Source: Paraphysomonas bandaiensis
Lineage: Eukaryota > Protista > Chrysophyceae
Length of the DNA: 64,000 bases
Direction: 5' to 3'
Assembly: GCA_965644295.1 (NCBI GenBank)
Contig: CBFFRP010000066.1
Coordinates: 186,001-250,000 of the forward strand
Shown: positions 1 through 64,000 of the stretch, one piece after another
Layout: each line of letters begins with the position of its first letter
How positions within the stretch are numbered: position 1 is the first letter of the stretch
Notes under the pieces: generated by a model
The model's input: the letters and a program-made list of their open reading frames with translations, nothing else
Told to the model about the DNA's origin: nothing
Databases searched by the model: none
Translations under genes and position numbers: made by a program

Positions 1-2844
1 CATGACACGTCCAGCAGCATTATCCATTTCAACTCTCTCCAGACGAATCGAAAATTCCTTGTTGCTGGAAGACTTTTCCTTTCCTTTTGAAGCCTTGTTG
101 AGCTTGACAGAAAATCGTAAATCAAAAGCCGAGTCAATTTTATTACTCATACGTGTAATAGTATCCCTAAATTGATCAAGATTGGCATTCGATAAATTAT
201 CCAAACACACTGAATCTCCAAAAAAACCAAGCCATTCGAGCAGTGTAAGTCTTGATTCCATCCCCACCTTACACAGTGTGTGAATATCTCTCAAATACTT
301 GAACTCCTTTAAGCGCTCCCATGATGAGCAGTACCACCATCCAATGATCTCTTGCAAATGCTCGGGAGAGTATTCTTCTTTCTTTTTGTCCTTGGAGCCT
401 TTAGTTTTACTGCCACCGGTTTCTTCTCCACCATCTTTCTCTTTAGATTCCCGCTCTTTCTCAATTTTCAATGCATTTGAGAAATCAGGAGGCAATTCGA
501 ATGGGAGAGCTTTCTGCACAGGGCGGTTGAGGTCAAGATTTACATTAATTCGTTGCAAAACATCGAACGTGAAATCAAGAGCTGGCTCTCGGGCATCTCC
601 AGGTGTAGGAGATAGCTTCACATTAAAGAGAGCAGTTGGATTAATGCTTCCTACTACGGACGACGACGACAAAATTGACCGGTTACGAAATCCACAACGC
701 ATATTGTCCGCTCTAGGGTCACTTGTCTCGACGCTTGCGAGTAGTCCCGTCGCGCTACTCTCAGAGCGGCTCCGTAGAAAAGACAGCACTTTGTGCCGAC
801 AGCGCATTAGATAAGGGTCAGTCATTCGAAGTGGAGTTAGTAGGTCTTCAAGGCATGTTCCGCCCCATGAGGCAGCAGCAAGATAGTACTTTTTCCCTAT
901 CAGCACCTCGGCCACAGGAGACGGAGTGTCGATCGGGTTCACAGTCAGGCGGAGCACTCCGTCAGTTGTCACAAGTAAAGCAGACATCGTTAGTATTCGT
1001 TCTGCATCAGTAGCAGACGCCAGTAAATTACGGAACGGGAGCTCACAGGCTCCTTCATTTTTGGCGCTTTCTAATAGGGGGAGTAAATCATCTGCCTCAG
1101 CCAACATACGCGCGCCCATATAAACCTGTCCAATCGAAAGTAACTGGTTTAGTGCTGCATTTTGCTTAAAAGTTCGCACACCAGTCTCATCCTCACACCA
1201 CATATCTGGGCATGGTAAGAGTCGTACGAATACGTCTTCCACAACAGCCACGAGTAACCTACGAGCGGCCATAAATCCATTCTTATAGCGCAGAACTAGT
1301 TTGCGCACGATAGAACTAAGTTTCTGAATGGTCGACAATACGAACACAACACTCACTGTACCATCGGCACTCGGTTCTGGGGCTGGTAGGAGCAGGTCGA
1401 CGAAAGTGCTCTCCACTTTCTCAAGTTTTGTTATATCGGCACTCTCCTGTGATGTTGTCCCTCCTGTGAGAGTATCCGGTAATGGCTTGGTATCAGCCAA
1501 CATTTGCCACCGTGGAAACAGACATGCTCGTACAGGAGCAGTACCTGCAGTCTCCCCTGGATCATTTGGCAGCGCTTCCCGTTCTACTGGTGCCGCCTCT
1601 CTATCCTCCAGGACTTCAATAAGCTCTTCGATTACTTCCCTTGCGTTGAGTACAACATTAGAGGTAGTGTCCCCACCGCCATATATATCCACACAATACC
1701 GTGCTGTCAGTCGGCAAGCAGCACGCAGGGCAGTGCGGTCTCCCAGAGGAAGGGGAAAAGTCAATGGGAGGTCTTTCAGTTCCGCCAACGCAGTCTTAAG
1801 ATGACCAAGAAAGAGCGAAAGTTTGATGTGGTCACTCGTGAACGGCACACCTACACGTCTCAAGAGTAGACGAAACACTAGTTGTAAACCTTCCCATTCT
1901 GCACTCGCATTATCTCGATTGGAAACAGTTATCCAATCTGCAGGCTCCGCTTTGCTCGCACAATTGTTTTCGATATCTAAAACTCTTTCGTCGGTCAACT
2001 CCCCAGCTAGGTAAGGCAACAACGACTCGTAAATAGAGTTATCGAACTCATCCCGAGCCCCATCAGTCTTGAGGTGCACTAAAAGAAAGAGCGTGGCTGA
2101 GTTGAGCAGGCGCTCTCGAGGAATATTAGATATTGTCATGAGGCCGCAAAACTGGGGAACACCAGTAATAGGATGTTTTCTCATGGCATGATATTGACAG
2201 GAGAGTGTAGGATTACATACTGTAAAACTATACATTTCACCCCCTTGGGAGCCATATCTTTCACATTCTACTACAAAAAACATCTTACTCCACCGTGTTG
2301 AGTCACCACTAGGCAGTACAAGTATTTCTTCTTTTTTCAACTCGCTAAGAGAATTGCGAATCTTGTTTACAATAGCGCTCTCCTTATCAAACTGGGCCTG
2401 TGCACTTCTATCAGATTCAGAATTACGTTTCGACTCGAAAGCTATAAACTCATTATTTAGCTCATCTAAATCAAATAATATATCGATAATACGTCGCATC
2501 TCTGCACGCGTATCGACATCTTGTAATAACATCAAAGAATGTAGAAATGATGGTATAGTTGAAAGTGGAAGTTTTTGAGTTGTCCTTTCTTCAATATTTT
2601 GATGAATACGTAATAAAATATCATCATTATCCAAAGAAATATTATCGTTTGTAGATTTCTTTGCTTTATCATATACTTTATGGCCTTCAATCTCATCATC
2701 ACATAGTACAGCCCCATTCCCTACCCCTCTACCTTTTCCTTCACTTTCTAAATCAACAATACGATAAACTTCACGAAATGTTGATATAAATGTTTCAGTA
2801 CGCCAACATGGTATGATTATATCTTTTTTATTAGTGAATTTCAT
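1..2844 (-). CDS. Large unknown protein, 5' part (>=948 aa, continues past window start)
   Basis: Manual translation from ATG at 2844 (MKFTNKKDIIIPCWRTETF...) stays open to position 1 (...DNAAGRVM). Absent from the ORF track because no stop lies in the window. Function not recognised with confidence. Confidence 0.85.
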   Translation of the reverse strand, partial: MKFTNKKDIIIPCWRTETFISTFREVYRIVDLESEGKGRGVGNGAVLCDDEIEGHKVYDKAKKSTNDNISLDNDDILLRIHQNIEERTTQKLPLSTIPSFLHSLMLLQDVDTRAEMRRIIDILFDLDELNNEFIAFESKRNSESDRSAQAQFDKESAIVNKIRNSLSELKKEEILVLPSGDSTRWSKMFFVVECERYGSQGGEMYSFTVCNPTLSCQYHAMRKHPITGVPQFCGLMTISNIPRERLLNSATLFLLVHLKTDGARDEFDNSIYESLLPYLAGELTDERVLDIENNCASKAEPADWITVSNRDNASAEWEGLQLVFRLLLRRVGVPFTSDHIKLSLFLGHLKTALAELKDLPLTFPLPLGDRTALRAACRLTARYCVDIYGGGDTTSNVVLNAREVIEELIEVLEDREAAPVEREALPNDPGETAGTAPVRACLFPRWQMLADTKPLPDTLTGGTTSQESADITKLEKVESTFVDLLLPAPEPSADGTVSVVFVLSTIQKLSSIVRKLVLRYKNGFMAARRLLVAVVEDVFVRLLPCPDMWCEDETGVRTFKQNAALNQLLSIGQVYMGARMLAEADDLLPLLESAKNEGACELPFRNLLASATDAERILTMSALLVTTDGVLRLTVNPIDTPSPVAEVLIGKKYYLAAASWGGTCLEDLLTPLRMTDPYLMRCRHKVLSFLRSRSESSATGLLASVETSDPRADNMRCGFRNRSILSSSSVVGSINPTALFNVKLSPTPGDAREPALDFTFDVLQRINVNLDLNRPVQKALPFELPPDFSNALKIEKERESKEKDGGEETGGSKTKGSKDKKKEEYSPEHLQEIIGWWYCSSWERLKEFKYLRDIHTLCKVGMESRLTLLEWLGFFGDSVCLDNLSNANLDQFRDTITRMSNKIDSAFDLRFSVKLNKASKGKEKSSSNKEFSIRLERVEMDNAAGRVM

Positions 2845-3066
2845 TGTATTATATATATATATATATAGAGGGATATGTCCCTTAAAGATATAGAAATCAA
2901 TCAAAGTAATACATGATTGAGTTGTTATGATAAAGGATTAAGGATGATATGTTCCTTATTAGGATAATTTGTTTTCTTATGGTGTGTATATGGAGAATAT
3001 CTTCTGGGTGATGGTGTCTATATAACTCCTTCGTATCCAGTGATATAGATGTACATGTATGTACAG

Positions 3067-3098
3067 TGTATGTATGTATGTATGTATGTATGTATGTA
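3067..3098. repeat. (TATG)n microsatellite, short
   Basis: About 8 tandem TGTA units read directly. Confidence 0.95.
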
Positions 3099-3508
3099 CA
3101 GATGCTGTATGTATCCGTGTATCTATCTACATATATGTACATACATACGAGCGTGAGATCTATAGCTACTGCTCTACATGTACAGGCATATACATACATA
3201 GAGCAGAGAGTGTTGAAACAAATACGTAACTGAAGGTATACCTGGTATACTGGTATACAGTGTATTGGACAAAAAATGTAAAAACACTTTTTTTATGTAC
3301 AATGTACTGTATATACAGCAGTATAGATACTATTATTGTCAGCAATTTTTATCATTTTTACATTTTTAGTCTTTGGGTATCAAGTGGGCAGAATTCGTAA
3401 TATATTTTCTACCTTTTCTGCGTTTTTTCTCCTAAAATCATGCGTTTTCCCCCAATATTATACTGAAAAAGGACAATATTTCTATGTGTTTTATTGTCTC
3501 ATATAGCA

Positions 3509-4014
3509 GTCTACCAACAAAAACAACACCATTCTATGTTCAAATGGGGACGACGGGCTCTTTATATGTACACAGCCACAGCACATGGATCCATATCAAC
3601 ACACCTCTAGATCTTACATAGATAACACTATCAGGAATCTACCATATCAGCATATGTATGGTTCTATCTGTAATAGAAATATAATTTCATCGATTATCTG
3701 CTGTAATCAAACAGGAATATCATCCAAACATTATCCACAGTGGGGATAACAGAATCCAATCATGATCATGTAGTGTTCGTGACAATCATATAGATATTCC
3801 TGTATGATTACAGCAGATAATCGATGAAATTATATTTCTATTATGGATACAACCATACATATGCTGATATGGTAGATTCCTGATAGTGTTATCTATGTAA
3901 GATCTAGAGATGTGCTGATATGGATCCATGTGCTGTGGCTGTGTACATATAAAGAGCCCGTCATTCCCATTTGAACACAGAATGGGGTGCCCATTAGTTG
4001 TTCTGTCGGTATAC
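3509..4014. repeat. Long inverted repeat (arms ~3509-3721 and ~3793-4014, ~70-nt spacer)
   Basis: For example, gggctctttatatgtacacagccacagcacatggatccatatca is mirrored by tgatatggatccatgtgctgtggctgtgtacatataaagagccc; complementarity runs ~200 nt with scattered mismatches. Confidence 0.92.
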
Positions 4015-4785
4015 ACATACACACAGTATGATTTACGGCTTCAATGATATTACGCACTAAGTCAAAAGTATCATTATTTTTCTTATAAACATTCCTGCTG
4101 CTTGATGATTATCCTACACAATGCACTGTTCAGTTCAAGGCAGATCACTAATTGATGTATTATAGGAATAAGCTCGCACGGAACTTCTTCTATCAAGGGC
4201 GAGGTTACAGAGTTAAGGGTCCTATGACATCTTTCATGTAGTTCATATGTAATAACCACTTATACCCTGATATACGACATACTATCCAACAAGAGTACTT
4301 AATGCACTGCAAGCACTTTACATAAGTTATCAGTAGAAGAAACTATTTTCTGAAAATGACTTCAGAATGTTTTTACGACAAATTTTCTATCTTATACTGC
4401 TTTTAGGTGTGAACAGGCAGTATTCACTTCATAGTATTTTATCCTTGGTTGGATTAATCGGTACAGCAGAGTGGAAGAGAAAGAATGAAACAATTTTCTT
4501 TTTCTTGTTTGTTTGTCGTTGTAGTGTGTCCGTGTATATCATATATCATACTGTAGCACACACTGACTGTCTATTAGAACAAGAACACTCTCACTCGCGG
4601 TAACAAAGGAGAAAAATTGATTATAATTGAGAGGACAAGTCGGAAAGGGCACTGATGTTTTCTTCTCGGAACACAAACCACAATGTATGCAATAAATAAG
4701 AGAATGATAGAGCTCGACTGAGACAGCTCGGAGGGCAACACACGGCATCTAGCTGTTAGCTACCATCGTGTTAGTATATAATTGG

Positions 4786-5279
4786 ATTTGCCTTCAACAA
4801 AGTCGGACTCTCACCTTTTCGTGGTGTTCTGAGGGATAAGTACCGGAGAGATTCTCTCTGGGAAACTAACGTGAGCCGCAAACATAGTCAGCAGATATTT
4901 TGCTGCCCACTCATAGCCGAATGCTTGTGTGGTACAAGGGAACTCCAATAAGTGTCACTCGTGTAGACGTCTTTGGGCCCTGACGAATAAACAGGCATCT
5001 GGGAATGGGCCCACCTCAAGGGTATCCGGGACAGGGCCCACCTGAAGTGTAACCGGGGTCAAGCATCCGGGATGTTCACCTTAAGGACTCAGAACGGAAG
5101 TGGTTGCACCTTGGTGCTTGCGGCGACGCACAAGCAGCTTTCGTAGCGTTAAATAGTAGGATAAAAAAAGTGTGTACTGAATAGTTACAGGTAGAGGTCT
5201 AACTAGTTTGTCTAGCATTCATCTAGCTACTAAGTTGGTGCAGGTTTTTAACGCCTATTGCTAATAATAAGACTTTCAA
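4786..5279 (+). mobile_element. Non-autonomous non-LTR retroposon (SINE-like, ingi/RIME-like), full-length copy 1
   Basis: Highly similar to the reverse complement of 37921-38405. Flanked by direct repeat TATATAATTGG (4775-4785 and 5280-5290), an 11-bp TSD. No ORF. Confidence 0.85.
4791..4878 (+). ncRNA. Putative HDV-like self-cleaving ribozyme (L1Tc/ingi Pr77 type)
   Basis: P1 CCTTCAAC / GTT(CT)GAGGG, P3 ACC-TTTTCGT-GGT, linker ATAAGTA, P4 CCGGAGAG/CTCTCTGG, J4/2 GAAACTAA, P2 CTC(T/G)C/GTGAG, in HDV order. Confidence 0.6.
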
Positions 5280-5441
5280 TATATAATTGGCTCTGTAGTA
5301 CGGTATCCATGGCTATATATATAAAGTTGTTGTGCCAGCAACTAAAATATCTAAAGTGTATTATGAATTGTAGTATAGTTTACAGTATAAGCAGCGAAAA
5401 AAACACTCATCTTGTGTATTGAAATATATTTCACGCTATAA

Positions 5442-8400
5442 TTATTTTATTAATGCAGAAATCTTCGTTTTGACGATTTTTTTCACTTCCTCCAAGGTGA
5501 GAATATTGTCAAAATTAACTAAATTTACACGGAATATAGATACACCATGTACTTCTCGTAGGTATTTATCTCGAGCGAAATCAAATGCTTTGGCTTTTGG
5601 ATACATGTGTTTGGGACCATCAACTTCTATATTAACCACTCTACCATCATGGCACGTCACCACCACATCTGCCACAAATCCATGAAGGAATACCCCACCA
5701 GAGACTTTAATATCAATTGAGCGTCTCCTAGCATAAGCTTCTATCTCCGTTAAAAACATTTTCTCGATCTTGGATTGGGTATCCTCTTCGTCATGAGGTT
5801 TACAAGTGGAAACATATGTACTTAGCACTTTTTCCATTTCTTCCAACCAGCTCGAAACTTCGGAAGGGACATCAGTCACGAAATGACGAAAGAGTGTGAC
5901 CGAGCGGCAGAGGTCCGCATTTTCATCATTTTTCTGCAGTGTATCACCATTCCCTTTGGCGGGTAAAAATTCGTTTACATCTGCAGGACACTTGCTCTTG
6001 AGACTGATGAGAACTGAGCAAACATCTTCGTCCCGACCAGACATACCGCGGAGGCCATACAAAGCATTTCCGACCTCTTGGGCTTTTAGCATCGCAGGTG
6101 ATTCGGCTATCCTAGTGGAGAGCGCAGATAGCAGATCACGCACCTCAACATACTTGCTAGACATACATTGGAGGCCGTACAAAGCATTCCCGATATGCTG
6201 ACCTTCCAACACTGCACTAGATGAAGTTATTTTGGCCGTGAGGACAGACAAAAGCTGACGCACCTCGGCGTCTTCACTGGACATGAACTGTAGACCGTAC
6301 AAAGCATTTCCTATTCCTTGGGCATCCAGAGATACAGGGGATGCTTCTATCCTAGCTGAGAGTGCAGACAACAGCTCACGAACTTCTGCACAGTCACTGG
6401 ACATACCCTGAAGGCCATATAATGAATTTCCAATATCTTGTTCATTGAGCAATGCACTAGAGGCAGCAATGTTAGCAGTGACAGCAGACAATAGCTCCCG
6501 GACTTCTGCATGCTGTGTCGACATTCTCTTAAGGCCGTACAATGCGTTTCCAATTCCACGGGAAGTTAACGGCACTGAAGATATCGATATCTTCGCTGAA
6601 AGAGCAGTGAGTAGCTCTTTAACATCTTCGTATTCACTCGACATACCCTGAAGGCCGTACATAGCATTGGCGATCCCTTGTGCGCCTAATGACGCCGGCG
6701 AAGCAGTAATCTCTATAGCAAGAACATTTAATAAATCACGAACTATTTCTTTATCACTCGTCATATTCCGAAAACCGTAGAGAGCATACCCAATTTCTTG
6801 AGCACTGAGAGGTACAGTTGCAGGGTCGACTTGTTTGAAGAGTGAATATAATAACTCTAGGACATGCGTCCACTCACTGGACATACCTTGGAGGCCGAAA
6901 AGTGCATTAGCCATATCCTGAGCATGAAGAGGTACTCTAGAATCCATAATCCTGAGAGATAATCGATAAACTAGGTCTCGGACTTCTTCGTGCTCACTCG
7001 TCATACTCTTCAGACCACGCAGAGCAGTCACAATGTGTCGACCTTCAAGAGGGGCTCTGGAAATAGCTGCCATATTAGCAAGAGCAAACACAAGTCTGCG
7101 AACTTCTTTATGCTCGCTAGACATACCCCTAAGACCATGTAAAGCGTTCGCAATATGTCGGCCTCCAATAGATGTAGTTGATGCAGATATTTTCCTCGTT
7201 AAAATAGCTATTAAATGACGGACCTCAACATGCTCGCCTGACATACATTGGAGGCCGAACAAAGCACTTCCGATGTACATCTCGTTGAGATTAAGTTTTG
7301 AATCAGTCAACTTGGCAGAGAACACAGTCAACAAATTACAGACCTCTTCATGCTCACTCGACATACCCTGAAGACCATACAATGCATTTCCGACACATTG
7401 CTCACTCAGCACGGCAGTTGAGGCAGCCACCTTAGCAGTGACAGCGGATAATAGCTCCCGGACTTCTTCGTGCTGACTGGACATACTCTTGAAGCCGTAG
7501 AGAGCATTTCCAATGTCCTGAGACTCAAGCTGTGCACCAGAAGAAATTACTTTAGCAGTGAATGCAGACAGTAACTCCCGGGGTTCCTCATATTCACATG
7601 ACATGCTTTGAAGGCCATATAAGCCATTACCAATACCCTGGGCACTCAGCGACGCGGAAGATGCGGATATCTTGCTTGCGAGTATAGAAAAGAGGTTGCG
7701 AACTTCTGCATAATCACTTGACATACCTTGCAGGCCATACAAAGCATTTCCAATGTGTTGAGCTCCCAGAGGTACTACACACGAAGCAACTTTATCCGCG
7801 ATCACACGCAGGAGCTCGCGCACCTCGGCGTGTTCACTGGACATAGACTGTAGACCGTACAAAGCATTTCCTATTCCTTGGGCATCCAGAGATACAGGGG
7901 ATGCTTCTATCCTAGCTGAGAGTGCAGACAACAGCTCACGAACTTCTGCACAGTCACTAGACATACCCTGAAGGCCATACAACGAATTTCCAATCTCTTG
8001 TTCATTGAGCAATGCAGTAGAAGCAGCTATCTTGACAGATAATGCAGATAATACATTAGCCACACCCAAATCATCACTTGACATTGAACGAAGTCCATAT
8101 AATGAATTACCAATATGTTGTGCTTGTAATGATGCAGCAGATGATGTTATCTTATCAGATAATGCACATAAGAGATCCTGAACTTGAGTGTGTTTACTAG
8201 ACATGCCTTGAAGACCATAAAGAGCATTTCCAATATGCTGAGACTCTAACAATGCATTAGATTCAGATATTTTTTTTGTTAATACAGATAATAATCTTTG
8301 TACTGCATGATGTTTACTAAACATTTGACGTAAACCATAGAGAGCATTTCCAATATTTTGTGCATCCAATTGTTCCGTTGAAACTGATATTCTATCCGTT

Positions 8401-9140
8401 AAAGCATCAATAAGTGAACATACTTCCTTATATTCACATGACATATATCGTAAACCATATAATGAATTACCAATCTCTTGACCATTAAATCGAGCATTTG
8501 ATGTAGTAATTTTCATCGTTAATGAATCAAGTAAATGACGGACTTCATCATATGAACTAGACATATTACGGATACCATATAATGAATTTCCAATTGTTTG
8601 AGAAGAAAATTCTTCATCATTTCTTTGAATTTTCTTTGATAATATATAAAGAAGTTTACGTATTTTTTTATTTTTGGATGTCATGGAATTTAATGAGAAT
8701 AAGATGGCAGATATATGACGTTGTGACATGGGATTACAATCAGTATCAAGTTGACAACTGAGTGAATCTAATAACATCAAAGCATCTTTATGATTCACAG
8801 TTAAATGACGAAATATATAAAATGATTTTTGTATATCATATACAGACATTTCATTATAATTCATAATTATATTAGAAATATCTTGATAAGATTGATTGGA
8901 TAATAAAATTCTTTCTCTTCCACATGAATATAATAATGAAGAAATTTCTGAGATATTTCTATTTTGAATGATATTTTTTATAAATTGTTCAAGTTTTGTT
9001 GGATTATTTCGTACTTTATTTAGATGAGTAAATATAGATTTTGTTGTATGTTTTATAGGGATGGGATTCTTACAGAAACTTCGTAAGAAAGTTCTCTGAT
9101 ATTTAATTGGATGAATAAAACGAAGTGATATGAATGACAT
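5442..9140 (-). CDS. Helical-repeat (OPR-like, 40-aa) protein with C-terminal RAP domain; probably organelle-targeted RNA-binding/processing factor
   Basis: 1232-aa ORF. 22 repeats of xQxIGNALYGLxxMSS...EVRxLLxxLxxKI at exact 120-nt spacing. C-terminal GFVADVVV...NIEVDGPKH...RDKYL...G..IFRV is RAP/PD-(D/E)XK-like. Basic, acid-free N-terminus resembles a mitochondrial presequence. Confidence 0.88.
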   Translation of the reverse strand: MSFISLRFIHPIKYQRTFLRSFCKNPIPIKHTTKSIFTHLNKVRNNPTKLEQFIKNIIQNRNISEISSLLYSCGRERILLSNQSYQDISNIIMNYNEMSVYDIQKSFYIFRHLTVNHKDALMLLDSLSCQLDTDCNPMSQRHISAILFSLNSMTSKNKKIRKLLYILSKKIQRNDEEFSSQTIGNSLYGIRNMSSSYDEVRHLLDSLTMKITTSNARFNGQEIGNSLYGLRYMSCEYKEVCSLIDALTDRISVSTEQLDAQNIGNALYGLRQMFSKHHAVQRLLSVLTKKISESNALLESQHIGNALYGLQGMSSKHTQVQDLLCALSDKITSSAASLQAQHIGNSLYGLRSMSSDDLGVANVLSALSVKIAASTALLNEQEIGNSLYGLQGMSSDCAEVRELLSALSARIEASPVSLDAQGIGNALYGLQSMSSEHAEVRELLRVIADKVASCVVPLGAQHIGNALYGLQGMSSDYAEVRNLFSILASKISASSASLSAQGIGNGLYGLQSMSCEYEEPRELLSAFTAKVISSGAQLESQDIGNALYGFKSMSSQHEEVRELLSAVTAKVAASTAVLSEQCVGNALYGLQGMSSEHEEVCNLLTVFSAKLTDSKLNLNEMYIGSALFGLQCMSGEHVEVRHLIAILTRKISASTTSIGGRHIANALHGLRGMSSEHKEVRRLVFALANMAAISRAPLEGRHIVTALRGLKSMTSEHEEVRDLVYRLSLRIMDSRVPLHAQDMANALFGLQGMSSEWTHVLELLYSLFKQVDPATVPLSAQEIGYALYGFRNMTSDKEIVRDLLNVLAIEITASPASLGAQGIANAMYGLQGMSSEYEDVKELLTALSAKISISSVPLTSRGIGNALYGLKRMSTQHAEVRELLSAVTANIAASSALLNEQDIGNSLYGLQGMSSDCAEVRELLSALSARIEASPVSLDAQGIGNALYGLQFMSSEDAEVRQLLSVLTAKITSSSAVLEGQHIGNALYGLQCMSSKYVEVRDLLSALSTRIAESPAMLKAQEVGNALYGLRGMSGRDEDVCSVLISLKSKCPADVNEFLPAKGNGDTLQKNDENADLCRSVTLFRHFVTDVPSEVSSWLEEMEKVLSTYVSTCKPHDEEDTQSKIEKMFLTEIEAYARRRSIDIKVSGGVFLHGFVADVVVTCHDGRVVNIEVDGPKHMYPKAKAFDFARDKYLREVHGVSIFRVNLVNFDNILTLEEVKKIVKTKISALIK

Positions 9141-9752
9141 TTATTTATAATGTGAATATGATTTGCATTATGGATAGATATGGATTGTAAGGGAATTGAT
9201 GTTTAAGGCAGAACAAGCCATATATATATATATATACACGAGGCATGGACGGCTGAGATATACTGCTTGTGATGTGTCAATTTATATATAATACATAAAA
9301 ACCAGGTTTTGTGGTCTATAAAGTGAGGATATTACAACACCATTGCCCATAATATCATTTTTGTTGTAAAAGGCCATTTTCAATGGGATAAATCCTAAAT
9401 CCCTGGGATTTTGATATATAGGACTAAAAGAAGATAATTTTTCGACATTATATATATAAATATTCCAATTTTTTGATATTGTTTCTACTTTTCTCTAGAA
9501 TTTTCTATAAGCATCATCTCCTACGTATACTTGTATATACTTCGTGTTGTATACTGGTGTATAGAGCATGTGTGTGTGAGCCTGTTAGTCCAAGTAATGT
9601 AACTGTAATATGTACGTTGATTGTATATAGAAACAGCAACAGACTGTCGATAGGAAAGAATGCCATTAACTCACCATATATAAATATATACTCTATAGCA
9701 TATCAAAAAGTGATTATTATCATATCATTGGTACAGTAATTTTGCATAAACG

Positions 9753-10465
9753 ATGCCTGGTAAAGGATGGAAAAAGAAAATGGCTGCAAGAGGCTACGAC
9801 ACTCATGTTCAACGAGTACGTTTACCATTATGAAGAGCCATTAATATCTTATATATATACTACAGATATCAGAAATAAAAAGTACAATTGATTCTAAACC
9901 GCCAAGAAGTAAGCCTCCTAGTACTAAAAAGGAGATCGAGAGGGTAAGACACTCATTTTGTTGACATGTTAAGTATAATATAACGTAGAGGAGACGGAAC
10001 AAGGCAATCGAGCAAGACAATCGGCTTTTACTTGAGCGGTTAGCAAAAATAATGCGAAAGAAAACTATTGATAACGAAAATAAAAACGTGAAATTTGTCA
10101 AGTCGTTGACTCAGACACACAGGAGGCTGGAACTACAACGCATTACACAGGAAAACCAACGACTCCTCAAAAGAATCCAGGAGACTGAACCAATTTACAA
10201 TACGCTTAACTGGGAGGTACTGTGTAATATTATATGGTAATAGTTTATGCTTGACGTATATTTGTAGGAGGATGAGAAGAAACGAAAGACTTACATTAAA
10301 AACATGTCAGACTTTCAGGAATACGTTCCACCAGCGAGGACGGTAATATCTCTTCTCCGAAATAGATCTGCATCTACAAGACGCATAGCACCCGAAGAAA
10401 CTCCAGTTAAAAGAAGACCAGCATCTGCACCTAAAAGGAGGAGCGGTAGTGATACTCCTGTTTAG
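9753..10465 (+). CDS. CFAP97/Hemingway (KIAA1430)-domain flagellar protein, 4 exons, 188 aa
   Basis: Exons 9753-9815, 9866-9943, 9989-10216, 10268-10465 join in frame across GT-AG introns of 50, 45 and 51 nt. Motifs IDSKPP, IEQDNRLLLERLAKI, RITQENQRLLKRIQETEPIY..LNWEED. Confidence 0.85.
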
Positions 10466-11286
10466 TCATTGTGGTAATTGCATTCCACGTGGGTGCCATA
10501 AAAATACAGTGTATGTTTTAGAAGTAGTCTAGTGGCGTGGCATTTAATTATTCGTATATCCATGATTCTAGTATATGTGACTAATTCTTAACATTACAAA
10601 TCCTGTACGGAATCATCATATTGACTAATAATGAACGTTTGAGATGACATTTATATATCAACTGGAATTATTGTAACTTGTATTCCATTCCTACTTGAGA
10701 ATTACAGAATGTGTATATCGAATAAAAACCAATATGCTGCATATAAAGTTTGAAAAAAATGTAATCTTCATGAGAAGGGATAAAAGAGTATTCCGAGATA
10801 ATTTCTTTTTTACAACTGAACGCTTTCGTTGTTATAGTGTTTTTCGATATCAACGGTGGAAAAAACGAAAAAACAATATATACTGTATCATCGTTTTAGA
10901 AATCTAAGTGTAATAAATGGCGTCAGTGATGACTACTGAGTAAAATAAATAAACTATGAGGAGCAGAAGCATACATAGCTCTCTACTGCTGATTGCCGAT
11001 ATCAATTTATCTACTGATGAAAAGTGCACTTCAGTGCACATGAATGGGGCATATATCTGAGGCAGAGTCTCTTCGCCAATTTTTAGAAATCTAAACTTTT
11101 GACAGAAAACAAAGCGGTTCGTTAGAAGTGATAAGAGAGATCGTGACTAATATTTTTTCATAGAAAAGTATAATAGCTTAAGTCGTGTTAATATTCTGCC
11201 ATCAACAGTTTCAGATATATAAACGGCACCAGCTACGAAACATAGATTAGGTTCACAATACACAATTGATACTAGCATCTTGACAT

Positions 11287-13029
11287 CTACAGCTTGCAGT
11301 TAGTGTCGTTCTCATCTTGGGTAGCATCACCTTTGTCAGATTTAAAAAATAAAGTCTTCCACAATACATGAAGCACATAAAACCGAGACTGCACGAGACT
11401 ATACAAGCACCCAAGTGTAGAGAACCCGACTATATTTACTACGATTTGATACTTGCCCAACAAAGGAAAGAGTAAGCGTGCAATCAACGACCCAAATATA
11501 AATGATAGTAGTGATGGCAAGAGAAGACGAACGGTCCTGAGACCTACGGCGGGGCCTCCTTTGAGTCTTCTACCCAGTGCAGCACCAATATCCGTTGCAC
11601 AACCAGACATATAAGTTGTACGAACGACAGAGCCTTTTATTTTGCATCCTAGCGCACTCTGCATCCCACAAAATCCCGCTAAGATGTAGTAGAAGTAGTA
11701 TGATTCTGGGAACTCAATGTGAATTAGCTGGGCAAGGATTAACATCATCGTTCCAATGATAAAGACTCTACCGTACGGTGCTTTCAACGAGTAGAAGTCA
11801 GATGGTACCATGGTTCCACAAATTGCCGCCCCTACGACGTATGCAATTACGAGACCTACGTACGCGGAAGCCCTTCCAAACTCTCTGTCAGCAAGGGCAA
11901 TAGCCATTGCTGTGGTGGTGCCAGTGATATGTGACGTATAGAAACCTCGCGATGAAAGTGACGATGTTGCGTTAATGAATCCAGCATTTATGCATAGAAA
12001 ACATATACCCGCGAGCATTACTCGGTGGGTCCAAATATTTTCCTCTACTTCAACCCGGGAAGCCGTGACGGGATACGAAGTGGCAGAAGAGTTACCCGAG
12101 GACGGCACAGAGAGATCCGCAGTCAATTCAACGGGTTGGGAAATTGGATCATAAGCTACTACCTCCCGAATGGCATTAGCACCAGTATCTGATACCGGGG
12201 GAACATCTTGAAGCCCTGCCTCATCAGAAGGGGGCTCCTCACAGGGGGGTTCTTCTTCTTTCGAAGTAGCAAGTGATGGAAGACAGCCAAAAAAGCGTAG
12301 CACAGGACGGTATTCGACCTCTTGCTTCACGAACAACGTGTATAACACACCAACAAGAAAAAAAACACCCACATTAACAAATAGTTGACTGCGCCCCAAA
12401 TCTTTTACAGTGAACCCTGCAACTACGGCGCCTAAAAAGAAACTTGCCACTAGACACAGGTTGACATACATCTTCCAGAGGTTCTGTTTCTGCCCATGGG
12501 CAGTGCGGCCGGCAATAAGACCAATATCAGTGACACTTCCAGATATGTGTGTAGTACGTAGAATGTTTCCGCTGTATCTGGAGGTGATTGCGTTTTGAAT
12601 TCCAGTCATGAATGCGACAAGAAAATAATATGCCAGTGACTCCGGCGCTAATTGGTCCGTAATGGCTGCGACAGCTAATACCACAGATCCAGCCTTGAAT
12701 ATCCTTCCATACGGAGAGCCCAAGTAGAAAGTTCTATTCGGCACAATGTATCCAGATACAGCCGCCCCGAGTATATGACAGAGTATGAGGCCTATATTGA
12801 TTCCAAAATCAGTTAAATTACCAGCACCAAGACCGATTCCGGCACTAGTTGATGCACCCGTCATAGGCGCTGTCGATAAGCTCCTTGCACCAGACACTGT
12901 AGTGCTGTTTAACATTCCTCCGTTGAATGCTAGAAGCATCCCACCACACGTAATGGCAGTTATCTCTTTCAGGGGCCTCTCCTGTAACGGTATTTTTTTT
13001 GTACCCTCTGAAGCTTTAATCGCTGTCAT
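11287..13029 (-). CDS. Membrane protein with two tandem DUF1275 (YoaK-like) domains
   Basis: Two similar hydrophobic halves: LAFNGGMLN..TAPMTG..GIQNA..ILRTTHISGSVTDIG and LCINAGFIN..TSHITG..GMQSA..VVRTTYMSGCATDIG. Start placed at ATG 13029 (MTAIKASEG); the in-frame extension to 13260 looks like low-complexity upstream sequence. Confidence 0.8.
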   Translation of the reverse strand: MTAIKASEGTKKIPLQERPLKEITAITCGGMLLAFNGGMLNSTTVSGARSLSTAPMTGASTSAGIGLGAGNLTDFGINIGLILCHILGAAVSGYIVPNRTFYLGSPYGRIFKAGSVVLAVAAITDQLAPESLAYYFLVAFMTGIQNAITSRYSGNILRTTHISGSVTDIGLIAGRTAHGQKQNLWKMYVNLCLVASFFLGAVVAGFTVKDLGRSQLFVNVGVFFLVGVLYTLFVKQEVEYRPVLRFFGCLPSLATSKEEEPPCEEPPSDEAGLQDVPPVSDTGANAIREVVAYDPISQPVELTADLSVPSSGNSSATSYPVTASRVEVEENIWTHRVMLAGICFLCINAGFINATSSLSSRGFYTSHITGTTTAMAIALADREFGRASAYVGLVIAYVVGAAICGTMVPSDFYSLKAPYGRVFIIGTMMLILAQLIHIEFPESYYFYYILAGFCGMQSALGCKIKGSVVRTTYMSGCATDIGAALGRRLKGGPAVGLRTVRLLLPSLLSFIFGSLIARLLFPLLGKYQIVVNIVGFSTLGCLYSLVQSRFYVLHVLWKTLFFKSDKGDATQDENDTNCKL

Positions 13030-13775
13030 TACGTCACTGTGTGGGATAGGTACAACCAAACAGATGCAGTGGGACCTATTTCTACGGAGAGGGTGCAATG
13101 GATCGTCTCTGGAGGTGCAATGGGTGCAATTGGCTGTGTATCTGTGTATGTCATTCATGCGGTTGCATTCACTCTGCTGTCCATATAATAAAATACAACT
13201 GTATGAATCGGTATACGTGTGGATACAGGAGTTTATGCATAGTGGACTGAGTGTACTCATACACTATGTACTTATATACTATATACTGCTGTAGATAGGT
13301 ACTTCGTACTGTGTGTACCTAGATATAGAGCAGTACATATCACACCATACATCCATACATATTTATTATATGATGACTAGATGTACCTCCACTATACGTA
13401 CACATCCATATTTTATTGGTGATAGCAAGCTACACTATAGCAGTACATACAGCAGTATGTACAGCTGTATCTCTAACAGTCTAACAGTACATCATACAGC
13501 TACACTGTATCTAACAGTACATATCTAACAGTATCTCATCCATTTCTCTTAACATAACACAAACATTTTCATATATCTTACACCACATCTAACATCCAAT
13601 CCCATACTCTTGCATGATGCAATACCATTTATATCCCTTTCCTCATCTTAATTATCATTGCATAAAAGTGTTGTTATGAGTAGTTAATAACACTCCTAAC
13701 AACACTTTTGTGTCACTTGAATTCATTGCATAAAATATAACTATCTGCATATAATGTGACATAACAATACTTTCA

Positions 13776-14941
13776 ATGGATAAAACAAGTACATCAAACA
13801 CTGTGGTGGAGTCAGTTGATCCTCATTTATGTGTATCAGAGGAAAAATTTCAGAAAATATTTGATGGAAGAAAAATTTTTTGGGGTAACGACACTGGAGT
13901 CGATATCTGCATATTTTATCATACTCAACACAAAATATTTGAAATTGTACCATTTTACACTGATCGGGAGATTCAGAGACACTATATATCTGGAAAGTTT
14001 GTAATGAAACTTACTCGAGTCTATCTGGAGACTGAACACAATATTGATGCTGTATCTGATGCTAATATTCTTCCGTATACAGTAGACTGTATCTTGGAGC
14101 GCATTAATTACATAAATGAAAGTGTCATATTTAAGCCTCTTCCTGGTATACTAATGAGTTAGAGTGAAATATATCGGAGTGACATTGTATGCAGGCGACA
14201 TGAGGGTTCAGTTAGGACGTGTTGCACTAGCCAGACCGATTGACCTAGTACCGGTCACAGTGCAATGGGAGAACCCTCTTATGTAAGATACTTAATGTTT
14301 GCTATACATTGTGGCATATATTAATTGGTCGCCTAGAGAGGATAAGAATTCCACGCACTGCTACGAACTAGTCAGCGCTGTACACAGATTTCAAAAGACC
14401 TCACGTCACCCACGCTTATTCGTAGCCTTGGACTCCAAGGTGACATCTCCTACTTTATTGCCTGACACTAAAAGAAAGAGCAAAGTTCATTCAAAATATT
14501 TGACAAAGGAGATACCGCCTTTCTTTCTCAGGTGTGTTTGCACACCTACTATCGAAGAAGTGGGCAGTGCTTTCATCATTGTACTTGAGAAAATCTCATG
14601 ATTTTATGCGCAGCAAAAGATTAAACAGCGATGTTGATCTGTGCACTCAGGTCGCTTTACCAACATTGAGAAAGTCTTTTGCTAAAGAGCGTTTGTCTTC
14701 AAGAGAATTCCCAGTAGTTAGACTTTCCACCGGTCGCCTTAATTGTCAGAGGAAGAGGGTTTCTGTGCCACACCGAAACAGACATCAACCTCGCCAGCAA
14801 GGAGAAGTAGCTAAAGACAGACTTCCTTCTGCACCATCAAGTCAAGTCCCGACAACAAAAAAGTACAAGCAGCAAACAAACAGATATATGTGTCCCACTA
14901 TGCAGTCAGTCTCAAGAAATAATGCGAACAAATTTATCTAG
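13776..14941 (+). CDS. Hypothetical spliced protein; 3' structure uncertain
   Basis: Exons 13776-14145, 14195-14282 and 14337-onward join in frame (..KPLPG/DMRVQLG..NPLI/EDKNS..) across 49- and 54-nt GT-AG introns. I could not find a phase-compatible intron linking to the 14534-14941 frame. Confidence 0.5.
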
Positions 14942-16467
14942 AGCCTTCTTGGTGTCATTGCACCTCATGGAGGATGGCATAATGAATGTATAAAGTACGA
15001 TACCAAATGCTCTCAACCCAGATTAAATATTCGTGTTTTTATATCTTTAGTGTACTGGGAGGTGCGTTTGATAATAATGTTAGGATAAAATACCCATATT
15101 GTACGCCAGTGACGATCCATGATGATATTAACAATAAGCTAGGAGCATCGAAGATGATGTGTAATTTGCATGTTGACTACTTCTATATGATTGATAGTGT
15201 GCAATTGAAGAAAGGTAGTGTGAACTCATAGTAAGAGAGGGCAATATAGCTACAATGAGAAAATTTTAAGCTGCTGACGTAGAACTATATAGAAAAATAT
15301 AAGACTAGTGAATATAAGATTGACAGATGATGTGAAGGAGAATAAATATTACAGTATTTGAGTCTGGCCTTGAGACTTTTGATATTGTGTTATATCATGT
15401 AGAGGCACCAATCAAGTTACCACCTATTATAGGTACCCCATATTGTAGGCACTGCAAAGAAGCATCTCAATATCCAGTCGGAGTGTGAATCTGGATAACA
15501 TTAGTACTTCTGTGACTTCTGATAGTACCGATCATTGTAAGAGAGGCAATATGTAACAGTTTCATGTAAAATGTCGTGTAACTCTATATACCACAACGCT
15601 AACCTATATATGATTTCAAATGCTCATTGTGTCTTTATGAAGTTCTCATTGGAAACATAGCTCAATGTGATGAACGTCTTATAGCTGCAAGCGGACATAC
15701 AAGCGGCGGTTGAATCAGTTGTGTTCATATTTATCTTAACGGCTGCATAATGCGCAGGGCCTAGTAACCGTTAATGGTAATGTCATTAAATTTGCCGAGA
15801 ATTGCACACTACCATTAATGGACCATCAATGTCATCTCATTATTAGAATGTGCTGGTACTTGGTACTTGATATATATAGAACTGACTGTTTTTAATATAA
15901 TAGTATCTCCTCTATACTCCGAAGAAAATCTAAATACTATTAGACAACAATGTTCGTGCAACTCTACAGGTACTTTGTGGCAACTTTGTTCATTATCTTC
16001 TCAATGCTCTATAGAGTCAGAAAATAGTTACCTGAGCAGTATGTATTACAATGTACTCATAAACCCAAAAGTTCTAAAAAAGGTCTTTAGTTGCCAGTTA
16101 CCCGATTAGACTTAAGTTACAATCTATGTGGTACAGAACCTATAACCTATAGCATCTCTTTCCGCAGTTCATATACTTAGTTTTCTGCCTTTTGGTAAGT
16201 GTTATTTGCTGTTTACTATGTTTCAATGGTAAAATAAATTTCGGTAGTTTTGCTGATCGTAAGCAAAAGTTACTTTTTCTGGTATTGCAAAACACGATTA
16301 ATTACAGATAATTCGTACGCGTGTAGAGAACATTCATGCTATTCCTCACCCTACTTTGCTTGAGAGATGGGCGAAGAAGTTAACACTATCAGTATGGATC
16401 ATGGTGATGCTCAGGCACCCCCGTCTGCATCATAACAATATAAAACGCACACCACTAAAACCTAACA

Positions 16468-18846
16468 CTAGTTTCTACCCCAAAACGACGACCAAATTGA
16501 CTTTGTTGTATCTCTTTCTTTAACTCCACTTCCAGTCCGTAAACTCTTATTCTCGTGAAGTTTCAAGTCAACAACTTTAATGGCATGATCAGACAAAACC
16601 TCTCCCTTGTAACATGCCAGCAATGTGACTTCATTTCTATGTACTTCCATATCACTGCAAATTATATCGCCCCTTACCCGTCCGGCAGTCTCACAATTAG
16701 CAGGCCATGTATAATGATGCGGGTTGTCAACTGCAGATAGCTTCACGCTTGGGCAAAATGAACCAGTCTGATCACCGGCAATTACTATTCCACTGTACGA
16801 AGATGTAATATTCTTGACGGCACCATACATTGTTTCATTGAGTTTATGGATCGATCCTAGCAACATCGTAGAACTGTCGTGCAGAACAACCTCGGCATAT
16901 AAAATCATACGGCTGCCTAGACGCCTCTCATAGCCATTGGCATTAATTCCCATGCTAGCAAATGCATAGTAATCTTTAAATAGTGGGCCCCTCTGAAGGA
17001 ACCCCTTTCTAATCGGACATTTACTAAGGATAGCATTTCCGTGAAGGCCCAATACATTATACGACCACATCGTTCGTCGTTGCTCATTCCGATCCCCATT
17101 GGTAAGCTCCATGTATTCAATCCCCCAGGCAAAGCTCATACGCATTCTTTCTGCTAGCATGCTCGTAGTATGAATGTTGCCACTGCGGGCCATCCCAATA
17201 TCCATCTCATTCAGCAGAATGACATCTGGGTCTCTTAGCGCTGCTTCTTCAGTTACCATTTGTGCAAACTTCTCCCAGTCCTTCCCCCGCTCCGCATTGT
17301 ATTCAATTACGCGCAACACTCCACTTTCCCCACATCTATTATTTTTAGTATGATGCATTGGGTTAAATGAATTGTCTACTTGAACAGTATCGAGGTTCGG
17401 AATCAGGGAAGTGAATTCAGCCATTTTTTCTTCTCCCTCAAATGTTGCCCACTCATGCCTGGTCTCATAAGGAATATGCCAGTGTTGAGTTGGAAAATAC
17501 ATTGGGTCATCCTTCTTGTAACTTGGTGCGGGAATTTTCTGCAGCATGTAGTGAAAACATCGAGCATGAAAGGTTGGAGGCGGAACGCTACTCAAAGGTT
17601 TCGAATCCGGCTCGATATGTTTGATGGTGTTGTTTACAGCAACCACACTATATTCGTTACCACTATTCGTTCGAATCTTATGAACTGTCGGAAAGACTTT
17701 CGCTAGGGCACAGCAATCAAGAAACTTCGTATGCGTGTTACTACAGTGCACCTTTGGCACTACGCCGTCCAACATATTAATATCAATATCTCCCGCACAA
17801 AAATCCTGGTACTGCTCATTGCGGTGGTTATAACTGCCCATTACACATGCATTAAGGTCATATCGATGTTTGGCTAAGGCTGGATTTGGGCCAGGCACAT
17901 GAATTCCTCCAAAAAAATACTCTTGTAGAGGAAACACTAGAGATAAGGGCCACTCCTTGCCGCATGCATTACGTCCCCGATATTCTTTTATTACACCTTC
18001 ATCTCTGTAGGTGGCATAAAAAAAGACATCTGCAAATGGCCAGCCCCAACCGAATCGAGTCAATGGCTGAGAAGGATCGTCTATAAACAATTTTTGGCCA
18101 CCTGCTGTTATTTGTGCATGGACACGTGTACCATCAGAAAATCTGTATTCCTTCGCCGCTGCGAAAAATTCATCGTAGTAGCGAGCATCTATGGCAACGT
18201 CTAAATCATCGTCCCATGGAATTGGACCACCATGAAGAAGAGCGCCTGCATGAGAACCAGCAAATATCATCCACTGAGCTCCAATACTCTCAGCTATCTC
18301 TTTCACTGCATGTAGTAATACAACACTTCTCTCAGCCCCTTCTGTAGTGAGGATTATTGAACCCTTATGACCTCCACTATTTCGATATGTATAATATGGT
18401 GTAGATGCAAAATATTCCATAATTTCAGGTGCAACATTCCATATCCATGTATTATTAATTGTCTCATATTCTCTAAATTTCTTTATATGATGATCTGCAT
18501 GTGCTGCATGATGATCTGTGTGTGTTATATGATGAGATGTGATGGTATCCTCTAAAAAGGACATAGTCCTTGATGTCCTCCATTTTGCATATGTATCAAC
18601 AGAATTTCCTAAACATTTATATTGATGTAAATAAGATGTTATATCAGTAATATCTTCATTGGATATGTTATATAATAAGCCTCTGTGTTGTTTGTTATAT
18701 ATATGGGGGTCTGTAGATGTATATCCCTGTATAGATGTATATAGAGAGATATGAAATATATAGAGAAGAAGATTATAAGTAGATATTATTGTCATGAGAG
18801 GATGGTAATGATGGTGATGGTGTTTAATGTGATGAGATCGAATCAA
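16468..18846 (-). CDS. LicD/fukutin-family phosphotransferase fused to an EEP (endonuclease/exonuclease/phosphatase) domain; N-terminal membrane anchor
   Basis: LicD motif WMIFAGSHAGALLHGGPIPWDDDLDVAID. EEP motifs VIEYNAERG, DVILLNEMDIGMARSGN, GNAILSK, IVIAGD, LSDH. Hydrophobic segment near the N-terminus. Confidence 0.85.
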   Translation of the reverse strand: MIRSHHIKHHHHHYHPLMTIISTYNLLLYIFHISLYTSIQGYTSTDPHIYNKQHRGLLYNISNEDITDITSYLHQYKCLGNSVDTYAKWRTSRTMSFLEDTITSHHITHTDHHAAHADHHIKKFREYETINNTWIWNVAPEIMEYFASTPYYTYRNSGGHKGSIILTTEGAERSVVLLHAVKEIAESIGAQWMIFAGSHAGALLHGGPIPWDDDLDVAIDARYYDEFFAAAKEYRFSDGTRVHAQITAGGQKLFIDDPSQPLTRFGWGWPFADVFFYATYRDEGVIKEYRGRNACGKEWPLSLVFPLQEYFFGGIHVPGPNPALAKHRYDLNACVMGSYNHRNEQYQDFCAGDIDINMLDGVVPKVHCSNTHTKFLDCCALAKVFPTVHKIRTNSGNEYSVVAVNNTIKHIEPDSKPLSSVPPPTFHARCFHYMLQKIPAPSYKKDDPMYFPTQHWHIPYETRHEWATFEGEEKMAEFTSLIPNLDTVQVDNSFNPMHHTKNNRCGESGVLRVIEYNAERGKDWEKFAQMVTEEAALRDPDVILLNEMDIGMARSGNIHTTSMLAERMRMSFAWGIEYMELTNGDRNEQRRTMWSYNVLGLHGNAILSKCPIRKGFLQRGPLFKDYYAFASMGINANGYERRLGSRMILYAEVVLHDSSTMLLGSIHKLNETMYGAVKNITSSYSGIVIAGDQTGSFCPSVKLSAVDNPHHYTWPANCETAGRVRGDIICSDMEVHRNEVTLLACYKGEVLSDHAIKVVDLKLHENKSLRTGSGVKERDTTKSIWSSFWGRN

Positions 18847-18971
18847 TCAGACATGAGACACTCCATTCGTATACCACCTACTGTATGTATGTATATGTAT
18901 GTATGTATGGATACATACCCCACACACACAGTACATGGCGCGTTCGTGGTTTGTAAAAAAACTTGTGGCTG

Positions 18972-19099
18972 TGTATGTATGTATGTATGTATGTATGTAT
19001 GTATGTATGTATGTATGTATGTATGTATGTATGTATGTATGTATGTATGTATGTATGTATGTATGTATGTATGTATGTATGTATGTATGCATGTATGTA
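18972..19099. repeat. (TATG)n microsatellite
   Basis: About 30 tandem units read directly. Confidence 0.98.
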
Positions 19100-20529
19100 C
19101 AGCAGTTGGATAGTACAATACCTACATACAGCAGTACCTACGTACCTACACAGCAGTACATACCTATTCCTGCAATGAGGAAAAGATGAGACCTGATCGT
19201 CTTATTGCCAACACGACTTTAATCACTGCATACACCTCAACATCTCTTAACTATAACTATCCACTGTAATCATAGTGACAGTAAGTGTATCGTATATAAT
19301 GAAAGAACCTGCTATCAATAGATTACAGGCTGTGAAACACAACCTCTTCATATCATATAAGCCAAGTAGCTATACACTCTGTATACTAGAATCTCTTGCT
19401 AGTATTATCATATAGAACATGGATTAGTAAACTATCTCACTGAAGATTCAGCAGAACTTTCCCTCCTAAATCTTGGCGTGATATCTAAATCAAGTTAGCG
19501 TATGTATGTGTGATAACAGACTTTGAATAGTTAATCTCCTCATGAAAGATGGCTGTTCAAGATTTAATAGATAGATTACTTGAATTTTACTAATACTACT
19601 TTTAGTGATAACTTGTTGATGTTATCTTTCCAAGTTTTGAGAAGGCGTCAAGGAGAAAACACTCCCTCCATATGTCTCTGTCAGGTGGCCATTTCCTGCT
19701 GCTGCTCTTACCAAACAAAGTTCGTCATGAGTATCAAAATATTAAGTCTTTTATCCGAAAAATTGTCACAGTGTCACAATAGCTATTAGCATTGGTATTA
19801 TCCCGCAAGAGGCTTTACATGGGTCGCTATCACTATTGTCGTAGTTGATAATGTTATATTAATGGTTGAAATAGTTTTATATATGGTCGGAATGAAAATC
19901 GGTAGGTCGAACTGGGAGGTAAAATTGGTAGTTTTTCATAGCTGTTAGCAAGGCATACCCTGCCTCTTATGGTAGCTACTTGCTTCTTCATAATCATATT
20001 CTGTGTCATGTATCATGTATGTATAGTGTAAATCTAGTTAGCTCGTTAGAGCTTAATTGGCATAACACACAAAGAATATCTAGTGCTTAGAAATAAATTA
20101 ATATATGCTAAGAACATTTTTTACGTGAAATTAGCAAACTGTAGGATCAGAGGGATATAGAATCGTTGTACATTTTTTGGCAGAAGCCGGAATAAAGTAC
20201 ATACATGCTATATGTATCGACGTAAAAGTGATAGCACGTGACCATTGAAATGGAGGTCACTCACAATTAACTGTTTGTAGTATTGCCTTTAGCTTTACAC
20301 TTACATTCTATTCTACTTATAAACTATGCGTACTAAACCGAGACTTTTAACCGAATAATAAATGAGCCAACGGCATACAATTATTACCATAAATGACAGG
20401 CTACTGAATGTATGTACCAATACGTGACACACATTGAGTTAGTATGTCATCTAAGAACTCATTTACACGTACCGTTTGCAAGCTAAATATGGCTATAAAA
20501 GGACTGTATCATATGAAATTTTCAATTTT

Positions 20530-21906
20530 CTACCGTAACTTCCGCTTCTTGGGGGGCTGACTCGTCTTACTGCTAGCGCTTTTCTTATTGTCCATGCTCC
20601 TCGCTGGGGTCACCTCCGGGGCGGAATCAGAGTCACCCTCAGAGTCATCGTCGTCCCCCTCCTCGTCTTCCCCCTCGTCGTCTTCCTCCTCGCTACTATC
20701 TTCACTATCGTCACCAGCACTATCTTCGTCCTGTTCACCTTCATAATCTTCAGGAGAACTGTCAATCTCCTCCAGTTCGACTTCCTCGCTTTCTGAGCAC
20801 TCATTATCATCATCACTCCCATCCTCTGAACTTCCCGCTTCATCATCAGAGTCCATATATGTCTCTAGTCTGTCATCTGACTCTTCTGTCCCCTCGTATA
20901 TGTCTTCTTTGCGATTATTTTCTCCATCCTCTATAATTAAGCACGCATTCAGACGGTTCTTGAGGTAGGCCTCATGCAGGAGCTTCTTCTTGCCGGGCTG
21001 ATATACTCGCAGGTATCGGTCCAAGGACACCGTGGCCAACCTGTCACCCGCCGGATTGCACGCCATATCACGTATTGACCCAGCGGAACCGGCATAAAGA
21101 GTGAGCGTCTTACCAGTGCGTAGGTCACGACTCTGTAGGCCTCCAGATGCATCAGCTATATGAACCGCTGCAGAGCCCGACCCTGAGCACGCAGTTGCAT
21201 CCCAGACTGAGGTAGGAAGAATACGGGTCACTCTGAAATCCCCTATCTCATAGGATGCCACGGGCTGCCGGCGAGTACGAATGTCGTAAAGGCGCATGTG
21301 CTTGTATGCTGTCCCTGTAGCGATCAGATTTCCGTCAGATAAACTATCCGGGCCACAAACATCCCCTGCGGTAGGCAGGAACGCGATGGACGACACCCAC
21401 ACTGGTACAGCAAGACGAACACTATCATGTGGAACATTCTTAGCAGCCCATACCTTTGCACCTGTAGTTGCATCTAACACTTTCAAGTCATTATCATTCC
21501 CTCCACATGCTATAGTTTTCTGAATACTGTTATAAGTCACACAATCAATCGGTCCTTTCACTGTTAATTCATTCCATTCCTTTGAATCACTAGAAGACAA
21601 ATCAACTGTTAATACTGCACCAGTAGATGAGTAACATATAACTGTATGTTCATTCATCGCAATAATTCCCATCCCATTAATTATATCTGTCTGTATCTTA
21701 CGGGTACATAGCAGTCCCTTTGATCTCACTTTCCATTCCTCAACACATCCATTTGATCTTAAAATAGCAAATGAATGATTGATACGTAACCAGCATGTAT
21801 TAATTACTGATAAAGAACGACTTTGTGTTCCATGAGATGTATAGTTATTCTTAGTAACATCCACTAGTTTTAGAAGGCCTGTTTCATCAGCTGTGATGAC
21901 TTTCAT
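20530..21906 (-). CDS. WDR74: WD-repeat ribosome biogenesis protein WDR74/Nsa1
   Basis: Motifs DETGLLK, GGNDNDLKV, WAAKNVPHD..LAVPVW, RLYDIRTRRQPV, GSIR, SLDRYLRVY, YLKNRLN; acidic tail ending in NLS-like PPKKRKLR. Confidence 0.92.
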   Translation of the reverse strand: MKVITADETGLLKLVDVTKNNYTSHGTQSRSLSVINTCWLRINHSFAILRSNGCVEEWKVRSKGLLCTRKIQTDIINGMGIIAMNEHTVICYSSTGAVLTVDLSSSDSKEWNELTVKGPIDCVTYNSIQKTIACGGNDNDLKVLDATTGAKVWAAKNVPHDSVRLAVPVWVSSIAFLPTAGDVCGPDSLSDGNLIATGTAYKHMRLYDIRTRRQPVASYEIGDFRVTRILPTSVWDATACSGSGSAAVHIADASGGLQSRDLRTGKTLTLYAGSAGSIRDMACNPAGDRLATVSLDRYLRVYQPGKKKLLHEAYLKNRLNACLIIEDGENNRKEDIYEGTEESDDRLETYMDSDDEAGSSEDGSDDDNECSESEEVELEEIDSSPEDYEGEQDEDSAGDDSEDSSEEEDDEGEDEEGDDDDSEGDSDSAPEVTPARSMDNKKSASSKTSQPPKKRKLR

Positions 21907-22235
21907 AAGGGAAGATTAAGGGGAGTAAGAGAGGGTTATGTCGACTAAATGTTAGTTTGATAAGAGGAGGTAGTATGGAGGAATGTATGTGTGGTTATGT
22001 GGTATAGTGAGATAGAAATATGAGAGAAATAGAATGACCTCAACACCATATAATACACTACACAGATATACATATATATACAAGTATACTGCATAGAACT
22101 ACATCCCCAATCCACACAACAAATACATGGCTACCAAATACAGTACCACATGTACTGCAGGTAGGTAGGTAGGTATGTACAGCAGTTGGATAGTGCGATA
22201 CCTACATAAAGTACCTACGTACCTACATAGTACCT

Positions 22236-22600
22236 ATGTATGTATGTGTATACTGTATGTATGTATGTATGTATGTAGGTATGTAGGTATGTATGTATGT
22301 ATGTATGTATGTATGTATGTATGTATGTATGTATGTATGTATGTATGTATGTATGTATGTATGTATGTATGTATGTATGTATGTATGTATGTATGTATGT
22401 ATGTATGTATGTATGTATGTATGTATGTATGTATGTATGTATGTATGTATGTATGTATGTAGGTATGTATGTATGTATGTATGTATGTATGTATGTATGT
22501 ATGTATGTATGTATGTAGGTAGGTAGGTAGGTAGGTAGGTAGGTAGGTAGGTAGGTAGGTAGGTAGGTAGGTAGGTAGGTATGTATGATGTATGTATGTA
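22236..22600. repeat. Compound (TATG)n/(TAGG)n microsatellite between divergent genes
   Basis: Read directly. Confidence 0.98.
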
Positions 22601-22937
22601 AACTACAATATCTATATAGCGATGGAGTAAGTGTGACAGAATTCCACATATGGGCGCATTGTACTGTGAATGTATGACTGGTAGAGTACATCATACCCCA
22701 CAGAACACACAAGTATGAGATCCACTGCATTGCGTGGGATAACATGCATCGAGAGGTCAACTGGAGTGTTACCGCATGTAGCATGTGTTCATAACTCTCG
22801 TATATTTTATTCCATGCTCTCGTGTGTACATATACATATACATCCATATGAATCCATCCATTCGCTGTGTATGTCTGCTTATCAGTTTATTTCACTCTCG
22901 TATCGTAACGCTCACAGTTGCCTCAGTTGTCTCTCAA

Positions 22938-25500
22938 GAGGCAGCGCTGTGTGACTTCATTCAGGCGACTGATGTTACCTCCATACGGTCTGAGTGGACC
23001 TGTGCGGATGTGGGGAATAAGTGCACTTTCACTGGAGTCACTTGTTCAGGATCGAACATAATCAGAGTGGACTTATATGATGGTGGGATATCAGGATCTC
23101 TCCCCTCATCTATCGGCGATATGACTGCATTGACATATTTGAATATTGGTTACAACTCTCTCACCGGTACTTTGCCCTCATCATTGGGTAATATGACTGC
23201 TTTGACATATTTGGATATTGGTTCCAACTCTCTCAACGGTACTCTCCCCTCATTAATGGGTCAGCTAACTTCTCTTGCTCATAACTATCTACATCACAAT
23301 TCCTTAACGGGTCCTCTCCCCTCATCATTCGTTCAGATGACTTCTATTCGTTCTCTCGGCCTACATTACAATTCCATAACGGGTACTCTCCCCTCATATA
23401 TCGGTGATATGACTGCATTGACATATTTGAATATTGGTTCCAACTCTTTCACCGGTACTCTGCCCTCATCATTGGGTCAGCTGACTTCTCTTGCTCATAA
23501 CTATCTACATCACAATTCCTTAACGGGTCCTCTCCCCTCATCATTGGGTAATATGACTTCTATTCGTTTTCTCCACCTATATGGCAATTCCATAACGGGT
23601 ACTCTCCCCTCATCATTTGGTAATATGACTGCATTGACATATTTGAATATTGGTGACAACTCTCTCAACGGTACTCTGCCCTCATCATTGGGTAAGCTAA
23701 CTATTCTTGTTGAGCTCGAGCTACGTGACAATTCCATAACGGGCCCTCTCCCGTCATCTATCGGTAATATGACTGCATTGGCATATTTGAATATTCGCGA
23801 CAACTCTCTCAACGGTACTCTGCCCTCATCATTGGGTCAGCTGACTTCTCTCAGTTTTCTCCAACTGAGTGACAATTCCATAACGGGTTCTCTCCCCGAC
23901 TCGTTTTCCAGCCTGACTGAATTAGGACATTTAAACCTATATGGCAATATGTTCACAGGTGCCTACCCTTCCGAGCTATGTACAATGACTCAATTAACAA
24001 CATTCCACCTCACACAAAACACTTACCATGAATGCTTGAGACCCACATCTGCACCGACTTCTTTCCCTTCAGGACAACCGACAATTAGCTTGGAAGACGC
24101 AGCGCTATGTGATTTCATTGCGGTGACAAATATTACTTCTAAACAGTCTGAATGGACCTGCGGGAATGTGGGGAATAAATGCAATTTCAGTGGAGTCACC
24201 TGTTCAGAATCGAACGTTTCCTCAGTGGATTTATGGAACTATAAAATAGCAGGATCTCTCCCGTCCTCTATCGGTGATATGACTGCATTGACATATTTGA
24301 ATGTTGGTTACAATTCTCTCGTCGGTACTCTGCCCTCATCATTGGGTCAGCTGACTTCTCTTATTTATCTCCAACTACGTGACAATTCCATAACGGGTTG
24401 TCTCCCGTCCTCTATCGGTGATTTAACTGCATTGACATATTTGAATATTCGCGACAACTCTCTCATCGGTACTCTGTCCTCATCATTGGGTCAGCTGACT
24501 TCTCTTCATGCTCTCCTTCTGTTACATAATTCCATAACGGGTTCTCTCCCCGACTCGTTTTCCAGCCTGACTGAATTAGGATATTTAAGCCTATATGGCA
24601 ATATGTTCACAGGTGCCTACCCTTCCGAGCTATGTACAATGACTCAGTTAACATCATTCCACCTCACACAAAACACTTACCATGAATGCTTGAGACCCAC
24701 ATCTGCACCGACTTCTTTCCCTTCAGGACAACCGACAATTAGCTTGGAAGACGCAGCGCTATGTGATTTCATTGCGGTGACAAATATTACCGCTAAAGTG
24801 TCTGAATGGACCTGCGGGAATGTGGGGAATAAATGCAATTTCAGTGGAGTCACCTGTTCAGAATCGAACGTTTCCTCAGTGGATTTATGGAACTATAAAA
24901 TAGCAGGATCTCTCCCGTCCTCTATCGGTGATATGACTGCATTGACATATTTGAATATTGGATTCAACTCTCTCGTCGGTACTCTGCCCTCATCATTGGG
25001 TCAGCTGACTTCTCTTATTTATCTCCACCTATATCGCAATTCCATAACCGGCTTTCTCCCGTCCTCTATCGGTGATATGACTGCATTGACATATTTGAAT
25101 ATTCGCGACAACTCTCTCATCGGTACTCTGCCCTCATCATTGGGTCAGCTGACTTCTCTCAGTTTTCTCCTTCTATATGGCAATTCCATGACGGGCCCTC
25201 TCCCGTCATATATCGGTGATATGACTGCATTGACATATTTGAATATTGGTGACAACTCTCTCAACGGTACTCTGCCCTCATCATTGGGTCAGCTGACTTC
25301 TCTCAGTTATCTCCAACTGAGTGACAATTCCATTACGGGTTTTCTCCCCGACTCGTTTTCCAGCCTGACTGAATTAGGACATTTAAACCTATATGGCAAT
25401 ATGTTCACAGGTGCCTATCCTACCGAGCTATGTACAATGACTCAATTAACAACATTCCACCTCACACAAAACACTTACCATGAATGCTTGAGACCCACAT
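22938..25500 (+). repeat. Three capped LRR cassettes of paralog A (11, 4 and 6 internal 24-aa units)
   Basis: N-cap AALCDFI..EWTC..KC.F.GVTCS, 72-nt LxxLxxLxLxxNSxTGxLPSS units, C-cap YPSELCTMTQL..YHECLRP. Confidence 0.93.
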
Positions 25501-28500
25501 CTGCACCGACTTCTTTCCCTTCAGGACAACCGACGATTAGTGCACAGCCATCTGGTGAACCAACAGGACAACCATCTGGGACCCCTACAAGACAACCTTC
25601 TGGTGAACCAACAGGACAACCATCTGGTGAGCCAACAGGACAGCCCTCTGGTGAACCTAGTGGACAGCCAACTGGGATCCCTACTGGACAGCCATCTTGT
25701 CAACCTAGTGGATTGCCATCTGGTGAACCAACAGACCAACCATCTGGTCTTCCAACGGGACAGCCGTCTGGCCAACCTAGTGGATTGCCATCGGGATACC
25801 CTACAGGACAACCATCTGGTGAGCCAACAGGACAGCCCTCTGGTGAACCTAGTGGACTGCCAACTGGTATCCCTACTGGGCAGCCATCTTGTCAACCTAG
25901 TGGATTGCCATCCGGACACCCTACAGGACAACCATCTGGCCAACCTAGTGGATTGCCATCGGGACACCCTACAGGACAACCATCTGGTCTTCCAACGAGA
26001 CAGCCTTCTGGTGAACCGACAGGACAGCCCTCTGGTGAACCTACAGGACAGCCATCTGGTCTTCCAACGAGACAGCCGTCTAGCCAACCTAGTGGATTGC
26101 CATCGGGACACCCTACAGGACAACCATCTGGCCAACCTAGTGGATTGCCATCGGGACAACCTACAGGACAACCATCTGGTGAGCCAACAGGACAGCCCTC
26201 TGGTGAACCTAGTGGACAGCCAACTGGGATCCCTACTGGACAGCCATCTTGTCAACCTAGTGGATTGCCATCTGGTGAACCAACAGACCAACCATCTGGT
26301 GAGCCAACAGGACAGCCGTCTGGCCAACCTAGTGGATTGCCATCGGGATACCCTACAGGACAACCATCTGGCCAACCTAGTGGATTGCCATCGGGACAAC
26401 CTACAGGACAGCCGTCTGGTGAACCAACAGGACAGCCCTCTGGTGAACCTACTGGGCAGCCATCTTGTCAACCTAGTGGATTGCCATCCGGACACCCTAC
26501 AGGACAACCATCTGGTCTTCCAACGAGACAGCCTTCTGGTGAACCGACAGGACAGCCCTCTGGTGAACCTACAGGACAGCCATCTGGTCTTCCAACGAGA
26601 CAGCCGTCTAGCCAACCTAGTGGATTGCCATCGGGACACCCTACAGGACAACCATCTGGCCAACCTAGTGGATTGCCATCGGGACAACCTACAGGACAAC
26701 CATCTGGTGAGCCAACAGGACAGCCCTCTGGTGAACCTAGTGGACAGCCAACTGGGATCCCTACTGGACAGCCATCTTGTCAACCTAGTGGATTGCCATC
26801 TGGTGAACCAACAGACCAACCATCTGGTCTTCCAACGGGACAGCCGTCTGGCCAACCTAGTGGATTGCCATCGGGATACCCTACAGGACAACCATCTGGC
26901 CAACCTAGTGGATTGCCATCGGGACAACCTACAGGACAGCCGTCTGGTGAACCAACAGGACAGCCCTCTGGTGAACCTACAGGACAGCCATCTGGTCAAC
27001 CTACAGGACAGCCATCTGGCCGACCTAGTGGATTTCCATCGGGACACCCTTCAGGACTGCCATCTGGTGAGCCAACAGGACAGCCCTCTGGTGAACCTAG
27101 TGGACTGCCAACTGGTATCCCTACTGGGCAGCCATCTTGTCAACCTAGTGGATTGCCATCCGGACACCCTACAGGACAACCATCTGGCCAACCTAGTGGA
27201 TTGCCATCGGGACACCCTACAGGACTGCCATCTGGTGAGCCAACAGGACAGCCGTCTGGTGAACCTAGTGGACAGCCAACAGGTATCCCTACTGGGCAGC
27301 CATCTTGTCAACCTAGTGGATTGCCATCGGGACACCCTTCAGGACAACCATCTGGTGAACCAACAGAACAGCCATCTGGTCTTCCAACGAGACAGCCATC
27401 TGGCCGACCTAGTGGATTGCCATCGGGACACCCTTCAGGACTGCCATCTGGTGAGCCAACAGGACAGCCGTCTGGTGAATCTAGTGGACAGCCATCTGGT
27501 CTTCCAACGAGACTGCCATCTGGCCGACCTAGTGGATTGCCATCGGGACACCCTTCAGGACTGCCATCTGGTGAGCCAACAGGACAGCCGTCTGGTGAAC
27601 CTAGTGGACAGCCAACTGGTACCCCTACTGGGCAGCCATCTTGTCAACCTAGTGGATTGCCATCGGGACACCCTTCAGGACAACCATCTGGTGAACCAAC
27701 AGGACAGCCCTCTGGTGAACCTACAGGACAGCCATCTGGTCTTCCAACGAGACAGCCATCTGGCCGACCTAGTGGATTGCCATCGGGACAACCTACAGGA
27801 CAACCATCTGGTGAGCCAACAGGACAGCCAACTGGTGAACCTACAGGACAGCCGTCTGGTGAGCCTAGTGGACAGCCAACTGGGATCCCTACAGGGCAGC
27901 CATCTGGTCAACCTAGTGGATTGCCATCAGGACACCGTACAGGACAACCATCTCGGGAACCAACAGGACAGCCATCTTGGGATCCAACTGGGCAACCATC
28001 TGGTGAACCAACCGGACAGCCAGCGGGACACCCAACAGGACAACCATCTGGGATCCCAACGAGACAGCCTTCTGGTAAACCGACAGGGCAGCCATCTGGT
28101 CAACCTAGTGGGCTGCCATCTGGTGAGCCTACAGAACAACAATATGGTGAACCGACAGGACAGCTATCTGATGAACCCACAGATCGGCCATCCAGTCAAC
28201 CTACGAGACAGCCATCTGGGGAACCAACAGGACAACCATATGGTGAGCCAACAGGACAGCCGTCTGGTGAACCTAGTGGATTGCCATCAGGACGTCCTGC
28301 TGGACAACCATCTGGTCAACCTACAGGACAACCATCGGGGCACCCTATAGGACAGCCATCTGAGATCCCTACAGCACAGCCATCATGTCAGCCTACAGGA
28401 CAACCATCTGGGATCCCTACAGCAGAACCATCTAGTCCACCAACGAGACAGCCATCTGGCCAACCTAGTGGACTGCCATCGAGTCAACCAACAGGACAGC

Positions 28501-28700
28501 CATCTGGCCAACCTAGTGGATTGCCTTCGGGACATCCTACAGGACAACCATCTGGTCAACCTAGTGGACAGCCATCAGAGCAGTCATCTCGGATCCCTAC
28601 AGCAGGACAGCCATATGGCCAACCTAGTGGACAGGCACCTGGGATATCTACTAGACAGCCAACGAGTCAACCAACAGGACAGCCATCTGGGCAACTACAT
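25501..28700 (+). repeat. 12-nt coding repeat, P[ST]G[QELH] mucin-like stalk of paralog A (~3.2 kb)
   Basis: [16 protein letters not shown] tetrapeptides with higher-order duplications (the 60-mers at 25621 and 26701 are identical). Confidence 0.95.
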
Positions 28701-31700
28701 TCGTCTTTTCCATCGAAGCATGCTCCTTCAGTTGCACACTCACCTGAGATGTTAAGTGTGGGCTGGACTGCATATCGAAATCGCGTTACACTTTCAATTC
28801 ACCTCTCAGACAGAGGCTATGTCTATTGCGCAAGCTTTGAATCTATGGTAATCGTCGACTCTGTAAATTCTGTAATTTCTACAAACAATTTTGACTATGT
28901 GGACGACGTTTCTGTCAACGCCTCAATCTCGATAACATCTCTGACACCGTCCACGAATTACACCCTTTATTGTGTCACGCAAAACAATGACTTGTTAGCT
29001 ACCTCGTATGAAGAAATGCTCTCGAGTGCAATCGTTTGGGAAACTCTCTGTTGTAAGAGCATATTTGTGGATTTGAATATGCTTGTGCTGCAAGAATATA
29101 GTGTGGGCTGGAATATGGTTGCAGTTACCCTTTCGGCAGCTCCGTCATCTGACAGTGATGTGTGGATATCTGCTGAGGTGTCAAATAGCAGTGGTTCGTA
29201 CACTGTATCCCCCTTCCTGGATGACACTGTGACTGTTACACATTCCTCATGGTCGAAAACACACGTATTCACTGTCGCCAACTGTGCGCCGGGACTGTAC
29301 ACACTACAGGTGACTATGATGGATTTTTCAGTGCAGCAAGAGTATGATGTGATCTTCCGAAGTGGGCAGTCGTTCACTGTAGTGCCCTCTACAGTAGAAC
29401 CCAGCACCCCGCGTTTAACGTCAGCACAGTTCTCGAAGAGTGGTGAGTCCGCTGTCCTGAAATTTGATTCACCTACGGACAAGGCGCTATATTCCACATA
29501 TTTCAAGTGCTCTCGTCTCCTGGATGTAGCTGGGGCCTCATCGTCAGACTGTCTCTGGACCTCGGCCACCACACTTACTGTGTATTTCAAAGGGTCTCTT
29601 CTTCCTGAAGTAGGTGATAGTGTGGTGCTACTGCAGGGTCAACTGCGAGCTCAATGCGCCTTAACAACATCAGAGTGTACCGGCTGGGCTACTGTGAACA
29701 GAACAGAAATGGTTTTAGCTGCCCCCTACGACCCCATATCACCCACACTCGTTGTGACATACCCAAAGGTCTCCGGTCCCTGCGACAGACCTGTGATCGA
29801 TATTACTGCCTCCTCTGGTTCTGGTGGTCGACCGTGGAAACAGTTTAACATCACTGTGACCAGTGTTAGCGATACTGTTTATACAGTTCAGAAATGGCTT
29901 ACAGAGAATTACATGATTAGCCCACCGCCTGCAATGCCAGCCCAACTATTTCAAGGCGGTTATAGGTACATCTTTGAGCTATGGCTGTGCAATTTTCTCG
30001 GTGAGTGCAGCTCTGCCATAGCTGTCATAGAAAGAGTGAATGATAGTCTGCCGTATGTTTCTATGGTGGGACAACTCTCTCGACAGATATTCACTTACAC
30101 TCCTCTGGCACTGCAGTCAAATGCTTTTCTATCTGAATGCGACGGTTCTGCATCGTATTCCAACTTAATATATGATTGGAAAATATTCGAGGATGAAGTG
30201 GAGCACTCTGAGTTAGTGTCGTTGTCGAATGACCCGAGAAAATTCAACTTGCCACCTTATTCTTTGAACGTAAGTTCTGTTTACGAAATAAAGTTAACTG
30301 TTACAAGCTCTCTGTCGGGGTTGTCGTCGTCAGTACTGGTATACGTGTCAGTAGTTCAGTCCGATATTGTGGCAATCATTGAGGGAGGATCACAGCAATC
30401 ATTGCGAATCGGCGGCAGTGTGTTATTGGATGCATCTGGCAGTTATGATAAAAATATTCCACCCGAATTACGCCCTCCAGCTGAGAGCAGTGGGTTTGAA
30501 TTCCGTTGGACTTGTATGCAGTTGTTTCCAGCTCTCCTTCTGCGGTGTGATGATTTGAATATACAATCGAATACTATCACAACTCCACATTTGCTACGTA
30601 TATTTACTACGAATAAGACAAAGGAGCACTCGGAGTATTCGATAAGTGTGGAGGTGCTTAGTGTTGCTGACGGCAGGCAAGCAGAGAGCTCAGTGGTTGT
30701 ACGAGTGACTGAAGCATTGGCTCCGATTGTGTCTATAAGGAGGAGTGGAGCAACGAGTGGTGTCAACCCTTCGTCTTCTCTGGTTTTGCTGGGAAGTGTG
30801 GAATTAAGTGTGGCCCAATCAGCATTTTGGACTATCAACGAGCCGTCTGTTGCTCTGGCTTCTATCACATCTACGACGACGTATGTATCACTTGCGAAAG
30901 GGCTGCACTCCATCAATTTGGTAGTTAGTGCCGGCTCTATTCCTGGTCGGTCGGTTCCCTATGTGTTTTCACTTACCTGTGACTCGTCCGCAGCATCATT
31001 GGCAGTGAGTTTTAATACTCCTCCTCATCCTGGTCAACTTTCAGTGTTCCCTCCCTCAGGTATAGCGTGGGATACAGTCTATACACTCATTGCGGAGTCT
31101 TGGACTGATGAAGACTTGCCATTGTCCTATGTAATGGGTTATGTGGAGGATGGCCACTATCCAATTGTGAGAAGTCGGTTGGAGACGTCTTATGCCAGCT
31201 CCACATTTCCATCTGGGGACAGTATGAATGGATACACATTGTTGTGTTATGTTCGTGTGCTAGATAGTTTGGATGCAGTTTCTCTGTTGCAGACGTCGGT
31301 TGTGGTTCGTTCCAATACAGCCCTCTCGGCAACATTAGCTAGCGAGAAGTTTCGATTGGAACTAGAATCGAGTGGAAGCAAAATTGAGTTGACGAAGCAA
31401 ATTCTCTCATTGTCTAGTTCTTATCTGAACACCAAGAACTGCTCCTCAGCACCCAACTGTACCACTTTGAACCGCCACGAGTGTTTCAGTGTTGATCATA
31501 CATGTGGATCATGCTTGACTGGGTATGTGGGAGAAGAGGGTGCATCTAACCATGGTTGTGTACCAGAAAGCGATTTGTTAACACCTTCTCCAGGTGTGGT
31601 TTGTGGCACTGACGATGACTGCAGTGTATGGGAGTACTGTAAGATTACGGAGTCACCCTCCGTTTGTGATTATCGTCGGCAGACATGTACCAGTAACTGC

Positions 31701-34700
31701 TCGCGTCGAGGCACCTGCATACTTCAGGACAGTGACAGCGGAGCTGCTGTGTCCGAGTGTCTATTGATTGACTCTTCATGTGAGGCGAAGTGTCTATGTG
31801 ATAAAGGATTCAGTGGCTTGTTTTGTGAGTATACAGCTGAGGAGGCGAGAGTACGCACTAATATGAGAGAAGCCAATCTGAATGAGCTAGATGGTGTCAC
31901 TAGAGTGGATGATCCAACTGTAGAGTCGATTTTGGAGTGGCAACAAATTTTAGTTGCACTTACAACACAACCGAGTGAACTATCTGAAGTGGGGGCTGAG
32001 CGTGGTCTCAATATTGCTGATGTGATTTTAAGTAATGCTACAGTGCAAGCGGTGGACACATATGAGGCGTATAGTGACACGCTGACAGCAGTAGATAGCA
32101 TTGCCACTGTGTCAATGAATATTTTGTTATCCTCATTGGCCTCGTCGAATATCACTCGTCACCGCAGCCTCCTTTTCAACGAGAGCTCATTCATCGCCTC
32201 CCGAGTTGCGTCCGCGCTGGACACGTATGGGTCAGGTGTAAGAAGATCTCTGATTGAGGGCCAACGCGGGAGTCAGATTTTACGAAAGTCATTTCAACAA
32301 ATCACAGAAGTTTTTTCCTCTTCAGTTAATAGTGAAGATATTTCAATGGCAGTACCACAGTCATTTGCAAAGACGTCGGCTGGAATACTGCCCTCGTCTC
32401 TCCAATTTCGTAGAAACAGTACACGGCACCCCTCGCGGAGTTTGAAGGTTTCATTGAGTAGTATTCGGTCGAAGCTCTATGATAATGAGAATTACAATTC
32501 GGATGTGTTGCAAATGGCTATTGATGGCTCGATATACACCAACGATTCTTTCAAGATAATTATACAAAATAATAATCCTATCTACCACGACCGAGTAGAC
32601 GCCAACAATACTACATTAAACGTGACTTGTGAGCATGATGTACACACCACTCTCACAGTACCCTGTCACCCGTCAGCTGTGAACGTCACTTGTAATGGCA
32701 CTGCCGCAAAAGTACGGCTACGTTGCCCGGATGTTTTCTCTGAACCTCATTGCCGAGTCTTGTCTACCAGAGGGAACTTCAACTGCACTGTTGACTCCTA
32801 CACTGCGTGGAACACCACATGCTTGTGTCATCTCACTTCATTAGGATATCACTTCGGAGGTGATGGACTGTCATCGTATGACACTAATCCTTCTCCCTCT
32901 CAGCGACGCGTGGACGAGACAGGGCAAGAGTAGATGATTCTGCGAGAGTCAGGGTATGTGGAGCTCGTGAGCACATCAGAGTACGTTGCTGGCGACTTTA
33001 CTGCAACAGTTGTTCTGGCTCAGGAGTTCGATTCACCTGAGGACTTGCAAGCAGTACTTTTGGTGGTGTCGTTGTTCGGAACAATTTGGGGCATGGGGTT
33101 CCTTGCAATGTGTTATATTTTTGCGTATGATTCCAAAAGTGAGAAATTAAAACAGTGTGTGACGACCCCGAGTCTTGACCTCAATAGTGCTTCCCCAAAT
33201 AAAATTTCCACCGATTCGATGAAAATGCGTCTTCATTCATATGTAAAGGAAGTTTTCCCGGCAGTGTACAACACAGAATCGCCGTGGAGTCGATTGTGGA
33301 GAGAGCTTAAGAGCCATCATCGTTACATAGCTTTATTTCTCTCGAAAGACTATACGAATACAGTGAACCACAGAATTCGAGTGTTGCTACACCTGTTAAC
33401 AACACTTTCTATGCTGATGTTTTTCCTGGCGTTGTTGTATGACTTTGAGGTAATTGTTTTAATTATTATCATCCAACAATATCTATAGTGTATTGTATTT
33501 TTTTTCGTCTTGCTAATGACGTTCATATATAGTATCCAGAAGACAATGGAAAATGTGAAGCTCATACCACTGCCTCACAGTGCGCAACTGAGAAGTCGAT
33601 GCTAGATTCATCACAGAGAGTTTGTCAGTGGGTTGAAGATGATGACACGATTGGGGAATACTCGTGTGTATTTGTTGGCCCTGAGGTTACTCTGAAGGTA
33701 TATAATCTCCTTATCCATCTTTGCATTGGTCTTTACATCTCGCCTGTATGTGTTCATTAGGCTATCATGATTGCCTCTGTTATATGCTCCATCTTCAGCA
33801 TGTTCGGAAATGCAATTGTCGACTTTATATTTGACATTCTAGCTGCTCCCACTGCATGTTGCTCTAGGCAAAATGCTGCTGAGCAAATAAATGGTCACAT
33901 CCAACGGCGTGTGTCTCAATTTGGCAGACGAGTGTCGGCCATAACTACAAATTTATCTGATCAATTTAGGAGTAGTGTGGGGAGGAAGAGAAAAACGTCG
34001 TCTTTTATAACAATTGAATCCACACGTCACCTGCCATATTCTTGCATTGCTGCCCAGCAATTGGCGTTATCTTCGCTTGGCAGTATCGTGGCAGAAGTAA
34101 ACCCATCCTTACAAACCATTGAGCGTCGCTCCAGTCGTAGTCAGCGCTTAAGCAGAAATACGGATACACCCCACCCGCAGTCGAGTAATTTCCAGTCCTA
34201 TTACGCCCTCTGTCCTGTTAGCCGGCGGTCTGAGGAAGTGGATAAAGTGGCAGCGATTCCGTCTACTATTCTGTCCATCTCAACGGATGATTTATATGCA
34301 GACCTGTGCAGCGATATTACGGAGCAAATGAGATACCTAAGAACCACTAGACAAAAGGATGCATTTATGATGGCCTGGTGGTATGTATAATGTTGTGCTC
34401 TTTATTTTGTTGCGTTTAATGTGTTTCTTGCAGCTTAGAAAGTAATAATCAATTCAAGCCAGAGTATGCGAGTATTATTGAGAAAACACTGAAGGAACAC
34501 CTTGCGTTTGTAAAGAAGGAAGTGGCTCTCAAGCGGAATAAATTGAATCAAATCGAAGACATGCATATTGGTCTGGAGCTGCTCCACATGTTTGTACTGG
34601 ATCTCCTCGGTAGAGGTAAAATCGTTCATACGTTGTACATGCGTAATTGTAATTGTGCTTATCTACTTGGTGTGTGTAGCATCACCGGCAGCCAAAATAT

Positions 34701-35731
34701 TTGAGACGAAATCAGAGGAAGAGTGAGTTGACTATGATGCCCTTATGAACCATTGCTGACATCTCATATTTGCTCTGTTGTGTTTTTGCAGATTTCGCCA
34801 TACCTACGTTGTTTCAAAGTTTGTAAAAGGCATAATGTGGTCTTTGGTTGTGCTGTTGAATCTCTGCTTTATATTTTACTCCATGTTACGAGGTCTGCAA
34901 AGAGGACTCGAGTGGCAGATGATGTTCCTTTTTGCATGCATACTGCAATTTCTATTTGAGATTTTGCTGTATGAGTCGTCTGAAGTCGCCATAATTCATT
35001 TTGTAATTCCAAGTTTAGTCCGGTATGAAGTAATGGCGGCTCAAACTGCACTCTACAACGCAATTGAAAGTATCAGCAATATGTCAGAAGAAACAAACGA
35101 TCTGATACTTGACACGCCTCAGTATTTGTTTGTATCCGTAAATGTTGCCAAATTTTTCCCTCATCAATTGGAGAGCGCAATTGTACGGTCCTATCACAGT
35201 CTTTATCCGGGTGCACTGGCTAAGAATTGGAAAGACAGGAGAAAATTTTACTGTAGAAGAGGTGCTGTGGTTCCTTCCGGTCGAACTTATACAAGACGTT
35301 TCTCTGTGATAGCTCTGTTATCTCTCTTGGTTCAACAACTCGGCGCAGTGAGCAGCACTTGGCAGCGCATGATCATTCATCTTCTCCAGCCACTCTTTGC
35401 AGTATCTCTGATCATGATGTGGCAATATATGTGGTATCATCCCATATATTTCGTCGTCCTACTGGTACTTGCATTGTATGTGGGATACCGCTATCTCTCT
35501 TCGTGGAAAAATCAGGCTGAAGAGCGAATTTCAAATAAAGTCGGTCAATTCCCAGCGTTAGTTTCACCCGATACCGCTGCTTCTGGTGTTCCTGGAGAGG
35601 AGGGAACGCATCGTCTGAATGGCAATTCTCTTGTAGCCACGGAAGAGGGACACAGTCCACGTCACCTCTCCAGTGACCCTATCCATCAGCAGCGACACAT
35701 GAACGATTTTCCCTCTATTTTAGAAGTGGGA

Positions 35732-37227
35732 CCCGACACCACCATTGTCCCACCTCTACCAGCAACTGCACTTGATCCCTTTGTTGCTGCTGCCACAGAT
35801 ACCGAAGGTGCTGCTGCTGTTGCGAATACTTCATATGGCGGTTCCAGTCTCGCACTTCAAAATAATACCGCACCCGATGGTTCAATTGCTATGAGCAATG
35901 ATGCGCCTCTGCTAGATGTGGATTTCTCCTCTGATAGTGAGCTCGAATATCCCGACACCACCATTGTTGCTGCTGCCACAGATACCGAAGGTGGTGCTGC
36001 TGTTGTGAATACTTCATATGGCGGTTCCAGTCTCGCACTTCAAAATAATACCGCACCCGATGGTTCAATTGCTATGAGCAATGATGCGCCTCTGCTAGAT
36101 GTGGATTTCTCCTCTGATAGTGAGCTCGAATATCCCGACACCACCATTGTCCCACCTCTACCAGCAACTGCACTTGATCCCATTGTTGCTGCTGCCACAG
36201 ATACCGAAGGTGGTGCTGCTGTTGTGAATACTTCATATGGCGGTTCCAGTCTCGCACTTCAAAATAATACCGCACCCGATGGTTCAATTGCTATGAGCAA
36301 TGATGCGCCTCTGCTAGATGTGGATTTCTCCTCTGATAGTGAGCTCGAATATCCCGACACCACCATTGTCCCACCTCTACCAGCAACTGCACTTGATCCC
36401 ATTGTTGCTGCTGCCACAGATACCGAAGGTGCTGCTGCTGTTGTGAATACTTCATATGGCGGTTCCAGTCTCGCACTTCAAAATAATACCGCACCCGATG
36501 GTTCAATTGCTATGAGCAATGATGCGCCTCTGCTAGATGTGGATTTCTCCTCTGATAGTGAGCTCGAATATCCCGACACCACCATTGTCCCACCTCTACC
36601 AGCAACTGCACTTGATCCCATTGTTGCTGCTGCCACAGATACCGAAGGTGCTGCTGCTGTTGTGAATACTTCATATGGCGGTTCCAGTCTCGCACTTCAA
36701 AATAATACCGCACCCGATGGTTCAATTGCTATGAGCAATGATGCGCCTCTGCTAGATGTGGATTTCTCCTCTGATAGTGAGCTCGAATTTCCCGACACCA
36801 CCATTGTCCCACCTCTACCAGCAACTGCACTTGATCCCATTGTTGCTGCTGCCACAGATACCGAAGGTGCTGCTGCTGTTGTGAATACTTCATATGGCGG
36901 TTCCAGTCTCGCACTTCAAAATAATACCGCACCCGATGGTTCAATTGCTATGAGCAATGATGCGCCTCTGCTAGATGTGGATTTCTCCTCTGATAGTGAG
37001 CTCGAATATCCCGACACCACCATTGTCCCACCTCTACCAGCAACTGCACTTGATCCCATTGTTGCTGCTGCCACAGACACCGAAGGTGCTGCTGCTGTTG
37101 CGAATACTTCATATGGCGGTTCCAGTCTCGCACTTCAAAATAATACCTCACCCGATGGTTCAATTGCTATGAGCAATGGTGCGCCTCTGCTAGATGTGGA
37201 TTTCTCCTCTGATAGTGAGCTCGAATG
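35732..37227 (+). repeat. 219-nt (73-aa) tandem repeat x7 in the C-terminal tail of paralog A
   Basis: Units start at 35732, 35951, 36134, 36353, 36572, 36791 and 37010; the second has a 36-nt deletion. Confidence 0.95.
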
Positions 37228-37920
37228 CCTGACATTCAAAGAAGTGTAAGGATAATAATCTGAAATATATGTTTTGTGATTTTAACAATATTTGCTTTTT
37301 ATCAGAATTCGTGACGATTATGACAACGATGATTCAACCGTATTTGAACTCTGATATATTCTGTGGAGGACTAAAATCAAGACCAACAGAAGTATGCATA
37401 TCGTGCGACAGGATTTGCGTGGTTTCCAGCGCATACAAGAAACAGAAAGTGAGCTATTGCAGTCGAGGTATGCCGTATTCGGTAATGTAATATTTTGTAA
37501 CAGATTTCATTTTTAGTTCAATTACAGTTAGTCATAACTACATAACTACACTTATAAGAAGTAATATATTTACGTCCAAATCAATTAAATTTATTGTATT
37601 ACTACAGAATAGTACTATCAGAGAATGTGCTTGCATAAACTTACAAATCGTTTGCTAGTGTTCGACAATACTAAGTTCTCAAAATCTTTGGAATCGACAT
37701 TCATAATATGACGATATATGTTGAAAGTGTGTTGAATTATGCAACCGAGATATCCCCATTTTGTCTCAAAAGTAGTATTTCTCACCTTAATTGGGCTCAA
37801 CAGAACGCTCATATCAGCACCGGGATAACATAGACATACAACTTCAATATTCGGGTCAACAGAAACTCTCTTAATTATGATATTGTCAGTCATATGTATG
37901 TGATTTCATTATATTACACA

Positions 37921-38405
37921 TATATTGAAAGTCTTATTATTAGCAATAGGCGTTAAAAACCTGCACCAACTTAGTAGCTAGATGAATGCTAGACAACCTA
38001 GTTAGACCTCTACCTGTAACTAATCAGTACACACGGAAGCTGCTTGTGCGTCGCCGCAAGCACCAAGGTGCGACCACTTCCGCTCTGAGTTCTTACGGTG
38101 AACATCCCGGATGCTTGACTTCAGCAGGCAGCCCAATACCCCGGTTACCCTTGAGGTGGGCCCTGTCCCGGATGCCCTTGAGGTGACCCATTCCCGGATG
38201 CCTGTTTATTCGTCAGGGCCCAAAGACGCCTACACAAGTGACACTTATTGGAGTTCCCTTGTACCACACAAGCATTCGGCTATGAGTGGGCAGCAAAATA
38301 TCTGCTGACTATGTTTGCGGCTCACGTTAGTTTCCCAGAGAGAATCTCTCCGGTACTTATCCACCAGAACACCACGAAAAGGTGCGAGTCCGACTTTGTT
38401 GAGGG
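37921..38405 (-). mobile_element. Retroposon full-length copy 2
   Basis: Reverse-complement match to 4791-5284. 13-bp TSD ATTATATTACACA at 37908-37920 and 38406-38418. Confidence 0.88.
38318..38405 (-). ncRNA. Putative HDV-like ribozyme at 5' end of copy 2
   Basis: CCCTCAAC AAAGTCGGA CTCGC ACC TTTTCGT GGT GTTCTGGTGG ATAAGTA CCGGAGAG ATT CTCTCTGG GAAACTAA C GTGAG; P1 carries a mismatch in this copy. Confidence 0.55.
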
Positions 38406-39186
38406 ATTATATTACACAATTTTAGTGAAATCACAATTATGAGCCAAATTTTAAAAGAAGATCATCAAACACTCCATCCTTGGTTTGATGTGGAAGACCA
38501 TATTGATGTCAGTGCAAACGATTTATCATTAAATCCTGGACTTCGAAACAACTTCAAGAGTATTGCAGGAGATTTTAAGACTCGTATCTGATGTTAAATT
38601 GGTGGTTAGGAGCAGTGGCACCCAGTTCTTACAGGGTTTGAGTCACGTCGTGCTTCACATCATACGCACATCATTCCAAAAAGGTGTACAAGAAGAGGTT
38701 AAGCGTGCTGTATATAAATGTGATGATGCTACTGTAATTAATGCAATATGAATTCTCGTGCGACTACAAGTTTTTACCTTCGTCATCACACTTATGTACA
38801 AATTCAAGACCTCGCAGTAGCTATTTCTTCAGTATCCTTCTGTGATAGGAGTACGTTTGTTGTAGGCATTATAGAAGTTGATCTAGTGAAACTGCTATTC
38901 CCTAAGCATACAGTATGCATACTATTGATTTGGAAAAAAATGAGTTTTTCATTTGTTTTTTAATATTAATCAGGGAACACCTATTTCCTCTAGCAGCAAG
39001 CAAGCTACAACTCGCTATACAATCTAGATATTTGGTTTTCAACACTATGATGATAGGCTACAATTTAACCTTGGGATAAGAAGTATCGTCCCTAGTCTAA
39101 ATCTTAAAACTCGGGATTTTCGGCCTCATGTAAAAAATTTTAGAGCGGGGCGATGTAGCCTCCTGATTGCCTGTGGTTAAATAAAA

Positions 39187-39739
39187 CTATATGCTTGCCG
39201 CCTCGCCCAAACGCCCATTGCCACCATGCCTGTGTGGCCATACCATCTGCTTGATTCGCTTGTTGTATTTGTCACAGGCACGAAATAGCTTGGAATAGTC
39301 ATCACACATAGGAATACAAGCTGTCGAGGCCTTGGTTGCCCGCCTCGTGTAACTTCCCATCTTTCCTACCAGCGTGCACAATTATTTGCTTTTGTCTCTC
39401 CTTCCCTACCCATTCCATTTCCTCCCCATATCTACTCCGTCTCGCACCAGTAGTGTTAACGCAGGATATCGGTTCCAATATATTTTGACTCTATCGTCAT
39501 GCAATACTTGGCACCCGGCATCATCCAAGTAGTACGGGCCAAAAGCCAGGACTGAACAGTCTTATGGGCAGAACTAAATTGATGTATGATATTTCCCCAT
39601 TGATTGACAACGTTGGAAACAGGTTATAGACTCCCCCAGTGCAGCCACACATCCAACATATACGTCAACTTGTGGTTCAGAGGTGCACATAGCCCATACA
39701 GTTACAACCCTTCTTTGTCCGGTTTCATGTAGACGACAC
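39187..39739 (-). pseudogene. Degenerate piggyBac-like transposase fragment
   Basis: Minus-strand fragments RVVYMKPDKEGL*LYGLC, PVSNVVNQWGNII, VLAFGPYYL (decayed DxYY/F) and IPMCDDYSKLFRACDKYN follow the KPxKxG / DNxF / YNxxMGGVD order of piggyBac DDD transposases; stops and frameshifts present. Confidence 0.65.
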
Positions 39740-39743
39740 GTAG

Positions 39744-39965
39744 TGAATGTCTGATTATTAGCAATAGAGGCGTGTAAGAGTCAGAACTAATGTAGCAAAA
39801 CAATTTAACTAACTTGTGCTTAACTCTGATACCCTCCTATTTAGCGCTACGAAAGCTGCTTGTGCGTCACCGCAAGCATCAAGATGCAACCACTTACACA
39901 TTATCGCTCAAAGAAAACGCAGTAAGCACAAGCAGAATGTTGATATATCTGACATCTACTAACTT
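39744..39965 (-). mobile_element. Retroposon copy 4 (3' part only, subfamily 2)
   Basis: tgaatgtctgattattagcaatag... and gctgcttgtgcgtcaccgcaagca match the 3' end. Internal part matches 57610-57690. Confidence 0.72.
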
Positions 39966-40233
39966 TAAGAGTAAACGACATATACATCTGGACTTCTACC
40001 TACTAGCAAATCCATACTTTATTTATGTGTCGCTAGTTCACCATATTTTGCTAATTCCTGGAACGTAGAAGTTTCTTATCTCCATCAAGAGATCCCATTA
40101 GCTTTTATAAGTAATCCGAGTATGAATACAGACTTTTAGGTAGAATTGTTCTCAGTATCTCCTTGTTATTAAGTGTTAGTGTTATCATGCTATGAACCAT
40201 GTACCTCATAGCATAGATATGACTATCGTATAG

Positions 40234-40526
40234 GCAGTCAGCATCTTATTTTTTCGGAAATTAATTGAAGCAAATATACTCTATATCACTACAATATAAC
40301 TACGGCTAAAATACAGATAATTGTCGTCTCAATATTTGAGGCATCTTTCAACAAAAATATACAAAGGATGCGAATACGATAATCTACTGCTGTATAAGTA
40401 TGTACTGAGGGTGGTTTGTATATTGTTTATTTCATCGAAAAATCATTGTTTTTTCTTTTAAAAAGTCACTTTTTTTCACTTTTCACTGAAAAAACGATGA
40501 TTTTCAATGAAATAGACAATGAACAT
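40234..40526. repeat. Non-coding module upstream of paralog B: ~145-bp unit plus AT-rich hairpin; repeated at 60426-60890
   Basis: gcagtcagcatcttattttttcgg...caaaaatatac..ggatgc..atacg, followed by inverted repeat atttcatcgaaaaatcattgttttt / aaaaaacgatgattttcaatgaaat. Confidence 0.8.
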
Positions 40527-41136
40527 ACAGTATCTACAAGATCGCGCCAAGCACTTATTTGATGCTATTAGTCTTCAGATATGCTCACATAAAACTCAAA
40601 TAGATAGATGTATACATCTACCATCGACAGCTTCACTCTCTGTTGGGGTCAGGAGCACAGGTGTTTTTTGGGACTGATATGTAGATTTTTTAGTTAAAAC
40701 TATAGATTTATACATAAATTATGGGTTTTATGAAATAATTAGGGTTTTCATGCCCAAGTTAGGGGATTAATGCTAAAAAGCCCATCACTGTATTGTCACC
40801 ATACTGTCTACCACACATATATAAAACCATATGGTAAAATCAAGCTAGTGTTAGCAGTCATATATACGCATGTCCTTGAGGACATGAGATCTCATAGTAG
40901 TGTACTAGTATATGATGAGATGACAAGATTATGATAGTAGAGACCAGCTCTCATATATCTGATGAGGGGCCAGGTACTGCTGTGTATGGAGATCTCCATA
41001 CATACACAAGCAGCTCTTATGGCATAGGCAGCTCTCATATATATATGTATATACAGGGATATATATATATATATGAAGAGTTATGTATGTGTGTATATGT
41101 ATACAATAGAATATATTTTAGTGTCTATCAGTCGAA

Positions 41137-44100
41137 ATGAATCCATCCATTCGCTGTGTATGTCTGCTTATCAGTTTATTTCACTCTCGTATCGTAACAC
41201 TCACAGTTGCCTCAGTTGTCTCTCAAGAGGCAGCGCTGTGTGACTTCATTCAGGCGACTGATGTTACCTCCATATGGTCTGAGTGGACCTGTGCGGATGT
41301 GGGGAATAAGTGCACTTTCACTGGAGTCACTTGTTCAGGATCGAACATAACCAGAGTGCGCTTATATGATGGGATATCAGGATCTCTCCCCTCATCTATC
41401 GGTGATATTACTGCATTGACATATTTACATCTTGGTAACAACTCTCTCAACGGTACTCTCCCCTCATCATTGGGTCAACTGGCTTCTCTTGTTGAACTCT
41501 ATCTATATGACAATTCCTTATCGGGCGCTCTCCCCCACTCTTTTTCCAGTCTAACCAAATTACAACTTCTAAGGGGTGAGGACAACATGTTCACAGGTGT
41601 CTACCCTTCCGAGCTATGCACAATGACTCAATTAACAACGTTCTACCTGACACAAAACTCTTACCATGAATGCTTGAGACCGACATCTGCACCGACTCCT
41701 TTCCCTACAAGACAGCCATCTGGGATCCCTACAGGACAACCGACAATTAACCTGGAAGAGGCAGCGCTGTGTGATTTCATTCAGGCGACTGATGTTACCT
41801 CCAAACGGTCTGAGTGGACCTGTGCTGATGTGGCGAATAAATGCACTTTCAGTGGAGTCATTTGTTCAGGATCGCACATAACCAGAGTGCACTTATATGA
41901 TGATGGGATATCAGGATCTCTCCCCTCATCTATCGGTGATATGACTGCATTGATGCAGTTGTATCTTGGTTACAACTCTCTCACCGGTACTCTGCCGTCA
42001 TCTATCGGTGATATGACTGCATTGACATATTTGCATATTGGTTCCAACTCTCTCATCGGTACTCTGCCCTCATCATTGGGTCAGCTGACTTCTGTTAGTG
42101 TTCTCGGCCTACATTACAATTCCATAACGGGTCCTCTCCCGTCATCTATCGGTGATATGACTGCATTGACATATTTGGATATGAGAGGCAACTCTCTCAG
42201 CGGTACCCTGCCCTCATCATTGGGTCAGCTGACTTCTGTTAGTGTTCTCGGCCTACATTACAATTCCATAACGGGTCCTCTCCCGTCACCTATCGGCGAT
42301 ATTACTGCATTGACATATTTACATCTTGGTAACAACTCTCTCAACGGTACTCTCCCCTCATCATTGGGTCAACTGGCTTCTCTTGTTGAACTCTATCTAC
42401 ATGACAATTCCTTATCGGGTGCTCTCCCCCACTCTTTTTCTGGCCTAACCAAATTACAACTTCTAAGGGGTGAGGACAATATGTTCACAGGTGTATATCC
42501 TTCCGAGCTATGCACAATGACTCAATTAACAACGTTCTACCTGACACAAAACACTTACCATGAATGCTTGAGACCGATATCTGCACCGACTCCTTTCCCT
42601 ACAAGACAGCCATCTGGGATCCCTACAGGACAACCGACAATTAACCTGGAAGAGGCAGCGCTGTGTGATTTCATTCAGGCGACTGATGTTACCTCCAAAC
42701 GGTCTGAGTGGACCTGTGCTGATGTGGGGTATAAATGTACTTTCAGTGGAATCACTTGTTCAGGATCGCACATAGTCAAAGTGAGCTTATATAATGTTGG
42801 GATATCAGGATCTCTCCCGCCATCTTTCGGTCATATGACTTCACTTGTTGATCTCCGTCTACATTCTAATTCCTTAACAGGATCTCTCCCGTCCTCTATC
42901 GGTGATATGACTGGATTGACACATTTGAGTATTCGCTCGAACTCTTTCAGCGGTACTCTGCCCTCATCACTGGGTCAGCTGATTTCTCTTGGTGATCTCC
43001 TTTTATATAACAATTTCATAACGGGTACTCTCCCGTCATCATTGGGTCAGATGACTTCTCTTGGTTATCTCAGTCTATCTGGTAATTCCTTAACGGGTCC
43101 TCTCCCCTCGTCATTGGGTCAGCTAACTACTCTCAGTGTTCTCTATCTATATGGTAATTCCTTATCGGGTCCTCTCCCCGACTCTTTTTCCAGTCTAACC
43201 AAATTACAACTTCTAAGGGGTGAGGACAACATGTTCACAGGTGTCTACCCTACCGAGCTATGCACAATGACTGAATTAACAACGTTCTACCTGACACAAA
43301 ACACTTACCATGAATGCTTGAGACCAACATCTGCACCGACTCCTTTCCCTACAAGACAGCCATCTGGGATCCCTACAGGACAACCGACAATTAACCTGGA
43401 AGAGGCAGCGCTGTGTGATTTCATTCAGGCGACTGATGTTACCTCCAAACGGTCTGAGTGGACCTGTGCTGATGTGGGGTATAAATGTAATTTCAGTGGA
43501 ATCACTTGTTCAGGATCGCACATAGTCAAAGTGAGCTTATATAATGTTGGGATATCAGGATCTCTCCCGCCATCTTTCGGTCATATGACTTCACTTGTTG
43601 ATCTCCGTCTACATTCTAATTCCTTAACAGGATCTCTCCCGTCCTCTATCGGTGATATGACTGGATTGACACATTTGAGTATTCGCTCGAACTCTTTCAG
43701 CGGTACTCTGCCCTCATCACTGGGTCAGCTGATTTCTCTTGGTGATCTCCTTTTATATAACAATTTCATAACGGGTACTCTCCCGTCATCATTGGGTCAG
43801 ATGACTTCTCTTGGTTATCTCAGTCTATCTGGTAATTCCTTAACGGGTCCTCTCCCCTCGTCATTGGGTCAGCTAACTACTCTCAGTGTTCTCTATCTAT
43901 ATGGTAATTCCTTATCGGGTCCTCTCCCCGACTCTTTTTCCAGTCTAACCAAATTACAACTTCTAAGGGGTGAGGACAATATGTTCACAGGTGTCTACCC
44001 TACCGAGCTATGCACAATGACTCAATTAACAACGTTCTACCTGACACAAAACACTTACCATGAATGCTTGAGACCAACATCTGCACCGACTCCTTTCCCT

Positions 44101-47100
44101 ACAAGACAGCCATCTGGGATCCCTACAGGACAACCGACAATTAACCTGGAAGAGGCAGCGCTGTGTGATTTCATTCAGGCGACTGATGTTACCTCCAAAC
44201 GGTCTGAGTGGACCTGTGCTGATGTGGGGTATAAATGTACTTTCAGTGGAATCACTTGTTCAGGATCGCACATAGTCAAAGTGAGCTTATATAATGTTGG
44301 GATATCAGGATCTCTCCCGCCATCTTTCGGTCATATGACTTCACTTGTTGATCTCCGTCTACATTCTAATTCCTTAACAGGATCTCTCCCGTCCTCTATC
44401 GGTGATATGACTGGATTGACACATTTGAGTATTCGCTCGAACTCTTTCAGCGGTACTCTGCCCTCATCACTGGGTCAGCTGATTTCTCTTGGTGATCTCC
44501 TTTTATATAACAATTTCATAACGGGTACTCTCCCGTCATCATTGGGTCAGATGACTTCTCTTGGTTATCTCAGTCTATCTGGTAATTCCTTAACGGGTCC
44601 TCTCCCCTCGTCATTGGGTCAGCTAACTACTCTCAGTGTTCTCTATCTATATGGTAATTCCTTATCGGGTCCTCTCCCCGACTCTTTTTCCAGTCTAACC
44701 AAATTACAACTTCTAAGGGGTGAGGACAACATGTTCACAGGTGTCTACCCTACCGAGCTATGCACAATGACTCAATTAACAACGTTCTACCTGACACAAA
44801 ACACTTACCATGAATGCTTGAGACCAACATCTGCACCGACTCCTTTCCCTTCAGGACAACCGACAATTAGCCCGGAAAGCTCAGCGCTATGTGATTTCAT
44901 TCAGGCGACTGATGTTACCTCCATACGGTCTGAATGGACCTGTGCTGATGTGGGGAATAAATGCAGTTTCAATGGAATCACCTGTTCAGGATCGCACATT
45001 ACCTCAGTAGACTTACGGAGTGTTGGCATATCAGGGTCTCTCCCGTCCTCTATCGGTGATATGACTGCATTGACATATTTGCATATTCGTTCCAACTATC
45101 TCAACGGTACTCTTCCCTCATCATTGGGTCGGCTGACTTCTCTTAGTTATCTCAACATAGGTAGCAATTCCATAACGGGCCCCCTCCCGTCATCATTGGG
45201 TGATTTGACTGCATTGACATATTTGGATTTTGGTTACAACTCTCTCAACGGTGCTCTGCCCTCATCATTGGGTCAGCTGACTTCTCTTGTTAGTCTCTTT
45301 TTATATGTCAATTCCATAACGGGTCCTCTCCCGTCATCTATGGGTGATATGAATGCATTGACAGTTTTCAGTATTGATTCCAACTCTTTCACCGGTACAC
45401 TACCCTCATCATTGGGTCAGCTGACTTCCCTTGTTAGGTTCTATATAACTGACAATTCCATAACGGGTCCTCTCCCCTCATCTATCAGTGATATGACTGC
45501 ATTGACACTTTTGAATTTTGGTTCCAACTCTCTCAACGGTACTCTGCCCTCATCATTGCGTCAGCTGTCTTCTCTTGGTTATCTCAGTCTATCTGGTAAT
45601 TCCTTAACGGGTCCTCTCCCCTCGACATTGGGTCAGCTAACTACTCTCAGTGTTCTCTATCTATATGGTAATTCCTTATCGGGTCCTCTCCCCGACTCTT
45701 TTTCCAGTCTAACCAAATTACGACTTCTAAGGGGTGAGGACAACATGTTCACAGGTGTATATCCTTCCGAGCTATGCACAATGACTCAATTAACAACGTT
45801 CTACCTGACACAAAACACTTACCATGAATGCTTGAGACCAACATCTGCACCGACTCCTTTCCCTTCAGGACAACCGACAATTAGCCCGGAAAGCTCAGCG
45901 CTATGTGATTTCATTCAGGCGACTGATGTTACCTCCATACGGTCTGAATGGACCTGTGCTGATGTGGGGAATAAATGCAGTTTCAATGGAGTCACCTGTT
46001 CAGGATCGCACATTACCTCAGTAGACTTACGGAGTGTTGGCATATCAGGGTCTCTCCCGTCCTCTATCGGTGATATGACTGCATTGACATATTTGCATAT
46101 TCGTTCCAACTATCTCAACGGTACTCTTCCCTCATCATTGGGTCGGCTGACTTCTCTTAGTTATCTCAACATAGGTAGCAATTCCATAACGGGCCCCCTC
46201 CCGTCATCATTGGGTGATTTGACTGCATTGACATATTTGGATTTTGGTTACAACTCTCTCAACGGTGCTCTGCCCTCATCATTGGGTCAGCTGACTTCTC
46301 TTGTTAGTCTCTTTTTATATGTCAATTCCATAACGGGTCCTCTCCCGTCATCTATGGGTGATATGAATGCATTGACAGTTTTCAGTATTGATTCCAACTC
46401 TTTCACCGGTACACTACCCTCATCATTGGGTCAGCTGACTTCCCTTGTTAGGTTCTATATAACTGACAATTCCATAACGGGTCCTCTCCCCTCATCTATC
46501 AGTGATATGACTGCATTGACACTTTTGAATTTTGGTTCCAACTCTCTCAACGGTACTCTGCCCTCATCATTGCGTCAGCTGTCTTCTCTTGGTTATCTCA
46601 GTCTATCTGGTAATTCCTTAACGGGTCCTCTCCCCTCGACATTGGGTCAGCTAACTACTCTCAGTGTTCTCTATCTATATGGTAATTCCTTATCGGGTCC
46701 TCTCCCCGACTCTTTTTCCAGTCTAACCAAATTACGACTTCTAAGGGGTGAGGACAACATGTTCACAGGTGTATATCCTTCCGAGCTATGCACAATGACT
46801 CAATTAACAACGTTCTACCTGACACAAAACACTTACCATGAATGCTTGAGACCAACATCTGCACCGACTCCTTTCCCTTCAGGACAACCGACAATTAGCC
46901 CGGAAAGCTCAGCGCTATGTGATTTCATTCAGGCGACTGATGTTACCTCCATACGGTCTGAATGGACCTGTGCTGATGTGGGGAATAAATGCAGTTTCAA
47001 TGGAGTCACCTGTTCAGGATCGCACATTACCTCAGTAGACTTACGGAGTGTTGGCATATCAGGGTCTCTCCCGTCCTCTATCGGTGATATGACTGCATTG

Positions 47101-50100
47101 ACATATTTGCATATTCGTTCCAACTATCTCAACGGTACTCTTCCCTCATCATTGGGTCGGCTGACTTCTCTTAGTTATCTCAACATAGGTAGCAATTCCA
47201 TAACGGGCCCCCTCCCGTCATCATTGGGTGATTTGACTGCATTGACATATTTGGATTTTGGTTACAACTCTCTCAGCGGTGCTCTGCCCTCATCATTGGG
47301 TCAGCTGACTTCTCTTGTTAGTCTCTTTTTATATGTCAATTCCATAACGGGTCCTCTCCCGTCATCTATGGGTGATATGAATGCATTGACAGTTTTCAGT
47401 ATTGATTCCAACTCTTTCACCGGTACACTACCCTCATCATTGGGTCAGCTGACTTCCCTTGTTAGGTTCTATATAACTGACAATTCCATAACGGGTCCTC
47501 TCCCCTCATCTATCAGTGATATGACTGCACTGACACTTTTGAATTTTGGTTCCAACTCTCTCAACGGTACTCTGCCCTCATCATTGCGTCAGCTGTCTTC
47601 TCTTGGTTATCTCAGTCTATCTGGTAATTCCTTAACGGGTCCTCTCCCCTCGACATTGGGTCAGCTAACTACTCTCAGTGTTCTCTATCTATATGGTAAT
47701 TCCTTATCGGGTCCTCTCCCCGACTCTTTTTCCAGTCTAACCAAATTACGACTTCTAAGGGGTGAGGACAACATGTTCACAGGTGTATATCCTTCCGAGC
47801 TATGCACAATGACTCAATTAACAACGTTCTACCTGACACAAAACACTTACCATGAATGCTTGAGACCAACATCTGCACCGACTCCTTTCCCTACAAGACA
47901 GCCATCTGGGATCCCTACAGGACAACCGTCAATTAGTGGACAGCCATCTAGTGAGCCATCAGCACTGCCATCATATCAACCCACGGGCGAGCCATCTGGG
48001 ACCCCCACAAGACAGCCATCTGGTGAACCAACAGGTCACCCTTCATGCCAGCCTACAGGTCAGCCATCTGGGATCCCTACAGGCCAGCCGACATATCCAC
48101 CTACAGGACAGCCATCTGGTGAACCTAGTGGACAGCCATCCGGTCAACCCACGAGTGAGCCATCTGGGATCCCTACAGGACAGCCGTCATATCCACCTAC
48201 AGGACAGCCATCTGGTGAACCTAGTGGACAGCCATCTGGTGAACCTAGTGGACAGCCATCCGGTCAACCCACGAGTGAGCCATCTGGGATCCCTACAGGA
48301 CAGCCGTCATATCCACCTACAGGACAGCCATCTGGTGAACCTAGTGGACAGCCATCAAGTCAACCTACAGGACAGCCATCATGTCAACCCACGGGTGAGC
48401 CATCTGGGATTCCTACAAGACATCCATCTGGTGAACCTACAGGGCAACCATCACATCAACCTACAGGACAGCCATCTGGTGAACCTAGTGGACTGCCATC
48501 GAGTCAACCTACGAGTGAGCCATCTGGGATCCCCACAGGACAGCCGTCACATCCTCCTACAGGACAGCCATCTGGTGAACCTAGTGGACTGCCATCACGT
48601 CAACCTACAGGACAGCCATCATGTCAACCCACGGGTGAGCCTTCTGGGATTCCTACAAGACAGCCATCTGGTGAACCTAGTGGACATCCATCTGGTGAAC
48701 CTACAGGGCAACCATCACATCAACCTACAGGACAGCCATCTGGTGAACCTAGTGGACTGCCATCGAGTCAACCTACGAGACAGCCATCAAGTCATCCATC
48801 CCGAATTCCCACAGGACAACCATCTGGCCAACCTACAGGAAAACCGTCATGTCAACCCACAGGTGAGCCATCTGGGCAACCTAGTGGATTGCCATCAGGA
48901 CGCCCTACAAGACAATCATATGGGATCCCAACAGGACAGCCATCTGGGTTATTACATTCGACTTTTCCATCGAAGCATGCTCCTTCAGTTGCACCTTTAC
49001 CTGAGATATTACGTATGGACTGGACTGCGTATCAAGATCGCGTTACACTTTCAATTCAGCTCTCAGACAGAGGCTATGTCTATTGCGCAAGCTATGAATC
49101 TATGGTAATCGTCGACTCTGTAAATTCTGTAATTTCTACAAACAATTTTGACTATGTGGACGACGTTTCTGTCAACGCCTCAATCTCGATAACATCTCTG
49201 ACACCGTCCACGAATTACACCCTTTATTGTGTCACGCAAAACAATGACTTGTTAGCTACCTCGTATGAAGAAATGCTCTCGAGTGCAATCGTTTGGGAAA
49301 CTCTCTGTTGTAAGAGCATATTTGTGGATTTGAATATGCTTGTGCTGCAAGAATATAGTGTGGGCTGGAATATGGTTGCAGTTACCCTTTCGGCAGCTCC
49401 GTCATCTGACAGTGATGTGTGGATATCTGCTGAGGTGTCAAATAGCAGTGGTTCGTACACTGTATCCCCCTTTCTGGATGACACTGTGACTGTTACACAT
49501 TCCTCATGGTCGAAAACACACGTATTCACTGTCGCCAACTGTGCGCCGGGACTGTACACACTACAGGTAACTATGATGGATTTTGCAGTGCAGCAGGAGT
49601 ATGATGTGATCTTCCGAAGTGGGCAGTCGTTCACTGTAGAGCCCTCTGCAGTAGAACCCAGCACCCCGCGTTTAACGTCAGCACAGTTCTCGAAGAGTGG
49701 TGAGTCCGCTGTCCTGAAATTTGATTCACCTACGGACAAGGCGCTATATTCCTCATATTTCAAGTGCTCTCGTCTCCTGGATGTAGCTGGGGCCTCATTG
49801 TCAGACTGCCTTTGGACCTCGGCCATCACACTTACTGTGTATTTCAAAGGGCCTCTTCTTCCTGAAGTGGGTGATAGTGTGGTGCTGCTACCGGGTCAAC
49901 TGCGAGCTCAATGCACCTCCACAACATCAGAGTGTACCGGCTGGGTAACTGTGAACAGAACAGAGATGGTTTTAGTTGCCCCCTACGACCCCATATCACC
50001 CACGCTCGTTGTGACATACCCAAAGGTCTCCGGTCCCTGCGACAGACCTGTGATCGATATTACTGCCTCCTTTGGTTCGGGTGGTCGACCATGGAAACAC

Positions 50101-53100
50101 TTTAACATCACTGTGACCAGTGCTAGCAATACTGTTCATACAGTTCAGAAATGGCTTACAGAGAATTACGTGATTAGCCCACCGCCTGCAGTACCAGCCC
50201 AACTATTTCAAGGCGGTTATAGGTACATCTTTGAGCTATGGCTGTGCAATTTTCTCGGTGAGTGCAGCTCTGCCATAGCTATCATAGAAAGAGTGAATGA
50301 TAGTCTGCCGTATGTTTCTATGGTGGGAAAACTCTCTCGACAGATATTCACTTACACTCCTCTGGCACTGCAGTCAAATGCTTTTCTATCTGAATGCGAC
50401 GGTTCTGCGTCGTATTCCAACTTAATATATGATTGGAAAATATTCGAGGATGAAGTGGAGCACTCTGAGTTAGTGTCGTTGTCGAGTGACCCGAGAAAAT
50501 TTAAGTTACCACCTTATTCTTTGAACGTAAGTTCTGTTTACGAAATAAAGTTAACTGTGGCAAGCTCTCTGTCGGGGTTGTCGTCGTCAGTACTGGTATA
50601 CGTGTCAGTAGTTCAGTCCGATATTGTGGCAATCATTGAGGGAGGATCACAGCAATCATTGCGAATCGGCGGCAGTGTGTTATTGGATGCATCTGGCAGT
50701 TATGATAAAAACATTCCACTCGAATTACGCCCTCCAGCTGAGAGCAGTGGGTTTGAATTCCGTTGGACTTGTATGCAGTTGTTTCCAGCTCTCCTTCTGC
50801 GGTGTGATGATTTGAATATACAATCGAATACTATCACAACTCCACATTTACTACATATATTTACTACGAATATGACAAAGGAGCACTCGGAGTATTCGAT
50901 AAGTGTGGAGGTGCTTAGTATTGCTGACGGCAGGCAAGCAGAGAGCTCAGTGGTTGTACGAGTGACTGAGGCATTGGCTCCGATTGTGACTATAAGCAGG
51001 AGCGGAGCAACGAGTGGTGTCAACCCTTCGTCTTCTCTGGTTTTGCTGGGAACTGTGCAATTAGATGTCCCCCAATCAGCATTTTGGACTATCAACGAGC
51101 CTTCTGTTGCTCTGGCCTCTATCACATCTACGGCGACGTATGTATCACTAGCGAAAGGGCTATACTCCATCAATTTGGTAGTTAGTGCCGGCTCTATTCC
51201 TGGTCGGTCGGTTCCCTATGTGTTTTCACTTACCTGTGGCTCGTCCACAGCATCATTGACAGTGATTTTTAACGCTCCTCCTCAGCCTGGTCAACTTTCA
51301 GTGTTCCCTCCCTCAGGTATAGCGTGGGATACAGTCTATACACTCATTGCGGAGTCTTGGACTGATGAAGACTTGCCATTGTCCTATGTAATGGGTTATT
51401 TGGAGAATGGCCACTATCCGATTGTGAGAAGTCGGTTGGAGACGTCTTATGCTAGCTCCACATTTCCACCTGGGGACAGTATGAATGGATACACATTGTT
51501 GTGTTATGTTCGTGTGCTGGATAGTTTGGATGCAGTTTCTCTGTTGCAGACGTCGGTTGTGGCTCGTTCCAATACAGCCCTCTCGGCAACATTAGCTAGC
51601 GAGAAGTTTCGATTGGAACTAGAATCGAGTGGAAGCAATATTGAGTTGACGAAGCAAATCCTCTCATTGTCTAGTTCTTATCTGAACACCAAGAACTGCT
51701 CCTCAGCACCCAACTGTACCACTTTGAACCGCCACGAGTGTTTTAGTGTTGATCATACATGTGGATCATGCTTGGCTGGGTATGTGGGAGAAGAGGGTGC
51801 ATCTAACCATGGTTGTGTACCAGAAAGCGATTTGTTAACACCTTCTCCAGGTGTGGTTTGTGGCACTGACGATGACTGTAGTGTGTGGGAGTACTGTAAG
51901 ATTACGGAGTCTCCCTCCATTTGTGATTATCGTCGGCAGACATGTACCAGTAACTGCTCGCGTCGAGGCACTTGCATACTTCAGGACAGTGACAGCGGAG
52001 CTGCTGTGACCGAGTGTCTATTGATTGACTCTTCATGTGAGGCGAAGTGTCTATGTGATAAAGGATTCAGTGGCTTGTTTTGTGAGTATACAGCTGAGGA
52101 GGCGAGAGTACGCACTGATATGAGAGAAGCCAATCTGAATGAGTTAGATGGTGTCACTAGAGTGGATGATCCAACTCTGGAGTCGATTTTGGAGTGGCAA
52201 CAAATTTTAGTTACACTTACTACGCAATCCAGTGAACTATCTGAAGTGGGGACAGAGCATGGTCTCAATATTGCTGATGTGATTTTAAGTAATGCTACAG
52301 TGCAAGCGGTGGACACATATGAGGCGTATAGTGACACGCTGACAGCAGTAGATAGCATTGCCACTGTGTCAATGAATATTTTGTTATCCTCATTGGCCTC
52401 GTCGAATATCACTCGTCACCGCAGCCTCCTTTTCAACGAGAGCTCATTCATCGCCTCCCGAGTTGCGTCCGCGCTGGACACGTATGGGTCAGGTGTAAGA
52501 AGATCTCTGATTGAGGGCCAACGCGGGAATCAGATTTTACGTAAGTCATTTCAACAAATCACAGAAGTTTTTTCCTCTTCAGTTAATAGTGAAGATATTT
52601 CAATGGCAGTACCACAGTCATTTGCAAAGACGTCGGCTGGAATACTGCCCTCGTCTCTCCAATTTCGTAGAAACAGTACACGGCACCCCTCGCGTAGTTT
52701 GAAGGTTTCATTGAGTAGTATTCGGTCGAAGCTTTATGACAATGGGAATTACAATTCGGATGTATTGCAATTGGCTATTGATGGCTCGATATACACCAAT
52801 GATTCTTTCAAGATTATTATACGAAATAATAATCCTATCTACTACGGCCGAGTACACGCCAACAATACTACATTTAACGTGACTTGTGATCGTGATGTGT
52901 ACACCACTCACATATTACCCTGTCACCAGTCAGCTGTAAACGTCACTTGTAATGGCACAGCCGCAAAAGTACGGCTACGTTGCCCGGATGTTTTCTCTGC
53001 ACCTCATTGCCGAGTCTTGTCTACCAGAGGAAACTTCAACTGCACTGTTGACTCCTACACTGCGTGGAACACCACATGCTTGTGTCATCTCACTTCATTA

Positions 53101-56100
53101 GGATATCACTTCGGAGGTGATGGACTGTCATCGTATGACACTAATCCTTCTCCCTCTCAGCGACGCGTGGACGAGACAGGGCAAGAGCAGATGATTCTGC
53201 GAGAGTCAGGGTATGTGGAGCTCGTGAGCACATCAGAGTACGTTGCTGGCGACTTTACTGCAACAGTTGTTCTGGCTCAGGAGTTCGATTCACCTGAGGA
53301 CTTGCAAGCAGTACTTTTGGTGGTGTCGTTGTTCGGAACAATTTGGGGCATGGGGTTCCTTGCAATATGTTATATGTTTGCAACGTCAGCGTATGGTTCC
53401 AAAAGTGAGAAGTTAAAACAGTGTGTGACGACCCCGAGTCTTGACCTCAATAGTGCTTCCCCAGATACAATTTCTACAGATTCGATGAAAATGCGTCTTC
53501 ATTCATATGTAAAGGAAGTTTTCCCGGCAGTGTACAACACAAAATCGCCGTGGAGTCGATTGTGGAGAGAGCTTAGGAGCCATCATCGCTACATAGGTTT
53601 ATTTCTCTCGAAAGACTATACGAACACAGTGAACCACAGGATTCGAGTGTTGCTACACCTGTTAACAACACTTTCTATGCTGATGTTTTTCCTGGCGTTG
53701 TTGTATGACTTTGAGGTAATTGCATTAATTATTATCACTCAACAATATTTATAGTATATATTGTTTTACGTAATGCTAATGATGTTCATATAGTACCCCG
53801 AAGACAATGGAAAATGTGAGGCTCATACCACTTCCTCACAATGCGCAACTGAGAAGTCGATGCTAGATTCATCACAGAGAGTGTGTCAGTGGGTTGAAGA
53901 TGATGACACGATCGGGGGATACTCGTGTGTATTTGTTAGCCCTGAGGTTACACTGAAGGTACATAAACTCCCTTTTCCATTTTAGCATTGACCTTTACAT
54001 CTCGTCTATATGTGTTCATTAGGCTATCATGATTGCCTCTGTTATATGCTCCATCTTCAGCATGTTCGGAAATGCAATTGTCGACTTTATATTTGACATT
54101 CTAGCTGCTCCCACTGCATGTTGCTCTAGGCAAAATGCTGCTGAGCAAATAAATGGTCACATCCAACAGCGTGTGGCCCAATTTGGCAGACGAGTGTCGG
54201 CCATAACTACAAATTTATCTGATCAATTTAGGAGTAGTGTGGGGAGGAAGAGAAAAACGTCGTCTTTTATAACAATTGAATCCACACGTCACCTGCCATA
54301 TTCTTGCATTGCTGCCCAGCAATTGGCGTTATCTTCACTTGGCAGTATCGTGGCAGAAGTAAACCCATCCTTACAAACCATTGAGCGTCGTTCCAGTCGT
54401 AGTCAGCGCTTAAGCAGAAATACGGATACACCCCACCCGCAGTCGAGTAATTTCCAGTCCTATTACGCCCTCTGTCCTGTTAGCCGGCGGTCTGAGGAAG
54501 TGGATAAAGTGGCAGCGATTCCGTCTACTATTCTGTCCATCTCAACGGATGATTTATATGCAGACCTGTGCAGCGATATTACGGAGCAAATGAGATACCT
54601 AAGAACCACTAGACAAAAGGATGCATTTATGATGGCCTGGTGGTATGTATAATGTTGTGCTCTTTATTTTGTTGCGTTTAATGTGTTTCTTGCAGCTTAG
54701 AAAGTAATAATCAATTCAAGCCAGAGTATGCGAGTATTATTGAGAAAACACTGAAGGAACACCTTGCGTTTGTAAAGAAGGAAGTGGCTCTCAAGCGGAA
54801 TAAATTGAATCAAATCGAAGACATGCATATTGGTCTGGAGCTGCTCCACATGTTTGTGCTGGATGTCCTCGGTCGAGGTAAAAAGCGTTCATACGTTGCG
54901 CGTGCGATATTGCAATCTTCACCACAATAAATGTGCTTATCTACTTGGTGTGTGTAGCATCACCGGCAGCCAAAATATTTGAGACGAAATCAGAGGAAGA
55001 GTGAGTTGACTATGATACACTAATGAGCCATTGCTGATATCTCATATTTGCTGTGTTGTATTTTTGCAGATTTCGCCACACCTACGTTGTTTCAAAGTTT
55101 GTAAAAGGCATAATGTGGACTTTGGTTGTGCTGTTGAATCTTTGCTTTATATTTTACTCCATGTTACGAGGTCTGCAAAGAGGACTCGAGTGGCAGATTA
55201 TGTTCCTTTTTGCATGCATACTGCAATTTCTATTTGAGATTTTGCTGTATGAGTCGTCTGAAGTTGCCATAATTCATTTTGTCATTCCAAGTTTAGTCCG
55301 ATACGAAGTTATGACTGCTCAAACTGCACTCTACAACGCAATTGAAAGTATCAGCAATATGTCAGAAGAAACAAATGATCTGATACTTGATACGCCTCAG
55401 TATTTGTTTGTATCCGTAAATGTTGCCAAATTTTTCCCTCATCAATTGGAGAGTGCAATTGTACGGTCCTATCACAGCCTTTATCCGGGGGTACTGGCTA
55501 AGAATTGGAAAGACAGGAGAAAATTTTACTGTAGAAGAGGTGCAGTGGTTCCTTCCGGTCGAAATTATACAAGACGTTTCTCTGTGATAGCTGTATTGTC
55601 TCTCTTGGTTCAACAGCTCGGTGCAGTGAGCAGCACTTGGCAGCGCATGATCATTCATCTTCTCCAGCCACTCTTAGCAGTATCTATGATCATGATGTGG
55701 CAATATATGTGGTATCACCCCATATATTTCGTCGTCCTACTGGTACTTGCATTGTATGTGGGATACCGCTATTTCTCCTTGTGGAAAAATCAGGCTGAAG
55801 AACAAAATTCAAATAAAGTCGGTCTATTCCCAGCGTTAGTTTTACCCGATTCATCTGCTTCTGGTGTTCCTGGAGAGGAGGGAACGCATCGTCTGAATAC
55901 TGACAGCATTCTTCTAGCCACGGAAGAGGGACACAGTCCCGGTCACCTCTCCAGTGACCCTATCCATCAGCAGCGACGCATGAACGATTTTCCCTCTATT
56001 TTAGAAGTGGGGCCCGACACCACCATTGGCCCACCTCTATCAACAACTGCACTTGATCCCATTGTTGCTGCTGACACTGATACGGAAGGTGCTGCTGTTG

Positions 56101-56522
56101 CGAATACTTCTTATGGCGATTCTAGTAATTTTCGACCTGCTGAGAAAACCAGCCTCGCACTTCAGAATAATACCGCACCCGATGGTTCCATTGCAATGAG
56201 TAATGTTGCGCATCTTTTAGGTGTGGATTTCTCCTCTGATAGTGAGCTCGAAAGTCCTGACACCACCATTGGCCCACCTCTATCAACAACTGCACTTGAT
56301 CCCATTGTTGTTGCGGACACAGATACCGGAGGTGCTGCTGTTGCGAATACTTCATATGGCGATTCTAGTAATTTTCGACCTGCTGAGAAAACCAGCTTCG
56401 CACTTCAGCATAAAACCGCACCCGATGGTTCCATTGCAATGAGTAATGTTGCGCATATTCTAGGTGTGGATTTCTCCTCTGATAGTGAGCTCGAAAGTCC
56501 TGACATATTCAACGAAGTGTAA
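41137..56522 (+). CDS. Giant LRR-mucin-REJ(PKD1-like)-EGF-GPS-like multi-TM surface receptor, paralog B, 6 exons, ~5013 aa
   Basis: Exons 41137-53715, 53794-53958, 54023-54642, 54696-54877, 54958-55000, 55070-56522 join in frame with GT-AG introns. Signal peptide; REJ-type motifs (LDASGSYD, FNAPP.PGQLSVFP.SG..WTDEDLPLSY); EGF-like CS..GTC..CLCDKGFSG..C; TTCLCHLT; several TM helices. Confidence 0.9.
41227..47880 (+). repeat. Eight capped LRR cassettes of paralog B (2,7,5,5,5,9,9,9 internal units), including 3x750-nt and 3x1014-nt near-identical tandem blocks
   Basis: Equivalent positions at 42652, 43402, 44152 (750 apart) and 44881, 45895, 46909 (1014 apart). Confidence 0.95.
47881..48950 (+). 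repeat. P[ST]xx mucin-like stalk of paralog B (~1.1 kb)
   Basis: 12-nt coding repeat, [16 protein letters not shown]. Confidence 0.93.
56013..56500 (+). repeat. 243-nt (81-aa) tandem repeat x2 in tail of paralog B
   Basis: Units start at 56013 and 56256; homologous to the 219-nt unit of A plus an NFRPAEKT-containing insert. Confidence 0.9.
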
Positions 56523-56709
56523 GAATGAAAATCTCAAAAATATATTTTGCGATTTTAATAATAATTACTTTTTTATCAGATTTGGTGACGATTACGACAA
56601 CGATTATTCAACTTAATTGGATACATTCTGTAGACGGAAAAAATCAAAGCCAACCGAAGTATGCCTATTGTGCGACAGGACTAGTGTGGTATCCAGCGTG
56701 TAGAAGAAA

Positions 56710-57271
56710 CATAAAATGAGTTATTGATGTTGAGGTATGTGGTATTTGGTAATACAAATTTAGTAACATACTTTTCTGCTTTAGTTTAGTTATGTTGTTC
56801 TATGTATTATGTTGCATGTTCCTAATCCTAATGTATAGAAACTTCTTAAAAGAAGTAATAATAGTCCTGTTTTTAATAAGTAATACCACGAATTTACATC
56901 GTATACAACCGCACTATAACCTCTCTTTATGTACACTCTACAACAAACACTAAAAGATTGGCCAAACCAATTGATCAGGTTTCCTCTTGTCATAAAATGA
57001 GTTATTGATGTTGATGTATGCGGTATTTGGTAATACAAATTTAGTAACATACTTTTCTGCTTTAGTTTAGTTATGTTGTTCTATGTATTATGTTGCATGT
57101 TCCTAATCCTAATGTATAGAAACTTCTTAAAAGAAGTAATAATAGTCCTGTTTTTAATAAGTAATACCACGAATTTACATCGTATACAACCGCACTATAA
57201 CCTCTCTTTATGTACACTCTACAACAAACACTAAAAGATTGGCCAAACCAATTGATCAGGTTTCCTCTTGC
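56710..57271. repeat. 281-bp near-perfect tandem duplication
   Basis: cataaaatgagttattgatgttga...ggtttcctcttg occurs at 56710 and again at 56991. Confidence 0.93.
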
Positions 57272-57465
57272 CATAGACAAGTTGTAGTACAAAGTTAACA
57301 TTAGTACGATTACTGTCTATACTATTGGAAGATCTCACAATATTTGTGGAGGGTGTTGGAGACGTACCCCTACAAATAAGAAAATTAAATGTAAAGAAGT
57401 TGAGAATTGTTCTTGATATATCATACATACAGCCGTACTGGCTACGATAGTACGATGACCTAGAT

Positions 57466-57798
57466 CCCTCAACAAAGTCGGACTTGCACCTTTTCATGGT
57501 GTTCTGGGGGATAAGTACCGGAGATATTATTTTCCCGGCAAACTAACGTGAGCAAATACTTTTCTGTTCACTCGTAGTCTAATGCTTATAAAAGTGTCAC
57601 GTGTATGAAGTCAGCTGATGTCAGGTATCAACATTCTACGTGCTCACTGCGTTTGCTCTGAGTGATATAGCAAAAGTGGCTGCACCTTGGTGCTTGCGGT
57701 GGCGCACAAGCAGCTTTTGTAGCGTCTAATAGTAGGATATCAGAGTTAATCACTGACACGCCTATTGCTAATAATAAGACATTTAAGAGAGACTTTCA
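57466..57798 (+). mobile_element. Retroposon copy 3 (both ends present, subfamily 2, diverged), with ribozyme-like 5' end 57466-57553
   Basis: Starts CCCTCAACAAAGTCGGACTTGCACCTTTTCATGGTGTTCTGGGGGATAAGTACCGG; ends cgcctattgctaataataagac...gactttca. No clear TSD. Confidence 0.8.
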
Positions 57799-57841
57799 CT
57801 ACTACGAGTTAGACCCCTAAGTAGTCATATACACACAGCAG

Positions 57842-57962
57842 TGAATGTCTTTATTATTAGTAATAGGCGTTTAAGAGTCAGAACTAATCTAGCATTCCAA
57901 TGTAATAACTCGTGCTTATCTCTGATATCCTACTATTTAAGGCTACGTAAGCTGCTTGTGCA
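57842..57962 (-). mobile_element. Retroposon copy 5 (3' ~120 nt only), tail-to-tail with copy 3
   Basis: tgaatgtctttattattagtaataggcg...aagctgcttgtgc, similar to 39744-39866. Confidence 0.7.
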
Positions 57963-57991
57963 CAATAAGTAACAATATTATATAAAATCCT

Positions 57992-58240
57992 TGTTGAACA
58001 ATTAAAAGCTGTAATTGTAAGGTATTTGAATCATAACGATTACACAAAGTATACAGTAGTGGGTACCGTATTATGAGAATTATATTATCATGAGAACTAA
58101 TATAATTATATTATATAATAGAGCAGTAAAACTAGAATATATATATTGACCGTACAATATAGTGACATTTTAAGATCGTACTAAAAATGAGTGGTAGTTG
58201 AGACAACATTAATTTGTGAATGGTAAGTGATATTGATTTT
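57992..58240 (+). repeat. Diverged direct repeat, partner at 62307-62522; both begin TGTTG (possible LTR remnant)
   Basis: tgttg.a.caattaaaagctgtaatt.taaggtatt.gaat...atgagaactaa...aagatcgtac shared. No 3' CAACA pair, PBS or PPT established. Confidence 0.55.
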
Positions 58241-58487
58241 TAGCTATAAGTAGTTATCAAAGTTCAGTTATTTAATTCATCTTCTATGTATGTTAATTAC
58301 TCATATGATGATAGGTGTACAAGTTCGATCAGTTTGTTGTAGATAGCAGGTCAATGAAACAGGGCCTTCGTAGTTTAGAATTAGACACTTGTGCAATTAG
58401 CAAACTTATACCTTATACCTCTACTTCTTGTAAACACATATTGCTATTCGTTGTATCCAAGTTAGCATCGACTATAACGATATCATA

Positions 58488-59153
58488 TTATCCCCATTTT
58501 GTCTCAAAAAAGCTTTTTTTTGACCTGATTTTGACTCAACAGGGCGCTCATATCAGCACCGGGCAAATATAGACATTCAACTTCAATATTCGGTTCAATA
58601 TTTCCAGGACTTCGAAACAACTTCAAGAATATTACAGGAGAGTTTAAGTACCATATCTGATGCTATATAGGTGGTTAGGAGCAGTGGCACCCAGTTCTTG
58701 CAGGGCTTGAGCCATATCGTGCTTCTCAGGATATTGTGTGTCTCATATCATACACACATCTTTCGATCAGGTGCAACTTGCAGGGGTAAAGCCTGCTGTA
58801 TATAAATGTGATGATGATGCTAATTAAGGCAATAAGAGGCCTCTCTTTCACCTTCAACTGTTTACGTTTATCATCACACTTACAGTGTATACATATCATT
58901 GATTAGAAACTATATGAGTTCTCATTTGTGTTATTAATGTTAATCAAGGAACATCTATTTCTTAATACAGCAAGCATGCTACAAATAGCTATACAATCTA
59001 ATATTAACTTTTCAACGTCATGAGGATAAGCTACAATTTAACCTAGGGATAAGGAGTATTGTCCCTTGTCTAAATTTTAAAACTCGGGCTTTTCGCCCTC
59101 GTTTCAAAATTTTGAGCGCGGGACGATATAGCCTCCTTATTGCCCGTGGTTAA
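58488..59153. mobile_element. Second copy of the decayed repeat with piggyBac-like terminus
   Basis: Similar to 37750-39180; ends gcctccttattgcccgtggTTAA (59150-59153). Confidence 0.5.
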
Positions 59154-60425
59154 ATATAACTATATTATAAACATTTACATGTCATTGTCAACACACAGAT
59201 ATACACACATTCAGAACGCTCGTTTATATATGCATATACACAAAAAACACACATGTGACATAATCTCATACATACAAATATTCGAGCACTGACGCTTATA
59301 TATGTAGCATTGTAGGTAGTAAACCCATATCGTAAAACGTACACACATGTGCACATAAAGTACATACAAAGGTATACATAAAATATATGTATAGACATAA
59401 AACATAAACATGCACGCAAGTCGCGTGGAAAGGATAGAGTCTTGAGAATAGCCAACAAAGACTAGACCTGTATAGACATTAACAACCATCAGCTGCACTC
59501 GCCGTAAAAAAGCTCATTCAAATCGACAAGCATGGCAACAATTGCATTGTAGATGTAACAAGACCCCAATAAAGCTGAATGGTTGCAATACATTAGTTAC
59601 CCTACATATATGGCATGAGTGAACACTGATCGTTGTGACCCTACTGCACCCTAACATGGGGTGCCAGCAACAAGTAAGCTAGTAAAGGGCATTCGCAACA
59701 TTAATCATTGTACAACGCACAAGGAAGCTCAGAAAGTATCAAAGCTCTTTCTACCAAATAAATATCGCTTATCTTCCACTCGATAAGTCGATTCCGGCAC
59801 TGATAAGCAGACTCGGCTGATGGCAAGGTAACATATCCACATAATTACTACGGACGGCAGCGCTGCACAAAAATCTAATCAAATTGGTTGATATCGCCTA
59901 TCAATTCCCTCCATCCATCGCTATGTATGGCATATTATTTAGGCACGTTCCAAATTTCTGGTTAATATATGACGTGATACTCACTGTACGGACCCCTCCT
60001 CCCTTTGGACAAATACTGACCGGCACAGAATCCAAGTCACAGAGATGATACATGACCCCCCCCACACTCTCTCTCCTCTCCAAACACTTTGTCTGCAGTA
60101 TTAAGCCGAATATATAGAGTCTCAGTAGTGGTTCATGTATCCCGCTTCTCTGCATATAGCAATCGATAGTCCTCCTGAAGACACAGAGCTCCTCTGTCTT
60201 ATCACTCAAGACACAGGCAGAGTGTGATGGTAACAATGACTGCATATAACGTTGACATCCTCCATTGTAAAGACAGTGTCTGGGAAATGGATGATAAAAT
60301 GGGGAGGGGGGAGGGCATCTTCTGTTTCCTCAATGTAGAAGTATACCCAACACACTCAAGATAAACTGCAAGTTATACTTGTAGACTATACTTTAAATAT
60401 ATCATCTATATGTCAATACGTATCA

Positions 60426-60890
60426 GCAGTCAGCATCTTATTTTTTCGGGAATTCATTGAAGTAGAAATTGTCTACATTACTGCAATAAAACTACGGCTG
60501 GAATACAGATAATTGTTGTCTCAATATTAGAGGCATCTTTGAACAAAAATATACACAGGATGCCGATACGGATATAAACATCTAGAGGATGCTGACGGGT
60601 TACATACACATGATTTCTAAGGGCGTATCAGCAGTCAGCATCTTATTTTTTCGGAAATATATTGAAGCAAAAATCTTCTATATAACTGCAATACAAATAC
60701 GGCTGGAATACAGATAATTGTTGTCTCAATATACGAGGCATCTTGGAACAAAAATATACAAAGATACAAAGGATGCTGATACGAAGTATACTAATTTTAT
60801 TGAAAAATCATCGGTTTTTCATTAAAAAGTCACTTTTTTTCACTTTTCACTAAAAAAACGATGATTTTTCAATGAAATAAACCATGAACA
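60426..60890. repeat. Two tandem copies of the ~145-bp unit plus hairpin seen at 40234-40526
   Basis: Units start at 60426 and 60631; hairpin at ~60797-60880. Confidence 0.8.
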
Positions 60891-61231
60891 AATCGATAAA
60901 ATCCCAGTATATAGAAGAGACTCATTGTTCATACGTAAAAGAATGGGATCAACTTTAATATCTTGATTTCTATGTATTGAAACTCGTTTCGAATGATGAT
61001 CCCATGCATCGCCAGTGCTCTGTATTGCATATCATCAGCACGTAACTGATGTCTCCATGCCATATCAGGCAATCCTGTAGAGAGAGTAGATATAAATGAT
61101 TCCATAGAGAGTGAGTGTTGAGGTTAAGAGAGGGGAGAGTAACTGAGGGAAGATATAGAGAGAGGCAGGCTCCTATACATACATACATGGACTTAACAGC
61201 TAACCCCTCCACGTACTTATAGCTATACCTT

Positions 61232-61790
61232 GGCATGTACTTATACACACAGACATGGACTTATACACACAGACATGGACTTATATACTTATACATGTAC
61301 TTATACACACAGACATGGACTTATATACTTATACATGTACTTATACACACAGACATGGACTTATATAGTTATACATGTACTTATATACTTAGACATGTAC
61401 TTATATAGACATGTACTTATATAGACATGGACTTATGTACTTAGACATGGACTTATATAGTTATACATGTACATATGTACTTAGACATGTACTTATACAC
61501 ACAGACATGGACTTATATACTTATACATGTACTTATACACACAGACATGGACTTATATAGTTATACATGTACTTATATACTTAGACATGTACTTATATAC
61601 TTAGACATGGACTTATACACACAGACATGGACTTATATAGTTACATATATATAATATAGTTAGATACACTGATATATATGTACTTACATACTTAGACATG
61701 TACTTATACACAAAGACATGTACATATGTACTTAGACATGTACTTATACACACAGACATGTACTTATATACTTATACATGTACTTATATA
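61232..61790. repeat. Minisatellite of ~20-bp units (ACATG[G/T]ACTTATA[C/T]AC...)
   Basis: Read directly. Confidence 0.93.
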
Positions 61791-62306
61791 GTGCATAGCT
61801 AGCTGATGAGTTGTGCCTGCTTTCATTTCTTGGGGTGCCGTGAGCCTTTAAGTGCTACAGAAGTCGTATAAGTTGATAAACAGCATTCTCTCTATTAGAA
61901 GCAAGAGTTTGACTCTCAGATCACAGCCTGATAGTTTCACTGCATCAGCCTGATGCTTGTCAAACTTTAACACGCCTTGCTGTCCTCCTTCGCCTCATCC
62001 GAACTACCATCCGCTACCATGACAGAATTAGACATTACACTGAAGTTAACTTTAATCTACACGTAAATCTTAATCATGCTGTTGAACACAATGCACTTTC
62101 AAGTAAGAAGCATGATTATTAATCTATACACTTCACACTATTCACTATATTCATGTAGCATCTGCTGAACATCTGCTCACAGCAACATCTGTGCATCACA
62201 TGATCATCAGTCACTCCCATGTATCTTATATAGTCACACATCAGTAACTGAATTTAATACCTTTGGAACTATAATCATACAATCATACGTTACTGTTAAG
62301 TTTTGC

Positions 62307-62522
62307 TGTTGGAGCAATTAAAAGCTGTAATTCTAAGGTATTGGAATTATGACCGTTAGTGTATTATGAGAACTAACAACATGATAGCTATTGTAGTAAT
62401 GAAACTGAATATAATATGTTGATCATACAAGATAGTGACGATGAAAGATCGTACAAGAAATGATTGGTCGTAGAGAGTAGAGATAATAACATGAAATTGA
62501 TAAATGAGAAGAGATATTGATT
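62307..62522 (+). repeat. Partner of the 57992-58240 direct repeat
   Basis: Same shared motifs as 57992-58240. Confidence 0.55.
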
Positions 62523-63550
62523 ACTATTTATAATAAGATTAATGAGTGAATACACGTCCAGTTAACTTAGTAAATCATCCGATTGTGTCATAACTTGACA
62601 GTTACACCAATGAGATGACTTCACTTATTGCACACTATTAACTCACTTCAATTGCACAATATATATCACAACATACTGCAGAACTCAACATGTGTTGCGC
62701 TTGAGTGAAAAACAACTTCCAACCTGCCAAGATCACCTCGTCTAAGGGGCAATTGTTTGGTATAACATACAGACTGCGTATATACTTTCCCAGATCAGTT
62801 GGTAGGTACTTCTCAACATAGCCTCATCTAATTACGGAACTTTGTAAACCCTTTTACCGTTCGCGTTTGTAGTGAACCTTCCAACGCATCGTAAGTTATT
62901 TTGTACATAGCACAATATATAGCCTCTTACACTTCCTTATTTACACTTCATCATACAATCGACCTGTCAATGATACTCGCAAGAAAACTTCGTAAACGCT
63001 GTAGGTTATACAACCGATGCTTAGATTGTACAACATGGCAATAAATGACACCGATAAAAATGTTTTACAAATATGGTTTGATGTTCTAAAGTAAAGAGAA
63101 ACTCCAACAACTTAAGGTCGCAAAATTTCTATAAAGATATATATACTCCAACCACATAGAGAACAACAAAAGAATCATCGAACTCTACTCATATAACCAC
63201 TACATATATTTACCGTTACAGATATGTACTTACAGCTATCGTTGTATATACGAAATAAAAAAGTAACAACATAGTTTGCTGAACTTCACTATAGTTGACA
63301 TACCACAACAATTGCGTCTCTAACACGCATAATTCCATACCATTACGTACACAACACAACCACAAAAAACATATCCTCCTGTACCGCACTACACTCATTT
63401 CCTTGCATAGAACAAACACTGAAAGCGCGGGAACTGTAACAAGAATCTCCCGATGCGTTCGTTTGACTGCATCGACGACTGGCATTGTTTTAACCTATAA
63501 ACTGGTTAGTTCCCTTTACTCTCACAATGAGATTCAGATGCGACAAAATG

Positions 63551-64000
63551 CTAAAGTGCACGGCATAAAAAGTCATCATCTTCCCACTGTATTTCCTCCA
63601 CAACATCGCCAAAACCCTCCAGCCCTGGCTCATTTTCAGTTGCCACAGCATTCTCTGCACTTAGTGAACAGCTATCAATCGTCGTGATTGCATCTTTACC
63701 GAGTACCCACGCATCAGAAACAGATCTGTGGTTCATTAATCCACCCAACGAATTATTCGATTCCTCTAATTCAGTTTTCTCTTCATTGTGATAAAACTCT
63801 CCAGATCTTGTCCCTCCCACGCAGCGTGTTAAAATATCATCCTGCTTTTGGCTTTCCTGGCATTTTCCCAAACTTCCAATATCAACATGTAGTATCTTTT
63901 CCAACCACTCCGACACGACCCGGTCATCGAAGTCTGATTCATCTCCTATCAGGACAGGCCACCGCAACTCATTCTGCATCATATACATCGAATCAGGACC
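63551..64000 (-). CDS. 3' end of an unknown gene entering from beyond the window
   Basis: Frame open from 64000 to TAG at 63551; acidic, protein-like composition ending EEIQWEDDDFLCRAL. Confidence 0.6.
   Translation of the reverse strand, partial: GPDSMYMMQNELRWPVLIGDESDFDDRVVSEWLEKILHVDIGSLGKCQESQKQDDILTRCVGGTRSGEFYHNEEKTELEESNNSLGGLMNHRSVSDAWVLGKDAITTIDSCSLSAENAVATENEPGLEGFGDVVEEIQWEDDDFLCRAL

What the first reader, a model, noticed from the sequence alone, without database searches (positions are those of the whole stretch)
22848..56522. Tandem giant receptors with combinatorial, hypervariable LRR cassettes on a polycystin-like (REJ/GPS/multi-TM) base
Seen: variation at three nested scales. 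(1) Exposed residues of each 24-aa unit vary (AHNYLHH, RSLGLHY, VELELRD, IYLHLYR, VDLRLHS, GDLLLYN, VSLFLYV, VRFYITD) between almost invariant DNA scaffolds. (2) Units per capped cassette range from 2 to 11. (3) Cassette number is 3 vs 8 and stalk length ~3.2 vs ~1.1 kb. The REJ-TM part is highly similar between paralogs. Units are reused: B cassette 1 matches the last two units of cassette 2, and LGLHYNSITG occurs in both genes. Established: concave-face LRR diversification underlies VLRs and plant receptors; PKD1 joins LRR, REJ and GPS. Inference: a recombination-diversified recognition system (pathogen, prey or mate) in a protist, working without introns between modules.
Basis: partly seen in the sequence, partly recalled or inferred. 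Interest (0 to 1): 0.8.

Follow-up and report, generated by a model that had tools for sequence, protein, structure and literature searches.

The report
Tandem giant LRR-cassette polycystin-like receptors
Two neighbouring giant genes of a probable diatom encode surface receptors that carry strings of plant-type leucine-rich-repeat heads on a mucin-like stalk above a polycystin-1-like membrane base; the heads are being reshuffled fast in the germline, but nothing shows a programmed diversity generator.

Summary
Gene A (22848-37249) has 3 capped LRR cassettes. Gene B (41137-56522) has 8. Units are exactly 24 aa, with 2-11 per cassette, and the stalks are 3.2 and 1.1 kb.

The base is polycystin-1-like on three counts:
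- REJ domain, E about 1e-44.
- A predicted GAIN fold; the top nine PDB matches are GAIN domains.
- A fold match of a homologue's TM1-TM5 to polycystin-1, Z 14.7.

It lacks PLAT, the polycystin channel half and a conserved GPS cleavage motif. The genome (62.5 Mb, with silicon transporters) holds about 90 such REJ genes. The scan has already noted this family on other DNA of this genome.

"Combinatorial, hypervariable" is only partly supported:
- B's eight cassettes are four types, two of them triplicated at 99.3-99.9% identity.
- Heads and tails of cassettes have incongruent histories, so the arrays are recombination mosaics.
- LRR arrays are about 80% identical although the bases have dS 0.058.
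- Concave-face codons give pN/pS 1.2-2.05 against 0.44 for the scaffold. Significance is marginal.

This fits germline unequal crossing-over, gene conversion and relaxed-to-diversifying selection, as in plant receptor clusters. Gene A carries one TAG just before TM1.

The parts
22848..33449 (+). Gene A exon 1: signal peptide, 3 LRR cassettes, PT stalk, REJ, EGF-like region, GAIN-like domain, TM1-TM2. It is interrupted by one in-frame TAG.
   Evidence: ORF and translation; Pfam LRR, PT and REJ; exon end mapped from B, with a conserved GT donor.
22944..25490 (+). Gene A LRR cassettes A1 (22944-24038), A2 (24102-24692) and A3 (24756-25490).
   Evidence: Cap motifs and 24-aa register. A2 and A3 are 93.8% identical over 512 nt, and A3 is 144 nt (two units) longer than A2. 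A2 matches plant LRR-RLK ectodomains in the PDB, best GSO1 at E 4e-119.
25491..28700 (+). Gene A mucin-like P/S/T/G/Q stalk, 24-nt period, about 126 copies.
   Evidence: TRF finds the array at 25544-28576; Pfam PT repeat at E 3e-209.
30162..31331 (+). Gene A REJ domain (protein residues 2439-2828).
   Evidence: Pfam PF02010 at E 5.6e-44; the genome search places the match at C66:216162-217331.
32931..32933 (+). In-frame TAG in gene A where B has CAG. It lies between the GAIN CxC strand and the last conserved strand before TM1, and an ATG follows it directly.
   Evidence: Alignment of A and B; position within the model. A and B show equal lineage-specific N/S, so the stop is recent or tolerated.
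33533..37249 (+). Gene A exons 2-6: 33533-33697, 33761-34380, 34434-34615, 34680-34722 and 34792-37249. These encode TM3 onwards and a cytoplasmic tail with a 219-nt repeat in 5.8 copies.
   Evidence: Mapped from B; all GT-AG sites are conserved and all frames are open. Tail array at 35961-37226.
41137..53715 (+). Gene B exon 1 (4193 codons): signal peptide, 8 LRR cassettes, stalk, REJ, EGF-like region, GAIN-like domain, TM1-TM2.
   Evidence: donor site read from the sequence.
41233..47862 (+). Gene B LRR cassettes B1 to B8. B3-B5 form a 750-nt tandem triplication (42658-44820). B6-B8 form a 1014-nt tandem triplication (44884-47862).
   Evidence: 1-5 mismatches between copies.
47863..48955 (+). 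Gene B stalk, about 35 copies of the 24-nt unit.
   Evidence: array at 47938-48788; stalk end.
50419..51588 (+). Gene B REJ domain (protein residues 3095-3484).
   Evidence: Pfam at E 7.2e-44; the genome search places the match at C66:236419-237588.
52084..53301 (+). Gene B GAIN-like juxtamembrane domain: a five-helix subdomain and a beta-sandwich with 8 conserved Cys, including C-x-C.
   Evidence: AlphaFold model with pLDDT 77.8 and pTM 0.70. The top nine Foldseek matches are adhesion-GPCR GAIN domains, E 4.5e-8 to 2e-3. Family alignment.
53794..56522 (+). Gene B exons 2-6: 53794-53958, 54023-54642, 54696-54877, 54958-55000 and 55070-56522. They encode a Cys-rich extracellular loop, TM3, a long cytoplasmic loop, further TM helices, and a tail with a 243-nt repeat in 2 copies.
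   Evidence: GT-AG sites and frames read from the sequence. Hydropathy. Contiguous homologue P0001 aligns to B's exon 1 tail, exon 2 and exons 4-6, but not to the exon 3 loop. Tail array.

Best explanation
What it is. A and B are recent tandem duplicates within a family of about 90 giant polycystin-1/REJ-like surface receptors in a probable diatom. Each protein has these parts, from outside to inside:
- a signal peptide;
- a string of autonomous, capped plant-type LRR domains (3 in A, 8 in B) joined by roughly 20-30-aa proline/threonine-rich linkers;
- a long mucin-like stalk;
- REJ and EGF-like modules;
- a GAIN-like domain next to the membrane;
- a polycystin-1-like TM1-TM5 bundle plus about 3 more helices;
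- an acidic, serine-rich repeat tail.

How it likely works (inferred). The stalk would hold the LRR heads beyond the cell covering. Ligands would bind the concave LRR faces. Binding or pulling would then be passed through REJ and GAIN to the membrane domain, as proposed for polycystin-1 and adhesion GPCRs.

How the heads evolve (shown). The LRR arrays change in the germline in four ways. Unequal crossing-over acts in 72/144-nt unit registers and in 750/1014-nt cassette registers. Caps are homogenised within each gene. Heads and tails are exchanged between cassettes. Concave-face codons are unconstrained or under diversifying selection. This is birth-and-death and concerted evolution of the kind seen in plant receptor-like gene clusters, not a programmed somatic system.
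For: Architecture.

Gene model.

Polycystin-like base:
- REJ at E about 1e-44.
- GAIN fold: the top nine PDB matches are all GAIN domains, best 4dlq_A at E 4.5e-8.
- TM base of homologue P0001 (31% identical to B across the base) modelled at pLDDT 83 and pTM 0.80. Its top match is 8z6b_A, polycystin-1 residues 3063-3610, with Z 14.7, rmsd 3.5 and 201 residues aligned. The next row has Z 7.5.

Family:
- 91 REJ matches in the 62.5-Mb genome.
- Paralogues carry C-type lectin and LamG heads.
- The TM base has 2051 representative clusters in public data, some with FG-GAP or NHL heads.
- Silicon transporters are present.

LRR type: plant LRR-RLK ectodomains are the best PDB matches.

Recency: for A versus B the base has dS 0.058 and dN/dS 0.46. 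Introns are 89.6% identical and the downstream exons (2-6) 97%.

LRR dynamics:
- Triplicated cassettes at 99.3-99.9% identity.
- A 144-nt super-repeat.
- Incongruent head and tail identity matrices.
- LRR arrays only about 80% identical between A and B.
- The same cassette type is amplified elsewhere, for example 8 or more identical 738-nt copies on C552.

Selection: concave positions give pN/pS 1.43 over all pairs, 1.9 in 20 independent close pairs, and 1.2-2.05 with 130 units. The scaffold gives 0.43-0.62.
Against: - No expression, localisation or ligand data exist.
- Evidence for omega > 1 is statistically weak. At the strictest pairing, p is 0.37. Comparing repeat units is not a population or orthologue test.
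- Near-identical triplicated cassettes argue for avidity or adhesion rather than diverse recognition.
- Gene A has a premature TAG before TM1 and may be non-functional or secreted.
- The TM fold match was obtained on a 31%-identical metagenomic homologue, not on the window's own spliced protein. The joined model was deliberately not built.
- PLAT, the polycystin channel half and a conserved HL-T cleavage site are absent, so signalling by the polycystin route is only an analogy.
Confidence: 0.72

Rival explanations
1. Multivalent adhesin or mechanical tether. The repeated, often identical LRR heads on a mucin stalk mainly give avidity for a common polymer. Candidates are mucilage, a substratum, a sibling cell in a chain, or a bacterial biofilm. 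The REJ-GAIN-TM base would report tension. Copy-number change would tune reach and avidity rather than specificity.
For: Six of B's eight cassettes are near-identical triplicates. C552 has 8 or more identical cassettes. Stalk length varies threefold between A and B. GAIN domains and polycystin-1 are linked to adhesion and mechanosensing (established knowledge). Relatives carry lectin, FG-GAP and NHL heads typical of adhesion proteins.
Against: Concave-face residues differ strongly between cassette types, and pN/pS there is at or above 1. That is not expected if all heads bind one invariant polymer.
Confidence: 0.3
2. Gamete or mating-type recognition receptors. They would be analogues of the sea-urchin receptor for egg jelly, evolving fast under sexual selection.
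For: The base is REJ-GAIN-multi-TM, like suREJ and PKDREJ. In the stramenopile Ectocarpus, a REJ+GPS protein with 6-7 TM helices is male-gamete specific and under positive selection (PMC4700764). In the diatom Pseudo-nitzschia multistriata, LRR receptor-like genes change expression during sex, and two show Ka/Ks above 1 (PMC5485032).
Against: About 90 family members with many head types is far more than mate recognition would need. No expression data could be obtained here.
Confidence: 0.15
3. Programmed (somatic or clonal) diversification of LRR cassettes, in the manner of lamprey VLRs or antigenic-variation systems.
For: Only circumstantial: modular units with conserved caps, reuse of units, and recent recombination events.
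Against: Both genes are complete germline ORFs with caps in place. No incomplete acceptor gene flanked by silent donor cassettes was seen. The recombination events seen are ordinary tandem duplications and conversions. No read data could be examined.
Confidence: 0.03
4. One or both loci are decaying pseudogenes, or partly assembly artefacts of a repeat-rich region.
For: Gene A has a TAG at 32931-32933. A sister gene (L025) has an interruption inside its LRR array. Near-identical kilobase repeats are hard to assemble.
Against: Gene B is open over 15 kb in six exons with canonical splice sites. Apart from the one TAG, all of A's exons are open and their splice sites conserved. A's lineage-specific N/S is 1.24, the same as B's 1.37 and well below neutral. 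Exons are more conserved than introns. The repeat copies differ by 1-5 substitutions, which artefactual copies would not.
Confidence: 0.12

Closest known systems
Polycystin-1 / PKDREJ / sea-urchin suREJ family (PKD1-like proteins)
   Same: A large ectodomain with LRR (and, in paralogues, C-type lectin) heads. A REJ domain. A GAIN-type domain immediately before TM1. A TM1-TM5 bundle matching polycystin-1 residues 3063-3610 (Z 14.7, tested on a homologue).
   Different: No PLAT domain in the first cytoplasmic loop. No C-terminal polycystin channel-like six-helix half. About 8 hydrophobic segments rather than 11. No PKD Ig-like repeats. The GPS HL-T motif is not conserved in the family. The heads are strings of complete plant-type LRR domains on a mucin stalk. 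The family has about 90 members in one protist genome.
Ectocarpus Esi0130_0068 (REJ + GPS + 6-7 TM, male-gamete specific; PMC4700764)
   Same: A stramenopile REJ-GPS-multi-TM protein with a similar number of TM helices. It shows evidence of positive selection in the ectodomain.
   Different: It is 1427 aa, with no LRR cassettes and no mucin stalk. Sequence relatedness to A and B was not tested here.
Plant LRR receptor-like kinases and proteins (FLS2, GSO1, MIK2, Cf/RLP clusters)
   Same: The 24-residue plant-specific LRR consensus and an LRRNT_2-type N-cap. Variation is concentrated in the xxLxLxx face. Evolution is by tandem duplication, unequal crossing-over and diversifying selection.
   Different: The plant proteins have one LRR domain, a single TM and a kinase or short tail. 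Here there are up to 8 separately capped LRR domains per protein, no kinase, and a polycystin-like multi-pass base.
Slit (four tandem capped LRR domains) and lamprey VLR
   Same: Slit also has several independently capped LRR domains in one chain. VLRs also have invariant caps with variable internal modules.
   Different: Slit is secreted, with a fixed domain number. VLRs are assembled somatically from donor cassettes, and nothing here indicates that.
Adhesion GPCRs
   Same: A GAIN domain adjacent to the first TM helix, and large modular adhesion-type ectodomains.
   Different: The membrane domain is not a class-B 7TM. The best GPCR rows in the VIA-align search have Z below 6, and Foldseek finds no match with E under 0.75.

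Membership tests
Polycystin-1-like (PKD1/PKDREJ/suREJ) | REJ domain (PF02010) | tested here: met
   E 5.6e-44 in A and 7.2e-44 in B, over about 400 of the 452 profile positions.
Polycystin-1-like (PKD1/PKDREJ/suREJ) | GAIN domain directly before TM1 | tested here: met
   Model of B residues 3650-4085 has pLDDT 77.8. The nine best PDB matches are all GAIN domains, E 4.5e-8 to 2.4e-3.
Polycystin-1-like (PKD1/PKDREJ/suREJ) | GPS motif with an autoproteolytic HL-T/S site | tested here: inconclusive
   Pfam GPS gives no hit in the gene or anywhere in the genome. A and B read C-L-C-H-L-T-S, but paralogues keep only C-x-C. Cleavage itself cannot be tested in silico.
Polycystin-1-like (PKD1/PKDREJ/suREJ) | PLAT domain in the loop after TM1 | tested here: not met
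   No PF01477 hit at E up to 1. The loop is about 90 aa and is predicted helical in the homologue model.
Polycystin-1-like (PKD1/PKDREJ/suREJ) | TM1-TM5 N-terminal membrane bundle of polycystin-1 | tested here: met
   Tested on homologue P0001:1380-2200, not on the window's spliced protein. The match is 8z6b_A residues 3063-3610, with Z 14.7, rmsd 3.5 and 201 residues aligned; the next row has Z 7.5. Foldseek alone missed it.
Polycystin-1-like (PKD1/PKDREJ/suREJ) | C-terminal polycystin channel-like six-TM half (PF08016), 11 TM in all | tested here: not met
   No PKD_channel hit. There are about 8 hydrophobic segments. The structural match ends at polycystin-1 residue 3610.
Plant-type LRR receptor ectodomain | 24-residue LxxLxxLxLxxNxLxGxLPxxLGx repeats with an LRRNT_2 cap | tested here: met
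   The register is perfect over all cassettes. PF08263 scores 24.7 bits against a cut-off of 20.7 in B. Plant RLK ectodomains are the best PDB matches and include the N-cap.
Plant LRR-RLK / RLP | Single TM followed by a kinase (RLK) or short tail (RLP) | tested here: not met
   No kinase domain was found. The base is multi-pass REJ-GAIN.
Adhesion GPCR | Class-B seven-helix GPCR domain after GAIN | tested here: not met
   Foldseek finds no significant GPCR match. In the VIA-align search CD97 has Z 5.3, against Z 14.7 for polycystin-1.
VLR-like somatic LRR assembly | An incomplete germline gene completed from flanking donor cassettes, with somatic variants | not testable with these tools
   Both genes are complete ORFs, which argues against this reading.

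The most novel reading that the evidence does not exclude
The LRR-cassette subfamily comprises at least 15 genes, seven or more of them on this contig. It may be a germline repertoire of self/non-self or mate-recognition receptors in diatoms. New specificities would arise continuously by unit and cassette shuffling together with diversifying selection on the concave face. Signals would be read out through a polycystin-1-like GAIN-TM base. This would be a third, independent use of LRR diversification, after plant receptors and lamprey VLRs, coupled to an animal-type polycystin chassis.
Probability: 0.25. Interest if true: 0.8.

Novelty: new variant of a known kind. Interest (0 to 1): 0.62.

Why it matters
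Diatoms interact with bacteria, viruses, grazers and mates, yet their surface receptors are almost unknown. This locus shows two things together. A polycystin-1/REJ-GAIN chassis, best known from animal kidney cilia and sperm, has been multiplied to about 90 genes in one probable diatom. It has also been fitted with interchangeable heads, here strings of plant-type LRR domains that are visibly being duplicated, recombined and changed at their binding faces.

That yields concrete candidates for recognition or adhesion receptors. It offers a natural series for studying how GAIN/REJ domains couple to a polycystin-type membrane bundle that has no PLAT domain or channel half. It is also a case of very recent kilobase-scale cassette amplification that could be followed among strains.

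I found no description of this diatom family in the paper library searched. That is not proof that none exists.

Tried and rejected
No read-based check was possible of the assembly, expression, splicing, the TAG, or strain and clonal variation.
The first batch was cut to 10 kb per region. The family survey therefore rests and on 32 loci.
- Pfam found no GPS, PLAT or PKD_channel.
- Foldseek against the PDB and the ESM Atlas shape search gave nothing useful for the membrane domain. Only the exhaustive VIA-align search found polycystin-1.
- The word search with A's LRR region returned only generic plant and bacterial LRR proteins, none listed with a REJ domain. It neither named the organism nor found a multi-cassette LRR-REJ relative. 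The only other LRR+REJ protein seen is P0003, from a metagenome.
- P0154 (5012 aa) was checked as a possible annotation of gene B. It is a different relative, with FG-GAP heads.
Exons were searched one by one by reference, and the contiguous homologue P0001 stood in for the membrane domain.
- I considered reading A's TAG-ATG junction as a gene-level mimic of GPS cleavage, with N- and C-terminal fragments encoded separately. I left this as an unexplained observation, because reinitiation after a 10-kb ORF is implausible and B has the same ATG.
Full report
OBSERVATION

The window holds two giant + strand reading frames, 22785-32933 and 41137-53754. Their translations begin with the same signal-peptide-like sequence (MNPSIRCVCLLISLF...).

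Parsing by the cap motifs ALCDFI and YHECL gives 3 cassettes in gene A and 8 in gene B. Between the caps the sequence falls into an exact 24-residue register of the form LxxLxxLxLxxNxLxGxLPxxLGx. Two unit subtypes mostly alternate (consensus SSIGDMTALTYLNIGSNSLNGTLP and SSLGQLTSLSYLYLYDNSITGPLP), and TRF sees them as a 144-nt super-repeat. Internal units number 11, 4 and 6 in A, and 2, 7, 5, 5, 5, 9, 9, 9 in B.

B1's tail equals B2's tail at 96.6% over 381 nt.

The stalks are P/S/T/G/Q repeats with a 24-nt period. A's is 3.2 kb with about 126 copies. B's is 1.1 kb with about 35 copies. From the stalk end onwards, A and B are 92.8% identical over 8.2 kb.

Four corrections apply:
- The scaffolds are conserved but not 'almost invariant'. 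Nucleotide identity is 84-89% within subtypes, and scaffold pS is 0.40 over all pairs.
- B's eight cassettes are four types. B3, B4 and B5 differ by 2-5 substitutions in 750 nt. B6, B7 and B8 differ by 1-3 in 1014 nt.
- Pfam's GPS model does not hit.
- Gene A has an in-frame stop.

GENE MODELS

Reading the sequence after B's long ORF gives five short GT-AG introns of 53-80 nt. The six exons are 41137-53715, 53794-53958, 54023-54642, 54696-54877, 54958-55000 and 55070-56522, about 5013 codons in all.

A contiguous metagenomic homologue, P0001, aligns to B's exon 1 tail, exon 2 and exons 4-6, which supports the model. It did not align to the exon 3 cytoplasmic loop.

All splice sites and frames are conserved in A, whose exons end or start at 33449, 33533-33697, 33761-34380, 34434-34615, 34680-34722 and 34792-37249.

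Exons were searched separately by reference, and P0001 stood in for the membrane domain.

A differs from B by a single C-to-T change that makes TAG at 32931-32933. With the close paralogue L009 as outgroup, A-specific and B-specific changes have the same nonsynonymous-to-synonymous count ratio, 1.24 and 1.37, well below neutral. The downstream exons (2-6) are 97% identical against 89.6% for the introns. The stop is therefore recent, tolerated, or an allele or error. Reads could not be consulted.

THE BASE

Pfam finds REJ in both genes (E about 1e-44), PT repeats, LRR families, a weak LRRNT_2 and a weak EGF. It finds no GPS, PLAT or PKD_channel, even at E up to 1.

I aligned the region between the EGF-like part and TM1 with 16 relatives: gene A, 10 genomic paralogues and 5 metagenomic proteins. 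The alignment shows eight invariant or nearly invariant cysteines, including a C-x-C, followed by a conserved strand (SGxLEV) and TM1. The H-L-T that follows C-x-C in A and B is not conserved in paralogues.

The AlphaFold model (pLDDT 77.8, pTM 0.70) has a five-helix subdomain and a beta-sandwich. Its nine best PDB matches are all GAIN domains of adhesion GPCRs: latrophilin, BAI2/3, CELSR1, GPR110, GPR126 and GPR56. The best is 4dlq_A at E 4.5e-8.

Hydropathy shows TM1 and TM2 in exon 1, a Cys-rich loop in exon 2, TM3 in exon 3, a long cytoplasmic loop, and about five more hydrophobic segments in exon 6.

The membrane region of P0001 has 2051 representative clusters at E up to 1e-3 among 1.8 billion proteins. 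It is 31% identical to B across the base. Folded with 53 relatives it gives pLDDT 83 and pTM 0.80.

Foldseek found nothing for this model. The exhaustive VIA-align search put the polycystin-1 chain of the PC1/PC2 complex first: 8z6b_A, residues 3063-3610, covering TM1 to TM5, with Z 14.7, rmsd 3.5 Å, 201 residues aligned and 17% identity. The next row has Z 7.5.

The base is thus polycystin-1-like in REJ, GAIN and TM1-TM5. It lacks PLAT and the channel-like C-terminal half.

THE FAMILY AND THE ORGANISM

The assembly is 62.5 Mb in 669 contigs. It has 91 REJ matches, nearly all inside open frames of 2000-7800 codons. It also carries several silicon-transporter genes, so it is most probably a diatom. 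Its name is not given.

Other REJ paralogues carry C-type lectin or laminin-G-like heads. Relatives elsewhere carry FG-GAP or NHL propellers.

Cassettes close to those of A and B (60-73% identical in protein) lie next to REJ matches at seven or more places on this contig. They also occur on C191, C124, C600, C552, C526, C366, C114 and C566. More distant LRR heads sit on further REJ genes. C552 has eight or more identical 738-nt cassettes. The gene at C66:299-313 kb has about 80 units in ten or more cassettes.

Earlier notes of this scan describe the same family on other DNA of this genome, including the figure of about ninety genes. My counts agree with them independently.

HOW THE LRR ARRAYS EVOLVE

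For A versus B the base has dS 0.058 and dN/dS 0.46. The signal peptide and first N-cap are 95% identical. The LRR arrays, however, reach only about 80% identity in the best local alignments and differ in structure.

Identity matrices for heads and tails of cassettes are incongruent:
- A1's N-cap is 90-95% identical to B1-B3 but 74-75% to A2/A3.
- C-caps are gene-specific, at 94-99% within a gene and 80-83% between genes.
- The last two internal units pair B1 with B2 (97%), B3 with B6 (97%) and A1 with A3 (94%).

A3 is 144 nt (two units) longer than A2.

These are the marks of unequal crossing-over and gene conversion in unit and cassette registers. They confirm a recombination-mosaic history in the germline.

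SELECTION

Site-wise, the five xxLxLxx positions (10, 11, 13, 15, 16) have the highest entropy, 2.5-3.05 bits. Over all unit pairs they give pN/pS 1.43, against 0.53 elsewhere.

In 20 phylogenetically independent close pairs the values are 1.9 and 0.62.

With 130 unique units from A, B and three paralogues, the concave positions give 1.21, 1.74 and 2.05 at pairing thresholds of 90, 85 and 80% identity. The scaffold gives 0.43-0.44 throughout. One-sided Fisher p values for omega above 1 are 0.37-0.46, 0.02-0.04 and 0.003-0.004 respectively.

The concave face is therefore at least unconstrained and probably under diversifying selection. The test compares repeat units rather than orthologues, and it is only marginally significant.

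INTERPRETATION

The best-supported reading is a germline-evolving family of surface receptors or adhesins. Multiple plant-type LRR heads on a mucin stalk would bind external ligands. A REJ-GAIN-polycystin-like base would transduce binding or tension. The ligand and the signalling route are inferred.

The identical triplicated cassettes favour multivalency at least as much as diversity. Gamete recognition is a live alternative. The Ectocarpus REJ-GPS protein with 6-7 TM helices is male-gamete specific and positively selected (PMC4700764). LRR receptor-like genes respond to sexual cues in Pseudo-nitzschia (PMC5485032).

A programmed, VLR-like diversification has no support, because both genes are complete germline ORFs.

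NOVELTY AND SCORE

All of the following are known:
- REJ/GPS multi-TM proteins in stramenopiles.
- Plant-type LRR receptor-like proteins in diatoms.
- Polycystin-1's combination of LRR, lectin, REJ and GAIN.

The variant here has four distinguishing features:
- Several separately capped plant-type LRR domains on a mucin stalk.
- A polycystin-1-like base without PLAT or the channel half.
- Membership of a family of about 90 genes.
- Very recent cassette amplification and mosaic recombination.

I rate it a new variant of a known kind, with interest 0.62. The scan had already met the family elsewhere in this genome.

Noticed in passing
window 32931-32936: Gene A's TAG is followed at once by ATG (TAGATG). 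It falls in the low-confidence loop between the GAIN C-x-C strand and the last conserved strand before TM1, the topological place where GAIN domains are cleaved. As written, A would give a secreted ectodomain, plus a separate ORF (32934-33488 onwards) starting just before the Stachel-like strand and TM1. B has CAGATG at the same place.
   Followed up: partly
window 35781-37226 and 56016-56505: The cytoplasmic tails are themselves tandem arrays that differ in copy number. A has 183/219-nt units, about 7-8 copies at 98-99% identity. B has a 243-nt unit in 2 copies at 95%. The units are acidic and serine-rich and end in DFSSDSELE.
   Followed up: partly
G000:C552:15653-23262 (not fetched): Eight or more LRR cassettes at an exact 738-nt spacing, with identical scores, lie upstream of a REJ match at C552:11507-12673. 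The amplification is larger than in gene B.
   Followed up: no
L025 (G000:C66:298450-308449): A sister gene 50 kb downstream on the same contig has about 80 LRR units in ten or more cassettes. It contains large internal segmental duplications, and its frame is interrupted at L025:5966-6045 inside the LRR array, by either an intron or a break.
   Followed up: partly
L013, L015 (G000:C431 and C24): Other REJ-family paralogues carry two C-type lectin domains, or a laminin-G-like domain plus C-type lectins, instead of LRRs. This echoes the lectin heads of polycystin-1 and sea-urchin REJ.
   Followed up: partly
P0154 (public protein, 5012 aa): A relative from public data has four tandem FG-GAP propeller-like cassettes separated by PT linkers. 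They sit on a long PT stalk above the same REJ-GAIN-TM base. This is the same beads-on-a-string design with a different head.
   Followed up: no
L017 (G000:C58), about 2812-3000 on the - strand: In this paralogue the frame is broken by several stops between the GAIN C-x-C strand and the SGxLEV strand. This is probably an intron at the same place where gene A has its TAG.
   Followed up: no
window 37986-38186 and 39814-40068: Two similar short ORF fragments (..RKLLVRRRKHQGATTSALS.. and ..RKLLVRHRKHQDATTYTLS..) lie in the A-B intergenic region. They may be copies of the small retroposon family that another reader noted in this window.
   Followed up: no
window 22848 / 41137 and about 37500 / 56770: A-B similarity starts exactly at the ATG and ends about 250 nt after the stop codon, so the promoters are not shared.
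   Followed up: partly
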